IMG/VR virus record: IMGVR_UViG_3300046169_000109
Location: 4,781 to 68,780 of that record
Reading direction: 5' to 3' (one strand)
DNA: 64,000 bases
Source: a virus
The notes below the pieces were generated by a model. It had not been told where the DNA came from. It saw only the letters and a list, made by a program, of their open reading frames with translations, and did not search any database. Below, one piece after another: positions 1 to 64,000 of the stretch. Positions within the stretch are counted from its first letter, which is position 1. Each line of letters begins with the position of its first letter. The position numbers were made by a program, and so were the translations under genes.

Positions 1-328
1 TAAACTCATCTTTAAGTTTGTCGTATATTTCGAATATGTTTAAGTTCCAGTTCCAGCTTTCTATTTCTTCTCTAATTGCAACTGCATCAGATTCCATAGA
101 TTCAATTTCTGTTGTAGAAGAAGGATAATCTGCTCTGCGTACTATAAGTTTTTGTACATTTATATTTGGGTTTATATCTTGCACTATTGCAGGAAAACCT
201 TGGGGGTTTGGTTCGTTATCTATATAGGATTTTAGTCTGTCTTCTAGTTTGTGTGCTGATAGTAAATCTGGAGCTTCGAAGAGTATGTCATATTTTTGTG
301 TGATTTTAGTTGATATATTGAATTTCAT
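1..328 (-). CDS. hypothetical early protein (partial, runs off window)
   Basis: ATG at 328, open to the window edge (MKFNISTKITQKYDILFEAP...); CCACACACCA motif 2 nt upstream. Confidence 0.7.
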   Translation of the reverse strand, partial: MKFNISTKITQKYDILFEAPDLLSAHKLEDRLKSYIDNEPNPQGFPAIVQDINPNINVQKLIVRRADYPSSTTEIESMESDAVAIREEIESWNWNLNIFEIYDKLKDEF

Positions 329-346
329 TTTGGTGTGTGGTTAGTA

Positions 347-517
347 TTAGTTATTAGGTACTTGTTTGTATTTTGCTTGTTTGAGTAGATCTACAAAGTG
401 CAAGTACTGTTGTAAGAAAGAAAACTTGATTATTTTATTTCTTCTTTCTGTTTCTTGGTATTCGATTACATACTCGCCTGGAGTATCTTTTGTGATTTTG
501 TAGGTTAGTGGTTTCAT
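347..517 (-). CDS. hypothetical 56-aa protein
   Basis: Translated by hand (MKPLTYKITKDTPGEYVIEY...); fills the gap between neighbouring genes. Confidence 0.6.
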   Translation of the reverse strand: MKPLTYKITKDTPGEYVIEYQETERRNKIIKFSFLQQYLHFVDLLKQAKYKQVPNN

Positions 518-519
518 AA

Positions 520-885
520 TTATCTGAGATCGAAGTGATGATCTGTTTTTTGTAATGGTTCTAGATCAATAGCCATGAGTGGATGATATAGAGGTTTTAT
601 ATCGATTGAGTTTGGTGAGATGTCTTTAGACTTATCAGGTGTTAAGCTTTGACATATGAATGTTTCAGAATCGCTGAAGTATAAGCTTAAATGATTATGT
701 ACTTTGCGATCTGCATCCCACCACGAGATTAGATAGCCGGTATGATTGTCTATTGGTACATCGAAGTTGTCGGCTAAGCAGGCTTCGATGTTTTGCATAT
801 CGTTGCGGTGCGCGCGTATGAATGTATTGTACGGTCGTACAGTGCGATATGGATATATTGTGATAGTACCTATTTGATTTTGCAT
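520..885 (-). CDS. hypothetical early protein
   Basis: 121-aa ORF, CCACACACCA 11 nt upstream. Confidence 0.7.
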   Translation of the reverse strand: MQNQIGTITIYPYRTVRPYNTFIRAHRNDMQNIEACLADNFDVPIDNHTGYLISWWDADRKVHNHLSLYFSDSETFICQSLTPDKSKDISPNSIDIKPLYHPLMAIDLEPLQKTDHHFDLR

Positions 886-907
886 AGTTAGTATGTTGGT
901 GTGTGGT

Positions 908-1135
908 TTATTGTTTAAGAAGGGAGGATTCTAGGTCGTAGGCTTTGTTAATTACTGCGACTGGTACTTGTATTTGTTTAGTCCAATCGTGATTGCTTAA
1001 GCCTTCGTGTTCGGCTGCACCGATTGAGCCGATGTATTCTTCACCACGAATAGTTTTTGTTATGGTGATATCTACACGTGGATCATCTCCGAGCTCGGCA
1101 TCAATGGTGAATCTTTTGTATTTGATAGTATTCAT
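908..1135 (-). CDS. hypothetical early protein
   Basis: Start moved to ATG 1135 (ATGA overlap with the upstream stop). Confidence 0.7.
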   Translation of the reverse strand: MNTIKYKRFTIDAELGDDPRVDITITKTIRGEEYIGSIGAAEHEGLSNHDWTKQIQVPVAVINKAYDLESSLLKQ

Positions 1136-1530
1136 GATGGTTTGATTTTGAAGCCTTCCCAATAGCTGCATCCGAAGATATTTTCGTAACCATAGTAATT
1201 GAGAAGATCGGTTATTTGTTGTTCGAGCGGTAGTGCACTCCAATCTTTGGCGGAATATCCCATCGTTGAGTGAACAGCTTGTAGGTCAGCCCAATCGTAT
1301 TCTTTTTGAATATTTATGTCTGTTTTGATTGTGCAGCGGTCGAAGCGTATGTATTCGTTGTATCCATACTGAGTTCCGTATATGAATAGTATTTCATCAT
1401 TGGATATTTTATACGCTAAGCCGTAGTCGAAGAGTGATACATCGAGGCTTGCGTCAGGACCGGTGAATCCTGCTTGTTTAAGTTTTGGTATGCTGTTTAG
1501 CGTATTAGTATTTGTATCTAGTGTTGTCAT
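1132..1530 (-). CDS. hypothetical early protein
   Basis: 132-aa ORF, ATGA-coupled, motif upstream. Confidence 0.75.
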   Translation of the reverse strand: MTTLDTNTNTLNSIPKLKQAGFTGPDASLDVSLFDYGLAYKISNDEILFIYGTQYGYNEYIRFDRCTIKTDINIQKEYDWADLQAVHSTMGYSAKDWSALPLEQQITDLLNYYGYENIFGCSYWEGFKIKPS

Positions 1531-1745
1531 GATTGTTTTGATGTTGGTGTGTGGCTGCCTTTTATATCTGTTACTCTGAAGTTACCGTCGGGGTAGCACA
1601 TTTTAGCCATGCGATATGCTTCGTTATGATCGTCATATTCGTAAGGCACATATTCTTTTTTGCCGGATGGTTCGGAGGGTCCTTTGATGAAGAACCAACC
1701 AGATTCTGTAGCGTTATTGATGTATACTTGTATTCTGTATTTCAT
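1527..1745 (-). CDS. hypothetical early protein
   Basis: 72-aa ORF, CCACACACCA 2 nt upstream. Confidence 0.7.
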   Translation of the reverse strand: MKYRIQVYINNATESGWFFIKGPSEPSGKKEYVPYEYDDHNEAYRMAKMCYPDGNFRVTDIKGSHTPTSKQS

Positions 1746-1849
1746 AGTGGTGTGTGGTTAGTATTAATTGTTCTGTTCCCTGTAATGAATTCATTCATTA
1801 CACCCCATAAAATGGGGAAATAATGGAACAGAACTTTAATTCATTGATA

Positions 1850-1902
1850 TCAATGATAGTAGCTAGCGGATACAAACACGCTTCAATGATAGTAGCTAGC
1901 GG
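1850..1902. repeat. 20-bp direct repeat TCAATGATAGTAGCTAGCGG x2
   Basis: Exact copies at 1850-1869 and 1883-1902; palindrome TCATTGATATCAATGA at 1841-1856. Confidence 0.9.
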
Positions 1903-1975
1903 CCCGAGCCGATCGAATGCGGTTGACGGGGGGTGTTTTACAAAGTATTTCGGAAGCTGTATCTGATAGCAACAT
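1883..1975 (-). CDS. possible 30-aa peptide
   Basis: ATG 1 nt after CCACACACCA; very short. Confidence 0.3.
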   Translation of the reverse strand: MLLSDTASEILCKTPPVNRIRSARAASYYH

Positions 1976-2000
1976 ATGGTGTGTGGTTAGACTGATGCAC

Positions 2001-2034
2001 GGGGTCAAGCTTGCAGGCTTGGCCCCATCTTTTT
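2001..2034. terminator. GC hairpin, terminator-like on +; CUGCAA loop on -
   Basis: GGGGTCAAGC/GCTTGGCCCC stem followed by ATCTTTTT. Confidence 0.55.
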
Positions 2035-2042
2035 ATAACAGA

Positions 2043-2261
2043 TTAGGGGGACATATCGTGTCCATCATCTTGATTTCTGTTACACTTTTCAATGCTGTTG
2101 AAATCTTCAAAGCCGTCGGCAACACGGCGAAGAGCATAGCGTACTAATTGAGAGAACGAGAGATCAAGTTCAACAGCAAGCCGGGCGTATTGCTGTTTTA
2201 ATTCACGTTCCATGGTTACGGACACTCTTATGACGTCCGAAGGCCCTTTTTTATTTTTCAT
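2043..2261 (-). CDS. ribbon-helix-helix (CopG/Arc-like) regulator
   Basis: RVSVTMERELKQQYARLA...LSFSQLVRYAL pattern. Confidence 0.75.
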   Translation of the reverse strand: MKNKKGPSDVIRVSVTMERELKQQYARLAVELDLSFSQLVRYALRRVADGFEDFNSIEKCNRNQDDGHDMSP

Positions 2262-2382
2262 AAGTCAAAGGAAAAAGGTTAAAGGTCAACAGTTGCAAGC
2301 GCATACCAACAATCCCACCTATGTTATACACTCAACGCACATTCGATTGATACTAGTAGAACATTGCTCGATTATGTATAAC

Positions 2383-2646
2383 ATGCCAGCACCACGGAAC
2401 TATAAGAAAGAGTACAAAGCGTACCACGCTAAACCAAAGCAAAAGAAGCGAAGGGCACAGCGTAACAGTGCAAGATCAAAGATGGTTAAAGCTGGTCGTG
2501 CTCGTAAAGGTGACGGTAAAGATGTCGATCATAAGAATCGAAATACTGCAGATAATAGATCAAAGAATCTAAGAGTCGTTTCAAAAAGTAAAAATAGAAG
2601 TTTCTCCAGGCCTAAGAAGAAGGCTGCTCCTAAAAAACGAAAGTAA
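2383..2646 (+). CDS. small basic HNH-motif protein
   Basis: RNYKKEY...GDGKDVDHKN...NLRV, a common phage HNH family; start moved to ATG 2383. Confidence 0.8.
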   Translation: MPAPRNYKKEYKAYHAKPKQKKRRAQRNSARSKMVKAGRARKGDGKDVDHKNRNTADNRSKNLRVVSKSKNRSFSRPKKKAAPKKRK

Positions 2647-2805
2647 GTGGACTTAGGTCAAAAGCCGGAGTTCGCAACTCATACGCATGTGTTTGCAGAT
2701 CACGATAACGGATATGTTCTTGTCGTGTACTCAAAACTACCTCACATAGACTGGCCGACCACACTCATAATGGTGGCAAAGTCGAAGTTGAGCTGGTTTA
2801 AGTAA
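2647..2805 (+). CDS. possible 52-aa protein
   Basis: GTG immediately after the HNH stop codon. Confidence 0.3.
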   Translation: MDLGQKPEFATHTHVFADHDNGYVLVVYSKLPHIDWPTTLIMVAKSKLSWFK

Positions 2806-2842
2806 AAAACTACCAAATAGGGTTCTTTTTTTAATATTTTAT

Positions 2843-3090
2843 TAAAACCATATATGTAAGCGTTTATCAATTAACGACTTACGAAAGAAATATGGTTTTA
2901 TGGTTTATGGTTTATGGTTGACCCTGTGTTGTGGGGGGAGGGTATCCTGGTACCCCTATATATAATATATATATACTCTATAGAATATTAATAATAAAAC
3001 CATAAAACCATATTGGTGTTGTAGCTTCGTTGGTAATCAACGACTTATGAAAATGGTTTAACTTTGACCTTCGACCTGAGAACCATATCC
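2843..3090. repeat. iteron/IHF-rich origin-like region
   Basis: AAACCAT/ATGGTTT repeats in both orientations, central (TA)-rich tract, IHF-consensus matches at 2869-2881 and 3035-3047. Confidence 0.55.
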
Positions 3091-3180
3091 GTAGGCTTTT
3101 CGAGGACGCATGTTTGCGTGTACCTGTCGGCATATCGACAGGAGCACCGGCTCGAGGCGCAGGAAGGGGCCTAGAAGGCC

Positions 3181-3462
3181 TCAGGCTGTCTTACGAGGGT
3201 CAACACCTAGTTCACGGAGTCGCGCCTCATATTCAGCCTCTTTTAAAACACGCTCACGCTCTGCCTCTTCGACTTGTTTCATCTTTTCGACCAGAGCCTC
3301 GCGAATTATGTCCGAGAGGGAAGTATTTTCAACCTTCGCACATTGACCTAAGGCTTGGTACATTGACCTTGGGAGTCTGACAGCACAGGTAATATCTTTA
3401 TGCTCACGATCGAGACCTAGCGATTTCGAGGGTTTTTTACTAGTATTTTTCGTATTTCTCAT
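3181..3462 (-). CDS. ribbon-helix-helix regulator (possible repressor)
   Basis: CAVRLPRSMYQAL...SLSDIIREAL plus a coiled-coil tail; ATG 3462 follows CCACACACCC. Confidence 0.7.
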   Translation of the reverse strand: MRNTKNTSKKPSKSLGLDREHKDITCAVRLPRSMYQALGQCAKVENTSLSDIIREALVEKMKQVEEAERERVLKEAEYEARLRELGVDPRKTA

Positions 3463-3480
3463 AGGGATTTGGGTGTGTGG

Positions 3481-3623
3481 TGTATAACAATGTATACACA
3501 AAATATAGTGTCACGCAAAATATTTTGTAACTTTTTATACTACTGCTAGTGCCCCGCTGTATAATAGTGCACGACAATCGACCCCCAACCAGTTGCATAA
3601 CAATGCCCCTATAATGTATAACA
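3481..3623. promoter_or_regulatory. divergent promoter region with TGTATAACA boxes
   Basis: TGTATAACA at 3481 and 3615, TGTATAATA at 3558, between two divergent RHH genes. Confidence 0.6.
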
Positions 3624-3628
3624 AGTGT

Positions 3629-3778
3629 ATGTCAAAGGATACCCAGTTAAACATCCGAGTTGAATCCTCTTTGGTCGAGGCGTTGAAGAAGCAGGCCGAT
3701 GCCGAGGTTACTACACCGAGTCAGCTTGTCCGCAAGGCTGTGACCTTATACCTTCGATCTGCGACCAAAGACCTTTAG
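3629..3778 (+). CDS. ribbon-helix-helix regulator
   Basis: MSKDTQLNIRVESSL...TPSQLVRKAV. Confidence 0.75.
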   Translation: MSKDTQLNIRVESSLVEALKKQADAEVTTPSQLVRKAVTLYLRSATKDL

Positions 3779-3782
3779 CCTT

Positions 3783-4241
3783 ATGAGCTCAGGCCGAGGA
3801 CTATTATCTTTTGACCCTGGAGTATCTGGAGGATGGGCATGGCTTGCGCCTAACAGCACCGATATGGAGGTATATGCCTGGCGAACTGAGGCAGAGTTCC
3901 TAGAATTTTTGGAACCGATCAATCCTGCTGGGTATACTGCGGTCGTCGAAGACGTTCCCGCCTTTGTATCCTCAGTCACCTCGAATGCTAGTTCATTTAA
4001 GCTTGGTTATAATTTTGGATTTTTGGTTGGGGCCTTGCGCGCCAAGCGTTTCCCGGTTGAGTTGGTTAAGCCTAGGGAGTGGCAGAAAGGGTTGCGAGGA
4101 TTGAAGCCTAAGATGGGATATACTGATCGTAAGCGTACGATTAAGGACAATGCCGCTAGGTTGTATCCGGGGCTGCGGGTGACCAATGCGACAGCTGATG
4201 CTGTCATGATCATGGATTGGAAATTGAATCGCGATGCTTGA
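3783..4241 (+). CDS. RuvC-like Holliday junction resolvase
   Basis: DPGVSGG, VVED, P.EWQK and ADAVMI RNase-H-fold motifs. Confidence 0.85.
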   Translation: MSSGRGLLSFDPGVSGGWAWLAPNSTDMEVYAWRTEAEFLEFLEPINPAGYTAVVEDVPAFVSSVTSNASSFKLGYNFGFLVGALRAKRFPVELVKPREWQKGLRGLKPKMGYTDRKRTIKDNAARLYPGLRVTNATADAVMIMDWKLNRDA

Positions 4242-4308
4242 GATCTGGTCGGTTTTATTTTGCGTTCTTTTAGTATCGTTGCTCATAGCTGACATATTAT
4301 CGGAATGA
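4234..4308 (+). CDS. 24-aa hydrophobic peptide
   Basis: MLEIWSVLFCVLLVSLLIADILSE, overlapping both neighbours. Confidence 0.4.
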   Translation: MLEIWSVLFCVLLVSLLIADILSE

Positions 4309-4514
4309 TAACAGCCGATGGATTTGACAGTTGTCTTATTGGCAAGGATTCGAAGGACCGAGCGATTTACGATGCGGATGCTATGATAGATACTCTTGTT
4401 ACCCGGGATGACATGGATCGCGAGGAGGCTGAGGAATATTTTTGGTATAATATAGATGGGGCTTATATGGGCGAGGATACCCCGATCTATGTATTTTTAA
4501 ATTATGAGCGATAA
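4305..4514 (+). CDS. conserved small phage protein
   Basis: ADGFD..IG...EEAEEYF.YNI.GAYMGE.TP family pattern. Confidence 0.8.
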   Translation: MITADGFDSCLIGKDSKDRAIYDADAMIDTLVTRDDMDREEAEEYFWYNIDGAYMGEDTPIYVFLNYER

Positions 4515-4758
4515 TATAGTAGAAGAGTCTAGAATAGATGGGCGTACCGGGCATGAGATTGTTGGATCAATTGATGTCATTCGGATTGATCATGAGGATG
4601 GCTCTGCCCGTCCATATCATTTGGAATTGGAGATCGATGATGATCTTGCGGGTGATCTTATTAAGTATGGATCTGAAGTATTTTCTGAGGTTGATTTGCT
4701 TTCCTCGGGCATACGGGCTGGATTAATTGAGCGAATTGCTCGTCGGGATTCCGCTTAG
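4504..4758 (+). CDS. hypothetical protein (paralogue of 10404..10658)
   Basis: Coupled ORF; shared H.(D/E)LE..DD....L...G.EV...IR.GL.E pattern. Confidence 0.7.
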   Translation: MSDNIVEESRIDGRTGHEIVGSIDVIRIDHEDGSARPYHLELEIDDDLAGDLIKYGSEVFSEVDLLSSGIRAGLIERIARRDSA

Positions 4759-4802
4759 ATAGAGGGCTTCCGGCCCGCCCCTACATTTTTTTGAATAAAT
4801 GT

Positions 4803-4832
4803 TTGACGGATGTATAACATTGAGTATACATT
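4803..4832 (+). promoter_or_regulatory. sigma70-like promoter with an operator box in the spacer
   Basis: TTGACG at 4803, TATACA/TACATT at 4825-4832, TGTATAACA at 4811. Confidence 0.6.
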
Positions 4833-4895
4833 GGTTGAACATGCATGAGGCATGCCCCGGCTGCAACCGGGCAAAATTAATAACCCACACACCAT

Positions 4896-5243
4896 ATGAA
4901 AATTGAAAAAGTAAACGACGAAGTCGTAGAGATAACGCTAAACGGTTGGATATATACTATTGACGACAGTACGGGCGAAAAGATTGTAAGCCGCTGGCCT
5001 GCCGGCGATGACGAAAGCACCGATAAGGAAAAGGATAACTACTTCGCCCAGTGGGTTGAGTACGGGCACCATGTCCCCGGTTTCTACCGGCTGGAAGATG
5101 GTGTAATCGAGCTCACCGAAGAGATGAAGACTGGCTGGGGCGATACGGAGGAGAATGCTTGGCGGGCTGTAGAGAGTACGCTTGGCCAATCCAAAGGAGT
5201 TAAGGCTCTCTACGGCGACAAACCTGAGGAGGCTGTAGTATGA
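4896..5243 (+). CDS. hypothetical protein
   Basis: 115-aa ORF after hairpin + CCACACACCA. Confidence 0.75.
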   Translation: MKIEKVNDEVVEITLNGWIYTIDDSTGEKIVSRWPAGDDESTDKEKDNYFAQWVEYGHHVPGFYRLEDGVIELTEEMKTGWGDTEENAWRAVESTLGQSKGVKALYGDKPEEAVV

Positions 5244-5485
5244 GCGAGAAATTCATAAAGCTTACGAACTCCAGCCAACGACCTTTGGCTGTTAACCCGA
5301 GGCATATTGCCATGGTCCTGCCGGTCAATATTCCAGATGATAAGAATAAGGCTGGGGTAAAGAGCACGATAATATTTTCGGGCATGCCTGTAGCTATGCT
5401 TGATACTGCGAAGGTTGTCCGTCCTGAGATGGTCAATGTTTTAGAATCCTATGACGAGGTCATGAACCTCATCGATGCGTCATGA
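5240..5485 (+). CDS. hypothetical protein
   Basis: ATGA-coupled; FIKLT...VNP.HI...V.ESYDEV pattern. Confidence 0.75.
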   Translation: MSEKFIKLTNSSQRPLAVNPRHIAMVLPVNIPDDKNKAGVKSTIIFSGMPVAMLDTAKVVRPEMVNVLESYDEVMNLIDAS

Positions 5486-5796
5486 GCGACTTAAAATTAT
5501 ACAGAGTGCAAGATTGCACCGAACATTATGTCGAGTGGTACGGTACTCATTTTCAAGCGAGGCAGAGAGCACGTGAGATGGTTGGGCTGCGCAACAGTCA
5601 ACCTGTTGCCGACATCGTTGACATATTCGAATGCCTTGTGTCTCGCAAAAAAGAACACTTGCTGATCAGCCTTAATTACGGGGGCTGGCACGGAGAGGAA
5701 GAGAAAGTCGATGAAGTAAACCAAGACGGGTTTGTATCTCTTCTGAACTGGACAACCGCAGGCCCAGGTAAGCCGCCAATAGGGAGGGTGTCATGA
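5482..5796 (+). CDS. hypothetical protein
   Basis: ATGA-coupled ORF. Confidence 0.7.
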   Translation: MSDLKLYRVQDCTEHYVEWYGTHFQARQRAREMVGLRNSQPVADIVDIFECLVSRKKEHLLISLNYGGWHGEEEKVDEVNQDGFVSLLNWTTAGPGKPPIGRVS

Positions 5797-5930
5797 GATA
5801 TTTAATATTATCCCTCGTCCTTTTACTTTCGTCCTGCGTCCATCGGCCGGAGGCAAAGCTCCGAGCTTGTTTAGCCTGTCCGGATTTAGGTCATGGCCCC
5901 TGCCCTTTTGAATGTGGAGGTATGTCATGA
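5793..5930 (+). CDS. small Cys-rich lipoprotein
   Basis: MRYLILSLVLLLSS-C lipobox; ATGA overlaps at both ends; absent from the ORF track. Confidence 0.65.
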   Translation: MRYLILSLVLLLSSCVHRPEAKLRACLACPDLGHGPCPFECGGMS

Positions 5931-6454
5931 GCGATTATTCAGTACCCGGAGCAGGCACACCTCGCTGGTGGGACCATAGACCAATTAAGTGGCAGGAGTC
6001 TCAGGCATTTGTCGCGAAGCACCACCGGCATAGCAAGCCGTTGAAGCGTCATAAGTTTAGTATCGGCATGTACGATTACTCCACCAGAAACTGGGACTTG
6101 ATTGGCGTAGTAACTGTTGACAACTGCTCATCTGCATGGAGCAAGCATTATGACCATGCCGAGATTCGCAGACTGTGCGTCTTGCCTAATAAACCTAACC
6201 TTGCGTCCAAACTCCTGCGACTTGCGACCGATGCCTGCGTAGCCATGGGCATGCAGAAGATAGTCAGCTATACCAAGCCGCATGAGTCTGGGTCTAGTCT
6301 TCAGGCTGTTGGGTATCATTTGGATCAGCGAGATGACGAGCGCGAGCTCTTTCGTTGGATCTATGTTCCTGACAGGGGCGAATTTCGCGATTACCGAGAG
6401 CAGAAGGCCCGGGCTAAGACAAAAAGATTATTGAGGAAGGAGGCAGTAGCATGA
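5927..6454 (+). CDS. XF1762/Mom-like GNAT-fold protein
   Basis: AFVAKHHRHSKP..HKFSIG, EIRRLC, SYT...ESG.SL.A.GY motifs. Confidence 0.75.
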   Translation: MSDYSVPGAGTPRWWDHRPIKWQESQAFVAKHHRHSKPLKRHKFSIGMYDYSTRNWDLIGVVTVDNCSSAWSKHYDHAEIRRLCVLPNKPNLASKLLRLATDACVAMGMQKIVSYTKPHESGSSLQAVGYHLDQRDDERELFRWIYVPDRGEFRDYREQKARAKTKRLLRKEAVA

Positions 6455-6636
6455 GCGAGGATCTTTATACCGATCGGGAATATAACCTTATTCTCATGCG
6501 TCTTGAGCGTTGGCTTGACGAGCTATCGGCCAAGGGCCCTGGGCATGTATCCGAGGTCTATAAGCAAATGGCACGGATCATCGATAATGATCGTGAGCCC
6601 TGCATAGATTTCGATCACCAAAAAAATTACAAATAG
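6451..6636 (+). CDS. hypothetical protein
   Basis: Coupled ORF with upstream AGGAGG. Confidence 0.6.
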   Translation: MSEDLYTDREYNLILMRLERWLDELSAKGPGHVSEVYKQMARIIDNDREPCIDFDHQKNYK

Positions 6637-7592
6637 AAATATAAATATAAGAGGAACACCACATGATAACTAATATACAACCACACACCAAAAGAAAAAC
6701 GGACTCAGCGAGTAGCTCCATAGAACCAAGCGATTATCTATACGATCCTAAGGCAGGTTTTTATGCCGAAATATCCACGATTCATCCGATACAGGCCAAG
6801 AGATTACTGGACGGACAGATTAAGAACAGGAAAGTAAGCAATGCTTCTGTAAAAAAATATGCCGAAGCAATGTCAGCACTTAAATGGGTACTCAATGGAG
6901 CACCGATTATTTTTGCCAACGGCGTATTGATTGATGGTCAGCATAGATTGCATGCGTGCATTAAAAGTCGTGTGCCTTTGAAAACACTTATTATTAAAGT
7001 CGCAGATGAATCTGTTTTTACCACATTGGACACCGGAAAGAAGCGTAGTAATTCAGATGTTATATCTGTCACGGAACCTAAAGGAGCTGTCACACTGGTC
7101 GCTGCTATTGATATTGTAGCGAAAGTAGATCACGATGGTAAGCTTGTCGGTAATGGGGCTGGTTCTCGGTTAAACATTCCTACCTACGAGATCGAGGGCT
7201 ATGTAAAGAAGTACAGCTTTATGGAGACCAGCGTCGAAGAGACATTAGCGTGGTCTAAAAAATTAAAGGTTAAGAAATCTTCCTTGGCAGCTTTGCACTA
7301 TATACTTTCGCAGGCCGCGTCGAACCCACAAGAGGTTGAGCAATTTCTTGGGGAGGTCTTCGGGACATATACCGCTTCTGTAGGTAGTGCGACGGCAGTG
7401 TTTAAGGATGCGATTGTTAAAGGGTTAATTTCAAAAACGATAAACAAAACTCCGGGCTGGCTTATTCGTGCAGGTATTCTCGCATGGAATGCGTGGAGAC
7501 AGGGCAAGAAACTTCAGCGGTTACATGTTGGCAGCAGCCCAATCATCCCCACCCCCGTTTCTTAATCATCAAAAAAATTACAAATAGAAATA
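6614..7592. repeat. 28-bp direct repeat flanking the ParB-like gene
   Basis: ATCA(C/T)CAAAAAAATTACAAATAGAAATA at 6614-6641 and 7565-7592. Confidence 0.9.
6663..7565 (+). CDS. ParB/Srx-like N-terminal domain protein
   Basis: NRKVS...NGAPIIF...LIDGQHRL...DTGKKR. Confidence 0.8.
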   Translation: MITNIQPHTKRKTDSASSSIEPSDYLYDPKAGFYAEISTIHPIQAKRLLDGQIKNRKVSNASVKKYAEAMSALKWVLNGAPIIFANGVLIDGQHRLHACIKSRVPLKTLIIKVADESVFTTLDTGKKRSNSDVISVTEPKGAVTLVAAIDIVAKVDHDGKLVGNGAGSRLNIPTYEIEGYVKKYSFMETSVEETLAWSKKLKVKKSSLAALHYILSQAASNPQEVEQFLGEVFGTYTASVGSATAVFKDAIVKGLISKTINKTPGWLIRAGILAWNAWRQGKKLQRLHVGSSPIIPTPVS

Positions 7593-7596
7593 GAAA

Positions 7597-7830
7597 ATGA
7601 AAATGTCGGCGGAAATATTAGAAAATAAAGTGGAGCAGCTGGAGGTTGCATTGGACGGGCTTCTTGATCGCATGAATGCGTTCGAGACTCGATTAAAAAA
7701 GGCAACCTCGGGGAGCGCGCTTTATGTCGATGCTGACCGGGCGCTTGTATCTTCTCGTCCTGCTGATCTCGATTACATTCGTAGCGAGATTCGTAAAGGG
7801 AGCACACGCTTTCAAGAGCGTACAGTATAA
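7597..7830 (+). CDS. hypothetical coiled-coil protein
   Basis: 77-aa ORF in operon. Confidence 0.65.
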   Translation: MKMSAEILENKVEQLEVALDGLLDRMNAFETRLKKATSGSALYVDADRALVSSRPADLDYIRSEIRKGSTRFQERTV

Positions 7831-7833
7831 CCA

Positions 7834-8040
7834 ATGAATTGTCCTAAGTGTGGAACAGATACCTATACCAAAGAAACCCGTCGGCCAGCCAATAAGCGGT
7901 ATACCCGACGACGTCGTTCATGCCCTTCTTGCGGATGCAGGTTTACTACGAAAGAAATACCCGCGGAAGAATTCAAAGTCATCATGCAAGAAGTCCAAAG
8001 ACTCCGAAAAGCGTACCAAAAAGCTCAAGCCGCAGCCTAA
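7834..8040 (+). CDS. NrdR/Ogr-like C4 zinc-ribbon protein
   Basis: CPKCG...RRRRSCPSCGCRFTTKE. Confidence 0.85.
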   Translation: MNCPKCGTDTYTKETRRPANKRYTRRRRSCPSCGCRFTTKEIPAEEFKVIMQEVQRLRKAYQKAQAAA

Positions 8041-8395
8041 ATCTCAGGATGAATTGCGTACTCGTATTGAATCTCAATTTGATTTCGATGCTACCGATGC
8101 TGATCAGCGATTGCGCGAGTTCATGCTTCGTGAGCGTACACTGCTCGAGAAAGATGGTAGTGAAAGCCTGTACGAACCTAATGAGAATCGCAGCTATACT
8201 CTTGAAGAGATTGGCACCGTCATGGGGGTTACCCGTGAGCGTGTTCGTCAGATTGAAGAGGCTGCGCTTCGTAAATTATGGCGGCTTATTCGAAGCATTA
8301 ATATGCGCGAGGATTTAGAGGAGTCGGATTGGATAAACGGATTAACAGAACATAAAGGCGATGACCCAACAGTCTACTACCCCGACTCTGTTTGA
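7850..8395 (+). CDS. stand-alone sigma70 region 4 HTH protein (start uncertain)
   Basis: YTLEEIGTVMGVTRERVRQIEEAALRKL; no region 2 visible. Confidence 0.8.
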   Translation: MEQIPIPKKPVGQPISGIPDDVVHALLADAGLLRKKYPRKNSKSSCKKSKDSEKRTKKLKPQPKSQDELRTRIESQFDFDATDADQRLREFMLRERTLLEKDGSESLYEPNENRSYTLEEIGTVMGVTRERVRQIEEAALRKLWRLIRSINMREDLEESDWINGLTEHKGDDPTVYYPDSV

Positions 8396-9677
8396 TTGGC
8401 AGATTTTTCATGCGAAAGTCTTAATGACTTCGCTGCTTAATCATGGCTATGCTAAGGATGGATCTGATACCGGAACCGGTAAGACATTTGTCGCGCTTTA
8501 TTTGGCTAAGAAGATGGGTCTTACGCCCTTCGTCCTTTGTCCTAAGTCCGTTGTCCCGAGCTGGAAAGATACGATGCTTAGCTATGGCTATAAGCCTACT
8601 GATCAGCATGCCTATACCTACGAGAAAATGATTCGTGGAAGCACCGAGTTTTATGACGGGTCTAAATGGTTGCTCAATCCCAAGAAGGCGCTTGTCATAT
8701 TTGATGAGGATCATCGATGCAAAGGGAATAAATCCAAGAATGCAAAGATGATGATCGCGGCAAAGACTGCTGGCTTAAATATACTTTGTCTAGGTGCGAC
8801 TAGTTGTACCAATCCTACAGAGATGAGAGCACTGGGTTATGTTCTCGATCTGCATGATGATAAGGGTTGGTGGCGTTGGTCGCTTAAAAATGGTTGTAAG
8901 CGTGGATTGTTTGGAGGCCTTGAGTTCAAAGGATCCAAAACAGTTCTCAAACGCTTACATGATCATATATATAAGAATGGTGCTCGGGGGAGCAGGATCA
9001 AAATTGCAGACCTGCCCCCCGGTGCCTTTCCTAACTCTAATATCATTGCCCAGGGATATGATATTTCCGGCCGTGCTGATATTGATTTGATCTATAATGA
9101 TTTGAAGGCTGAATTGGCTGAGCTCGAAGGTAAGAAATATACTGATACTGATAATCCATTGGTTGCTCAGCTTCGTGCTCGTCAGGAGATTGAATTGTTA
9201 AAGGTTCCATTATTTGAAGAGCTTGCCCGGGATGCGTATGAGTCTGGAAACAGCGTAGCAATCTTTGTAAATTTTCGTGAGACCATGGAAGTTCTGCTTC
9301 GTCGGCTTGCTGGTCTTTGCGAGATCCGAATGATTCATGGCGGACAGACAGAGACTGAGCGTGAGCTTCAATGCTTAGGATTTCAAAATGATGCTGCCCG
9401 AATCATGATATGTACCGTTCAGGCGGGAGGAACTGGTGTTTCATTGCACGATATAAATGGCAATCATCCTCGGGTATCTTTGATATCCCCTACCTTTTCT
9501 GCGATTGATTTCAAACAGACTCTTGGACGGATTCATCGAGCCGGAGCTAAGAGCCCTGCGGTTCAAAAGATTGTATTTGCGGAAGGAACAGTTGAGATGC
9601 GCGTCTGCAAATTGGTTAAGCGTAAGCTCGATAATTTAGATCTCATTAATGATGATGAGCTCAACCCGATCCTGTAG
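8361..9677 (+). CDS. SF2 (SNF2-like) DNA helicase
   Basis: TGTGKT, DEDH, GAT, QTLGRIHRAG motifs. Confidence 0.9.
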   Translation: MTQQSTTPTLFDWQIFHAKVLMTSLLNHGYAKDGSDTGTGKTFVALYLAKKMGLTPFVLCPKSVVPSWKDTMLSYGYKPTDQHAYTYEKMIRGSTEFYDGSKWLLNPKKALVIFDEDHRCKGNKSKNAKMMIAAKTAGLNILCLGATSCTNPTEMRALGYVLDLHDDKGWWRWSLKNGCKRGLFGGLEFKGSKTVLKRLHDHIYKNGARGSRIKIADLPPGAFPNSNIIAQGYDISGRADIDLIYNDLKAELAELEGKKYTDTDNPLVAQLRARQEIELLKVPLFEELARDAYESGNSVAIFVNFRETMEVLLRRLAGLCEIRMIHGGQTETERELQCLGFQNDAARIMICTVQAGGTGVSLHDINGNHPRVSLISPTFSAIDFKQTLGRIHRAGAKSPAVQKIVFAEGTVEMRVCKLVKRKLDNLDLINDDELNPIL

Positions 9678-9712
9678 CACTTTGCTACACTTCTGATATC
9701 ATGAAACACCTT

Positions 9713-9788
9713 GGGGCCATAGCTCAGTTGGAAGAGCGCCTGATTTGCATTCAGGAGGTCGTCGGTTCGATCCCGTCTGGCTCCACCA
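9713..9788 (+). tRNA. tRNA-Ala(TGC)
   Basis: Full cloverleaf, G3:U70 pair, encoded CCA, one T-stem mismatch. Confidence 0.95.
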
Positions 9789-9799
9789 AATTTAAATTC

Positions 9800-9875
9800 G
9801 CTCCCGTAGCTCAGTTGGTAGAGCACATCCATGGTAAGGATGGGGTCATCAGTTCGAATCTGATCGGGAGCTCCA
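9800..9875 (+). tRNA. tRNA-Thr(GGT)
   Basis: Full cloverleaf, CATCC/GGATG anticodon stem, encoded CCA. Confidence 0.95.
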
Positions 9876-10064
9876 TTATTAAATTATGAAATATAAAATA
9901 TACCACCTAATTAAAAAACTTTTAACCTTCAGCCGTCGACTTTTGGCCAAAGAAGAAAAACCTTTAGAAAGACCCTTTTTATAATTGCATTTGTTCTGCA
10001 TATGTATAACACTTAACAAATCGCCTGGCTGCAACTGGGCAAAACCTAAAAACCACACACCATT

Positions 10065-10403
10065 ATGAGATTTAATCCAGATTTTTTTGAACCATCTGAA
10101 GAGCCTGAAGAAGTTGGCTTGGATGAATTATTAGTCGAGAGTAAGAACCGGGTAATAGATACCCTGAGCGAATTACCTGACGAGCACAAGGAGCAGCTTG
10201 AAGAGCTACGGACTCGCATCAATGAGATGACCGAGCACGAAGAAAAGATTAAACCTGAGCGCGATGGCGCGGTTACTTATACTGCTTTTCAAGAACTTCA
10301 AATCATGCATTTGCAGCAAGAGGTTAAACAGATCCACGGCATGCTTTTAATGCTGGCCAAAGCAATAGATAGTAAACGCGACAAAGACGGGGAGGCTAAA
10401 TAG
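10065..10403 (+). CDS. hypothetical coiled-coil protein
   Basis: Preceded by TGTATAACA, CTGCAA hairpin and CCACACACCA. Confidence 0.75.
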   Translation: MRFNPDFFEPSEEPEEVGLDELLVESKNRVIDTLSELPDEHKEQLEELRTRINEMTEHEEKIKPERDGAVTYTAFQELQIMHLQQEVKQIHGMLLMLAKAIDSKRDKDGEAK

Positions 10404-10658
10404 ATGACTATGGATGCGGAAAAAAAGGCGGAGTTATTAGAGATCATGAAGGGCGATGTTCCGGTCATTCGAATTGGTAAGACTTGGGATGAAATGTTCA
10501 CCCATATGGATCTTGAAATGGAGGATGATACCAAGGCCATGCTCGTAGAATGGGGCAAAGAGGTTGCTACCGATGATGAATATGCGGAGATCGCTATTCG
10601 TCGCGGGCTTGAGGAGTTTGTTGAGAAGGAGAATGCGAGCGATGAAGATAGCAATTGA
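10404..10658 (+). CDS. hypothetical protein (paralogue of 4504..4758)
   Basis: Shared acidic motif. Confidence 0.7.
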   Translation: MTMDAEKKAELLEIMKGDVPVIRIGKTWDEMFTHMDLEMEDDTKAMLVEWGKEVATDDEYAEIAIRRGLEEFVEKENASDEDSN

Positions 10659-10833
10659 GAATCTAGGTGCTGAATTTAGTGCGGATATCGCAGATGACTG
10701 CACCCTTGATCAGGTCCTAATTGCTTTGAAAGGTTTGCTTGTGGCCGCCGGCTTTCATCCTGTGACTGTCGACCAAGAAATAATCCCCAATGACTGGGCA
10801 ATATCGGAGGTATTTAATAGTGAGCAGTCCTGA
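10642..10833 (+). CDS. hypothetical protein
   Basis: MKIAIEN...LKGLLVAAGFHP; start moved to 10642. Confidence 0.7.
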   Translation: MKIAIENLGAEFSADIADDCTLDQVLIALKGLLVAAGFHPVTVDQEIIPNDWAISEVFNSEQS

Positions 10834-11092
10834 AGAACATCATGAGCTCGGGCCGAGCACATTAAAATATGTAGAGATCTGCCCGAGCTATAGAAGCAGT
10901 AATGAGACCAACATATTTGCTGAGGAAGGTACGATGCTTCACTCGGCTGCAGAGACTGGAAATATGGATGGTTTAAACGATGAGCAGATTCGATTGGTCG
11001 TATCCTGCCTTGATTATATTCAACCCTTGGAGGATGTCGCAGATGATATCTATAAAGAATTACGAACAACCATTCGTCATGGAGGAGAGTAA
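10820..11092 (+). CDS. N-terminal part of a DUF2800-type PD-(D/E)XK nuclease
   Basis: HHELGPS...CPSY...AEEGTMLH; GTG 10820 preceded by GGAGG. Confidence 0.75.
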   Translation: MSSPEEHHELGPSTLKYVEICPSYRSSNETNIFAEEGTMLHSAAETGNMDGLNDEQIRLVVSCLDYIQPLEDVADDIYKELRTTIRHGGE

Positions 11093-11273
11093 CGATGAGT
11101 ATCGACTTGTCCTTCTCTTTGATCGAAGTCCTGTGTTGGCTTCTGGGGCTGTACGGCGCAGTGACGGGCTTTATATTAATACTCCTGACGATGTGCTACC
11201 TGTGTACGCATTCAAAATGGAAAAAGAATTAATGAGATTATTAAAAGATAACCTGGAGGCTTGGTATGAGTAG
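11079..11273 (+). CDS. intervening ORF (64 aa, or a 45-aa membrane peptide at 11095..11232)
   Basis: Two overlapping open frames between the nuclease halves. Confidence 0.45.
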   Translation: MEESNDEYRLVLLFDRSPVLASGAVRRSDGLYINTPDDVLPVYAFKMEKELMRLLKDNLEAWYE

Positions 11274-12111
11274 CGACAAGATATTCGGAACAGTTGATCG
11301 AGTAATCATTAAAGGTACTCATGTTGACTTGGTTGATTTTAAATTCGGCGTTGGAGAAATTGACGATGCTGATGTGAACATACAGGGGCAGGCGTATCTT
11401 CTTGGGGTCATGGATAAATTCCCAGAGTTACAGACTGCCACGGTTCATTTTATAATACCGCGCCGTGATGAGGTATTGACTCATGATTATAGCCGTTCGG
11501 ACATGGAAGATATTCGACTGCGCATAAACATGATAGTTGAAAAGGCTGAGCTTGAGACCGCCGAAGCGATACCTAATACCGAGGGCTGTAGGTACTGTAA
11601 GCACAAACTTTCATGCCCTGCCCTATCTGAAAAGATGTTACCTCTTGCTAAGAAATATAGCGCGAGTGTTGAAGATTTTGAGATGAGCCTTTGGGACAGT
11701 TACAGCCCGGAAAATGTTGAGAATCCTGTCGTCCTAGCCAAGATGCTCAATGTCGCACAGGTTGTAGATAAATGGCAGGCTGCTGCAAAGAAACAGGCAA
11801 CAAAATTGGCTGTCGAACAGGGTGAAGAGATTCCAGGTTATGATCTACATTATCGAACTGCCAGTCTGAAGATTGAAGATACTCAAGGTGCTTACGATGC
11901 GGTTGAACACTTACTAAGCCCTGAAGAATTCATGAATGCTTGTGACATTAGTTTGCCCAAGCTTGCTAAGAAATATTCAGAGAAACTACCTCGCGGGGAG
12001 AAGAAGACAGCCCGGGGAACAATAGAATCCAGCCTTGAAGAGTCTGGCATATTGCCGCCTGAGGAAGATCGGGACAGGAGTCCATATTTACGGAAAAGCA
12101 GAAACCTTTAG
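11266..12111 (+). CDS. C-terminal catalytic part of a DUF2800-type PD-(D/E)XK (Cas4-like) nuclease
   Basis: FGTVD, DFKFG, Q...Y, CRYC...C motifs. Confidence 0.85.
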   Translation: MSSDKIFGTVDRVIIKGTHVDLVDFKFGVGEIDDADVNIQGQAYLLGVMDKFPELQTATVHFIIPRRDEVLTHDYSRSDMEDIRLRINMIVEKAELETAEAIPNTEGCRYCKHKLSCPALSEKMLPLAKKYSASVEDFEMSLWDSYSPENVENPVVLAKMLNVAQVVDKWQAAAKKQATKLAVEQGEEIPGYDLHYRTASLKIEDTQGAYDAVEHLLSPEEFMNACDISLPKLAKKYSEKLPRGEKKTARGTIESSLEESGILPPEEDRDRSPYLRKSRNL

Positions 12112-12177
12112 TTTTGGCTTTCGTGTATAACATTTCACATACAAACATATAACAATAAAAATAAGGAGATATAATAA

Positions 12178-12894
12178 ATGGCTAAAACAGCATTATCAGA
12201 AACACAGTCCGAAGAGGCTGCATTAACAAACGCGAGCGGTGACATCATTGAGGGCAGTCCTACTGCATCATTAACGATTCAGCCCGGCGCGGGATTGGTG
12301 GGGGACTTCGATGCGAGTGATATAAGTTTTCCAAAGCTTCAAATCGCTCAGGGTGTTGGCGCACTTTCTGAGACATTCAAGAAAGGAACCATCGTTCTGG
12401 ATGGCGAGTTCGATATTAGTAACGGCACGGAGGATGTAGAGATTACAATCTGCCGTATTGGTAAGATGTTTGAAGAAAACATCGAGTGGGACTCCGGAGA
12501 AATCCCTCGGATCTTCAATTCTAAGGCAGAGGTACTCGAAGCAGATCCGGAAGCAACCTTTGTCTGGGCGGATGGAACTCCTGCTAGCTGGAAACCAATC
12601 GCTGATGCGTTGGTATGCATCAAGGGCGAGGATCCAACAAACTTCCCATTCGAATTTGGCGGAAATAATTACGCCTTCGCAATCTGGAGAATTAAGGGAA
12701 CTGCATACAAGCATGCAGCGGTACCGATTTTTACAGCTGCAAAGATGTACTACCGAGACGGCATCAATGTCGGATCGTTTCAGCTTACGACTCAGAAGGT
12801 CAAGGCCGGTAACAATGTCGTCCACGCTCCTAAGCTTCGCAAGGGATCACGGCACGACAAGAAGTTCGTAGAGTGGCTCAAGGATTTTAGCTGA
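12178..12894 (+). CDS. putative ssDNA-binding/recombination protein
   Basis: DISFPKLQIAQG motif; lies between the nuclease and the polymerase. Confidence 0.55.
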   Translation: MAKTALSETQSEEAALTNASGDIIEGSPTASLTIQPGAGLVGDFDASDISFPKLQIAQGVGALSETFKKGTIVLDGEFDISNGTEDVEITICRIGKMFEENIEWDSGEIPRIFNSKAEVLEADPEATFVWADGTPASWKPIADALVCIKGEDPTNFPFEFGGNNYAFAIWRIKGTAYKHAAVPIFTAAKMYYRDGINVGSFQLTTQKVKAGNNVVHAPKLRKGSRHDKKFVEWLKDFS

Positions 12895-12904
12895 TTCATA
12901 GGAC

Positions 12905-13001
12905 AGCTAATCTCATGTGGTGTGAGAATACGGAGGGCGGGGCAATCCCCTGCCCTCCCACACCGCGGAGCTTATAACCACACACCAAAATCACACCACA
13001 A
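12905..13001 (+). promoter_or_regulatory. structured polymerase leader with alternative pairings
   Basis: TGTGGTGTGA (12916-12925) is the reverse complement of TCACACCACA (12991-13000); GC hairpin at 12932-12958. Confidence 0.55.
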
Positions 13002-14903
13002 ATGAGTAATCAAAAATTTGCAGCATTAGACTTCGAGACATTTTATTCGAAGGACTATAGCATACAGGGAAGCAGCACATATCAGTATGTGCATCACCCA
13101 GAATTCGACGCCTATCTAGTTTCAATATGGAGTCCCGAACATAGCTATGTCGGGAGAACTGATGAATTTAAAGATTGGAAGAAGTTCGATGGGTACACTT
13201 TTATCGCGCACAATGCGTCATTCGATCAGCGCTGTTTCGAGCGTTGCGTAGAGCTAGGCATCATTCCAGACATTGATGTTTCATGGGTCTGTACCGCTGA
13301 CATGTGCGTATATTTTCAGTATCAAAGAAACCTAAAAGGTTCAGCCAAAGAGATTCTTGGAGTATCCATGGACAAGGAAGTCCGCAATAACATGAAGGGC
13401 AAGACCTGGGATGACATGATTGCCATGGATGAAAGCAAAGCTGTTCTTCAGTACGCCCTGGACGATGCGAAATACACCTACGAGATCTGGGAAAAGCTGT
13501 GGCCCCTTTGGCCTGAGACCGAAAGGCTTTTGTCCCATCAAACACGGACAATGGCTTATCGCGGATTACCTGTAGATTTAAAGAAGGTTGAGGAAGGTAT
13601 AGACAAGCTTGAAGGGCATCTTTTTGAGGCCAAGACCAGTCTTCCATGGTACGGAGAGATCGATCCGGACACCAAGAAGGAGTATGTAGTATATTCCAAA
13701 AAGGCTATGGCGATTGAATGCCGCAAGGCTGGTGTAGAACCTCCTAAGAGCCTAGCGAAGGACAGCGAAGAGCTAGCCAATTGGATCAAAGAGCATGGAG
13801 ATAAGCTCACCTTTGTATCTGCGATGCAAAATTATAATCGCATTAACATGCACTTGCAGCGGACCAAATCTGTTAAGGATAGATTAACTGACGAAGGTCG
13901 CATGAGTTATAATCTGAAATATTTCGGAGCAGATGCTACCGGAAGATGGAGCGGAGATGCTGGGTTTAATGTACAGAATATGCCACGGGATACTAAATAC
14001 GGAGTTAACATTCGTAATGTCGTTAGTCCTGCCAAAGGAAAGACCTTAGTCATATCTGATTTATCTCAAATCGAGCCGAGATTGACTGCATTCCTCGCTG
14101 GCGATGATGATTTCCTTGAGCTCGTATCCAAAGGCATGAGCCCATATGAAGCGCACGCTCGTCAGACCATGGGATGGACTGGTGGAAAATTAAAGGACGA
14201 AGATCCTGAGCTCTATCTTTTGGCTAAGGTTCGTGTTCTTCAACTTGGATACGGGAGTGGATGGTTTAAATTTGCCGAGACAGTTAAGGCATATGGACAG
14301 ACACAGATTCTAGACTCCAGCTTTAGTCGTCAGGATGAATTAAGATTTCAGGAATTTGCCAAGAAGTATCAGCCGGGCAAGTTCTCGGCCTATTCTAACT
14401 TAAGTGCAGACGAGCGACGCCAATGGGTTAATGCTTATATACAGGTTCAAGATTTCCGGGATAAAAACCCAAAGATTACATCTTCTTGGAAGAATTTAGA
14501 TAAGCGTCTGAAGACGGCTGCTAATGAAGGTGATGATTTTAAAATAGAAATCCCGAGCGGACGGACATTAAATTATTTTCGCTGTCGTCATGAACCGGAC
14601 GGGGTGACCTGTGCAACCCAGAAGGGAAGCATCAGACGGACAAAAATGTACGGTGCTAACCTGTTCCAAAATTCTGTCCAAGCGCTTGCGAGGGACTGCT
14701 TCGGGTTCATTCTAAAAAATCTCTACGATGGTGGGTATGACGTTGTTTTGCACGTCCATGATGAAGTTGTCGTAGAGGTAGAGGGGGAGAACGCTGAGGA
14801 GATAAAAAACGAAATTCAAAAAATCATGATGACCGGGCCGGAGTGGATGAAAGATGTACCACTCAGCAGCGATGCGATCATCTCAAAGGAGTACACGAAA
14901 TGA
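13002..14903 (+). CDS. polA: family A DNA polymerase with 3'-5' exonuclease
   Basis: DFET, HNASFD, YALDD; TGRWS, DLSQIEPR, KVRVLQLGYG, VHDE. Confidence 0.95.
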   Translation: MSNQKFAALDFETFYSKDYSIQGSSTYQYVHHPEFDAYLVSIWSPEHSYVGRTDEFKDWKKFDGYTFIAHNASFDQRCFERCVELGIIPDIDVSWVCTADMCVYFQYQRNLKGSAKEILGVSMDKEVRNNMKGKTWDDMIAMDESKAVLQYALDDAKYTYEIWEKLWPLWPETERLLSHQTRTMAYRGLPVDLKKVEEGIDKLEGHLFEAKTSLPWYGEIDPDTKKEYVVYSKKAMAIECRKAGVEPPKSLAKDSEELANWIKEHGDKLTFVSAMQNYNRINMHLQRTKSVKDRLTDEGRMSYNLKYFGADATGRWSGDAGFNVQNMPRDTKYGVNIRNVVSPAKGKTLVISDLSQIEPRLTAFLAGDDDFLELVSKGMSPYEAHARQTMGWTGGKLKDEDPELYLLAKVRVLQLGYGSGWFKFAETVKAYGQTQILDSSFSRQDELRFQEFAKKYQPGKFSAYSNLSADERRQWVNAYIQVQDFRDKNPKITSSWKNLDKRLKTAANEGDDFKIEIPSGRTLNYFRCRHEPDGVTCATQKGSIRRTKMYGANLFQNSVQALARDCFGFILKNLYDGGYDVVLHVHDEVVVEVEGENAEEIKNEIQKIMMTGPEWMKDVPLSSDAIISKEYTK

Positions 14904-15448
14904 TTATAGGATTAGCTGGTGGAAAAGGGTGTGGAAAAAGTTCTGTCGCACGAATACTTGAACGCAAATACGGTTACGAAATTCTTAGCTTTGCGAGTCC
15001 TATTAAGGAGATGCTCAAAGCCATGGGTCTTCGCGATTCTGAGCTTAATGATCCGGTATTAAAAGAAATCAAGCTTGATGAGTATGGGAAGAGCCCACGC
15101 GAAATCATGCAGCTTCTTGGTACTGAGTTCGCGAGGAATATGATTGCACAGGATGTGTGGATTACCGCGATGAGAAGACGGATAAACCCGCATGTAAAAA
15201 CAGTAATCGATGATGTTCGCTTCGATAATGAGGCGGAGTTCATACGAGAGGTCGGCGGTACAATTCTTGAAGTCAGGCGGACTAAACTAGACGAGAACAA
15301 TGATACTCACATATCCGAGGCGGGAGTGTCTGAGAATTTTATACACGGAACAATTAATAACTTAAGCTGCTACGAGACCGATCTTGAATTGGAAGTGGAC
15401 AGCAAAATCGAAGAGGTGGAAACATATGGACTTATTTACAATACCTAA
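14900..15448 (+). CDS. deoxynucleoside monophosphate kinase
   Basis: GLAGGKGCGKS, SFA.PIK, PREIMQLLGTE, DDVRFDNE, HISE. Confidence 0.9.
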   Translation: MIIGLAGGKGCGKSSVARILERKYGYEILSFASPIKEMLKAMGLRDSELNDPVLKEIKLDEYGKSPREIMQLLGTEFARNMIAQDVWITAMRRRINPHVKTVIDDVRFDNEAEFIREVGGTILEVRRTKLDENNDTHISEAGVSENFIHGTINNLSCYETDLELEVDSKIEEVETYGLIYNT

Positions 15449-17533
15449 CCTAAGCGCTAGCCAAGTATCAAAGCGCAAACCATGGGAGGTTGATTTTGAA
15501 CTCCCAGAATTTAGGGATAGCAACGAATATAAACAATGGGCGGCCAGGCCGAGCACAAGGTATCTAGCTTATAGTACCTGTGAAGGCATTGACCCTAACC
15601 AGCGAGTATCGAGCAATAACCCGGTCAGATTTTTGCACGGGGTGTCAGCCGATTGGGATGCTAGATTTACGGATGAACAGTTTGAAGAGATTGTCCGCCG
15701 ATTGATCGATCATGAATACCCAGTCAATTATATCAGCCGAAGCTATTCCGGAGGCATCCATGCGGTTTGGTTTTTCGAGTCCCCCTTATTCATGCACGGT
15801 GCTCAGAGCAACACACGATTCCTGAAGCGTTTGGCCAAAGAACTGAAGCTTGAGGGCAGAGACGCGATTGCTCGGGGCTTTGATCTAGGAAACTTTGAAA
15901 AGCAGCATTATCTTCTGCATGGTGGAGATTGGCGACCTGTCAGTCCTAAGTCACGGATCAGTGCAGACATGCTACATTTCTGGCAGTATGAAACATCTAA
16001 GTCTGCAGACTTTCGCGGACAAGGTCCTGAGATTCCATTGAACACCGTATTCGAAGAGGTTCAACGGGCTTGGCCTGACCATCAATGGCCTGGAGAATTT
16101 GTGGAAGGTTCCCGTGGCCCAACCTTTTGGGATCCAGGCGGACAGCATAAGACTACTAATTCTGCGATCGTACGGGATACAGGCATGCAAGTATTCAACA
16201 TGGCGAAAGGTTTCTATACCTGGAGCGAGGTTCTGAGCCCTGCATTTGTTCGTCAGTTTGAAGTTGGACGGATTGGTAAAGCGATTGATGGCTATTGGTT
16301 CGATGGGAAAAACTATTATGTTCAAGACGGGTCTGGTGGATTCTTTGTAAATAATAAGGAAGAATGCCTTCTAGACCTTCAATGCCGAAACGATCTTAGC
16401 TCACGCCCCGGGCGCAATGAGAATGTATCCGAAAGCAAGCGAGCACTGCACTCAATCATCACTGGTAAACGAGTAGAGGCTGGACTTCCTTTTTGTTTTA
16501 TTAAGAGCCCGATAGTAACCCATGAAAACCGTAGGTATTTCAACACGGCACGGGTACAACCTATTACTCCAACCGATTTCGAGGTTACTCCCGAAAAGGA
16601 TTTTCCCGAGATCTGGAAATGGATGAATTACATGCTCGGAGATGAGCAGATTAATCATGAGCTGGATTGGTTAGCCTACTCGTATTCAAATGCTCATGCT
16701 GGAAAGCCTAAGCGTGGGCCATGCACACTTTCCTTGTAGGTCCACCTAACTGCGGAAAGACCTTTTTTCAATACGCAGGTTCTTGGAAAGTTATTTGGTG
16801 GCGGTATCAAGGCATCAGATTATTTAACCGGTAAATCAGAATGGACAGAGCATTTGTTTGAGTATGGTGCTTGGCTCGTAGACGACGAGGCTCCGAGCGC
16901 GAGTAATGCTATGCACACAGCATTTACAGCAAAGCTAAAGGAGCACTATCGCCGAATGACACATTTCCTTATCAATGGTAAGTTTAAGAAGTCAGGGTCG
17001 TGTATTCTGGCGTGGGCGGATTAGCTGCACATTGAATGATGACCCGGTATCGATGCGCCTTCTTCCTGATTTGGACATGAGCATCAAGGACAAGCTCATG
17101 GTCTTCAAATGTCCGTGACTGGTTATGACTTTCTTTCCCGGAATTAAAGGATGTTATCTCTAAAGAGCTTCCGGCCTTTGCCCGTTGGCTTCTGGACTAC
17201 GAGATTCCGGAAGAGCGCTTTGATGTGCGTTTCGGAGTCCAAGCATACATCAATCCGGGCCTTGAAGCTATTGCGAAGGCTGACAGTCGCTACAGTCATA
17301 TCATCGAGATCCTAGCCATGTTTAGAGCTACTTTAGGCGATGATGCATGGGAAGGAACTTGTTCCGAGCTCATGGTTGTCCTGTCGGCTAATGAAAATAA
17401 TCGAGTACTCTTAAAGGAGCTCAACCCGAAGAAACTTGGGTGGGGGCTTAGTCACATGACATCAAAAGGCTTTGATTGGGTTGGACGGAGTGATCAGGTT
17501 CAATACGGTTGGAAGATCTTCGGCAATGGCTAA
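15426..17533 (+). CDS. primase/SF3-helicase fusion, broken by clustered frameshifts
   Basis: N-terminal DWD and SYSGGIH motifs; Walker A GPPNCGKT and Walker B LVDDE are recovered after removing single extra bases at 16716-17150. Confidence 0.8.
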
Positions 17534-18059
17534 GAGCGAAATGAAAGCGCTCGGCACTTTGTTCGAGCAGAGGTTCGTGCTCAAATGTCTTGAGCACGGG
17601 CTTCACCCGTTTAGCCCGATCGAGGAAGGTTTGCCTCAGGACATGCTAGTCATGAACCCGGCGAACGAGGTTCTTCGGATTCAGATCAAAGGGACTAAGA
17701 CACCCGTTAAGCAGTGGAAGACTGCTCGGTATAAAATCACCGCGGGCACCGGGAACAGCAGCAAGAAAGCGATCGATTGCGATCGTATCGATATTGTTGT
17801 AGCTCATGTCGATCCTGACATATGGTACATCGTTCCATGCCCCGAGCTTAAGTCGGTTAGCATGTGGCTCTACCCTACTGCCGAAAACTCTGTTGGTCAG
17901 TACGAACGCTTTAGAGATCGGTGGGATTTATTAACGGGGCACGGAGAAATAGCCGTTACGACGCAAGCGGACACGCACGGTTTCCTCGGAGACACCGAGA
18001 ATGCCTGCTATGATAGTTGGACTGAGACCGGCCTCGAATCGAGCGAAGATCATATTTGA
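17526..18059 (+). CDS. PD-(D/E)XK endonuclease (I-Ssp6803I-like)
   Basis: GTLFE, QDMLV, RIQIKGT, D....WYIVP; start moved to 17526. Confidence 0.75.
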   Translation: MAKSEMKALGTLFEQRFVLKCLEHGLHPFSPIEEGLPQDMLVMNPANEVLRIQIKGTKTPVKQWKTARYKITAGTGNSSKKAIDCDRIDIVVAHVDPDIWYIVPCPELKSVSMWLYPTAENSVGQYERFRDRWDLLTGHGEIAVTTQADTHGFLGDTENACYDSWTETGLESSEDHI

Positions 18060-18242
18060 ATAGAACCGCATTCGCTTTTTCATTTTCTTTTGATCAGCCA
18101 GGAATAGATATCCTTTTTTCCTAGGCTTTTGAGACTCTGGGGTCTCTAAAGAAAACGCCGCCCGAACTTCATCTGCTGAAAGCCCTAGTTTGTCTAGGAC
18201 CTTACTGGGCTCAGGACTTCTCTGCTTCTTCTTTTTCGGCAT
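17931..18242 (-). CDS. HTH DNA-binding protein (possible excisionase/regulator)
   Basis: GLSPTIIAGILGVSEETVRVRLRR; close to attP. Confidence 0.65.
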   Translation of the reverse strand: MPKKKKQRSPEPSKVLDKLGLSADEVRAAFSLETPESQKPRKKGYLFLADQKKMKKRMRFYSNMIFARFEAGLSPTIIAGILGVSEETVRVRLRRNGYFSVPR

Positions 18243-18489
18243 CGATTCTAAAAGCTGTAGATACCGATTGTTTGGCGGGGAATTCAACAACTCCTTCCGA
18301 CCAGATATCAGTGCTTGCTTTATCAAATTCGAAATGCACCCGAAAAATAATATCGGCAGTCATTTCATTTTCTAATGCACACAATCGAACCTGTGGAATT
18401 AACTCCTCAGCAATCTCTTTTGCCTGCAAAGATACAGCGTTTAACATGTCGTTTTCACTAGCCTTTTGAGCTTCTAACCAATCCTTCAT
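18211..18489 (-). CDS. hypothetical protein
   Basis: GGAGGG upstream of ATG; downstream of a consensus promoter. Confidence 0.7.
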   Translation of the reverse strand: MKDWLEAQKASENDMLNAVSLQAKEIAEELIPQVRLCALENEMTADIIFRVHFEFDKASTDIWSEGVVEFPAKQSVSTAFRIDAEKEEAEKS

Positions 18490-18547
18490 AGTCCCTCCAT
18501 TTTTGTTGCAGTGGTCACAAAGTCGCTACATTATGACCATTTCAACG

Positions 18548-18576
18548 AGTATAACATTGCATCACACCACTGTCAA
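18548..18576 (-). promoter_or_regulatory. consensus sigma70 promoter
   Basis: TTGACA-17 bp-TATACT, overlapped by a GTATAACA box. Confidence 0.75.
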
Positions 18577-18597
18577 CTTGCTGAATATCAACAACTT

Positions 18598-18637
18598 GCC
18601 CGGATGGCGGAATTGGTAGACGCGCTGGATTCAAAAT
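18598..18637 (+). pseudogene. 5' half of tRNA-Leu(CAA) (att core)
   Basis: GCCCGGATGGCGGAATTGGTAGACGCGCTGGATTCAAAAT; resemblance ends just after the anticodon loop. Confidence 0.9.
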
Positions 18638-18715
18638 TTGATATAAAGCACTAGTTGTAGGGGGTTTATGCGAAAACCCTAGACAAAATGCAGAGAAGAC
18701 ACAAAATGTAGTGCT

Positions 18716-19879
18716 ATGAACCACACACCAAGTAGTCACAAAGTCGCTACAGCACTTCGAGCAAAATCGAGAACTGGTACGCGAATCTATAAACGCAGCA
18801 AAAATGGAGGCTGGAATTTCAAGACCAAAGCGAATGGAAAAGTAAGATATTTCCCGCTCGGGATTGATAAGTCCCAAGCACTTGCTTTGGCCGATCAGAT
18901 ACGAGCACATTTAATACTTCACCCGTTTCGAGATGTGCAAGCGATGTTTAATAAAAAAGCATTCGCGTTGACCAAGCCTAAACCTCCGACCTTAGGCCAA
19001 TGTCTTGAGGCCTTAGCCATGAATCAAGTATCCGCAGGAATTACCGATACGACCCTGACTGGATATAGACAGGCTATTACTCGGTTGATTAAACAAGTCA
19101 TCGGAAAAGTTCCGGACGGCAGTTTTGATCTGTCCCTAATCGACGAGGATTTTATCCGAGAATATAAAAACCAAGCGCTTTCGGGCATTAGGGATGAGTC
19201 AAAGATCGCGAGTCGTAAGCGGACGGTCAACAGTCTCATGCGTCAGGTTAAGGCTGTGTTTGCCCGGCCTAAAATATTCAAGGATTTCGATATGGAGTTT
19301 GTCGAATCTATTAGATCTGAAGAGTTTTACACGAAGCTTAAAAAGCAGTACCGGTTACCACCAGAAAGTCTGATAAGTAAAACTTTTCAGTTATTTGAAG
19401 AGTCGGTTGGCGATGTTTATACCATGCTCGGGCTCAGTCTACATTTTGGATTGCGTAGAAACGAGGCGTTTCATTGTCGTAGAGATTGGTTTGATTTAGA
19501 TGGCGATCGCGCTCGTATAACTGTGGCGTCTGACAGAGACTTCAGACCGAAAGGTGGGCACGAAGGTTTTACTCTGGGGAGCAAGGTAATAGCCAAATCA
19601 ATTCTTAATAAGGCACCGGGCGACGATCTATTAATTACAACCCGAGCGGATTATGGACGGGTGCTCTTTGACGATTTAATTAAAAAGCTTCGAGCTATTG
19701 GCTGGGAAAGATTGAGCCCGCTGCATGAACTTAGAAAACTGTTTGGTTCTTATATAGCTACAACTGAAGGTATTTACATGTCCCAAAAATTCTTGAGGCA
19801 TGCTGATGCGAGTACCACTAACGACAGCTACGCGGATGTAATGGCCAACGATAAGATAAAAAACTTATGGGCTGCCTGA
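18716..19879 (+). CDS. int: tyrosine integrase
   Basis: GLRRNE, K, HELRK, LRHA..STT.DSY catalytic residues. Confidence 0.92.
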   Translation: MNHTPSSHKVATALRAKSRTGTRIYKRSKNGGWNFKTKANGKVRYFPLGIDKSQALALADQIRAHLILHPFRDVQAMFNKKAFALTKPKPPTLGQCLEALAMNQVSAGITDTTLTGYRQAITRLIKQVIGKVPDGSFDLSLIDEDFIREYKNQALSGIRDESKIASRKRTVNSLMRQVKAVFARPKIFKDFDMEFVESIRSEEFYTKLKKQYRLPPESLISKTFQLFEESVGDVYTMLGLSLHFGLRRNEAFHCRRDWFDLDGDRARITVASDRDFRPKGGHEGFTLGSKVIAKSILNKAPGDDLLITTRADYGRVLFDDLIKKLRAIGWERLSPLHELRKLFGSYIATTEGIYMSQKFLRHADASTTNDSYADVMANDKIKNLWAA

Positions 19880-19995
19880 CCAAATAATCGTTAATTTGAT
19901 TAGCATAAACATGATGTCTAGGATTGCTTCGCGCTCTAGAAAAAACATGACCATCACGACAATCCAATAGACTTCGCGTTGGACATTGTGCATCG

Positions 19996-20676
19996 CTAGA
20001 AAGATTTGCCGAGGTTGTACCCCACTGCCATTTCACGCATAGCCCATGGATAACCGCTATGGGTAGCTACAAACATTTTTATTTTAAACCTTCTACCTCG
20101 CAGATTGGTAAATACTTTTACGATCTCTTTGATCGGTCCTTTGTACTGCCCAGAAACTTTGCCTGAATCGTTTTGAATGTATAGCCAAGCATGCCCGATT
20201 GAGTTTGTGTGGAATGAAAGGTCTATTCTATAAACTTCTTTCTCCGCAGATTCAGATCCGAAGTGCATCCAGTTTGTTTCCGCTATCGAAAGGTAGCAGT
20301 CTTTAAACCATAAAGGGTTAGATATAGTCCCTACCCCCGTACTAGCTTCTTCGAAAGGGTTAGATAAATGTTTACCTCGGTACAAAAACGAACCGTCTTT
20401 AGTGGCTACGATTCCAGTTTGTGTATAAGGATCAAAGTTAAGGTTTGTATCGATAGGGTCTGACACCTCTGGAAAGACTGGATCGTTTAAATCAAGCAGG
20501 TCAGTTTTTAAAACCTCGTGGTCTTCTGAAATGCTGTAGATTTCAGAGGAGTTGTCCTTTATAGCGAGAGCGGTGACATCGAGCGGAAAAGGTCCTGCAA
20601 GTGAACTAGTCCGTTCGGTAAAACAGTAGGCTTTATATTTTGACGGTTTGGCCGCAGCTTCAATTGAATCGCTCAT
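19996..20676 (-). CDS. probable C-terminal part of the tail nozzle/stabilisation protein
   Basis: ETNWMHFG...KEVYRI...RGRRFKIK...W..REM.VGY resembles P22 gp10-type C-termini. Confidence 0.55.
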   Translation of the reverse strand: MSDSIEAAAKPSKYKAYCFTERTSSLAGPFPLDVTALAIKDNSSEIYSISEDHEVLKTDLLDLNDPVFPEVSDPIDTNLNFDPYTQTGIVATKDGSFLYRGKHLSNPFEEASTGVGTISNPLWFKDCYLSIAETNWMHFGSESAEKEVYRIDLSFHTNSIGHAWLYIQNDSGKVSGQYKGPIKEIVKVFTNLRGRRFKIKMFVATHSGYPWAMREMAVGYNLGKSF

Positions 20677-20828
20677 TTGTATGGAAAGTATTTGTTAAGG
20701 GTCGCCTGTCTTCGCTTGCAACCTCCGCATTGTCGTATACCTAGCTTGTCGGTTACTTTTTTAATCGAGTCTCCAAGACCTTTTGATTTCTCGGGCTCGG
20801 GTTTAGGTTTTTCGTTTTCTTTGTTCAT
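20673..20828 (-). CDS. small conserved phage protein (GLGD...CGGC..RQ..LN..FPY)
   Basis: 51 aa, translated by hand; TAATG and ATGA overlaps. Confidence 0.75.
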   Translation of the reverse strand: MNKENEKPKPEPEKSKGLGDSIKKVTDKLGIRQCGGCKRRQATLNKYFPYK

Positions 20829-23803
20829 TATTCGCAGTCGCATTGAGTTTTAACGCCCATGTCTGGTCCGATGTATATACAATCTATATCATAATCGAAA
20901 GTTATGTCATCGCATGGATCAGATCCGCCCGACCCGCAATCTGCTTGGCACTCTGCGCAGCTTGAATATGTGCCCATTTGCATACCATCTTCTACACACT
21001 CACCGTCTACGCAGTTAAAAGTAGCCTCTTCTTTCCAGTCTTCGCACTCCTGGAGTGTATCGAAGTCTCCCAAGGCTGACCCTCCATCGCTTACACACTC
21101 ACAATTTTCTAATATGTACTTGTGCACGGAACCCGGGTTGTCAGCGCCGGGGCGAACGTCAACAAAGCCCGCTTTTACGGTTATGTATGCTGAATGGTCA
21201 GTTACTAAAAGAGTTAGATCCGTAGGGTTATCTAATGCGCCTCCAACAAGTTGAACCTCTCCTGCAGGCGTACCAAGTCTCTCGGCTTCTGAAGTAGTGT
21301 TTAGATGCTTAACATCCCAGCTAGTAAACCCCCAACCTTCGTTAGCCACCGCGGACACGGTGTAAGCGGATCCATTCATAAAATGTCCGTTATCATTCCT
21401 TACGAGAATACCTGGATAATATACAGAATTAAGATGCCCGTTCCTCCCACCAATTTGAATTTCCTGGGCTCCAACATTGTGCGACACACCACTTTTTTGA
21501 CCTGTAGTCCCATAGTTTCTAATTTCTTCAACGGTGATTAAACCTCCAGGATCGCTGTACCCGAGATCATCACCTTGCCAACCTTTAAACTCGTTAGAAT
21601 TAGTATTTTCCTCAGATATTTCTACGACTATATATTTACTGTTGGCGTCAGGGGTAAAGTCATCCTCCTCTTCAATTATAGATGCGTCTAAATTTGTAGG
21701 TCCTAAGTAAGGAGGTACGGGGTTGTCAGACCACATAATGTCTACTTGAGCATTCTGATTAAAGTGCAGCCCTTCTATATGCGTTCCGTAGTACCAACGG
21801 TTTGTGCTATCCCAGTAAGGATCGTTACCTGGGTTAAATGTTACTTCTTGCGGCACATAAAATTTCTCAAAATATCCTGTTGCACCAACATGATTTGTTT
21901 CTGCAGTTACATTTAAAGTAATAATGTCCCCCGCACTTGAGTTAAGAGAGTACGCTGTTAAAAACGATCCCGTACTACTAAGAGTAACATTTTCATAAGA
22001 TGCATAACCTGACTTAGATGAGAAATTATTAGTCATAACATTCTCAACACGGGCGTTGAACGGGCCAATTTTTTCGATTGCCGACAGCCCTGTAGGCCCT
22101 TCATTCGGAGCTAGTATTTCTACCGCTAAATTTGTAGGTCCGACTTCTGGAGCTAAAACTTCTGCCGCTAAGTTTGTAGGCCCTGCTTCCGGAGGTAAAA
22201 CTTCGGCGTCTAAATTTGTAGGTCCTGCTTCCGGAGGGAGAATTTCTACCTGTAAATTTGTAGGTCCAACTTCTGGAGGTAAAACTTCAGCATCTAGATT
22301 TGTAGGTCCGACTTCCGGAGGTAAAACTTCAGCATCTAAATTTGTAGGTCCGACTTCTGGAGGGAGAATTTCTGCATGTAAGTTTGTAGGTCCGACTTCT
22401 GGAGGGAGAATTTCTGCCTGTAAATTTGTAGGTCCTTCTACCGGCTCCAATAATTCAGCCAGCAAGTTTGTAGGTCCAACCTCTGGCGGGAGAATTTCAG
22501 CATATAAATTTATAGGTCCGACTTCTGGAGGTATGATTGAGGCAGTGAGTTCGACTGGTCCAACCTTTGGAGCTAAAACTTCAGCCTCTAAATTTGTAGG
22601 TCCAAACTCTGGCGGAATTATTAACGCCTCTAGATTAGTAGGTCCGAAAAACGGGGCTAGTATACGAGCTATTAAATTCCTAGGTGCCCGCAATGGGGTT
22701 CTCGGTATTAGGTCAAAAGTTTTTTTTTCCTCTGACTCTACAAAGAACCAATACATACCGGTCTGCGGAGCGTATACAGCAAAAGACTTAGTAAGATCTG
22801 TAGGGTGTTCGTGCTCCCACACACCCTTACTTTTCCAATTAGCCTGATCCTCATCTGCTCTACTTCTTAAATCCTCCGACCCACGACTTGCGGCCTCATC
22901 CTTGTATACTTGGCCATCGTGCCCTACCCAATAAGTCAAAGATCCAGATGCACGGGAAACAACTTTTGAATTTACGGCTGCTGAGAAATTTGTAGCTGGT
23001 GCTTGTTCAACACGATATCCAGTATTTGCTTGGTCTGGAGCTGGTGCATAGAGAAGATGACATCCTTTGTCCGTATGTACTACTACCTGATCTCCACGGG
23101 TTGAAAGTGCTGTTATCTTGCTCGCATTCGAACCTAAAATGTCGACAGTCGAAAGAACGCCTCTGTTATAAGTTGTATCCTCAGTACTGTAAGGAGTATC
23201 TCTATATGGAGAGGTTAACCCAGCAGGTTCTGATATGTATACGGTTAATGGTTTATCTGGATTACCTGCTGCAAAGATTGTTTTTTTAGGGCCTTGTACA
23301 AAGAACTGGCATTTTGGAAACCTCGACCATTCTTGACTGTATAAACTTTCGTCTGGAAAAACTTCAAAAGTATCGTCTGGGCCTTTACCTACAAATATCG
23401 ATTCATTACTCCCATCTCCGACGGCATAAAGTTTATTACCTATTGGAGTAATATTTGCAGGACCTTCGGTATAAAGCGATGGATCTTCAAAGATAAATTC
23501 TTCCTGTTCAGTGAAATATTCTAACTCTGTATGCTCGGTCGTTAATAGCGCTATATCGTGTACTTCATTCTGTCGGGATACAAAGACTACGGAATTCCCC
23601 AATCCATCATCAGCGGATGATATTTTATTTTGGTCGCCATCTGCGACATATTGAACATCTCCGACTTTTTTCCACACAGGACCGCTACGCAAACCGCCCG
23701 GCCCATGCGGTAAGCAACCTTCGACTAAACGAAGGGAGCCGCGATCGGCGTCATCGCGATGCGCTTCGATCCCGGTGAAGGATGGTATCCGGAAAAACCT
23801 CAC
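20828..23803 (-). CDS. tail nozzle-like N-terminal domain + 14-aa repeat array + Cys-rich C-terminus
   Basis: N-terminal FTG...D, ITAL...VV.T..G propeller-like region; GPTNL repeats. Confidence 0.7.
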   Translation of the reverse strand: MRFFRIPSFTGIEAHRDDADRGSLRLVEGCLPHGPGGLRSGPVWKKVGDVQYVADGDQNKISSADDGLGNSVVFVSRQNEVHDIALLTTEHTELEYFTEQEEFIFEDPSLYTEGPANITPIGNKLYAVGDGSNESIFVGKGPDDTFEVFPDESLYSQEWSRFPKCQFFVQGPKKTIFAAGNPDKPLTVYISEPAGLTSPYRDTPYSTEDTTYNRGVLSTVDILGSNASKITALSTRGDQVVVHTDKGCHLLYAPAPDQANTGYRVEQAPATNFSAAVNSKVVSRASGSLTYWVGHDGQVYKDEAASRGSEDLRSRADEDQANWKSKGVWEHEHPTDLTKSFAVYAPQTGMYWFFVESEEKKTFDLIPRTPLRAPRNLIARILAPFFGPTNLEALIIPPEFGPTNLEAEVLAPKVGPVELTASIIPPEVGPINLYAEILPPEVGPTNLLAELLEPVEGPTNLQAEILPPEVGPTNLHAEILPPEVGPTNLDAEVLPPEVGPTNLDAEVLPPEVGPTNLQVEILPPEAGPTNLDAEVLPPEAGPTNLAAEVLAPEVGPTNLAVEILAPNEGPTGLSAIEKIGPFNARVENVMTNNFSSKSGYASYENVTLSSTGSFLTAYSLNSSAGDIITLNVTAETNHVGATGYFEKFYVPQEVTFNPGNDPYWDSTNRWYYGTHIEGLHFNQNAQVDIMWSDNPVPPYLGPTNLDASIIEEEDDFTPDANSKYIVVEISEENTNSNEFKGWQGDDLGYSDPGGLITVEEIRNYGTTGQKSGVSHNVGAQEIQIGGRNGHLNSVYYPGILVRNDNGHFMNGSAYTVSAVANEGWGFTSWDVKHLNTTSEAERLGTPAGEVQLVGGALDNPTDLTLLVTDHSAYITVKAGFVDVRPGADNPGSVHKYILENCECVSDGGSALGDFDTLQECEDWKEEATFNCVDGECVEDGMQMGTYSSCAECQADCGSGGSDPCDDITFDYDIDCIYIGPDMGVKTQCDCE
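22072..22701 (-). repeat. 15 x 42-bp coding tandem repeat (PPEVGPTNLxAExL)
   Basis: Directly visible; one further isolated copy at about 21674-21715. Confidence 0.95.
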
Positions 23804-23848
23804 CGCCTTATACTCTCCGCTTTCTCATTGTGTAGCAATCGCTTGGCA

Positions 23849-26800
23849 TTATGAGCATTGATTAATTGTCTCCTCTACCGAGTATGTATGTGGAGTATTA
23901 TATAACAAAGCACCCATCGGGTATGTCCCTAACGTTTTAGAGGGATTATTTTGCGGATCCGCCCAACCAAGCCCGGTCCTATCCCAGGCCAAGAGACTTT
24001 TATAGTACTGTTGACCCTGATGCGCGCCTGAATAAGTCAGATTACGCAAGCTGTTATCGATGTTATCTTCTAGAATTCGAGTATCGGTTTCAAAATTAGT
24101 CATATATTTATGACCATAAAGAGAATCCCCGTATATAGCCATACTCCAACGATTCCAAGTGTATGTACCTCTACCAGCTACGAACTTATTCATTGTAGGG
24201 TCTTCCGGATCAATCGTTAGATACCTTTGTTCTCCATTTTTGCTTATATAAAGCACCCTATCCTCGTAAATTTCTTCTAAAAGCCAGACATGTTCTATAT
24301 CATTATGCAGCTTAAGATAATGAGTCTCCATGGAAATATTGGAATATTTCATAAAATGACTATATGGGGACAATCCCTTATAAGGATTATCCGTCCATGT
24401 AAGTTCAACAAGGCATGCAGGAACGGTGCCTCCAGGTGTATATGTAAACGAATTAGTTCCGTCAAATCCTTCATATGGATCAATTGTAGTATTACAAAAT
24501 AGAGGGAGGGAGGGCGGCTTTGGGGTGCATGAGTTAAATATTCCGAATGCCGAGTAATCTAGATTACCGCTTATTAGAGGATATACAGGGACTTCTTGAT
24601 TTGGATTAACTTGTGGATTTGCCCAAGTATTTCCTGAACTAGATCGATCCCAGACCGCGAGACTTTTATAGTAGTTTTGACCCGCAGGTAGATTATCCAA
24701 GCTACTGTGGGGGGAATTTTCTATGATTCGATTACCCGATTTAAAATTACTGACATATTTAAGCCCCCAGGTGGATCCCCCGAGGTGCCCCACACTCCAA
24801 TGATTCCAAGTGTATGTACCTTTTAATCCTGCGAATTTATTCATTGTAGAATCGTTCGGATCAATCGTTACAAACCTTTGTTCTCCGTTATTGTTTATAT
24901 AAAGCACCCTATCCTCGTAAATTTCTTTTAAAAACCAGTAGACATGATCATCCCATTCAGCTGAAAATTTATCAAAGTCAGGACTGATGTTTGAGTAATT
25001 AGATACACTGTTGGGGTGCGAAGTGTTGTAATCAGGATTATCCGTCCATGTAAGTTCAACAAGGCACCCCGGAATTACGCCATTAGGTATATACTCGCTC
25101 GAGCCCGCATTGTTAGTACCGTCGAATCCCAAATAAGGGTCGCGAGTAGTATTACAAAATAGAGGGAGGGAGGGCGGCTCTGAACTAGGATCAGGTGCAA
25201 TGCAATAAGCACTGACATCTCTTCCACCTGACAGGCCGAACCATCTTAGATTAATAACATCTTCACCCGCAACCGTTCCTGTGTCTCTCCGAATAATATT
25301 TTTTTGAAAAGCATACCACAAAGGGTGCGAGTTAAATATGATCCCCCTGTCTGTCGTCGTACTGTTTGGATCCTTAAGAACGCGCAACGGTTGCCCATCA
25401 TCAGTATATACATTATCTCCTGAGATTACATCCATATGATGGTCCTTGAGCTCCTGTGTTACACGGGTAACAGAACTAGCTGACTTACCCCAATAATGTC
25501 TACCATCAAAACTTTCCCTTAATGTGCTACTGTTCTTAGTTAGGTTGGTCGTCCATCCATATTCTTCGGTAAATATATGAGCGCCATAAAATCCGTAGAA
25601 TATATCACCAATTCGATTTCCCTGAGCGTCGTAGTATGGTTCAAATGTAGAAAATATAATATCGGTTGATGGATCTCTGAAATTTACTACTCCGGCTGTT
25701 AATCCATAGGAGTATGTAACTTTTGTTTCGCTATGAACTTTATGAAGTCTCCAAGATATATAATTTCTTTCTCCAAACCATTCGGTCTGCTGACTATCTC
25801 CTGGCAATACGATCCCGGTTTTTGTCTTCCACATAAGATCCCATCCCTTAGGATTCGCGGGTTTATATAAAGTTTCTATTATAGTTTCTGGGATCTTTCC
25901 AGGATTTGAGTTCCAAGTGCTTGGAAAAATACCTCCGCTAAACGCGGTTTTACCCGCACACAAAACTACAAGATTAGTATTGGTTACTGGCTCGGGTAGA
26001 TCTTCCACCGTTAAATCGGGATCGTCATTTATAGCATCCCCAAGTTCATCAAGTAGGTCGTCGTACTCGTTATCTTCTGTGCTTATTGGTTGAGTATTAG
26101 AACATCCATTAAGCGAGTTTTTTTGAAGCTCTAAACCAGAGAGAATAGATTGATCAGTTTCTCCAGGCTTAATCATTGTAACCTCTCTGATAGCTAGTTT
26201 CTGAACACCTGCAGAAGTTGTAACCGAGTAGTAGATTTGGTAAGTTTCACTGACATATGCATCACCGTTAAAAAATACATTGTCAGATGATACACTAATG
26301 GACTCCCCACCACTTTCTCTCTGTACAAATATTTTTAAATCGTAATCAGTCCCCTCAATATTATAGCCTGCGTCTTTGGTAATATGTGAACCGCTTTCTG
26401 CATAATCCACCCCTGCATATATAGGTACTGTACCGTCTTCTGGATACTCCACATATAGTCTTGGGCAGCCGTACAATTCAAGCAAGGTCGGGCCTGCTTC
26501 TATAATAACCGTTCTAGTAGCAAACCCTATACGCTTACTATTGGATACCGCGTAGTAGAGGATAGAATAATTTCCTGTTGGTTGGGACGACCAACTATTT
26601 TCCTCTACAGAGGACACAGTTTTAACAGCTAAATTTGACCCCTCGCTACTTAGCTCGTTTGGACGACTAAGGGCATACGCACCTGGATCTACAAATTCTT
26701 GGCCCTGAATAATAGTTTCTACACTATCTCCATACAGATAGACTATAGGTTCTGGCGAATCATCTAAAGAACCCGCATCAGATACTGTAACTAGCCTAGA

Positions 26801-26977
26801 CTCAGTTATAGATTCAAATGGCTCAGGTTTTAAGTGTGTATATGTAATTACATACTCGCCAGGAGTTGTAACATCCACGGTACCGTTTACATATGTGGTA
26901 AAACCTTCTTTTCTTGGGGCTTGTTCCTTATAGTTTCCGCCCTGAGGTACAACAGTTTCGTAATCGTAGTTTGGCAT
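23849..26977 (-). CDS. tail/adhesin protein with DUF5011-like Ig domains and a duplicated C-terminal domain
   Basis: GTVDVTTPGEYVITY, P...L.G......G.EFVDPGA.A; two PPSLPLFCNTT units. Confidence 0.7.
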   Translation of the reverse strand: MPNYDYETVVPQGGNYKEQAPRKEGFTTYVNGTVDVTTPGEYVITYTHLKPEPFESITESRLVTVSDAGSLDDSPEPIVYLYGDSVETIIQGQEFVDPGAYALSRPNELSSEGSNLAVKTVSSVEENSWSSQPTGNYSILYYAVSNSKRIGFATRTVIIEAGPTLLELYGCPRLYVEYPEDGTVPIYAGVDYAESGSHITKDAGYNIEGTDYDLKIFVQRESGGESISVSSDNVFFNGDAYVSETYQIYYSVTTSAGVQKLAIREVTMIKPGETDQSILSGLELQKNSLNGCSNTQPISTEDNEYDDLLDELGDAINDDPDLTVEDLPEPVTNTNLVVLCAGKTAFSGGIFPSTWNSNPGKIPETIIETLYKPANPKGWDLMWKTKTGIVLPGDSQQTEWFGERNYISWRLHKVHSETKVTYSYGLTAGVVNFRDPSTDIIFSTFEPYYDAQGNRIGDIFYGFYGAHIFTEEYGWTTNLTKNSSTLRESFDGRHYWGKSASSVTRVTQELKDHHMDVISGDNVYTDDGQPLRVLKDPNSTTTDRGIIFNSHPLWYAFQKNIIRRDTGTVAGEDVINLRWFGLSGGRDVSAYCIAPDPSSEPPSLPLFCNTTRDPYLGFDGTNNAGSSEYIPNGVIPGCLVELTWTDNPDYNTSHPNSVSNYSNISPDFDKFSAEWDDHVYWFLKEIYEDRVLYINNNGEQRFVTIDPNDSTMNKFAGLKGTYTWNHWSVGHLGGSTWGLKYVSNFKSGNRIIENSPHSSLDNLPAGQNYYKSLAVWDRSSSGNTWANPQVNPNQEVPVYPLISGNLDYSAFGIFNSCTPKPPSLPLFCNTTIDPYEGFDGTNSFTYTPGGTVPACLVELTWTDNPYKGLSPYSHFMKYSNISMETHYLKLHNDIEHVWLLEEIYEDRVLYISKNGEQRYLTIDPEDPTMNKFVAGRGTYTWNRWSMAIYGDSLYGHKYMTNFETDTRILEDNIDNSLRNLTYSGAHQGQQYYKSLLAWDRTGLGWADPQNNPSKTLGTYPMGALLYNTPHTYSVEETINQCS

Positions 26978-26978
26978 A

Positions 26979-29840
26979 TTATTGCGAAGTTAATCGAAGT
27001 TCCCATGTGCTTGTGCCCGGATCATATTTCTGATTAATATGAACAGTTAGCCCGGTAGATCCTTGAGGTATTTCAAGAGTAAATAAGAACGGCTCGCCCT
27101 CTCCTGCGAATACAGCCGGTTCTAGACCGTAGAGAATATCGCCACTTGAATCTATAAACGCAAAATCACCGTGACCATTATTCAGGTCGTGCTTTAAAAA
27201 ATACACATTAACCAATGTGGTGCTTTGTGTTTTTGCGTAGTTTATGGTGTCGGCAAAAGGGGTAGAATCTCCGTTTGCTTGGTAGTCTATTTGAGCCGTT
27301 AATGAACATTCGCCAAGCGGGGGGTTTTCCGTATTCCCAGGTGCCGTAGATTGAATAGAAACCCCGTTGTAATCTCCTGATCTGCTATCGACATAAAATT
27401 CCTGACCGATAGGTAAATTGTTAACTTGATACTCAGGAACATTTATACCTACGGCATCTAATTTAGAAACTACACGCCCATTATTAGTGCATATTACAGT
27501 TCTATCGTCTCCTTGCCCAGGGATGTATACATGTTCGGAAACAAAAGTCCAACATCTCGAACCATCTTCTAATGTAGTTTCGCGGTACCTTCTGAATGAA
27601 TGTTCAAACCGTACAGCATTACAGACATCGTACGGATCTTTCTCAGCATAATAAATATTATTTTCCGGAATTAGAACATTGTTTACATAAAAATTATCAA
27701 CTTTTTTTCCACCAACTTTTTCAGCCTTTAAATGGCCATCATTCGTATAAAATTGGTTTTGTAGATCCGCACCAGCCGGAATTGATTCATGAGACGATTC
27801 AAGATTAAAGCAAAAGTCTCCGTTTTCATATGCCGACTCTGTATACACCCAAATATTTGAAGGTCTGTAGGAAAGAATTAACTCTTCAGTCTCGCAGCCT
27901 GAACCACATGAAGAATCAAAAAACTCACCCGCAGGGTCTGGTTGACAACCATATTCTGGATGGCACCCATACTTTAAATCTGCTCCCGGTACATTTATAG
28001 GGCCTTTTGCTTCAGTTTTCGAATCTCCGACTGCTGTCTCCGTAACCAATCCGTTCTTAATAGTAAGAGTAACATCTTGATAGGTGTAATCTATGTAGTA
28101 TCTAGCATCCCCTGTTTTCTCAGATTCGTAGATTACATCGTATGTTCCACGAACAGATATGTCGGTTAGCTTTGTAGCCTCTGCAGTTCCGTTGTTATTA
28201 GATGCATCTAAAGATAGCCCGCTTATACGAGTGTACGACGGGTTAGAGAGTGATACAGCTATGCCGTCCGTAAAATTAATCAGAGCGTCGCTGCTTGAAA
28301 AAATGCTTACGCTTTTTTCGTAAAACGCGGACGGTGTCCCGCTATTTACAGATGCTTTAAATAGGTCAGGCGTGTAGTCTTCACTCGTTCCATCGGGAAG
28401 CTCAGGACCGGAACCGGAACCGCTGGGTATATCGAATGTTACACTGGGCCCAGCAGCAGTAACCGGGCTGACTTTATGCGTTAGTAGCCCAGAGGAGTAG
28501 TTAGCCGTCAGTGTTGTGATTTGTGTACCTATAGAAACGGTAAATTTTTCACCATCTCCAGTAACGGCAGCGCTCATTTGCGATAGCGCAGATGTATCTA
28601 AAGTATCAGAATCAGCAATTCCATCCGCGGCGGCCTCAGTAATAACAGGGAGAAATACTGTGCTTCCGTCTTCTACATCTAGCGTTTCGGCTAACTCATC
28701 TGCATTTGTGTCATAGACATCTAAATTAAAAGTTCCACCAATGCTTACAGCAGATCCTAGACTAATTTTTGCGGTAGTTACGAAATTAGAGCCTAAGCTA
28801 GGGGTGCCTTCTTTAAGCAAAGAGAGGTCAAAGGTTTCGCCTGATATACTTACGGTTTCAAGGTTACCGCACTCACTGTTCGACAAGGTTAAGTTTTTAG
28901 ATACGAAAAGGTCTGACTCAAATCCGTGCGTATTTAGATTTTTCTTATCAGCTTCAAAATTCAACGGATTCTTTTTTTGGTCTAAGTGATATCGGCTAAG
29001 CTCTTGGGATAGTTGTACAAGCTGAGTTTTATAGCCTGCGTTGTTTTTACTTAGGGTGTCAGACAGCCCCTTAGCTAAATTAGAGCTGCTTGTATTAGCG
29101 CTCTTTCGAATAGAAGCCTCAGTCAATAAACCGTCAGCGTTTGACATATCTGGAGATGCCACATCTCCAATGCTCGCGTAATTTCCGTTGGTCGAAGACC
29201 CGCTAGACGCCTCAAATATAGAGGGGAGAACAACGGTTTCTGCAGGCTCACCAGAGCATTCGCATGAGCTCCACACAAATATTTCATAGTTTCCAACAGG
29301 TGCAGAGATAAGTTCCTCGTCCTCGCTAGGTGGCTCGGTAGATCCAGGATGAACCAGTGTATTATAGGCTAGTCCTATATATCTACATATTTTCTTAGGG
29401 GGCTCAGGCTCCTCCGGCTCGCTACCCTCTTCCGGCTCCTCGGCTACAGGTTCCCGGCATAATAAAATAAGAACATCTCCATTGTTTACTTGCTGGCTGG
29501 TACCGTACCTGTCTGCAGCTCCCTGGACAAAGGCATCACGCGCAAGGTCGCGGGTCATATCCTCGCAGGACTCTGGAGCTATCCAATGAGTCTTAAAGCT
29601 CGGCCCACTGGTCGTTTGAACAGATATAAAATCTGAGGAATCTGTAGATTCATCATCATCAAAATCTTCGCCCTCCGACTCAAGACCTGCGAGCTCACGG
29701 CTTTTAAAATCGTCTATTACCCTACGGACATCGTCCTCGAAGAACATGTCCTCATTTTCAAGCTCCAGGCTTTCAACCTGCGAGCTTAAGGCCGCGAGCT
29801 TAGACTCTAGCTCTTCAAACTTTTGATCATCCTCCAACAT
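26979..29840 (-). CDS. putative tail protein
   Basis: 953 aa, acidic and S/T/G-rich, within the tail cluster. Confidence 0.6.
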   Translation of the reverse strand: MLEDDQKFEELESKLAALSSQVESLELENEDMFFEDDVRRVIDDFKSRELAGLESEGEDFDDDESTDSSDFISVQTTSGPSFKTHWIAPESCEDMTRDLARDAFVQGAADRYGTSQQVNNGDVLILLCREPVAEEPEEGSEPEEPEPPKKICRYIGLAYNTLVHPGSTEPPSEDEELISAPVGNYEIFVWSSCECSGEPAETVVLPSIFEASSGSSTNGNYASIGDVASPDMSNADGLLTEASIRKSANTSSSNLAKGLSDTLSKNNAGYKTQLVQLSQELSRYHLDQKKNPLNFEADKKNLNTHGFESDLFVSKNLTLSNSECGNLETVSISGETFDLSLLKEGTPSLGSNFVTTAKISLGSAVSIGGTFNLDVYDTNADELAETLDVEDGSTVFLPVITEAAADGIADSDTLDTSALSQMSAAVTGDGEKFTVSIGTQITTLTANYSSGLLTHKVSPVTAAGPSVTFDIPSGSGSGPELPDGTSEDYTPDLFKASVNSGTPSAFYEKSVSIFSSSDALINFTDGIAVSLSNPSYTRISGLSLDASNNNGTAEATKLTDISVRGTYDVIYESEKTGDARYYIDYTYQDVTLTIKNGLVTETAVGDSKTEAKGPINVPGADLKYGCHPEYGCQPDPAGEFFDSSCGSGCETEELILSYRPSNIWVYTESAYENGDFCFNLESSHESIPAGADLQNQFYTNDGHLKAEKVGGKKVDNFYVNNVLIPENNIYYAEKDPYDVCNAVRFEHSFRRYRETTLEDGSRCWTFVSEHVYIPGQGDDRTVICTNNGRVVSKLDAVGINVPEYQVNNLPIGQEFYVDSRSGDYNGVSIQSTAPGNTENPPLGECSLTAQIDYQANGDSTPFADTINYAKTQSTTLVNVYFLKHDLNNGHGDFAFIDSSGDILYGLEPAVFAGEGEPFLFTLEIPQGSTGLTVHINQKYDPGTSTWELRLTSQ

Positions 29841-31113
29841 ATGTAATGGCTACCTTCCAGATCTTCTCAGATCCTTTTGAAAATAGTGGAGCGATTGCTG
29901 TTTTTGTTTGGCCGAAAGTACCTGAGCTGGAGGAAAAACTGTAAGAGCTTTTAGTAGAAGTCCAAGAGATATTTCCTTTTATAGATTTAACTAAGGTACC
30001 CTTAAAATTTACAAGATCTGAATCGTTAAAAGCCTTAATACTTGAGAACTCCTTTGTTGGAGTTGCATCGAAATCTAAAATAAGAGAGTTTCCTGAAAGA
30101 GTACCGACGCTCTTACCATCTAAAGTTAAAGAGCTTTTATTGTTCCACACACTATTTTTGCTAAGGCTCCTAAAATGGGTGCTAATGTCGGCTTTATCGG
30201 TAACTGTAAAGTCGTAGCCTACAGAAGGAGAAAATTTCACCGACGCCGAGCCTCCACTAATCTCCGCGAGATCCGATGGGATTGAATTGGCTCGCACAAA
30301 AAAGTTATAGGTCATTGCCCGAGTCGTGTAGCTTACAGATCCCGATGACGCGATAGATTCGACTAAGTGCAGACCTTGCGCATCAAAATCAACTACGTTG
30401 ACAGTCCTCGATCTCGATCTACCCCCGCTCCCGGTCCCAAGCTGCCAATATGGTGCGGCGTGGGTAACCCATTCGACAGTCCATACATCTAGGCCGGATC
30501 CTGCCTGAGTCATTACAGAATATCCTTCCATCCAGTCTCCAGAGCTTGCATGGCTCCCGGCAAATGCTCCAAGGGTACCCGACCCGACCTGCGGAGTCTC
30601 AGCGAATCCGTGATCAGAATTCGCATTATCAACATTGTAATTCTTTGACCCTGGCGTAGCCGATCTTATCCATGCGGGAGCATATTCCCATGGATCTTCC
30701 GCATAGGTAGTAGCTTGGCTAGGATGCTTAGCCCACAAGGTTCCATACCCGAGAGTTGCATGATTATTACGAAGAACAGCAAATCGTTTGCGCACACGGA
30801 TCAAATCATTGGTCTGTGTATACGCCTCTTGAATCGCGCTATTATTAATCTGTAAGAATTCGCGGACAAGATATGCTTTATCTAATGTCCCGTTCGCAGG
30901 AGCGAGAGTCTGTTCGATTAAATAGTAATCAAGAAATTCTTCGTCGGCTGTACCCGCCTCAAGAAATAATGGATTTGTTGCGTCGTTTATTCCTGCGAGT
31001 GTAGCTCGCGGGCCTTGTACGACATAGCGACGAGATACTTTGCTAAACCCGGTACGCTTATCAGAAGATACCTGCGGACGGCCGAGCAGCCTGATTGTCA
31101 GGTCTCTGCTCAT
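29827..31113 (-). CDS. putative tail protein
   Basis: 428 aa, beta-rich, next to the adaptor. Confidence 0.55.
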   Translation of the reverse strand: MSRDLTIRLLGRPQVSSDKRTGFSKVSRRYVVQGPRATLAGINDATNPLFLEAGTADEEFLDYYLIEQTLAPANGTLDKAYLVREFLQINNSAIQEAYTQTNDLIRVRKRFAVLRNNHATLGYGTLWAKHPSQATTYAEDPWEYAPAWIRSATPGSKNYNVDNANSDHGFAETPQVGSGTLGAFAGSHASSGDWMEGYSVMTQAGSGLDVWTVEWVTHAAPYWQLGTGSGGRSRSRTVNVVDFDAQGLHLVESIASSGSVSYTTRAMTYNFFVRANSIPSDLAEISGGSASVKFSPSVGYDFTVTDKADISTHFRSLSKNSVWNNKSSLTLDGKSVGTLSGNSLILDFDATPTKEFSSIKAFNDSDLVNFKGTLVKSIKGNISWTSTKSSYSFSSSSGTFGQTKTAIAPLFSKGSEKIWKVAITYVGG

Positions 31114-31117
31114 ATAC

Positions 31118-31870
31118 TTACCAACCAGGTCTCTTGGTTAAACGGAGTGAACCTTTATGCTTTTGAGGTGAGACCAAAGTCCTAAGTCTTTTCCTAGCCT
31201 CCTCCCCTATTCGCATTAAGACTTCACGATTGTCTCCGTTGTACCTTGGATCCGCGAGCATCTTAGCCTGTGCGATAGGAAATAATATATCCCATACAGT
31301 ATCAGACGGCATGCGCGGTTCATCGGTATCAAGCTCTAGGTCGGAAGGTAATACATTAGCAAAGAATTCAACCTCATATGCTTTATCAGGAACTGGATAA
31401 AGGTATAAGCGAGGGATAACTTTTCCATCATCCCCCTGATTCCGGCTATCTAAATAGTACCAGATTGGACGACCGACCTCAGGTTCATTATCTTTAAATT
31501 GTGGAAAGTTTAAACCTCTCCCGCTCGGTGCTCGAAAGTCCCAACTAAATATTGATCTAGCTCGAATCTCATCCTCCGGTCCTTTCATTGGAGAGAGCGG
31601 TCCCTCGCCAAGAAGCTCAGGAATCTTATCAACAGATACAATATTTGATGATAGTTCTACCCCTGGAACACCTTCTGGAAATGATACTTCGAATCGTTTT
31701 TGAGCCCACATAGGACGCTTTCCATCAATAGGAAGGTAGCATTCGCGATATGCTTGATTTACGCACATCCCGACACGCTTCTGGTCAATAGGTGGGAGAT
31801 CAGAAACTTCGCTCGCACCCAGCATGGACGCAAGCTGATCTTTTAGATCTAAATATGTAATGGCGGCCAT
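31118..31870 (-). CDS. head-tail adaptor protein
   Basis: TYLDL...VNQAY, G.P..Y, LYPVPDKAY, D.DEP.MP motifs. Confidence 0.75.
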   Translation of the reverse strand: MAAITYLDLKDQLASMLGASEVSDLPPIDQKRVGMCVNQAYRECYLPIDGKRPMWAQKRFEVSFPEGVPGVELSSNIVSVDKIPELLGEGPLSPMKGPEDEIRARSIFSWDFRAPSGRGLNFPQFKDNEPEVGRPIWYYLDSRNQGDDGKVIPRLYLYPVPDKAYEVEFFANVLPSDLELDTDEPRMPSDTVWDILFPIAQAKMLADPRYNGDNREVLMRIGEEARKRLRTLVSPQKHKGSLRLTKRPGW

Positions 31871-31879
31871 TGTAACATA

Positions 31880-32233
31880 TTACGCAGGCTGTATTTCTTT
31901 CTCTACCGGTTGCTTTGCCGCCTTACGACCTTTGGCCTTTGGCTTTTGGGCTTTGGCCTCAGCCTCATCCATTGATTGTTTAATCATTCCCTCTTTCACG
32001 ATCTGAGATTCTGGAATCTCGGGAGCGAGCCAAACGGAAAAGAACATAGTTTTATAAAGTCTTCCCTGAGTCCTAAAGATATCGTCTACCTCTTTTTGAT
32101 TCTTTGGCTCATAGGCATAGTGTCTAATTTCCTTGTCCCAGATAAAATTGTATCGGACTTGGCTCATTCCTTTTACACGAATTGAGGGCGTTGTACCCAT
32201 TTGATCTCTCTTACCAATAATTATAATTTTCAT
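31880..32233 (-). CDS. hypothetical virion-region protein
   Basis: 117-aa ORF after the capsid terminator. Confidence 0.65.
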   Translation of the reverse strand: MKIIIIGKRDQMGTTPSIRVKGMSQVRYNFIWDKEIRHYAYEPKNQKEVDDIFRTQGRLYKTMFFSVWLAPEIPESQIVKEGMIKQSMDEAEAKAQKPKAKGRKAAKQPVEKEIQPA

Positions 32234-32250
32234 GACTTTATTTGTTATAT

Positions 32251-32286
32251 AAAAAGCCCCCCGCCCAATATTCAGGACGGGGGGCC
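32251..32286 (-). terminator. intrinsic terminator after the capsid gene
   Basis: GCCCCCCGTCC...GGGCGGGGGGC-TTTTT. Confidence 0.85.
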
Positions 32287-32332
32287 AAGTTTTAGGGTTG
32301 GATTGTAAAAATCCTAGCCGGCATAGATCTGA

Positions 32333-33784
32333 CTATTGCGCGAGGGACAAGCCAGGAACCTGACGAACAACCTCGATGAGTTGTACGGAAGGAACGCGAC
32401 CACGTGTGTCCTTGCGAGCAGCCATACCATAGACGGACTGAACACCAACAGCGCTCAAATGAGCTTCGTTGCCGGAGTTAGCGAAGTCGTCGTAATGGAA
32501 GATTTGCTCACCGTAGATCTTGCCTTTAGCGAAGTACATAGCGTCTTTACCCATCGCAAGTGCGTATCCGATAGGAGTTCCGATCGAATTAGCTTGTACG
32601 AACAAGGAACCTTCTGCGAATGCGTCGCCAGTCTTGGTTCCGAATCCTGCGTCGGTCAAAGTACCGGTGCTGCTAACAGTAGCTGCAGATGCTTCATAGC
32701 TGTACAATTTGTACTCACCGCTTTGTGCGTCGATACCTAGAACATAATGAGTTCCGGAATCTACTGCGAAGGTTTCTCCTCCACCACCAGGGATGTTAAT
32801 GGATACACCACGGAAGTTAGCCATGTAGTCTCCGTCAGTTCCACCAATTCCACCGGTCGCGTCAGCGATTGCAGCGAAGTTGTAGAAGGTAGGAAGTAAT
32901 GGAGAACCTTGGCGTCCACGAGCGGTGTCGATAAGAACATTATGGTTAGCAATTATGTTGTTGTCCCATTTAGCATAGCTTCCGGAAAACAATTTGTTCT
33001 CTGGCCCACGGCTGTCGGCTTGAGTAATTGCTTCCAAGTAATCGGGATCAGAACGCAATGGGCGTAAGCATGCGTCTGGTGCGAAGAACAAGTAACCAGG
33101 AATTTCTTGGTTTTCGTCTCCACCAGTGTTCATTGGCTCAGCGCCATTGGCGATAAGTGCTTGCTTAGCTTCTTGGATGATGTCGGTGCTTAATCCGTCA
33201 ACATATTTAAGCTCGCTGCCTGCTCCTGTTCCGTATCCGGAAAGAACATTTGAAGATCCTTTAGCGGTGCAGATTTGACGCAATGCATATTGAATTTGGT
33301 CTTGCTCGGTACGGGACATCCACTCGGACATGACTTCAGCTGAAAGCTGGTCAATGGTCTTACCGGTGAATCTCATAAGTTTCAGGACTTGGGTCCAGGA
33401 AACAGCGTGACGAACGAGATCGATTTCAACGGAGAATGTTCCGAAATCAAGTGTGTCAGTAGCATTCTTTAAGATTTCTTCACCACGTACACCTTGTCCA
33501 CGGATAGGAGCAACAGTTGTGAAAGTAATCTTGTCAGATCCGCCTGCGCTAAGATCGCGTTTTTCAGTGATTGGTTTACCGCTTCCTTCGCCGCCGATGA
33601 ACTTTGCGAATACGTTTTTCTCTCTAGCGTCGCGAGTTACAAGCTCGGACCAGAGGCGTGAGCGCAAGTCGGAATTAGGACCATCAAGAAGATCTTGATA
33701 GGAAGTAGTGTTAGTTACCAAATCAACATTAGCAGCTGGGCTACTGAATGGGTTTGGAGATGCTGGGATTTGTTTTTCAGCCAT
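32333..33784 (-). CDS. major capsid protein (N4 gp56/DUF4043-like)
   Basis: DL..GGSDKITF....I.GQGV.GE..L...RHAV pattern, strong codon bias, downstream of the scaffold. Confidence 0.85.
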   Translation of the reverse strand: MAEKQIPASPNPFSSPAANVDLVTNTTSYQDLLDGPNSDLRSRLWSELVTRDAREKNVFAKFIGGEGSGKPITEKRDLSAGGSDKITFTTVAPIRGQGVRGEEILKNATDTLDFGTFSVEIDLVRHAVSWTQVLKLMRFTGKTIDQLSAEVMSEWMSRTEQDQIQYALRQICTAKGSSNVLSGYGTGAGSELKYVDGLSTDIIQEAKQALIANGAEPMNTGGDENQEIPGYLFFAPDACLRPLRSDPDYLEAITQADSRGPENKLFSGSYAKWDNNIIANHNVLIDTARGRQGSPLLPTFYNFAAIADATGGIGGTDGDYMANFRGVSINIPGGGGETFAVDSGTHYVLGIDAQSGEYKLYSYEASAATVSSTGTLTDAGFGTKTGDAFAEGSLFVQANSIGTPIGYALAMGKDAMYFAKGKIYGEQIFHYDDFANSGNEAHLSAVGVQSVYGMAARKDTRGRVPSVQLIEVVRQVPGLSLAQ

Positions 33785-33822
33785 TTTATTTATTTATTTA
33801 AGATTAGGTTTAGTACTCCTAA

Positions 33823-34887
33823 CTACCTTCTTGGCTGTGCTCCTCCAGCGGATCCTAATAGCGAATAAATATCTTTAGTATTCATATTGGGAAGCTGTTG
33901 GAGTAAACCTTCGGAAGTAGCTGGAGCGTTTACAGGTTGTGCCGTAGTCCCAGTCGTCAATACTCTGGCTTGTGTACCCATTTGCGGAGCGGTTTGCTGA
34001 GGAATCTGAGGAGCTGGAGCGGGCTCGGGCTGAGCTTGTTGCGCCTGCTGCATCGGATTAATCGAAGCAAATTCGCTGGCTATGAGTTCTGGCCATCGTG
34101 GTGATTCAAAGACTGCGGCGTAGTCGGGGTCGGACTGAGCCTGCGATACGAAATCGTCGAACTGCTTACGATAAACGGATTGTTTATCCTGCAACTGAGG
34201 AAATCGATTGTAGACTCGGTCACGGCTTTCCATCGCTTTAGAACGATGGGAGTTATAAACTTGCTGGTCTCTTTCTTGCTCCATTTGCTGTTTACGGAGA
34301 GTCAAGTTTTGCAGCTGAAGTTCTTTTTTCATGATATCACGCTGAAGCCTAAGTGCTTCGGTGGTCTCAAGATCTTCCGCTGCTTTCTCAACTGATCCTT
34401 CAAGCTCCAGAATGGATGCGCGAATTTCGTCAGCTTGTTTGTCTATACCATTGATTGGGTCGGGCTCGGTCGCCTCGACTTGCTCCTGATTTGGTGAAAT
34501 AGGTTGAGATACAGGCTCGGCAGTTTGTCCGTAAATTATTCGGGATGCGTCGGCGAAGGATCCTCCAAAGCCCTCAGACCTATAAAGGTCGATGACTTGT
34601 TGGTCTAACTCGTTACGGGGACGGATTCGTCTCTTCCCGAGTTTTTCTTCTTCGGTCTCTTCAATCTCGGACTCAGGGGCTGCTGCCTCCGCTTCCGGCT
34701 GAAGTTCTTCAACTTGCGACTCTTGGCCTTGGGTCTCCGGGATTTGCTCCTCGGCTACGGGCTGCGGGTCGTTAGTCTCCGGCGTTACTCCTAATGCATT
34801 GCGAATATCGTCGGTTGACGCGTCTTCGATGCTGAACTGTTCCTCTTCAATTTGCGGGGAGTTAACCTCCGCGGTAGATGTTTCCAT
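33823..34887 (-). CDS. capsid scaffolding protein
   Basis: Acidic E/Q-rich coiled coil directly upstream of the capsid gene. Confidence 0.7.
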   Translation of the reverse strand: METSTAEVNSPQIEEEQFSIEDASTDDIRNALGVTPETNDPQPVAEEQIPETQGQESQVEELQPEAEAAAPESEIEETEEEKLGKRRIRPRNELDQQVIDLYRSEGFGGSFADASRIIYGQTAEPVSQPISPNQEQVEATEPDPINGIDKQADEIRASILELEGSVEKAAEDLETTEALRLQRDIMKKELQLQNLTLRKQQMEQERDQQVYNSHRSKAMESRDRVYNRFPQLQDKQSVYRKQFDDFVSQAQSDPDYAAVFESPRWPELIASEFASINPMQQAQQAQPEPAPAPQIPQQTAPQMGTQARVLTTGTTAQPVNAPATSEGLLQQLPNMNTKDIYSLLGSAGGAQPRR

Positions 34888-34939
34888 ACCGCGAAGATAT
34901 ACAGTGGGTTACAACAATGTAACCGGTTGGAAACGGAAA

Positions 34940-35074
34940 TTATCCGTAAGTACCTTTTTTGACAGGCTTCTTCTCGCCCTTCTTAGCTTTTCCTTTTTCA
35001 GATAAGCAGGTTCTAAATTTTGCGCACAGAGCTTTCTTTTTTTCTGGGCAGCCTTCGCAATGTTTAAATGCCAT
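34940..35074 (-). CDS. small basic Cys4 protein
   Basis: MAFKHCEGCP....CAKFRTCL...KKGTYG, translated by hand. Confidence 0.6.
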   Translation of the reverse strand: MAFKHCEGCPEKKKALCAKFRTCLSEKGKAKKGEKKPVKKGTYG

Positions 35075-35077
35075 AAC

Positions 35078-35242
35078 TTATTCCTTATTCCTCAGTAAAT
35101 TTATTAGTTTTGTAACCATATATACAGTAGTTACTACACCGCATATGCAAGCGATTGCCTCGTTCCATTGACCGATAGAAATCGTGGCGACTGTGCCGGT
35201 CCACCCTAGTATTGCTGCGTTGTCCGTAATCATTGTTATCAT
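35078..35242 (-). CDS. holin-like membrane protein (possible dual start)
   Basis: M-I-T-M start, two hydrophobic segments, basic C-terminus. Confidence 0.55.
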   Translation of the reverse strand: MITMITDNAAILGWTGTVATISIGQWNEAIACICGVVTTVYMVTKLINLLRNKE

Positions 35243-35676
35243 GTGTCGAAAAAACTGTTTGTACTTTTCTTTATGTTTTGTACGAGCTTCCGCCCGTGCC
35301 AGAAATTGAATACCACGTAGAGCCCCATCGCCAGGGCTGCGATCATTAGGATGTCGTACACCCCATTTATCATCTTCTCGAACCATCCGCGTTCTTCTTT
35401 GAGTTTAAGCTCTACCAATTTTGATACATCTCCTTCGCTCAAAGCTTTGAGCTTCTCAGCTTGGGACTGTACTGTATCGCTTTCTTTTATTATCTGTCCA
35501 GCGGCAGCTCCAAGGCCAGCTCCAGCAAATGCTGTTCCCGGCCCGCCGATTGCGCCTACGCCTCCACCAACAGCACCTAAAGCCGTGGGTGCAAAGGTCT
35601 TCATGCTGCAAGACGAAGTCATGGCTGCGATTACATATATCGCAACAAGGACTAGAACTGTTGTAAATATTCGCAT
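35239..35676 (-). CDS. lipoprotein with glycine zipper and C-terminal TMD (u-spanin-like)
   Basis: Signal ending TSS-C; GAVGGGVGA..GAGLGAAAG; hydrophobic ILMIAALAMGLYVVF. Confidence 0.6.
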   Translation of the reverse strand: MRIFTTVLVLVAIYVIAAMTSSCSMKTFAPTALGAVGGGVGAIGGPGTAFAGAGLGAAAGQIIKESDTVQSQAEKLKALSEGDVSKLVELKLKEERGWFEKMINGVYDILMIAALAMGLYVVFNFWHGRKLVQNIKKSTNSFFDT

Positions 35677-35681
35677 AGATG

Positions 35682-35713
35682 AAAAGGGGCCGGAGAGATA
35701 GCCCTCCGACCCC
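35682..35713 (-). terminator. intrinsic terminator
   Basis: GGGGTCGGAG...CTCCGGCCCC-TTTT. Confidence 0.8.
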
Positions 35714-35753
35714 CGTTCAAGTCATGAATGTCTGGTAGTGTAGGGAGGAAGTT

Positions 35754-36875
35754 TTATCCGAGAGCGGCTACAAACTCTGCCAAGGAACCAAGGTTGTCAG
35801 ATCCGATGAATACATCGTTAACTTTGATGTCCATAAGCTCAGCGCTTGAGTCGTCACCAGAGATGTCGGTCGAGGAAGCAGTAGCTGAAGTTTTGTAACA
35901 TACGAATTTGTCTTCACCTTCGTCGAATACCAATGCAACATTGTCCTCGGAGCTTCCGCGCTCCATGATCAATCCAACATCGTTTCCGTTGTTAGCGCTG
36001 TCTGCAGCTCCGTCATTAAGAAGCATGATCGAGTCCTTAACTTGGGAGTTAACAGTTTCGAGACTGGTGGTGGTACCTTGAACGGTAAGGTTACCGCTAA
36101 GAACTAAATCAGTTCCGTTAACAGCTCCGGTAAAGCTTGCACCAGATAAGTTTGCTTTTGCAGCGTCTAATGCAGCGTCAGCGTTTGAACGAAGAGTAGC
36201 TTCACCAGATACAGCAGTCTGACGATCAGCGATTTCAGATGCAAGGTTAGTAGTAAGAGTAGCGTCAGCAGCAATACGAGCGGCTTCTTCAGTGTCAATT
36301 TCACCTTGAAGTGCGGTATCAGCAGATGCACGTGCGGTAGCTTCACCAGTTACTGCAGTCTGGCGGTCGGAAATTTCCGATGCGAGATTGGTAGTAAGAG
36401 TAGCGTCTGCTGCAATACGAGCAGTTTCTTCAGCGTCAACATTACCTTGAAGTGCGGTATCAGCTGCAGCTCTTGCGGTAGCTTCACCAGTTACTGCGGT
36501 CTGACGATCAGAGATTTCAGATGCGAGATTAGTAGTAAGAGTAGCGTCAGCTGCAATTCTTGCTGCTTCTTCGGTATCAATTTCTCCTTGAAGAGCGGTA
36601 TCAGCCGAGGTTCTTGCGCTAGCTTCAGAAGATACAGCTGCGATACGCGCGGTTTCCTCGGAGGAAATAGCGGTAGCATTTGCTGCTTCAGCAGTACGAG
36701 CTGCGGAAGCTTCTGCGTCGATGTTAGCTTGTAAGGTTGTGTTTGCTGATCCACGAGCCGCTGCTTCAGCAGCGATTGCTGCTTCTCTTGCGGTTGCTTC
36801 AGCCTCGACATTAGCTTGAACGCCGTCGACCTTAGTTTTTACGGATGCACCGATTTGTGAAAGAATGTTTGACAT
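35754..36875 (-). CDS. coiled-coil tail fibre
   Basis: About three 47-aa (18+11+18) Ala-rich repeats; GNLTVQGTTT...D..LN...D.GL..ERG fibre module. Confidence 0.8.
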   Translation of the reverse strand: MSNILSQIGASVKTKVDGVQANVEAEATAREAAIAAEAAARGSANTTLQANIDAEASAARTAEAANATAISSEETARIAAVSSEASARTSADTALQGEIDTEEAARIAADATLTTNLASEISDRQTAVTGEATARAAADTALQGNVDAEETARIAADATLTTNLASEISDRQTAVTGEATARASADTALQGEIDTEEAARIAADATLTTNLASEIADRQTAVSGEATLRSNADAALDAAKANLSGASFTGAVNGTDLVLSGNLTVQGTTTSLETVNSQVKDSIMLLNDGAADSANNGNDVGLIMERGSSEDNVALVFDEGEDKFVCYKTSATASSTDISGDDSSAELMDIKVNDVFIGSDNLGSLAEFVAALG

Positions 36876-36946
36876 AGTATGTATATATTCTGGGTTATTT
36901 TTGGTTTAGTTAAAAAAGGGTTTTAGTTTCCTCGCCCTTAACTTTG

Positions 36947-37043
36947 TGCTCTTATAATCTTACCTCTTGCCCGCTTTCTCAATCGGTTGGTCAACTTTTC
37001 CAACCGGTCGCAAGAAGCGCTCATGACCGTTACTAATCGGAAA
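36947..37043. promoter_or_regulatory. back-to-back late-type promoters
   Basis: CCAACCGATTGAGA (-, from 36990) and CCAACCGGTCGCAA (+, from 37000). Confidence 0.65.
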
Positions 37044-37225
37044 TGGTTGCAAAAGAATTTCGATATCTTTCACCAAGAATCATTAGGGAGCGTATGGATG
37101 TATCATCCGGAACGGTTCGTCGATGGGCGAAACAATATGGATGGGAACGAAAACTTGTTAATTCTCGTGTCATTCGATATCTCGCAAACGATGTAGAAAA
37201 TAGTCTGGGGGTATCCTTTGAGTAA
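37043..37225 (+). CDS. MerR/Xis-like winged HTH protein
   Basis: YLSP......DVSSGTVRRWA...R.IRY...DVE. Confidence 0.7.
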   Translation: MVAKEFRYLSPRIIRERMDVSSGTVRRWAKQYGWERKLVNSRVIRYLANDVENSLGVSFE

Positions 37226-37424
37226 CCTGGCCAGCGCGATTGGTTCCGCGGTTCGTGTCTCAAATGAGCACAACCGTGGATTGGTTAAAGTAGTAGATAC
37301 AGAAGCAAATATACTTACCCGGGAGAATGATCCCATTGGCTCGATCGCTCTATCGAGCGACACCAATAAGCTATATATCTATCTCGGATCCAGCTCCTGG
37401 GGAGCGATCGCTATTACGGTTTAG
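37218..37424 (+). CDS. minimal tail-module protein
   Basis: Shares DTE.NI..R..D..G......DT.KLYI..G..W with 40408..40920. Confidence 0.7.
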   Translation: MSNLASAIGSAVRVSNEHNRGLVKVVDTEANILTRENDPIGSIALSSDTNKLYIYLGSSSWGAIAITV

Positions 37425-37690
37425 ATAGGCTCTTCTTGAGGCTTTGCCCAGGAAGGATCGTGATCTACAAGCTCGGATGAATCAAAATGCTGGTCGCATT
37501 TCCATTTTCCTTCAGTTATAACCGGAAAAATAAATAGCCCATAATCTGCATGTTCTGAATTATCAATCATGCGAGATTCTGCATACCTAACAGTTCCTGC
37601 ACTGTCTGGGATAGAAAGAAGAGATTTTACTTCCAGTTCTTTTGCAGAGAATTCTTCTGGGGTGTTAAGTAATTTATATTTTGTTGCCAC
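37421..37690 (-). CDS. LamG-partner protein 1
   Basis: Paralogue of 39287..39544. Confidence 0.75.
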   Translation of the reverse strand: MATKYKLLNTPEEFSAKELEVKSLLSIPDSAGTVRYAESRMIDNSEHADYGLFIFPVITEGKWKCDQHFDSSELVDHDPSWAKPQEEPI

Positions 37691-37720
37691 AGTATTTAAG
37701 GTTGGAATTTATGTTAAGAT

Positions 37721-39274
37721 TTATATGTATAGTAATGGATTAACCCTAGCGGTTGGTTGATTTGCTGCCGTTGATTGCGTTGCATGATTTCCATTTCCGG
37801 ATGCGTCAGTAATTTGAGATATTCCGGTCTGTCCATCGGTTAAGCTGTCATCTTCTCCCATGCGGAGATATGCAACAGGGCTTAAGCTTAAATCATTTAC
37901 AATATGAGCTCCGCGAGTTGCGGCTAGAGAGGATACCTCGGATGCGGATAAGGCAGTGTTGAAAATAGCTGCGTCATCTATATCGCCGACAAAATAGTTA
38001 TAACCAGCCGTTGCACCTATAATGAGGTCGTGGGCAGTAGCATTTATAGAGATTCCCGTAAACGAATCTTCAGGGACTCCATTAACATAGAACTGAGCGG
38101 TACTTCCTGAAACAGTAACAGCAACATGATACCATGTACCCGTTGCTAATGTTGTAGTTGTATTGTATACCCAAACACCTCCTGAATGGCCTAAACCAAC
38201 CTGACCACTAGAATTGTTGATTATAAATTGGTAATTCATGGAACCGCCTACCTGTCGCTTTGTATATATAGCGTTGTAGCTGGTTGTTGCTGTTCTATTC
38301 ACCCAAGCGGACAAAGTTATATCCCCCGAAATGTTAACAGAACTATTTTGAGATACGCTTAAATAGTCGTTGCCACCATCAAAGCTAAGCGATGTAGTAG
38401 ACAGGGCATGTGCTTTGAATGTAGGCTGGCTACTTGCAGTTCCTTGAGTTGCATGATTTCCATTTCCGCTGGAATCAGTAATGGTTGCGATGGATCCGCC
38501 AGCCGAGGCTGAATCTTCGTCCCCCATTCTCCAATAGCCTTTAAGATTGGATGTTCGGTCGGTATTGTATGATGATGCAGATTTTAAACTTGTAGGCTTA
38601 CCGTTTGGAGCAGTTCCGTTGTAAATTTTTGCTACATCGGGGGTGGATAGAGCAGTATTAAAGATTGCGCAATCATCTAGAAGACCTTTAAAGGTGCTAG
38701 CTCCTACTCCTGAACCAACACCACCCCATTTTGGAGTGCCGCTTAAAGAGTAATTATTGCTATCCGAACCAGTCGCTACACTTGATCCGTTCAAATATAA
38801 AGTAGCGGAACCGCTTGATCGGGTGTAAACAACATGATACCATTGGTTCGTGTTTAGCGTTGTTTCGTAGGTTACTATTCTACTACTTCCAGCCCAAATA
38901 TACAGTTTATATCCGGCATTTGGACTGATAAACAACCCGGGTAGTAAGTCTCCATCACTCGGTCTAAAGTCCACCACTGATCGGTAGCCTGAAATTACCT
39001 CAGGATTAAACCACGCACTAAAGGAAAAATCAGAAGTTCCAAAAGAAAAATCTGTAGAAGCTGGCACACTTAAATGATCACCAGCACCATCAAAGCTTGC
39101 GCCCCAGCGGTTTTCAAAGGCGACCGCGCCGGTGCCGTCGGAATCGAGCTCGATCCATGCGCCTGCGGTTGCATTCCAGACAAGCATCTTATTTGTGCTA
39201 GTCTCGAAATATGCTTTTCCGTCGGCGTGAGAACTGCCGGACGGGCGGTTATCTGTTGTTTGAAGTGTTGCCAT
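37721..39274 (-). CDS. double LamG/ConA-like receptor-binding protein
   Basis: FDG..D.L, SAW, WYHV, LY.NG, D.AIFNTALS, YWRMGD x2. Confidence 0.9.
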   Translation of the reverse strand: MATLQTTDNRPSGSSHADGKAYFETSTNKMLVWNATAGAWIELDSDGTGAVAFENRWGASFDGAGDHLSVPASTDFSFGTSDFSFSAWFNPEVISGYRSVVDFRPSDGDLLPGLFISPNAGYKLYIWAGSSRIVTYETTLNTNQWYHVVYTRSSGSATLYLNGSSVATGSDSNNYSLSGTPKWGGVGSGVGASTFKGLLDDCAIFNTALSTPDVAKIYNGTAPNGKPTSLKSASSYNTDRTSNLKGYWRMGDEDSASAGGSIATITDSSGNGNHATQGTASSQPTFKAHALSTTSLSFDGGNDYLSVSQNSSVNISGDITLSAWVNRTATTSYNAIYTKRQVGGSMNYQFIINNSSGQVGLGHSGGVWVYNTTTTLATGTWYHVAVTVSGSTAQFYVNGVPEDSFTGISINATAHDLIIGATAGYNYFVGDIDDAAIFNTALSASEVSSLAATRGAHIVNDLSLSPVAYLRMGEDDSLTDGQTGISQITDASGNGNHATQSTAANQPTARVNPLLYI

Positions 39275-39286
39275 GGTCTAGAGGGG

Positions 39287-39544
39287 TTATTTGCTTATCA
39301 ACCAATCAGGGTCGAAATCAATTAATGAGCTAGAGTCAAAATGTTGTGAGGTTTTCCATTCGCCTGTCATGACTACTGGCATTATAAACTTACCAAATTC
39401 TATGTGATCTGGATTGTTTACCGCGGCAGAGCTTGCGTAAACGGTATTACCTTTATCATCAGGTAAACCTAGAGCAGTCATAATCTGAGAATGCTTTGAA
39501 GAAAAAGATTCTTCTGAATCGAGAAGTATATATTTTTTATGCAT
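39287..39544 (-). CDS. LamG-partner protein 2
   Basis: Paralogue of 37421..37690. Confidence 0.75.
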   Translation of the reverse strand: MHKKYILLDSEESFSSKHSQIMTALGLPDDKGNTVYASSAAVNNPDHIEFGKFIMPVVMTGEWKTSQHFDSSSLIDFDPDWLISK

Positions 39545-40398
39545 TATACTAAAATTGTTTCTCCGGTTAAGTCTAAGTATGAAGGCTTATCAGTGACTGA
39601 TGCAGCAGATAGAGCGGTGCCAGTTGCAGGCGATGCGTTAGGTACTGAGGCAATATCATCTCCAGAGGTCACAGACTCCCCGTCTCCAAACCTAGCGTAC
39701 ATAGATGGGCTATAATCGCTTAAGCTGGAAGGTTTACCGCTGCCGTATATGTCAGAAGCATCCTGCGCACTAAGAACAGAAGTAAAAAATGCAAACTCAT
39801 CGGCACACCCATTAAAGTATGTACCTGCAGAACCTGCTCTGAAAGCTGTTTCAAAATACCAGTCGTCATTGTCTGCGTAAGTACTTGCTGCGGGTTGTCC
39901 GTTAACATATAGCTTTAAATCAGTTCCGTCTCCAGTAATCGTGATGTTGTACCAAGAACCATTTGTAAATGATACAGGTGAAACCATACGTTGATAAGTT
40001 CTGCCTGATCCTCCGCCTTGACCTGACGGCCACATTCTTATTGAAACTGCGGACGAGTCGAAATACAAAGCATATAAATTTGTACCGTAACCCCAAATAT
40101 AGTGGTCAGTGCCTGACATAGGTTTAACCCATGTCGAGAAACTTTTGTTCCCGGATATCGTGTACGACCCGCCATTAGGTACAAAGTACGAGTTATTAGT
40201 TAAGTCTACACCTAAACTATTTTCGAAACCTTCTGCCGCACCATCGCTTGTAAATTTTTTCCAGCGATTTATCCCGCTAGCATCGGCGTTAGTACAAAGA
40301 TAAAGGGAGTTATTACCCGTATTAAGAACAAGATCCCCGTCAATTGGGCTAAGACCGGCAATTGCGGTTTCGTTCGCGTATGTATTTATATCGCTCAT
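39544..40398 (-). CDS. LamG/ConA-like receptor-binding protein
   Basis: STWVKP, WYNI, LYVNG, DEFAFF..LS, YARFGD. Confidence 0.85.
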   Translation of the reverse strand: MSDINTYANETAIAGLSPIDGDLVLNTGNNSLYLCTNADASGINRWKKFTSDGAAEGFENSLGVDLTNNSYFVPNGGSYTISGNKSFSTWVKPMSGTDHYIWGYGTNLYALYFDSSAVSIRMWPSGQGGGSGRTYQRMVSPVSFTNGSWYNITITGDGTDLKLYVNGQPAASTYADNDDWYFETAFRAGSAGTYFNGCADEFAFFTSVLSAQDASDIYGSGKPSSLSDYSPSMYARFGDGESVTSGDDIASVPNASPATGTALSAASVTDKPSYLDLTGETILV

Positions 40399-40407
40399 TC
40401 TAAAGTA

Positions 40408-40920
40408 TTATGCTTCGGGTTGATATTCGTGCCATGCGGATCCGTCGAAGATGTATAGCTTGTCGGTATCCGTTCCGTACATCACCGTACCAGTAGCATC
40501 TCCTTCGCGCGACCGGATGTTTGATTCTGTATCGCCAGAAATATTAAGCGTTAGTGCAGCTGCTATGCTGTCCGCTTGAATGTTTGCAATGTCGGATAAT
40601 ATCCAGACTCCTGCATAATAATATACTGCGCTGGTATCGCTAGCTACTGCAACGGTACCTTTCGGGTCGCCACTACGCGCTTGGATATTTTCTGCGGTAT
40701 CAAAGATCGAAACGGTAACATCAGCAGTACTTGCTACAAAGTCTCCATAATTTCCAATAGCAGATTCAAGAGTAGTTACTTGACTGCTAGTCGCTACATG
40801 GTTTGCGGCCGTAGGTTCGGGGACAATTAAAGGACCGGTAAGAGTACCACCGGCAAGATTTAATTTTTCTCCGAGCTTTCCGCTTAAAGAGGTTCCTAAG
40901 GCTTCTAAAATGCTGGGCAT
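40408..40920 (-). CDS. tail fibre adaptor with two docking-type modules
   Basis: KLNLAGGTLTG.L...P....H.AT fibre motif; two DT..NI..R.GD..G modules. Confidence 0.75.
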   Translation of the reverse strand: MPSILEALGTSLSGKLGEKLNLAGGTLTGPLIVPEPTAANHVATSSQVTTLESAIGNYGDFVASTADVTVSIFDTAENIQARSGDPKGTVAVASDTSAVYYYAGVWILSDIANIQADSIAAALTLNISGDTESNIRSREGDATGTVMYGTDTDKLYIFDGSAWHEYQPEA

Positions 40921-40973
40921 GTTCTATATATTCCTTGTTATGTAAGTCTTCTCAATCGGATGGATGAACTTTT

Positions 40974-41279
40974 TTACGGTACTTGAACTGCAGAAATATT
41001 TGAGGGGCCTGCGGCTGGTTTCGGACCGTTCAGCGCATCCAAAAATGATCCAAGGTCCAGACTGTCAGCAACTTCCTTCAAAGTATCCATCTCTTCAGGT
41101 GCGCCAGATGTAATGTTTTCCACGTTTGTAGTGTTAGTCTCAACTTTTTCTTCAAGCTCAACCATTTCAGATTTTAGTAAATATAAATCTTTTACTCGGC
41201 CGACAGAAGATCCGGAAGATGTTATAGTATTCTCGTTATCGTTCTCTCCGGCGGAATTAAATATTTTTATGTCTCCCAT
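40974..41279 (-). CDS. short tail fibre-associated protein
   Basis: GAPEEMDTLKEVAD fibre motif; C-terminal PAAGPSNISAV. Confidence 0.7.
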   Translation of the reverse strand: MGDIKIFNSAGENDNENTITSSGSSVGRVKDLYLLKSEMVELEEKVETNTTNVENITSGAPEEMDTLKEVADSLDLGSFLDALNGPKPAAGPSNISAVQVP

Positions 41280-41285
41280 AGGGAA

Positions 41286-42164
41286 TTACTCTCCTTTAGG
41301 AACTCGGTGCCACTCAGCAGTGTCACTTTTATATATAAACAAGTACGGGACATCTTTAGCGTAAGCAATATGTCCACTCTCTTCGGTGGCTGCGCTAAGC
41401 AGATCCTCTTGTGTGTCGTAAATATCTATATTAAGCGTAGCTTTACCCGCAGATAGACCTGTTGGGCCATTAGCCGGAGCATTAACGCTTGCGCCTAACC
41501 CAGTGGGGCCGTTAGCCGGAGCATTAACGTTTGCGGCAAGGGTTGTTGGGCCGCTGGACGGAGCAGTAAACACTTCAGCAGCGTTTAAGCCTGTAGGACC
41601 ATTAGCCGGAGCATTAACGCTTGCGGCTAGAGTTGTTGGGCCGGAAACAGGTGCGTCTGGAATTCCTTCAAATGCATTTAAGCCTGTAGGACCGTTAGCC
41701 GGAGGAAGTAATTCAGCATCTAACACCGTTGGGCCATTAGCCGGAGCGTTGACGGATGCATCTAAGCTAGTCGGACCGTTAGACGGAGCGACAATTGATG
41801 CGGCTAAAGAGCTAGGGCCAGAGACCGGAGCGGGAAGAACTTCGGCAGCTAAAAGATTGGTAGGGCCAGAGACCGGAGGAACAATAGGTCCAAAGGTAGG
41901 GATCTCCGCACCAGGTTTTCCAACAACGCTTGAGCGATAAACCCTTCCATATGTATCCTTAAATCCATCCCCATCCGAATCAAAGTATACCGCTTTTAAA
42001 CTACCCCCAAAGCGCTGATTCTGATCGTGCTCACGCTCAAGACTTTTGAACTTTTTAGAGTCCCGCTTAAGTGCAGTTCGATTAATTGAACCTGCAACTG
42101 CCCTGGCCTTTCGATGATCCGAACGGTTAGCTTTAGCCTTCTGAACTTTTTTAGAATAGCTCAT
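41286..42164 (-). CDS. tail protein with 10 GPTxL repeats and a C-terminal docking-type module
   Basis: APANGPTGLxAS repeats at about 41440-41880; GHIAYAKD...LFIY...W. Confidence 0.75.
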   Translation of the reverse strand: MSYSKKVQKAKANRSDHRKARAVAGSINRTALKRDSKKFKSLEREHDQNQRFGGSLKAVYFDSDGDGFKDTYGRVYRSSVVGKPGAEIPTFGPIVPPVSGPTNLLAAEVLPAPVSGPSSLAASIVAPSNGPTSLDASVNAPANGPTVLDAELLPPANGPTGLNAFEGIPDAPVSGPTTLAASVNAPANGPTGLNAAEVFTAPSSGPTTLAANVNAPANGPTGLGASVNAPANGPTGLSAGKATLNIDIYDTQEDLLSAATEESGHIAYAKDVPYLFIYKSDTAEWHRVPKGE

Positions 42165-42331
42165 TTTAAAGGCGCAGGCATACCAGGTTTCGACCCTTGG
42201 CTTTCGGCCTTCGACTGTAGATCAACGGGTATAGGCCGAGCTACTAAAGTAATAGGTTTCGGGTCGTTAGCCTTGGGCTCGCGGGCAGGTACCGAAGTGA
42301 CCTTGGAGCCCCATCTTGAGACGAGGGGCAT
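42161..42331 (-). CDS. hypothetical Pro-rich 56-aa protein
   Basis: Translated by hand; ATGA-coupled. Confidence 0.5.
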   Translation of the reverse strand: MPLVSRWGSKVTSVPAREPKANDPKPITLVARPIPVDLQSKAESQGSKPGMPAPLK

Positions 42332-42344
42332 AGGTCAAAGGGTG

Positions 42345-42683
42345 TTAGGTTACGGGAAGCATGAAGACGGCTGTGTCGTCTTGAACTTTAAAGCCGCCTT
42401 GGTTTTTTGCTGCGATACCGAAGTGATAATTTACCGCAGACCCAGTCCCAACTATTGAATGAGCTGATGTTATGGAAGTCTTAGTAAGATCAGTGACGCT
42501 TTCAATAAGATCTAATCCTTGAGAAGATGCGCTTGCTCCGCCGTGAATTGCGTCGAGCTTAGCTTGAAGAGCTGCTGCGTCGGAGAAGTGACCTGATGAG
42601 GTACCGTCACACACGTATACTTCGTAAGAATCGATATCGGTTGAACCTGTTACAGGTGTCCAAGTTACATTTATATTAGCCAT
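42345..42683 (-). CDS. fibronectin type III-like protein lacking strand A
   Basis: Starts at INVTWTP (B), then IDSYEVY (C) and NYHFGIAAKNQGG (F). Confidence 0.7.
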   Translation of the reverse strand: MANINVTWTPVTGSTDIDSYEVYVCDGTSSGHFSDAAALQAKLDAIHGGASASSQGLDLIESVTDLTKTSITSAHSIVGTGSAVNYHFGIAAKNQGGFKVQDDTAVFMLPVT

Positions 42684-42743
42684 AGTAAAAAGATTTTAGT
42701 GTTGGGTTATGTAAGAATAAAATATGTGCGTGCGTTACAGCGC

Positions 42744-43034
42744 TCAACCGGTTGGGTTTCTCTTAACCCTGAATAGCTCGGGGTGGCTAACCTTACGATT
42801 CTTAGCTTCGATCTTTAATACTTTCTCCGCAAGAGCCAGAGGCGATAAGCCCTCAAGTGCGTTAATGATCGATTTAATCTGGATAGTTTCCTCCGGCTTG
42901 GTATCTGAGTCCAGCATGCGGGCGAGGTATCGAGCTCTTTCCTTTTGAAAGCGTTTTTCCAAATGGATAAAAGCTTCATCAACCGTTAATTTTTTTATGT
43001 CCGCGAGTTGATCGAAGACTACAAGATCGGTCAT
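42744..43034 (-). CDS. conserved small protein downstream of portal
   Basis: Helical 96-aa ORF, coupled. Confidence 0.65.
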   Translation of the reverse strand: MTDLVVFDQLADIKKLTVDEAFIHLEKRFQKERARYLARMLDSDTKPEETIQIKSIINALEGLSPLALAEKVLKIEAKNRKVSHPELFRVKRNPTG

Positions 43035-43234
43035 TCTACAGACTCTGCGCGCTTAACTTTAGAAATCTTTCCAGCAACCCCATCAAAGGATACTCCGAGA
43101 GAGGCTCCATATTTTGGATACCCCGATCCGAACTGTTGCTCGACGGTTTCGTGTTTAGCACTAATCCTACGCTCGATCGCACGGGTTTGCTCGATTCTTG
43201 GCTCTTTGGTTTTTCCGTTTTTGTACTTTCTCAT
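43031..43234 (-). CDS. hypothetical protein
   Basis: 67-aa coupled ORF. Confidence 0.55.
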   Translation of the reverse strand: MRKYKNGKTKEPRIEQTRAIERRISAKHETVEQQFGSGYPKYGASLGVSFDGVAGKISKVKRAESVE

Positions 43235-43240
43235 AAATAT

Positions 43241-45268
43241 TTATTGTTGATATTGGTTCATTCCTTGAGGGTTACTATTACCCATACCACTAGCTACTGC
43301 AGATACACCATCCCTTGGAGCTGGGCTTTCCCCACCCTCTCCTTGTGCGGCATTGTCACCAAGCATTTTGGCAATCTCTGCTTCGCTCTTCGGATCGGCA
43401 GGAGCTTCTGGAGGTAAGAATTCATCGGTCTTCTCGAATCCCATAGCATCAAGAATGCGTTTAAGCATGGGACGCATGAAAGGACGCATCTCTGGAGGTG
43501 ATTGGAAGTATCTGTCCTGGGTCTGCAAAGCAAGATTTGCTTTTTCAATAGCCCGTTGACCTTGGTCCTGCGACAGCATGACTCGAACATTTATTCCGAT
43601 ATCACGAATTGCTTCCGGGGACATCACGCCAAAGGCACGAACATCACCTTCCATATATTCAAATACTTCTTCCTCATCGATCGTGGCCATCGTTACCTGA
43701 ACGAGCTTGGTCAAATGCTCTTCAAAACCACGAACAATTCGACGCATCCAACGACGACCAATCTTACTCGCCTCTCTGAGTGTTGCCTCGACACCTGTTG
43801 CAGTATTTGCCGGAGCTAATGCCTGATAATCTCCCTGTGCCATGTTGGATACGCCCAACCAGAGCTGGACAATTCCAAATACAAAATCAATCAAGTCTTG
43901 TGTTCTTACATCGACATTGGGGACAGCGGCAAAGTTTATAAAGTCATCAATACTATATTGATCCTTTAATTCAAAAATCTTTCCAGCGTGCAGCTCTACA
44001 TCTTCAGGCTCGTCTTCTACAGCTTGAGCATTAATTCCAATGATCGGATTAGCAGCGAGTTCATTGCGATAGCTCTGAGAATTAAATTGGCGGTCTACAT
44101 ATTCTTGGAAGCTGCGAATTCTTTCGGGCAAACTACTTCCACACCACTTGTTTCTTTCTTTCCCGATGGAAACTGCGGTGTAAGGAACTTTGTTATCAGG
44201 AGTTAGTTTTGCAACATATTCATAGTAGATAGGCTTTTCAGTCTCGGTATCTATAAAGATGCAAAATTCCTGAGGTGCCCCAGTGCCAAGAACATCCCGT
44301 TTAATCCAACATTCAATAATCGGAACGACTGGATTTTCATCGGAATCAAAAGATAGATTTTCTTTTCTCTCCTCGTTTTCTTCGACCTCCGACCTTGGAT
44401 TTGCATCCTTCTTCATGAGGTTTAAGTATTCAGGAAATGTGATCCAGTCCCGATTCATGAACATGTCACGAACCCATTTTAAATCTTTGTCGTACAATTC
44501 TACAACGATGTCAGCCTCGTCCACAGATTCTGCGGTCGATGGGCAAAGGAAACGGTCTGAGTCTATGACCTCCGACCTTGGACCTCTGTACTTTACCTGC
44601 TGGGTTGGTACCCCTTGCGGGAGAGGTTGAAACTCGTGTACCCCTGGGATCATTTGGAAGCTAGGATCGGTCGCAAGTCGAAGCTCTGTTTCTCCGGTCA
44701 AAGGATTCATCTCGGGAATGAATTGAGATTCTCCTTCAATGATTGGTCCTTCTCCTGGTATCTCTTCAAATGCACCTGTTTGATTGTTGAACAATCCATT
44801 TCTTTCATAGTCATACCAAACGGATATATCTTCGCGGTATGTAGATTTAAGAACTAATGCACGCTGAATAAATAAATGAAGATATGATTCTTCAAGACGC
44901 TCGCGTGTCTTTGCTTGATCCTCAATCTTCCAATTAAAATACTTGTCGTATCCCTCGGCCGTCTCCAAGTCGCTCGCTCCTTGGGCTTCAAATTTAAAGT
45001 AGGGACTCGTCCCGGTTATTTCGTCCTCCGCACGGGCCATGAAATGATCTACGACAAGAGATGTCATGGGTACCGAAAGATTTGAATGACTGAATATACC
45101 GTCGTAATCTATGCGGTCTGTGCGGTCATTATGATACGTTTTCCAAGAGATCTTATCGGTCTCAATACGTTCGCGGTTATCCTCCTTAAGTTGCCTTACC
45201 CGTTCGAGCGTGTACTCAACGAGTTTTTCTTCCTGCTTTTTATTTAACTTAAGATTTGATTCCTTCAT
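43241..45268 (-). CDS. portal protein (P22-like)
   Basis: 675 aa; VPY......R.KW.G, Q.Y, GVS...QG...NTATG motifs. Confidence 0.85.
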   Translation of the reverse strand: MKESNLKLNKKQEEKLVEYTLERVRQLKEDNRERIETDKISWKTYHNDRTDRIDYDGIFSHSNLSVPMTSLVVDHFMARAEDEITGTSPYFKFEAQGASDLETAEGYDKYFNWKIEDQAKTRERLEESYLHLFIQRALVLKSTYREDISVWYDYERNGLFNNQTGAFEEIPGEGPIIEGESQFIPEMNPLTGETELRLATDPSFQMIPGVHEFQPLPQGVPTQQVKYRGPRSEVIDSDRFLCPSTAESVDEADIVVELYDKDLKWVRDMFMNRDWITFPEYLNLMKKDANPRSEVEENEERKENLSFDSDENPVVPIIECWIKRDVLGTGAPQEFCIFIDTETEKPIYYEYVAKLTPDNKVPYTAVSIGKERNKWCGSSLPERIRSFQEYVDRQFNSQSYRNELAANPIIGINAQAVEDEPEDVELHAGKIFELKDQYSIDDFINFAAVPNVDVRTQDLIDFVFGIVQLWLGVSNMAQGDYQALAPANTATGVEATLREASKIGRRWMRRIVRGFEEHLTKLVQVTMATIDEEEVFEYMEGDVRAFGVMSPEAIRDIGINVRVMLSQDQGQRAIEKANLALQTQDRYFQSPPEMRPFMRPMLKRILDAMGFEKTDEFLPPEAPADPKSEAEIAKMLGDNAAQGEGGESPAPRDGVSAVASGMGNSNPQGMNQYQQ

Positions 45269-45274
45269 ACACTG

Positions 45275-48200
45275 TTATGAAATTCCGAGAGCCTGAGCTT
45301 TTTTAATGACCGCGACGTATGCAGCATGTTCCTTTTTTTCTAGGTCCGCAATGCGTTGCAATTTCTGATCTTGGGTAAAAGCTTTGGAAGATTCTATCTT
45401 AGATTTCTGTGCTCGAATCTTAGACTTTAGTGCGTCTGCATATTTTACAGAGCTCGATAATGTAAGCAGATCTTTCATTTCCTGCTGTGTATACGCATAT
45501 TCTTTGGGCCCGGCTACTTTTGCCGCTTTAACTGCACGCTCAGCTGTCTTGTTTGCAGTGCGAATTTGATAGTATGTATTCTTGGTACTAGCGTTAGAGG
45601 TAGATGAGCGGTAGAACCTGTTTGTTATAGGCATCTTGTTCGCATCAAACTTACCGTAGTCTTCAGATGTTCCGGGTAAACCTGGCCATAGCAACCCACC
45701 AAATGCGGCATTTAATATCTGACCTGGACCACCGCTATAGCCTAATAAAAGATGCTCTATTTGGCTACCGGAAATATCCCACTTCATATCAGAATCATCC
45801 AAGCTCTTTAAAGGATCCGCTCCAAAAATACCTGAGAAAGACCCTTTTACCTGATCACTTCCGCCCATGAACTCATTTATACTTTTTGATAGAGCATTCC
45901 AATGCTCCTGCGTTCTTTTCGGATCCATCATATGAGCAGGCTTGGGGGCTTCGAATGGGCGGTCTTCCATCCGTATAGGTGCATCCATGAAATTTTTATT
46001 AGCCGATAATTCATAGAAAGGTTTTACCGGTGTGGGTATAAAAGCAGTACCCAGACCAGCGCCCCCTACAGGATTGAAAGAATTAAGGGTGGCGGCCATA
46101 TTTCGAGAAATGAAATCCATAGGCCCAGATCCACCTCGGCCCATAGCATATTTTGCGAATACATCCATCGCTGTTTGTCCCATCGTCCAGAACATATTGT
46201 AGCCTAACGCCAATGGAATTCCGACATACCCGGTATTCTCTTTGCCAGGCATACTAATTAAAGCAGTGGTATCCCTTCGATAAGATGATATGCGATCATA
46301 TCCTGGCTCGTCTTCGTCCTCATCGTCGTCAATTAAACGATTAAATAAATTCACAAGCATAGAGGCTAGTACTATGCCACCTATTAAATTACGGCTGCCC
46401 TTGAGCCCTCTCTTGTGAAATGTCTGAATCATACGATCCATAGAGTTCATAGACGCTCCGAAAAATACAAAGAATGCACCAAAAGTCTGAGTCATTGTTC
46501 CCTTCTGATTGAAGTCCACGGTTACATTTCTTGAAATATTCGCTGCTTCATGCACAGTCCTACCGTTCTCAATAGCAGACCAAAAAGCTGACATCCGGAC
46601 GGTGTTTTCTACAGCGGTATTGATGGAATCAAATGTATCGACTGCATGTCTTAACATATTCCTTTCAGACTTTTTATTTTTCTTACCTTTTTTCTGCATC
46701 TTCTGCAGATCTTCGATCATCTCGGTAACTGGTTTATTTCGGAAGTAACCAACCTTTGCGCCTGCTTGAACCGCAAATTGATACATCTTTTCGTAATCCT
46801 TATTTGCGAGAATCTTCTTTGCATACTCGTTAGCTTCTTTTCTGTCGGTTGGGAAATCGTCTAGTAATGTGGCTTCCCCCCTAGCCTTTCTTTGCTCGAC
46901 ATTAAGAATACCACCCATGAAGCCTTTGAGGCGTTTGTAAGAGAAAACATTTTTGGCGAACTCTTTTTTATCATCCTCGGTAAGGTGAATGTACGCGGTT
47001 TGTAAATCTCTGAAGAAGTTGGGAATAAGGAACGCAGGGTTTTTTGATGTAAACATACTCGCCATAAAACGAGTCACTGCGTTTACCCCACTGAGAAATT
47101 TAGGAAGAGTTTCGTATCGGAGATTTTTTACCGAGGATGCAAAGCGCATACCGCGCTCATTATTCTGCATCTCAATATAAAAAGGCTCCCCGTTCTTGCG
47201 GTAGGTAAATACAAGCGGGTTGTTTTGAAACTCCCTGTTTATCTCCCGGCGAGCCATGACTAAACCGTCAATTTTCTGGTCACCTACAACCAGCTTTTCT
47301 GTTTTTATTTCGTAATGCTTTTTAACATCCACCCTGCGAAACTCTTTCTTGAATACGGCATCTTTACCCTCAAATAGTTCGCGTGCGGCTTCTATTATAG
47401 TGGGGTCTTTTTCGATCTTATTAAGAATGTCTTTTCCGCCTGGTATACTGTTCAAGTCTAATAAAGGAAGAGAATCTCCGACTACTTCTTTGCCGTGGTA
47501 AGCTACCGTGCGCAATATTTCAAACGCCGTGCCGAATGCATTTGAGACCGTGTTCTTTTGACCCAAAATAGCACCCTCATAATATTGAGACTGTGCAACG
47601 GGGAAAACCATTTTAGGGTCTGGAGCAACGGCATTTTCACCAAGCCTACCGAACGATCCTTTAAATAAGAATTTATGTTTAGGCATATCCCACGCCCGAC
47701 CGGCAGCGGTACTTGATTTGCCACCTATTTCATAGGCACGCTCATTATCAAACAGAGTTTGCGTTTCACCCTCGAATCCTTGCATCGGTGCATAAGAATA
47801 TGCGTTATCTGCTCCGTTAAACTGGTACATGAAAGCAGACCCGCCTTGCTTTTTCCAATCAAAGGATGAACTAGCTGTCACCATGGCAAGCTCTTCATTA
47901 ATGCCCCCGTCCTGGTCGTTTTTCATTAAACCGTTTGCGGACCGGTGCCTTAGCCCCTCCCGGTTAAACTCGTAGAATTTTTGTAAAGGATTTCTTTCGT
48001 CTTTAAGAAAGGCTAAGAAGTTTTTGTCTTTCTCCATGGTCTGGACAACTTCAATTGCAAGCTCGGTAGATACGCCGCTCATACGATCACCATTCTTATC
48101 AATCATCTCCTGAATGGCTTCTTTATGCTCGTCTTTTGCATCCTTCAGATATTCGAGATATAACTTTTTGATGTGGTCGTTACGACTGGGAGCAGCGCGG

Positions 48201-51200
48201 GCGATTAAATACTTACCCCACTGCTCATTTGTTATGCCGTGATCTGCAAGCGCATCTTCAATAGGCTCGATAAAGCGGAGATGGGCCTGACGAACGACCT
48301 CGTCCGTTTTACCAAAGTATTGCTGCCAAAGACCTTTGACATCCAGCGCATCAAGCAAGCCCTTATCTTCAATACCCAAGTCCTTCAGTGCATTGGATAT
48401 GATCCTAGTAGATGGGCGAGCACTGTCCAAAGCAGCCGCGATGACGCCATCTTTGCTAAAGCTTTCTTTATGCTTAGCAAAATAGTTTTTTAAGTCCTGC
48501 CTGCCGGACTCCCCTAAACCAAACTTATTGGCTAGGCTTGTTAGTATCCTTGTGGCCCCGATCGAATCATCAGATATTCCAGAGGATAAAGAACTGGTGC
48601 CAGGATCCATGACTCGGACCTTGAGCTTCGGGTAGTTAGGATGTTGCTTGAGGTCTTTGGCCCATTTGTAAATTAAGTACTTCTGAGCAGGAGGCATGGG
48701 CATATCAAACGCATTCCAAAAGACTTCGTCTGTGCGGAACTCACGCATAATCTTTTCAAGAGAAAGTGCTTTGCCGTCTTTCTTAAGATTAAACAGTTTC
48801 TGATTTGTTTCAGTGCCGGATAATGCTTGGGATATTTTATCGTTTAAAGGATCTAGCGTGAAATCAGGACCTCTGAAAGATACAGGATCGTTTAATTTTA
48901 TGTCCTCGATCTTATCAATCTGCTTGGAGTCTACAGCTTCGCCACTTACACCATCACCCTTTTGAACACCTTTAAAACCGCTGTCATCAGTTTCCATATT
49001 ATCAAGAACACCTTCAGGGGCATCCTCTCTAATGAAGTCTTCGATGGAATTATCGATCGTGTTTCGCTGCAGAACATTTGTTGCATTCGAAGAGTTTTTT
49101 GATGTCTCAGTTTCATCAAACCCACGACCGTCGGCCAGACGCACGCGGCCTGCATCGTAAACCGCTTGGATAATAGGTTTAACCTGCTTAACCGCAGTAT
49201 CAATATCGGGCACTCCATTGCTCCACAATGTATTAGTCTCTGATATTTGAGTACTCTTACCACTATCTAATACAACAGTTCTACGCACCTCCTCGGATAA
49301 GTTCTTCCATCCTGACTTTTTGGGATTCTTTGAAGCTACAAAAGTTGGGTCTTCTTTAATATTAAGCAGCTTATACGCTTCCTTAATAAAATCTGCCCAT
49401 ACATATGGGACGATGCCTCCAGCAGGTCCGCCAGGGAGTTGCTTATAATTGTCACCATTAACCTCAGACGATGGCTCGTATTGAAGAGATAGAACGGCTT
49501 TCTTTAATGCATTATCTGATTTGGGATTGAACTTCTTGGTCTTGATCTGACTAAGTAAATACTCAACAAATTGAACAGGGCTTACCGAGTTGCCCGAGGA
49601 TATCCCAGAAGTAGCTTGTGCATCCATCAAAGCGACTTGTTGGCGGGCACGGCTTTCAATTTCTGGATTATCAATCAAGAACTGATCACGAGCACGAGAT
49701 TCTAAATTCTTAGGAAGTACATGACCGTTACCCTTCTTCCACAAACCTTTTACTCTTTTGACCTTCAGCTTTTTACCGTCGGGCTTTGTGATTTCATATG
49801 CGGGAATGTCCTGATACTTCTCGCTGTTAAATTCTTCAGCCAATGCTTTTTCCATGGCCTGAGACCTTTTATTTTCCAAGCTCCTAGCAATGTCCGGGCT
49901 CATCTGCTCAGAACCAGAACCTGTACCAAAAGTTGTACGACTTGGTGAAAAGTCTTCGGCTCGGGATGCAGCGAAAAGGTCGAGAACTGCGATTCCTTGG
50001 TCGGCGGACCCACGGGCAAATGATCCGTGCCCTTTACCAGATTTTACTGTTTGTGTATCAAGCTCGCCCAAGGCAAAGAATTCATACTCATCAGGAGATG
50101 CAACATCTGCACCCCACGCCTTTGCTGCTTGTGTAGTCTCCTCAGCAATCTTTTCAGAAACAACTTCTTCAAACTCAGACTTTGCTTTGTCTCTAAGATC
50201 TTCGTACTTCTTTTTTGCTTCCTCGTAGGCATCTTCAACACCTTCTATTTTTCGAAGCTCTTTAGCTATAAATAGACGGCGCTCATCCGCAGTTAATTTA
50301 TTCCAAGCTTGCAGGTCGCCAGTCCATCCAGGTTCAGATTTTGATTCATCAGGCTTCCTGCGGTTTGCAACGCCCATATCCTCGGCAATATCAGACTCCC
50401 AAATATCAGTGATCTTATCGATCGCATCCAACTTTTCTTTGTAGAATAAGAACTCTGTCAATGTCTCAGTCCACTGCTTACCACCATGGATCTTAGCGAA
50501 ATATCCACCGGTCTCTTCTCCTTGAAATGCACCGATCTCATCGTAGTCAAAGTACAAGGCTGCGAGTTTTTGCCTAAGACCAGGTATCCGTGCTCCTTTT
50601 ACATCTTTGCCGGGCTTTATTGCACCGGTTGTTTCGAGCTCGTCGTCGTATCCATTAAGCATGCGCTCTATACGGGCACGCTCCTTTGGATCATCCGTTT
50701 TTTCTAGAAGCTGCTCATATTCGGCAATGTCCTTAGCAATCTCAGATGCTCGTAATTCTAAAATCTGGTGGTACCTTTGCTGCTTAGATCCCCGAAAATC
50801 ACGATCGTCCAATATCTCAAGCCCGCGACCGGTAGCCAATTCATAGACTGCCATTTCAGAAAGCATAACTCGGTCGATGTCTCCATTTACCAAATCGCGA
50901 TAATTTTTACCTGCTTTCTTATCCATCTCCCGCAATCTGAAGAGCATCATACTTGCAATAGGTGTACCCTTTTCAGACTGGAAAAATAGTCGGTCCTTGT
51001 CCGTATATCGGTTGGTTCCTACACCCTCCGGCATAGCGACTGATGCACGCACAGCATCAAGCATATTGACATATTCCTGAACTGTTTTGCCACCGAACCA
51101 ACTCAGCTTGTCCGTAAGCTTCCTACCATTTATAAACGGATTGAATGCCTGGGTTTTATCGATGCCTGAGCCAAGGGCGGTTGGGTCCTGTTGGTCTGAT

Positions 51201-54200
51201 TGGGATTCAACAAAGGAATCCATTGCATTTAAAGACTCTTCAAGAAGCGTGCGACCTTTTGAGTCAAAATTTAAAATGCTCGATATAGCATCTAGAATTT
51301 CAGAAAATAATGACTTATTACTTCCAGAATCTGATTCTACTTTGGTTAAAAAGTTCTGCAGCTCTTTATCAGTGTAAAGCATAGCCAAAAACTCATCAAA
51401 CCGAGTTAGGTAGTTTGGTATTTGTTTTTCTGTAATAGGGTTACCGAAGGAATCTTGCTTTGGTCTGATTGATTTATCTGACATCCACCCTGCTCTGGCT
51501 TTTTTCCAAGCGTCATACAGCTTCTGCATGTTTTTATCTGAGAAGGTAACCGTACTGCCTTTGCGTATGTAATTAGTAGACTCTGGTACCGTTATCGCAT
51601 GCATAAGCTCGTGCAATAATGTTAAACCTGTTCCACCTGGGTATATAACAACCCCTCCTATTTCAGCATCTTTTTTGTAAAAATATGTGCCGCGGTCTTT
51701 AGAATTTGAGTCGTTAATAAAACCTACTCTTAAATTTTTAATTTTATTAGACTTCTTAAGTCTTGAAGCTAATGCTTTTTCAAGCTCACTACCTGTGTTT
51801 ATTAGGATGTCTAAAGCATCCCCAGAAGATATACCACCCTGCGCTTTTTGTTTTGTACCATCATACTTTGACACCTCTGACCGGCTCTTAATAAGAGCTT
51901 TTTCTTTCAAAGATGAAACAGGGTCTGCAGAAATGACATTACCGTCCTTGCCCTGGATCTCGTCTATTTGAGCGGTTTCGGGCTCTGGCGATTTCTCCGA
52001 ATCCTCTGTTTTCGCCTTAGCCTTAGCCTTAGCCTTAGCCTTAGCCTTAGCCTTGGGCTGAGTATTAGAACCCTCCCACAGTCTCCAGTTTGTATATTTG
52101 AATAGATAAGACTGGCTGTCGGATACACCACCAACTTCTTCCCACCTACCTTTTTTCTTATGCCAAATAGCTGTGTCTCTTCCGCTACTAGCCAGCTGGC
52201 CAAGTGTGTACTTCTCAAAATTCTCGGTTTTGAAACCACCATTTTCTTTTGTCGGAGCTCTTCCGGGGCCAACATATTTGTAATAGTTGAAATGCGGGAC
52301 ATCCTTCCAATCGATTGTTGTTTTCTCTGGCTCGATCGCATGCAGATATTGCTTGAGCATCTTGAGCTTTTTATTGATGTCTGCTAGCTCAGCCTTCTGC
52401 TCTTTTGTAAGCTCAGTCTTTTTGGGCTCTTCCTTTGTTGCTTCGGGCTTGGCTTTAGTCTCCTCCTGCTTGGCCGGCGCCGGCGCCTTCGTCTTGGCTG
52501 GTGCTTTTGTCTTGGCCGATTGCTTGGGCGCTCCTTGATTAAGGTTTTGCTTATACTGAATAAACTTTGGGTTTAAGCCCTTCTCCTTTTCCGCAACCGC
52601 TTTTGCTGCTTTATACTCTTTAGCTAGATACTTGTGGTACTTGTCGTTATACCGCTGAATGTAGTCACCCTCTTTTTTATCTTTTGAACCTTTTGCACTT
52701 CGTTCAGCAGATTTTTTCGGTCCGAATTTAGAACCGTCCCACTCGCGATATTGTACTTTGTTACCAAAGCGGTTAATTACTACTACGATCTTGTGGGAAT
52801 ATTTGTAGTCTTTAGCTTGCTTAGCTCCAAGAGCTGTCGGGTTGAGAATAGCTTCTTTCGATCTTTCAAGCTCAGCAATACGGGTACTTATCGCCCCGGT
52901 TGCAAATTCTACACGCTGTTCATATTCAACAAATGCTTGGCGTACCATCTCAGCACTGGCGGCTTTTAAGCTGGATACATCAGCTAATCCAACACCAGCA
53001 AGAGCACTCGAAAAGATAGCGCTGTCCTGCAATGCATTGAGATCCATGATCTCAGCAATGATCTGGCCATAGGAAATATCCCCTTCCTGACCATTGGTCT
53101 CCTCTAAAAGTTTTTTCTTCGCTTCTTCAGCACGCTTCTCAAAAGCTTTCTGATCGAGCACAAGCTTGCTCATAGCAGTAACTTTTTCAGATACTGTCTT
53201 TAGCTTTTCACGCTCAGCAGCATAGAATTCTTTTTGTGCTTTCTCAGCAGCTTCTCGGGTATCAAATTTTTGGGCTGGGCCACTGCGACGAGTACCAGGA
53301 AGTCGAGTGGTTAAAGAAAACTTTCCACTACTCTCTTTGATGTTTGCAGAGGGTAAAAGATTCTGAACCTCGTTAATACTAGATATAACACGATCTTCCT
53401 GAGATACTACCGCTTCGCCACGCTTTGCACGGTTAGTAATTTCGCGAGCGACACCCTCAGGAGAATCATCTTTAACAGGTTTTTCTTTAGGCAGATTTTG
53501 TGCGCGGGTAGCTTCTTTCTTAGCGCTAGCTAATTGCTCCCTACTTGATTTTGCCCTTTTGCGACTCTCAACAACCTTCTTACCAATTCTCTTTCTTTCG
53601 ACACGGTCCTTCGATGTTTTAAATTGTTTCTCAACACTAGAAAGTTCGCTCTCTACCTCTTTTAAATTTTCTTTTGCCGACGCGACCCGTTTATCTTTAT
53701 CTAAGATATCGACGACATTTTCGGTCTTTGTTTCGCTCTCTTTATTTAAAAGCTGCTCAGCACCACGCTCAGCATCTTTGCCTTTCAGAGTTTTATAAAC
53801 CTCACCGGTGGCAACATCATCCCCAAGACTTACCCGGTTAGCTACGATGTTTTCTTGGACATTACCGAGCTCAGTATCAGTATAAGCAGACATCTCGGTA
53901 GGTAAGAGCTTTTTACCCAGAATCTTGTTTACTCCTTCAGCAATCTTCTTTGCTTGGGCCTCACCTTGAACACCTTTAATTACTGCAATTTTACGCATTA
54001 AGGAGTTCAATGCTTCCTCATCACCCATTTGCTGAATAGGTGTCTCTTTAGCAAAGAACTCCTGAGCCATGCCCGGGCGTTCATGATAGTATTGACCAAA
54101 GCTGGGCCCGGTATCTTTTGAGAAACCGTTGGGCGTAAAACCCATTTTACCAAGGATCAATTGATTAAGATCAAACTGTTGCTCTTTTGATCCGCCAGTT

Positions 54201-57196
54201 GATTCACCACCGGTAAAGCGCTCGATCGATGGGTGGATAACTTTAGTTAAAAAGTTTTGATACTCAGTTTTAACCGCAGAATCAACATTGCGACCAGCAA
54301 GAAGACTAGCCCATTGATAAGAAAACCACTCTTCCGCGCGTACCATAGGAGTCATACGCTTAGCATTCCAAGCACGATCAACCTGTGATTTTTGAGACTC
54401 ATCAAGCTGGCTGTACTTAGCGTCAGGTACTTTTAATGTGTATTGAGAAAATGCATCTTTTTGAGCATCTACACCGACAGCTTCATAGATCTCCATAAGC
54501 TGATCCTGAGAAATCATCAGCTCGCGAGCAAGGTGACCAGCTTCGTGTAAAAATACACCTAATGGATCTTGGCCAATTTTATTGCGGTTTAAATAGATCG
54601 CATAAGTACCGGTTTCATTATCCTTATGGAAAGATCCTTCCATCTCTTTATCCGCAAATGGTGTGCGGTCAGCAACGACGAGTTTTAATTTACTCATCAC
54701 TTCAGGATTCAATGCATAGAACCGAGACATTAAATCGGTAAGGACTGCGGTTGCATTCTTCTTATCCTCCGCATTGGCATAGTTGCCCTCATTGATGACA
54801 TGAGCGGCTGCACCCTGTGCATTTTTGTATGAGCTAAACTGGTTCCTAAAACCTGCGAGGTTTACAACACCGGTCTGTCCAGACTCTGTGTTTTTTACCT
54901 CCTCATAGTCAAAAGGTGTGTTGCTTACATCAATCTTAGTCGTCGGAGATACTTGATAGGCAGCACCCGCTAAACCTGGCCCGAGACCGATGATACCTTC
55001 AGCAGCAATAGCATTGGTATCCCACGCTTCGCCAGGTTCTTTACTCCACGCCTGACCAACAAATTCACCAGCCATACCAAGGGTAGCATCGGCCGCGATA
55101 TCAGCAGCGGCATTACCCGCACGCTGGAATTTTGTAAATTTAGGAGCTGTAGCTTGAGACCTTTTCCATGCAGCTGCATCTAGGAGCTTTCCTCCCTTGA
55201 TCGAGCCTCCGACATGATTCATAGCGCCTGATATGCGACCACCAAGCATACCTGACATAGCATCAAATAATGCAATAGGTACGCCCTTCTTAAGAGCACG
55301 GTCTTTTATCTTTTCCCGAACGGATTCATTATTCCATGCAGCTGCAAAGACCTTCGGGTTTTGCCAATCAACACCCAGCTTTTGCATGCCTTCTAATACC
55401 ATACCGGAATATTCAAGGACTAAGGATGCAACACCCCAATTCAATCGAGCAGCAACACCGGCAGATCCTAACGCTCCGCCAGGAATAGGAGTAAGCGCTC
55501 CTGCGACGGCTGCGGTAGTGATTGTCTTAGCACCCGTTCTTAAATACGCGGGGAGGAAAGATGCCATAGACTCCGTAAATAGCTCAGGAATAGCACCGGT
55601 ATTTTCAAATAATAAATTACTTATCGAATCCCAAAGACCTTTGGATTGATAGGATTGAAACTTTTGAGATGCAGAACCCACAGGAATCTCTCCAAACTCC
55701 GAAGCGGCCTGTATGAATTTTTCAATGTCCGATTGATCAGCAGCATTAAGGAAAAAGTCGCTCGCGTATTTACTCATTTCATTGAGTTTGAGACCGCGAT
55801 CTACACTGTCTCCCATGCGTGCGAAAAAGCCCTTCTTTTCATTCTGCTCAACAAGCTCGTCAGTAAGTCCAAACTCTGCAGCTAACCCAAGAGATTTAGT
55901 AAAGACTGCCTGAGCCTCATCCATCTTCTTCTTAAGAGCTGGGTCCTGATTACCAGCAAGCCATTTAATCTGTTCATTTTCGTAATTTAAATAAGCTCCA
56001 CGGGTAGCCTCTAAAATTTTAGCAACTTGCAAGCGCTCATCACCACCAAGTGCGAGAAAGGCTTGCTCGATAGGTACACCTCGATATTCCTCGATACCCA
56101 TCTTTTTCATTTCACCGATATCGAGCAAATCGACATCGCTACGGCTCATGCCTATAGGTCGGCCATCGAGCAATCCAGATTGTGAAAATAATATACCTTT
56201 GTCCCGAAGCTTGCGTTCTTTGGCGATATGCTCGCGACGAGACAATATGCCCTGCGTATCTCCGCGCATGGCTGCAGATAATCTTTCGGACTGACGCTTT
56301 TGATTACTACCGCTTAAATTATCAATCGGTACACTTGTTCGTGGATCAGTCTTATCCAAATTGGATAATCCAAACCCGCTGTACATAGGTTCCTCAAAAT
56401 CAAAACTGTCTAAGTAAGCATTTAAATCTTTATTCTTACCTGTAGACTTGCGACCTGATTTTGCGGCTTTTGACAATCGGCCCTGTGGAGTATTACCTCT
56501 GGCCTTAAGCTCTTCATCGAGTACTTGTTTCGCAGGTAATGGGATGTTAGTTAGCTGCTCAAGCCGTTTAATTTTATCGTTCTTATATGTATCCGCTATA
56601 CCCGTATAATGGTCACGCTCTGACCTAAACCTGCGATACTGATCACGCAGACCGTTAGGGCTGCTCCATACCTGAAAACCTTTTAGAGTTTCTCCAGCCC
56701 TAATCTTTTCATCAGATGCTCCGAGCCATCCATCTTCTTGCTGGCTAGTAGCCAAAAGATTTTGTTCCATCTCATCAAGTGCAGAGATAAAACCTTCGTC
56801 ATCATCAAAGTCTCCAAACCCTCCAACACTTTCAAAAAATGGTTTGAGCTTATTGCTCATGAAATCGTCGTAATTCGACTTTCTCTTGCTAGCTATTTGA
56901 TTAGCTGAGCTAGCATAGCTGTTTATATATTTATAATCCTCTTTTGCTTTGTCATATGTATCAAGCTCATCATCTGAGAATACATTAAAACTCTGCTGAG
57001 CAGGTGTCTGCTGAGGCTGTTCGTAATATTGAGGCTGAGCAAAAGTCTGTGGGTCTTGCTGAATCGGACCACCAAAAGGCTGGTAAGGCTTTGGGCTAGG
57101 TTTACTTAAGAACTTACTAAGTCCAAATGAATCGTCGTTTCCTTCGGGCTTATAATCGTCTGCTCCGAGATCAAGACCTGGAAAATTATCAGGCAT
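45275..57196 (-). CDS. giant ejection-type polyvalent protein with LPD38-like C-terminus
   Basis: 3973 aa; hydrophobic Gly/Ala segments, HEAGH and HELMH, NP.F...NF.RD, TVDFN..G, IPL..G. Confidence 0.75.
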   Translation of the reverse strand: MPDNFPGLDLGADDYKPEGNDDSFGLSKFLSKPSPKPYQPFGGPIQQDPQTFAQPQYYEQPQQTPAQQSFNVFSDDELDTYDKAKEDYKYINSYASSANQIASKRKSNYDDFMSNKLKPFFESVGGFGDFDDDEGFISALDEMEQNLLATSQQEDGWLGASDEKIRAGETLKGFQVWSSPNGLRDQYRRFRSERDHYTGIADTYKNDKIKRLEQLTNIPLPAKQVLDEELKARGNTPQGRLSKAAKSGRKSTGKNKDLNAYLDSFDFEEPMYSGFGLSNLDKTDPRTSVPIDNLSGSNQKRQSERLSAAMRGDTQGILSRREHIAKERKLRDKGILFSQSGLLDGRPIGMSRSDVDLLDIGEMKKMGIEEYRGVPIEQAFLALGGDERLQVAKILEATRGAYLNYENEQIKWLAGNQDPALKKKMDEAQAVFTKSLGLAAEFGLTDELVEQNEKKGFFARMGDSVDRGLKLNEMSKYASDFFLNAADQSDIEKFIQAASEFGEIPVGSASQKFQSYQSKGLWDSISNLLFENTGAIPELFTESMASFLPAYLRTGAKTITTAAVAGALTPIPGGALGSAGVAARLNWGVASLVLEYSGMVLEGMQKLGVDWQNPKVFAAAWNNESVREKIKDRALKKGVPIALFDAMSGMLGGRISGAMNHVGGSIKGGKLLDAAAWKRSQATAPKFTKFQRAGNAAADIAADATLGMAGEFVGQAWSKEPGEAWDTNAIAAEGIIGLGPGLAGAAYQVSPTTKIDVSNTPFDYEEVKNTESGQTGVVNLAGFRNQFSSYKNAQGAAAHVINEGNYANAEDKKNATAVLTDLMSRFYALNPEVMSKLKLVVADRTPFADKEMEGSFHKDNETGTYAIYLNRNKIGQDPLGVFLHEAGHLARELMISQDQLMEIYEAVGVDAQKDAFSQYTLKVPDAKYSQLDESQKSQVDRAWNAKRMTPMVRAEEWFSYQWASLLAGRNVDSAVKTEYQNFLTKVIHPSIERFTGGESTGGSKEQQFDLNQLILGKMGFTPNGFSKDTGPSFGQYYHERPGMAQEFFAKETPIQQMGDEEALNSLMRKIAVIKGVQGEAQAKKIAEGVNKILGKKLLPTEMSAYTDTELGNVQENIVANRVSLGDDVATGEVYKTLKGKDAERGAEQLLNKESETKTENVVDILDKDKRVASAKENLKEVESELSSVEKQFKTSKDRVERKRIGKKVVESRKRAKSSREQLASAKKEATRAQNLPKEKPVKDDSPEGVAREITNRAKRGEAVVSQEDRVISSINEVQNLLPSANIKESSGKFSLTTRLPGTRRSGPAQKFDTREAAEKAQKEFYAAEREKLKTVSEKVTAMSKLVLDQKAFEKRAEEAKKKLLEETNGQEGDISYGQIIAEIMDLNALQDSAIFSSALAGVGLADVSSLKAASAEMVRQAFVEYEQRVEFATGAISTRIAELERSKEAILNPTALGAKQAKDYKYSHKIVVVINRFGNKVQYREWDGSKFGPKKSAERSAKGSKDKKEGDYIQRYNDKYHKYLAKEYKAAKAVAEKEKGLNPKFIQYKQNLNQGAPKQSAKTKAPAKTKAPAPAKQEETKAKPEATKEEPKKTELTKEQKAELADINKKLKMLKQYLHAIEPEKTTIDWKDVPHFNYYKYVGPGRAPTKENGGFKTENFEKYTLGQLASSGRDTAIWHKKKGRWEEVGGVSDSQSYLFKYTNWRLWEGSNTQPKAKAKAKAKAKAKAKTEDSEKSPEPETAQIDEIQGKDGNVISADPVSSLKEKALIKSRSEVSKYDGTKQKAQGGISSGDALDILINTGSELEKALASRLKKSNKIKNLRVGFINDSNSKDRGTYFYKKDAEIGGVVIYPGGTGLTLLHELMHAITVPESTNYIRKGSTVTFSDKNMQKLYDAWKKARAGWMSDKSIRPKQDSFGNPITEKQIPNYLTRFDEFLAMLYTDKELQNFLTKVESDSGSNKSLFSEILDAISSILNFDSKGRTLLEESLNAMDSFVESQSDQQDPTALGSGIDKTQAFNPFINGRKLTDKLSWFGGKTVQEYVNMLDAVRASVAMPEGVGTNRYTDKDRLFFQSEKGTPIASMMLFRLREMDKKAGKNYRDLVNGDIDRVMLSEMAVYELATGRGLEILDDRDFRGSKQQRYHQILELRASEIAKDIAEYEQLLEKTDDPKERARIERMLNGYDDELETTGAIKPGKDVKGARIPGLRQKLAALYFDYDEIGAFQGEETGGYFAKIHGGKQWTETLTEFLFYKEKLDAIDKITDIWESDIAEDMGVANRRKPDESKSEPGWTGDLQAWNKLTADERRLFIAKELRKIEGVEDAYEEAKKKYEDLRDKAKSEFEEVVSEKIAEETTQAAKAWGADVASPDEYEFFALGELDTQTVKSGKGHGSFARGSADQGIAVLDLFAASRAEDFSPSRTTFGTGSGSEQMSPDIARSLENKRSQAMEKALAEEFNSEKYQDIPAYEITKPDGKKLKVKRVKGLWKKGNGHVLPKNLESRARDQFLIDNPEIESRARQQVALMDAQATSGISSGNSVSPVQFVEYLLSQIKTKKFNPKSDNALKKAVLSLQYEPSSEVNGDNYKQLPGGPAGGIVPYVWADFIKEAYKLLNIKEDPTFVASKNPKKSGWKNLSEEVRRTVVLDSGKSTQISETNTLWSNGVPDIDTAVKQVKPIIQAVYDAGRVRLADGRGFDETETSKNSSNATNVLQRNTIDNSIEDFIREDAPEGVLDNMETDDSGFKGVQKGDGVSGEAVDSKQIDKIEDIKLNDPVSFRGPDFTLDPLNDKISQALSGTETNQKLFNLKKDGKALSLEKIMREFRTDEVFWNAFDMPMPPAQKYLIYKWAKDLKQHPNYPKLKVRVMDPGTSSLSSGISDDSIGATRILTSLANKFGLGESGRQDLKNYFAKHKESFSKDGVIAAALDSARPSTRIISNALKDLGIEDKGLLDALDVKGLWQQYFGKTDEVVRQAHLRFIEPIEDALADHGITNEQWGKYLIARAAPSRNDHIKKLYLEYLKDAKDEHKEAIQEMIDKNGDRMSGVSTELAIEVVQTMEKDKNFLAFLKDERNPLQKFYEFNREGLRHRSANGLMKNDQDGGINEELAMVTASSSFDWKKQGGSAFMYQFNGADNAYSYAPMQGFEGETQTLFDNERAYEIGGKSSTAAGRAWDMPKHKFLFKGSFGRLGENAVAPDPKMVFPVAQSQYYEGAILGQKNTVSNAFGTAFEILRTVAYHGKEVVGDSLPLLDLNSIPGGKDILNKIEKDPTIIEAARELFEGKDAVFKKEFRRVDVKKHYEIKTEKLVVGDQKIDGLVMARREINREFQNNPLVFTYRKNGEPFYIEMQNNERGMRFASSVKNLRYETLPKFLSGVNAVTRFMASMFTSKNPAFLIPNFFRDLQTAYIHLTEDDKKEFAKNVFSYKRLKGFMGGILNVEQRKARGEATLLDDFPTDRKEANEYAKKILANKDYEKMYQFAVQAGAKVGYFRNKPVTEMIEDLQKMQKKGKKNKKSERNMLRHAVDTFDSINTAVENTVRMSAFWSAIENGRTVHEAANISRNVTVDFNQKGTMTQTFGAFFVFFGASMNSMDRMIQTFHKRGLKGSRNLIGGIVLASMLVNLFNRLIDDDEDEDEPGYDRISSYRRDTTALISMPGKENTGYVGIPLALGYNMFWTMGQTAMDVFAKYAMGRGGSGPMDFISRNMAATLNSFNPVGGAGLGTAFIPTPVKPFYELSANKNFMDAPIRMEDRPFEAPKPAHMMDPKRTQEHWNALSKSINEFMGGSDQVKGSFSGIFGADPLKSLDDSDMKWDISGSQIEHLLLGYSGGPGQILNAAFGGLLWPGLPGTSEDYGKFDANKMPITNRFYRSSTSNASTKNTYYQIRTANKTAERAVKAAKVAGPKEYAYTQQEMKDLLTLSSSVKYADALKSKIRAQKSKIESSKAFTQDQKLQRIADLEKKEHAAYVAVIKKAQALGIS
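52014..52054. repeat. (GCCTTA)n in-frame microsatellite (poly-AK)
   Basis: About 7 copies. Confidence 0.9.
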
Positions 57197-57211
57197 GTCA
57201 AAAGACTCAGG

Positions 57212-59284
57212 TTACGAGCCGAAGTAATTAGTGTAATACGGAGATTTTTTTGAAGCTGTTACGAATTGCTGCTGTCTACGCTTACGCTCATCTTCTTCCT
57301 CGCTTGAGTCCATTATGTCTTGAAAAGGATCTCCAGATTTAGAGTTATTTATACCCTGCATAACGACTGAGCGCTCTTTCATTGCTTGAGGGCTGCGGGG
57401 ATCGTGCATAACCCCATAAGTACCGTCGTTTCGTTTACCGTAGGTTGGTGCGGTCTGGTTGTGATAAGCTTTGGTGTCCGCAATATTCTGAGCCTTAGAT
57501 TTTTGCATGTTGGTCAGTTGAATCTGAGAATTAAGCTGGTTAATCCGTTTCGCTTCATCCAGGTCGCGCATAGATTTGATCTCGTTGTAATCTTGCTGTG
57601 CATTTTCAGCGGTATATGCAGGTTTGGATTTGAACGGGTCTTGCGGAGGAAGTACTGATTCCGGCTCGTCCAAAGTAGGCTGCTTTGGGAACCTTTCATT
57701 AGCCGTCATCTCTACGGGCATACCCGGAGGGGGTTGGATCATGTAGTTCTTTTTACGCATCACATCATGAACGCTGGGTGCGTTTAATGTGGCGAGTCTG
57801 TCATTTTTAAACTTATCGTGAACCGTGGGAGTGGGAGCCGGTTCTTGATTTGGGCGAGGCGCTGACTCAGCTTGAGATGCAAGTCTGTCGGCATTAATCT
57901 CCTGCTGTCTGTCCTGCATTCTTTGATCCATCAAAGCTTTTCTCTCGCGAGATTTTTCTCCGTACCGAGACTGCCAATCATCATAGGCTTTATCAGCGTT
58001 AGCTCTTCTTTCTAATTTTGCTGTTCTGTCGGCATTAATCTCCTGCTCGTTGTCTTGAGCCCTTTTCACCGCGTTGTCATAGAAAGCGTTTGCCGCTGCA
58101 GCTGGATCTTCCATGCTTACGGGAGCCGGAGCAGGAGCCGGAGCCGGAGCAGGAGCCTGCGCCATAGGAGCTTGAGGAGCCGGAGCAGGAGCCGGAGCCG
58201 GAGCAGGAGCCTGCGCCATAGGAGCTTGAGGAGCCGGAGCCTGCGCCATAGGAGCTTGAGGAGCTGCGGCTGCTGGCTCGTCTAAATTTATTTTGCCAAG
58301 ATTTAAAGCCTGTACGAACTTGATCTTCTCTTGATCAGTCCAATTATTCGGGCCTTTTTTAGCCATTTCATGCTCTGGATTATTTACGGTCCATTGCATC
58401 ATATTCTCAAAATTATTATCGACCGTAGACCGGCGATCGCGACCCATACGAGTTAACTCTCTTTGGTTTTCGCGAGCGGCGTCTGCGACAAATGCACGAG
58501 AATCCATGTCGAGATCCTGTTTAGCCCGCATTCTTGCGTCGCTATAATTTCTGAAAGGTTTTTCCCGACCTGCTACATCTAAAAAACGGTCGGTTTGTGC
58601 GGTTACTCCTTCGGTTCCAAATAAGAAAGGATCGTTCTGGGCTTGCGCATTTTGCATGCGAAGCATGCGGGCTTCGGGATCTCGGTCGAGTGCAATTGCC
58701 TGGGCTTGAGCTTTCTGCTCTTCCTTTTCGGCACGCATCCGCTCAAATTCTTTTTTATCTTCTCTGTCTTTTTTCTCTTCGTCAGATTCCTCAGACTTTA
58801 TCCCTGCTTCTTCTTGCGCTTGCTCCTTCCTCCAAGGCTCCGCGTATGTGCCGTTGGCTAGAGGTACGAAGCCGTAGGGTCCGTATAAAAACTGCTTGAA
58901 ACCACTTTCGACAGTACCGTTCCAAGGCATCTTATCGGCTAGTGATCTAATCGCAGCGGCACCAAAGCTATCCCCCGCTTCTGTTATAATTTCTTGAACT
59001 CCTTTACCTCCACTAACCACTTTTTTGTAGTGATCAAAAGCTCGGAAAAGATCCTGATCGCTTCCCAGAGCTTTACCAAATGCTTCGTGAGCTACCCTGT
59101 CGCCGTCTATATCAGCGGGTAAGAAGGGACCTCTTTCGTATAACTCCGAAAATCCTCCAGATCTGCTTCCGTCAGGCTGTTTCTGGCCAAGATCGAGCTC
59201 TCTAAGCTCTTCAACTATTTCTTCGCGAGCTATACCCCGCTTGTCGGCTAACAATTGGATAGGATCTTTTAATTCTTCTGCCAT
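57212..59284 (-). CDS. putative internal virion protein
   Basis: 690 aa with Q/A/P-rich repeats at about 58123-58265, adjacent to the giant protein. Confidence 0.55.
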   Translation of the reverse strand: MAEELKDPIQLLADKRGIAREEIVEELRELDLGQKQPDGSRSGGFSELYERGPFLPADIDGDRVAHEAFGKALGSDQDLFRAFDHYKKVVSGGKGVQEIITEAGDSFGAAAIRSLADKMPWNGTVESGFKQFLYGPYGFVPLANGTYAEPWRKEQAQEEAGIKSEESDEEKKDREDKKEFERMRAEKEEQKAQAQAIALDRDPEARMLRMQNAQAQNDPFLFGTEGVTAQTDRFLDVAGREKPFRNYSDARMRAKQDLDMDSRAFVADAARENQRELTRMGRDRRSTVDNNFENMMQWTVNNPEHEMAKKGPNNWTDQEKIKFVQALNLGKINLDEPAAAAPQAPMAQAPAPQAPMAQAPAPAPAPAPAPQAPMAQAPAPAPAPAPAPVSMEDPAAAANAFYDNAVKRAQDNEQEINADRTAKLERRANADKAYDDWQSRYGEKSRERKALMDQRMQDRQQEINADRLASQAESAPRPNQEPAPTPTVHDKFKNDRLATLNAPSVHDVMRKKNYMIQPPPGMPVEMTANERFPKQPTLDEPESVLPPQDPFKSKPAYTAENAQQDYNEIKSMRDLDEAKRINQLNSQIQLTNMQKSKAQNIADTKAYHNQTAPTYGKRNDGTYGVMHDPRSPQAMKERSVVMQGINNSKSGDPFQDIMDSSEEEDERKRRQQQFVTASKKSPYYTNYFGS

Positions 59285-59308
59285 AAGCGAAAGGGTAGAT
59301 CCGGGGTA

Positions 59309-61078
59309 TTAGGGTCTCAACCGCTTGTAATTCTTCTTCAATGCATTGAGAGGCACGCGCATGAACCCGTCAGGACATAGAAGACTAGGGTTTTTATGAA
59401 GCATGCGATTAGTAATCTTCTTCTTTTTCGGGCTCTTGTATGTCGATGCACTATCGATGTTATACAATGCAATGGCTGTAGCTAGGACATGGTCGTCATG
59501 ATGACCGGGAGCAGCTTCAGGCTTGCCACGATCATTAATTACAAATGTTTTCATCTCGCGAAGTACATCTTCATCCGGGATATCTAAATTTTCTTCGATC
59601 AATTCAGCGGCCAAATGATCAATAATTGTCTTTCGAGTAATTTTATCAGTGGACCAGCCATAGCTCTTTTCAACCATACCCATGGAATCATTAAATTTTC
59701 TACGGCGATATACAGATAATCCCATATCGAGCAGGTATTTTAACAATGCTAGACCAGAATTATTAACCTCAGGGATGATAAATGCATCACCATACCATTT
59801 TGATGCGGCTTCAACCTCCTGGGCCAAGATTCCAATGTCCAAACGACTATGGTGAATCGCGACCAAACGGGGGACATGCCAGTTACCATGCCAGTCTTCA
59901 AAGGGGGCTTTCCAAATTTGTACGCTGTGGTAGTCAGGATCCGCAGAGATTCCTTGGGTTTGTTGGTCTTCCCCGGTACATGTATCCGCAGAGATTAAAT
60001 ATTTGGAGTCATGCTCAGGTTCTTCGTAGATTTTCCAAGAGCCCGCACGATCAGGAAGAAAGCTAGAGGTCTTTCCTTCGCCCTGAAGGGTAAGAGTTCC
60101 CATTTTACTGGTTACATTAGCGCTGGCCTTGATCATTTTATCAAGATTTGCAGTGTGAAATCTTGGACGGGAACTCATCAAGAAACATTCTTCAGGATCA
60201 CTAGGATATTCCTGACGAAATTTACTAATGTCCCCATTGCATTTGTCCTGGAGAACACGACGACGCCAATGCAGTTGTTCATAATTTACATCAAAGCGTT
60301 CCATTTCAGACTTTTCATCCTCCGTCATGGTATCAATGAAGTCTTGTTTATGTTCATCAGTTTCAAACGGGACTATGGAGTCCTCAAATTCAAACCATGC
60401 AGCGAATATCTTCGCCCACTCATTGTCTTGCACCCAGGTACGATAAAACCAACCGGCCGGGCCATTAGGGGTAGAGTCTGCGACAACTAAGGATAAATTG
60501 TCCCCGTCATATAAACTCTGCAAATATCCAAGAGCAGGGTCTCTTTCACCCTGCATAGGCCAGAATGCAACCTCAGTCATATTACCAACCTGAATGGTAC
60601 CAGATCGACCAGCATTTTTAGATCCCGCGGTTTCTTTACCATAAAGACTACCGCTCCGTAATTTAATCAAATCAACCAAGGATCCACCGTCCAATACACT
60701 AGCAGCTCCATTAGATTCCCAAGGAAATAAGTCATTCTCCGCATATCGACGATAGATCTCAAAAACCTTGTCCGAAGTTCCACTGATATCACCCATCAAG
60801 GATCCGGCAAGGGTCGCATGTTTACGCATATGGTGATATGTCAAAGCCTGAGCGCATGTACTAGCACCCTTTTGACGAGGCTTTAATATGATCATTTTGC
60901 ACGGTTTATCCTCGATCTGACATTTTCGATAATGCGCGAACATTCGTTTCTGCAAGGTATTCGGCTTGGGCTTGATATCCCTACCCCGCTTATCCTTGAT
61001 TACCGCGAATGTACTGAACCATACCTCAGGATCGATACGGATAAGATCCTCAAGCTGCTGGGTTTTATCCTGTCCCAT
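59309..61078 (-). CDS. terL: terminase large subunit
   Basis: ILKPRQKGAST, GRSGT...TEVAFW, DSTPNG, FRQEYP, HDDHV; start moved to 61078. Confidence 0.95.
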   Translation of the reverse strand: MGQDKTQQLEDLIRIDPEVWFSTFAVIKDKRGRDIKPKPNTLQKRMFAHYRKCQIEDKPCKMIILKPRQKGASTCAQALTYHHMRKHATLAGSLMGDISGTSDKVFEIYRRYAENDLFPWESNGAASVLDGGSLVDLIKLRSGSLYGKETAGSKNAGRSGTIQVGNMTEVAFWPMQGERDPALGYLQSLYDGDNLSLVVADSTPNGPAGWFYRTWVQDNEWAKIFAAWFEFEDSIVPFETDEHKQDFIDTMTEDEKSEMERFDVNYEQLHWRRRVLQDKCNGDISKFRQEYPSDPEECFLMSSRPRFHTANLDKMIKASANVTSKMGTLTLQGEGKTSSFLPDRAGSWKIYEEPEHDSKYLISADTCTGEDQQTQGISADPDYHSVQIWKAPFEDWHGNWHVPRLVAIHHSRLDIGILAQEVEAASKWYGDAFIIPEVNNSGLALLKYLLDMGLSVYRRRKFNDSMGMVEKSYGWSTDKITRKTIIDHLAAELIEENLDIPDEDVLREMKTFVINDRGKPEAAPGHHDDHVLATAIALYNIDSASTYKSPKKKKITNRMLHKNPSLLCPDGFMRVPLNALKKNYKRLRP

Positions 61079-61350
61079 TAGCACTTCCAGCGGCGGCGGG
61101 CTGCTTTGCCACGCTCGCCAGTCCAACTCTTAGATCTTGCACAAAATGATTTTCGTCTACCGGCCGCTTTACTGCCCTTCTTGACCTTGCCGGTTACAGC
61201 AGTCTTGAGCTTACTTCCAGGATTAGCCTTTCGATATGCAGCTACACCCTTCTTGGTCATACCAGCACCAGCTTTAGCGGTTCTGTAATTAGCTCCTTTT
61301 CCCTTCGTAGTCTTACGAATCGGTTTACTAGGCTTTCTTTTGGCCGGCAT
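61078..61350 (-). CDS. small basic phage protein (DUF6321-like)
   Basis: GMT.KGVAAYR..NPGSKLKTAV..RRKSFCAR..W.C. Confidence 0.75.
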   Translation of the reverse strand: MPAKRKPSKPIRKTTKGKGANYRTAKAGAGMTKKGVAAYRKANPGSKLKTAVTGKVKKGSKAAGRRKSFCARSKSWTGERGKAARRRWKC

Positions 61351-61352
61351 GG

Positions 61353-61502
61353 TTACTTCCCCCTTTTCGATCCTTTCTTAGGTACGCAATTTGGAACCTT
61401 TCGGCCGCCCTTGCTCTTCATGCCAATGGCACTGTAGCCCTTCCAACAAGGCCCCTTCTTCGATGTTGTACTCTTTTTAGCTTTTGGCTTTCTTGCTGGC
61501 AC
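61353..61502 (-). CDS. small basic protein (CWKGY...VPNCVP family)
   Basis: Translated by hand; GTG start after AGGAGG. Confidence 0.7.
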   Translation of the reverse strand: MPARKPKAKKSTTSKKGPCWKGYSAIGMKSKGGRKVPNCVPKKGSKRGK

Positions 61503-61584
61503 GGTTCATCCTCCTTGCTTTTGCCTGACGAATGCGAATCTGCTCGTCAGAGTTAATAAATTTTATGGTCGCTAGGTCGTACAT
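61477..61584 (-). CDS. possible 35-aa protein
   Basis: MYDLATIKFIN...; fills the gap. Confidence 0.4.
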   Translation of the reverse strand: MYDLATIKFINSDEQIRIRQAKARRMNRASKKAKS

Positions 61585-61586
61585 GA

Positions 61587-62408
61587 TTAAATTCCGTAAT
61601 TATAAGCGGCTTCTATTCTTGCGCGCTCGTCTTCGCCCATTCCGTATAAAGGATCTGTTTTTGCTTTTTGTAACTCCGGACCTTCCATGAACATATCAAC
61701 TAATCCAGATCCCATGCCTCGAAAGGTAGGTACGCGGCCTGTAAAATTGCCGGGCTTATTCGGGACAAGTTCGGCCGCTTTTCCCATGCCTTTAGCTGCA
61801 ACCTCTCGGGCTTTACCCGCTCCGGGTAGATCTCTATTTTTGTAATATTCGGTATATGATGGAGAATCTTTAGCCCAATCTTTCATACCTTTCCTAATAC
61901 CCTTATGCTGGACAATTCTTGCGTCTAGTTCTTCCCCGGTTACTGTGTGTTTGGTTGGTCTAAAATACCCCTTTTGTCTATCTTGCAAAGCATGAGCTAC
62001 CTCATGCCTAGCGATACTAGGTTTGTGCGCATCGTTTTTTAATACTACAGTGTCTTGCTTGGGATTATACCACCCATACGAATCACTACCGCGAATATTT
62101 TTATCAAAAGCCTTTACGGCGTTCCTATGAGAATCAGTACCAGTAATGTGGTTTTTTAAGTAATTAGAAGGCGGCTTTTCTACCTTATAAAGCCTTTCTC
62201 CCGATTTCATCTCATCATAAGAAATCCGGCCCATACCTTCTAAGTTTTTTCTTAATGCGCTGACTCCAGGCTTAGAGCGTAACATATTATACCCAGTACC
62301 GTCCGGAATGTAGGGACGAGCAACCGAGAACCCCTTCATTGCGGGAGTGCCTTTGCCAATAGGACTAATCCCAGGCATGAATGGTTCAATCTCGTATCCG
62401 TCTTCCAC
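61587..62408 (-). CDS. HExxH zincin-like protein
   Basis: GWYNP....V.L...RHEVAHALQ...EELDAR. Confidence 0.6.
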   Translation of the reverse strand: MEDGYEIEPFMPGISPIGKGTPAMKGFSVARPYIPDGTGYNMLRSKPGVSALRKNLEGMGRISYDEMKSGERLYKVEKPPSNYLKNHITGTDSHRNAVKAFDKNIRGSDSYGWYNPKQDTVVLKNDAHKPSIARHEVAHALQDRQKGYFRPTKHTVTGEELDARIVQHKGIRKGMKDWAKDSPSYTEYYKNRDLPGAGKAREVAAKGMGKAAELVPNKPGNFTGRVPTFRGMGSGLVDMFMEGPELQKAKTDPLYGMGEDERARIEAAYNYGI

Positions 62409-62599
62409 TACTCCTCGTCGACCTCGTCCAAATCGAAGTCCATTTCGAATTCGACATCGTTTTCAATCTCGACCTCGCAAAAGCGGTCGACCACAGTAAG
62501 TGCAATCTGACCCATTTCAAATTCATCAATGTCAGATTCTTCCCACCAGCGGACAAATACCGCAGATAGTTCGTTTTCAAATTGTTTTTCAGGTGTCAT
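62408..62599 (-). CDS. acidic hypothetical protein
   Basis: Coupled at both ends. Confidence 0.65.
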   Translation of the reverse strand: MTPEKQFENELSAVFVRWWEESDIDEFEMGQIALTVVDRFCEVEIENDVEFEMDFDLDEVDEE

Positions 62600-63162
62600 C
62601 GGTTTCCAGATACTAAGTTGTTTGAAGGATGTTGGCCGGTGCCGAACTTTCGCAAGGCGTTGGAAGTTTTTTCCATGCGTTGGCGAATACCAGCTCGACC
62701 CCTTGATTCGGCATCTCGATACTCGTCGCTATCTAAAAACTCGTCAGCAGCCTGAATAAATTCGCCGTTATTTATATGTTCCAAGGTGTTTGGACTTCCA
62801 CCAAGGCTACCCCGGAAGTGCGAGGATGCTAGGGGGACTTGAAGTTCAGGTGGATAGACCTCGAACTCAGGCATTAGGCTGTGGATCTCAGGTCGGCGGT
62901 CGTATATGTCCTGTTTTAAAAGTTGAGAAGCTTCGTCTTCTGTAATTTTTGCTCCAGGTATTGCGCGATCACCGGTATGTCCGTGTCCTATGGTAGGTAC
63001 ATCCCCCCGGGTGGGTACCGTCGTGGTTTCGAGCATGCCTTCTTGTGCTTTAAGCTCTTTGTAAAGATCTCGTTCCCACTGAGGGACGTTTTCGACCTGA
63101 GACTGAGGAGTTAATTCAAATAATTCCTCGATTTCACGCCTTTTTGACTCTTCAAGATTCAT
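62596..63162 (-). CDS. phage lysozyme (GH24-like)
   Basis: LK.QEG...D.PTIGHGH, IT.DEA..LL..DI, AADEFLDS. Confidence 0.8.
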   Translation of the reverse strand: MNLEESKRREIEELFELTPQSQVENVPQWERDLYKELKAQEGMLETTTVPTRGDVPTIGHGHTGDRAIPGAKITEDEASQLLKQDIYDRRPEIHSLMPEFEVYPPELQVPLASSHFRGSLGGSPNTLEHINNGEFIQAADEFLDSDEYRDAESRGRAGIRQRMEKTSNALRKFGTGQHPSNNLVSGNR

Positions 63163-63544
63163 TTTCGATCGCCAAAGGCTCCTCTTTTACGGATTCTGCG
63201 TAAACATCGACGATTTCGTTCAAATCCATGCCAGAACTGCGAAATCTGGACAGAATATCTCCGGTGCTGATCTCTTGGGAATTGTCTTTAGAGACGGTAA
63301 TTTCCGCTCTAGTGGCCGGTTTTCCAAATCCGTACTCTAAAAGCAACTTTGCGGCGGTTATTCGAACCGTGTGACTAGCAACTTCTTCGTATTCTACCCC
63401 TCTTTGCCCGTCTTCCCGGTTTTTGCGGACGGTTTGTTTAGCTTTAAGCCCGTCACGCAAAGCGGCTACAGCTAGTTCAAAGTCATCATCGTGGATGAAT
63501 TTGTGTACATCTTCACGCAATCGAGTAGTTTGTTTGTTTGGCAT
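63152..63544 (-). CDS. probable terminase small subunit
   Basis: RITAAKLLLEYGFGKP motif; first gene of the late arm. Confidence 0.6.
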   Translation of the reverse strand: MPNKQTTRLREDVHKFIHDDDFELAVAALRDGLKAKQTVRKNREDGQRGVEYEEVASHTVRITAAKLLLEYGFGKPATRAEITVSKDNSQEISTGDILSRFRSSGMDLNEIVDVYAESVKEEPLAIENES

Positions 63545-63565
63545 ACGCTGAAAGGAGTCCTCTTT

Positions 63566-63609
63566 GCGATACAATGTAACTTTTTGGTACCCGGGGGGCT
63601 AGCGGTTGC
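63566..63609 (-). promoter_or_regulatory. late-type promoter
   Basis: GCAACCGC-TAGCCC-17 bp-TACATT. Confidence 0.6.
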
Positions 63610-64000
63610 TTACAGCGTAAACATATCGACATGGACATGTTTAAAATCTTCTTCTTTTTCGACACATCCAGAGGAAAGCGGCCCGAAAAGATTGTTTTTT
63701 ATTTTAGTAATTGATAGTCGAGTGCGAGTGGTAGTGATAGTTGGTACCCGGCGGGAGGTGGGGGGTGCATAGCGCCTCCCATCGATAGAGGGGATCGACT
63801 ATTAGTACGAGTCGGAGTCGACCGAGGGTACAAAGTCGATACACTTCAGTGGATTGACTGCGGTAACCGACTAGTAGTCAACGAGTTAGCGTCGGTGACA
63901 CACTAGATTCGGAATCCAGTGACGGTTGAGGAGGTCAAGAGACGAGCGTGCGAGTCCCTTGATCCCTCAGAGTCTGGATGCAGAATATCGTGTGGCAGTG

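Follow-up and report, generated by a model that had tools for sequence, protein, structure and literature searches.

An FN3-like protein lacking its A strand, and tail-protein peptides that may complete it in trans, in a phage genome

A complete FN3 domain is a seven-strand beta sandwich in which strands A, B and E face strands C, C', F and G, with a core tryptophan in B and tyrosines in C and F. What, then, is the state of an FN3 domain whose gene begins at strand B? The window analyzed here (64,000 nucleotides; positions 4,781 to 68,780 of IMG/VR record IMGVR_UViG_3300046169_000109) encodes such a protein, the 112-aa FN3-deltaA (42345..42683, minus strand; first residues MANINVTW). Its source is an uncultured marine phage. 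Three tail proteins of 991, 292 and 101 aa carry 14-residue peptides, or tags (P-x-x-G-P-[ST]-x-L-x-A-x-V). We propose, with a probability of roughly 55% and on computational evidence, that FN3-deltaA is an acceptor "bead" completed by the tags, which would act as A strands in trans. Each peptide would pack beside strands B and G of a single FN3-deltaA, with its L, A and V side chains inserted into the open core. With one domain per repeat, a disordered, proline-rich chain would be turned into a row of FN3 beads on the tail. A donor-strand arrangement of this kind had been put forward in a sequence-only reading of the window; docking and co-occurrence are now supported in silico, and the building of a fibre is what we infer from them. 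A literature search returned no description of such a strand-less FN3 and tag system in phages, and we know of no natural FN3 domain completed in trans.

FN3-deltaA is FN3-like but incomplete. The Pfam fn3 profile matches it with E=3.4e-4 and 21.2 bits, below the 25-bit cut-off, and residues 4-99 align to profile positions 16-75 of 84. Since the alignment begins at position 16, the first 15 positions are absent; these we take to be strand A, and position 16 strand B. The homologue in genome G007 aligns from profile position 15 (18.4 bits), and one cluster of homologues carries a precomputed PF00041 match. The AF2 model of FN3-deltaA contains strands at residues 2-4, 19-25, 57-63, 75-77, 84-94, 97-99 and 106-111 and a helix at 36-47. 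Strands B, C, E, F and G, together with W8, Y20 and Y86, were assigned; no strand lies ahead of the INVTW strand, and the helix occupies the position of C'. Profile and model thus agree with the earlier claim that the gene product starts at strand B. Foldseek returned weak FN3-domain matches (TM 0.4-0.58, E >= 0.08), and a search of PDB sequences with the FN3 profile found no relative. Given the absent strand A, the helix in place of C' and the weak Foldseek matches, a complete FN3 domain was rejected. The lone chain folds in the model at a pLDDT of 94.8, yet does so without an A strand; this value is not a measure of stability, although it suggests that the protein may be stable without a partner.

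The short form is the normal one for this family, as judged from its homologues. There are 47 of these, 106-121 aa long, and M1, A2, I4 and N5 are invariant in all 28 that were aligned. Each of the 37 FN3-deltaA ORFs from 30 loci and the window aligns from its own residue 1-5. In 16 of 16 related loci examined, the frame upstream of the FN3-deltaA methionine closes within 0-33 codons, and none of the 16 has an A-strand-like peptide in frame there. A profile search of 1.84 billion representatives matched 43 proteins. All 17 short matches (80-120 aa) align from their own residue 1-3, the long multi-FN3 proteins match the profile only in part (mostly positions 66-109), and a fused form with an A strand was not found among the 43. 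Relatives also have proteins of 333-619 aa with the strand-less FN3 as their N-terminal domain, so this FN3 looks like a general N-terminal docking module for which the tags would be the docking sites.

The tags are confined to few genes. The strict motif GP[TS]x[LIV]x[AV] has 24 six-frame matches in the 64-kb window, every one in the three tail-protein genes to which the sequence-only reading had assigned such peptides, and TRF detects a 42-nt period at 22116-22647 and 41458-41643. The 991-aa nozzle-like tail protein (20828..23803, minus strand) has a hub-like N-terminal part (aa 1-365) besides a tag array and Ig-like and Cys-rich display parts. Its array (22058..22702, minus strand) had been described as 15 tandem copies; 14 are clean copies of PPEVGPTNLxAE[VI]L with a period of exactly 14 residues (G at 387 through 569), and the copy ahead of them is degenerate (APRNLIARI). 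An isolated tag, PPYLGPTNLDASII, was found as claimed (aa 696-712, G at 701; 21668..21718, minus strand) and is conserved in G001 and G002 as VAPYLGPTNLQASI. Homologues of the 991-aa protein occur in G001-G005. An ESM Atlas search with aa 1-375 gave viral clusters and, as a lead only, PF11134 Phage_stabilise with a score of 0.93; PF11134 represents the P22 gp10-like podovirus nozzle or tail hub. An SU10-type adaptor gene is found near the nozzle-like gene (31118-31870). The N-terminal part had no match in Pfam or PHROGs, and the 991-aa protein had none among PDB sequences.

The 292-aa "string" protein (41286..42164, minus strand) has a basic N-terminal module with DSDGDG, ten tags (aa 96-246) and a small C-terminal beta domain (aa 245-289). 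The tags (41427..41879, minus strand) follow xAPxxGP[TS]xLxA[SE]V at spacings of 14, 16 or 17 residues, and relatives of the protein have 9-14 tags. In the 101-aa small fibre-like protein (40974..41279, minus strand), the last 11 residues, GPSNISAVQVP, form a single tag (nt 40977-41024 with the PKPAA lead); its homologues in L013, L016, L017 and L018 are 85-86 aa long and lack the tag. The ten copies and the one terminal copy are the same counts as first reported.

The surrounding genes required a correction. A 56-aa ORF (MPLVSRWG...; 42161..42331, minus strand) sits between the FN3 gene and the 292-aa gene, and its stop overlaps the 292-aa ATG. It repeats, without any tag, the N-terminal module found at the head of tag-bearing proteins in relatives; L005 (435 aa) and L013 (254 aa) have proteins with homologous starts. 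Similarly, a 67-aa ORF (MRKYKNGK...; 43031..43234, minus strand) is a short, untagged counterpart of post-portal proteins that bear tags in relatives (L012, 235 aa; L016, 489 aa with RCC1 repeats; L017, 239 aa). The FN3 gene had been credited with its own late-type promoter. The palindrome CAACCGGTTG (42745..42754) indeed lies 62 nt upstream of the FN3-deltaA ATG, where it overlaps the end of the 96-aa gene, and it is enriched: allowing at most one mismatch, 8 matches occur where 1.14 would be expected, and none of 100 shuffles gives as many. In related loci, too, FN3-deltaA genes are preceded by this motif. It is best described as a promoter-like motif of the late arm.

The tags resemble natural A strands. 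In multi-FN3 proteins, A strands present in cis read PATPTGLSVS... or PSVPANLSGS..., and the spacing from their L to the W of strand B in nine such starts is 14 in six, 15 in two and 16 in one. When the tag of the 101-aa protein is set ahead of the start of FN3-deltaA, the spacing from tag I to FN3 W is 14, the commonest cis value. Tags would also serve singly: besides the one that closes the 101-aa protein, there is one in L013, where a 97-aa ORF ends with ...GPNNVTVTEL 5 nt ahead of the MKDLKITW of an FN3-deltaA protein.

Docking was modeled for the repeats of the 292-aa protein only, with three copies of FN3-deltaA and residues 125-170, which span three repeats. One FN3-deltaA was placed on each repeat, as the sequence-only reading had anticipated, with ipSAE values of 0.81, 0.82 and 0.81 compared to 0.00, 0.00 and 0.01 for three controls. 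The pLDDT of the partner was 90, and runs shared at least 99% of contacts. Of 80 solved complexes, 58 reach the mark used by the tool, as do 2 of 110 mismatched pairs; these counts are only a rough guide here because the complex was run with its own alignment and three copies. In all three copies, FN3-deltaA residues 2-11, 88-102 and 104-111 are in contact, which the AF2 strand list assigns to strands B and G and the F-G hairpin; by topology, the B/G surface is presumably where strand A would be expected in a full FN3 domain. Residue 99 contacts partner residues 141 and 144 in copy 2 and 155 in copy 3, a shift of 14 residues, and partner residues 125-167 are in contact overall. It may be that the predictor fills in an FN3 fold that it has memorized; the result therefore speaks for compatibility and not for affinity.

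If the tags serve FN3-deltaA, the two should be found together, and this expectation of the earlier reading agrees with the related genomes. Both FN3-deltaA and arrays are present in four of five clade genomes (the window, G001, G003 and G007). The complete genome G006 has neither, the one genome from which joint absence is drawn, and its nozzle is unbroken: a single 650-aa protein passes from the nozzle N-terminal part directly into PSKYKAYIYSE... with no array. By comparison with it, a 226-aa ORF of the window (19996..20676, minus strand; KYKAYCF) is the counterpart of the C-terminal half of the unbroken nozzle protein. Among 58 loci anchored on the adjoining 96-aa gene, FN3-deltaA lies directly downstream in 42, and arrays occur in 35 of these 42 versus 1 of the 16 others. 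In seven FN3-positive partial loci (L011, L056, L059, L063, L064, L066 and L069), two regular expressions found no array; these loci are on truncated contigs or have their nozzle genes beyond the DNA covered. Because every locus comes from a single phage clade in which gene order is conserved, the co-occurrence is not phylogenetically independent.

The repeats could instead fold by themselves into an autonomous shaft, for example a homotrimeric beta-spiral or a beta-helix, with the FN3 protein an unrelated decoration or tail protein. The fibres of adenovirus and reovirus are homotrimeric shafts, and triple beta-spiral repeats are approximately 15 residues long with a G/P turn and hydrophobic positions. 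The phage tags have a strict period of about 14 residues, a conserved G-P and alternating hydrophobic residues, and the arrays have an N-terminal anchor on one side and C-terminal globular domains on the other (in relatives, for example, RCC1 and further propeller-like domains), the position expected of a fibre shaft. The sequence-only reading had considered an autonomous repeat fold as well. The AF2 monomer of the 292-aa protein gives no confident fold for the repeat region (pLDDT 29-37 from a 6-row alignment; 54-63 for the C-terminal domain), although an obligate oligomer would also appear unfolded as a monomer. Some tags cannot form a shaft: the single ones at the extreme C-termini of the 101-aa protein and the L013 97-aa ORF, and the pair in the L005 435-aa protein. 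Since the repeats of the 292-aa protein also contain few large hydrophobic residues, FN3-deltaA is predicted to dock on them confidently and in register, and arrays and FN3-deltaA are jointly present or absent in five of five genomes, a shaft is improbable.

It is likewise unlikely that slippage of a segment made of an FN3 linker plus an A strand gave rise to the repeats as flexible, proline-rich spacers that look like A strands and nothing more. In that case the FN3 protein would be stable in the absence of strand A and have another target, such as the capsid, a tail part or a host glycan. Such a history would accommodate the confident AF2 model of FN3-deltaA alone and the disorder of the repeat region. 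It would also accommodate the drift in nozzle copy number among close relatives (15 in the window, 18 in G001 and 22 in G002), as expected of slippage-prone spacers, and the absence of one 42-nt unit from an RNA-library contig (one contig, depth 2.7). However, spacers usually conserve composition, not an exact motif and period. The P, G, P, L and A of the tags are invariant, yet are encoded by 2-5 synonymous codons each, while position +5 takes nine different residues in 14 units. A period of about 14 residues is retained in diverged arrays, and the motif with its period is kept even between phages whose FN3 proteins share only ~30-50% identity with the search query. By these patterns the motif is under selection. 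Spacers would also leave unexplained that the start of FN3-deltaA is its most conserved part, and that the predicted complex scores 0.81 against at most 0.01 for the controls.

Docking limited to single tags (the 101-aa tail and the isolated nozzle tag), or a role for FN3-deltaA as a transient assembly chaperone with no permanent bead fibre, is very unlikely: the split-domain geometry is at its most exact in single tags at C-termini (101-aa protein, L013 junction) and the G007 array has a period of 12 residues, tighter for bead packing and perhaps too short for full occupancy, but all three adjacent repeats are occupied in the prediction and a conserved period of about 14 residues would be purposeless under sparse occupancy.

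Completion of FN3-deltaA by the tags thus remains the preferred reading. In the virion, FN3-deltaA would bind the tags, occupy all repeats and stiffen the chains into fibres, with FN3-deltaA in high copy number and fibre length controlled by repeat number. The function would be the display of adhesive Ig-like domains with a reach tuned by the number of repeats. A broader and more tentative suggestion is that of plug-and-socket appendages, in which any strand-less-FN3-headed protein could clip onto any tag-bearing protein. The nozzle and anchor arrays might then act as scaffoldins for beads of 90-120 aa or cargo of 333-619 aa, and slippage (15, 18 and 22 copies), together with gain and loss of tags, might change the surface rapidly. 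The proteins are small and appear soluble, and the idea is therefore directly testable.

Among known systems, chaperone-usher pili are the obvious comparison. A pilus subunit lacks its C-terminal G strand, which is donated by the N-terminal extension of the next subunit, and a chaperone and an usher are needed. The phage system may work like this complementation. However, the strand missing from FN3-deltaA is the N-terminal A strand. Every pilus subunit both accepts and donates to form a homopolymer, whereas the phage acceptors would be free monomers and the donors stand in tandem on one scaffold chain. Membership in the chaperone-usher class was rejected because the missing strand is N-terminal and the donor strands belong to arrays in other proteins; general Pfam or PHROGs scans of late-arm ORFs brought no chaperone- or usher-like gene to notice. 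Donor-strand complementation is also reported for archaeal threads and cannulae (PMC9715654; bioRxiv 10.1101/2024.12.30.630787). Common to donor-strand systems and to the phage proposal is an incomplete Ig-like or beta-sandwich subunit finished by a strand of another polypeptide, in a very stable non-covalent assembly.

Cellulosome scaffoldins offer repeated docking sites (cohesin-dockerin) to modules that head varied cargo, and the FN3-deltaA-headed proteins of 333-619 aa in relatives fit this scaffold-cargo logic. The folds are unrelated and the binding mode differs, the docking site of scaffoldins being a folded domain and not a 14-residue peptide. Ig-like and FN3 decorations of the T4 Hoc type are small domains on the outside of virions, probably for weak adhesion. 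Known phage decoration domains are complete, and are either part of a structural protein or bound to the capsid lattice; to our knowledge, none is completed by a peptide array.

The tandem beta-zipper formed by bacterial fibronectin-binding proteins with FNI modules (PMC4412574) is similar in that disordered repeats add one strand to each small beta-sandwich module like beads on a string. Repeats disordered alone and one domain per repeat are found in the phage by prediction only, and the phage modules are unlinked. In the beta-zipper, complete type-I domains are joined in a single host protein and gain an additional strand, whereas the phage modules are type-III-like proteins encoded individually by the virus itself and left incomplete, with the strand filling a missing position. 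The beta-zipper is there a contact between adhesin and host; the phage system, if real, would be an assembly device. The Foldseek match PDB 4m6a is described as an FN3 scaffold with a swapped N-terminal strand, which indicates that an A strand can come from another chain; it is an engineered consensus protein forming a reciprocal dimer, and neither a natural split nor an array.

If correct, the proposal would extend donor-strand complementation from pili to viruses. Besides covalent multi-domain chains and homo-oligomeric fibres, there would be a third kind of virion appendage, in which numerous copies of a deliberately incomplete domain, encoded by a gene of its own, give structure to a disordered chain. 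Repeat number would set both length and valency, and any protein headed by a strand-less FN3 could be displayed. The small peptide-domain pair would also be a natural counterpart of engineered split-domain tags, of use in protein engineering.

The window encodes a 112-aa fibronectin type III (FN3)-like protein (42345-42683, minus strand) that would be completed in trans by peptide tags borne on tail proteins, and the tandem arrays of these tags would serve as strings bearing one FN3 bead per repeat. Judged on sequence comparison and structure prediction, this is the best account of the data, with a probability of roughly 0.55. Docking of truncated FN3 subunits on tag strings had been proposed in a sequence-only reading of this DNA; the predicted complex and the co-occurrence of the two parts argue in its favor, on evidence that is wholly computational.

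The FN3-like protein starts at strand B, as that reading had claimed. The Pfam fn3 profile matches only from its position 16, and the AF2 model (pLDDT 94.8) has no strand ahead of INVTW, consistent with a missing A strand. Searches of structure libraries yielded nothing beyond weak FN3 matches. A mis-called start is ruled out by the 47 homologues, all 106-121 aa in length, and by M1, A2, I4 and N5, which are invariant among 28 aligned homologues. An upstream start or recoding that supplies the A strand is ruled out as well, since in all 16 related loci examined a stop interrupts the reading frame a few codons before the start. Synonymous changes occur among the first codons of the FN3 genes, indicating that conservation is at the protein level. 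The spacer upstream of the gene measures 5 nt in L013, 2 nt in L015 and 29 nt in L016 (loci of related phages). Searching 1.84 billion representatives with a profile returned 43 proteins; the 17 counted as short all match from their first residues, and the long multi-FN3 proteins have partial profile coverage, mostly of the last strands.

A profile of distant members recovered 30 loci with strand-less FN3 genes of the types MANIN..., MAKNIKLSW, MAKDIDLTW, MATVNLNW and MKDLKITW; by these sequences, the family extends beyond the type found in the window. Among 37 strand-less FN3 ORFs counted in these loci and the window, every match begins at residue 1-5. Two matches added by a later census begin at residue 27 and residue 51, one in an ORF called from an upstream start codon and the other a partial match. 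Proteins of 333-619 aa in L013, L014, L015 and L016 have a strand-less FN3 as their N-terminal domain, as expected of an attachment module. Another locus, L063, has three such genes at 10329-14192, encoding a 641-aa fusion and proteins of 103 aa and 119 aa; no array was found by the tag patterns used within the fetched 20 kb, and no nozzle in its 81%-complete record.

The tags are present in the three proteins in which they had been described. The 991-aa nozzle-like protein (20828-23803, minus) contains 14 clean copies, one degenerate copy and one isolated copy, the 292-aa protein (41286-42164, minus) contains 10, and the single copy in the 101-aa protein (40974-41279, minus) forms its last residues. 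In a six-frame translation of the window, all 24 matches to a strict tag motif fall inside these genes and none elsewhere. Positions P(-3), G(0), P(+1), L(+4) and A(+6) do not vary over the array units, each being encoded by several synonymous codons, and position +5 is hypervariable. We infer that the L-x-A-x-V pattern is the one expected of a beta strand buried on one face. Complete natural FN3 domains among the profile matches open like the tags (PATPTGLSVS..., PSVPANLSGS...), and the spacing from Leu to the conserved Trp in complete domains is 14 in six of nine, 15 in two and 16 in one. With the 101-aa tail placed ahead of the FN3 start, the Leu-to-Trp-type spacing is 14, so that the gene split, by our own strand placement, sits at the A/B turn.

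A period of about 14 residues is maintained even in strongly diverged array units. The nozzle arrays have 15 copies in the window, 18 and 22 in the related genomes G001 and G002, and a different flavor, PGxVxGLxA, in more distant nozzles. The nozzle-like protein of genome G007 (locus L099, 7610-12028) carries tags at a 12-residue period (PGAPSGISALAQ), followed directly by a strand-less FN3 gene and then by a protein of 698 aa that bears PGVPSNISAV tags. In L013, L016, L017 and L018 the homologue of the 101-aa protein measures 85-86 aa and has no tag. In L013, a 97-aa ORF terminates in ...GPNNVTVTEL 5 nt ahead of MKDLKITW of the next gene; this junction is ruled out as a recoded A strand, being in a different frame from the FN3 gene. 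By these comparisons, tags are gained and lost as units. Two long antisense ORFs, of 263 aa (22056-22847, plus) and 145 aa (41503-41940, plus), lie across the two arrays, one on each, and are periodic at the array lag; they are a by-product of the repeats and probably not genes. One RNA-library contig (X11, depth 2.7) omits 42 nt at 41691-41734, exactly one repeat of the 292-aa array, which is weak evidence for copy-number variation in the population.

Docking of the FN3-like protein on the repeats is seen in structure prediction. Modeled alone with AF2 and a 6-row alignment, the repeats of the 292-aa protein have pLDDT values of 29-37; the sole part of the protein that is modeled is a small beta domain at the C-terminus. 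When three FN3 copies were predicted on residues 125-170 (three repeats) of this protein, one of the three tag carriers, the ipSAE values were 0.81, 0.82 and 0.81, in keeping with the proposed docking; the controls scored 0.00 with either of two unrelated partners and 0.01 when an unrelated protein replaced FN3. Of 80 solved complexes, 58 reach the mark of the multimer tool, as do 2 of 110 mismatched pairs; for this type of job these counts are a rough guide only. Partner pLDDT in the complex is 90, and contact agreement between runs is at least 99%. Predicted contacts involve residues 2-11, 88-102 and 104-111 of each FN3 copy and shift by 14 residues from copy to copy. Neither the FN3 profile nor the 991-aa protein has a sequence relative in the PDB, thus the predicted complex was not copied from a solved one. 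The high score may reflect the predictor's knowledge of the complete FN3 fold.

The two parts also occur together, within the one clade from which the comparative evidence is drawn. Loci found through the 292-aa family have the strand-less FN3 gene alongside in 12 of 12 cases, five of them new. With the neighboring 96-aa gene as a neutral anchor, FN3 lies just downstream in 42 of 58 loci, and arrays are present in 35 of the 42 versus 1 of the 16 others; these loci are partial contigs of related phages and the counts are not independent. Among whole genomes, both parts are found in the window, G001, G003 and G007, and neither in G006, which is rated complete, giving five concordant cases, one of them a joint absence, and 0 discordant. 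G006 is scored as negative subject to its 459-aa protein (MAQSRIRLTF...), which resembles a strand-less FN3 by eye, yet has no Pfam or profile match. The G007 homologue was missed by the genome search with the A2 profile and found by the local A1+A2 profile and by Pfam.

An autonomous oligomeric shaft built from the arrays is unlikely: it would be hard to reconcile with tags that occur singly at C-termini and with FN3 and arrays being either both present or both absent. It is about equally unlikely that the repeats are plain spacers that bind nothing. Real docking that is sparse or transient seems less likely still. Completion of FN3 by tags, with one bead per repeat, is retained as the preferred account.

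The source IMG/VR viral record (68,780 bp, of which the window is bases 4781-68780) is rated 100% complete. Its late arm lies on the minus strand and contains, in order of transcription, a 3973-aa protein, the portal (43241-45268; phrog_1216) and, directly after it, a 67-aa ORF (MRKYKNGK..., 43031-43234). A 96-aa protein, the FN3-like protein, a 56-aa ORF (MPLVSRWG..., 42161-42331), the 292-aa repeat protein and the 101-aa protein follow, and then a 170-aa protein, the LamG-type fibre proteins, a coiled-coil fibre, a 354-aa protein (33823-34887) that belongs to no known family, the capsid protein (32333-33784; phrog_334), an SU10-type adaptor (31118-31870) and four large tail proteins, the nozzle-like protein last. 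Among 50,697 GenBank phage records, megablast (10.3 kb) found no cultured relative and tblastn no match to the portal or FN3 protein; the sole match of the capsid protein to a cultured phage is weak (Paracoccus phage, 30% identity over 19% of the query). A host scan of genome contigs gave a single, uninformative match to one 2.6-kb MAG contig. PHROGs has no match for the FN3, 292-aa or 991-aa proteins.

Tag-bearing proteins of the clade have three kinds of basic N-terminal module in common and differ in their C-terminal domains, one of which is an RCC1 propeller. In relatives, the start of the 67-aa ORF heads proteins of 97-503 aa with tags and domains such as this propeller. The 56-aa ORF, hidden by an ORF cut-off of 60 aa, is a tag-less version of the N-terminal module of relatives' tag-bearing proteins; this ORF overlaps the start of the 292-aa gene with its stop, and at the DNA level it is about 80% conserved, also in comparisons with loci of far more diverged FN3. 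The 180 nt between the FN3 and 292-aa genes have no Rfam match, and a conserved structured RNA is ruled out there because the region is this ORF. The window's nozzle-like gene looks split when compared with that of G006 (L093/L094), a single protein of about 650 aa whose N-terminal part runs directly into sequence equivalent to the window's separate 226-aa ORF; in the window (19996-23803, minus) the break between the two is where the array and display domains are found.

Two other features were noted on the minus strand of the fibre region. The motif G-T-I/V-x-Y-x-x-D-x-x-x-L-Y-I-F/Y-D-G-S/T-x-W recurs at the C-terminus of the 292-aa protein (41286-41430), in two copies in the 170-aa protein (40408-40920) and at the N-termini of two LamG fibre proteins (39544-40398 and 37721-39274). 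In the 292-aa protein it is a small beta domain in AF2 (pLDDT 54-63), and it may be a fibre-to-fibre joining module. A 373-aa fibre protein (35754-36875), conserved among relatives, has three coiled-coil-like repeats of 47 residues (141 nt). The palindrome CAACCGGTTG and its one-mismatch variants have 8 matches in the window versus 1.14 expected, including 42745-42754, 31903, 34920, 36980, 37001 and 59318, several just upstream of late genes; the copy that precedes the FN3 gene doubles as coding sequence for the conserved ...TG-stop end of the 96-aa protein. The FN3 gene and other parts of 40300-44300 are covered by contigs from four RNA libraries of four studies; such contigs cannot rank genes and may include DNA carry-over. 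The promoter-like palindrome and these contigs do not establish high FN3 expression.

In the titles and abstract openings retrieved for FN3, Ig-like, tail fibre, capsid and virion contexts, no phage virion built by donor-strand or strand complementation was found. The proposed system would work like donor-strand complementation of pili and archaeal threads, and like the tandem beta-zipper of fibronectin-binding adhesins (PMC4412574), without being a member of either. The points that set it apart are that no chaperone or usher was noticed among the ORFs read, that the missing strand is N-terminal, and that the donor strands would be arrayed on a scaffold and the acceptors would be free monomers.
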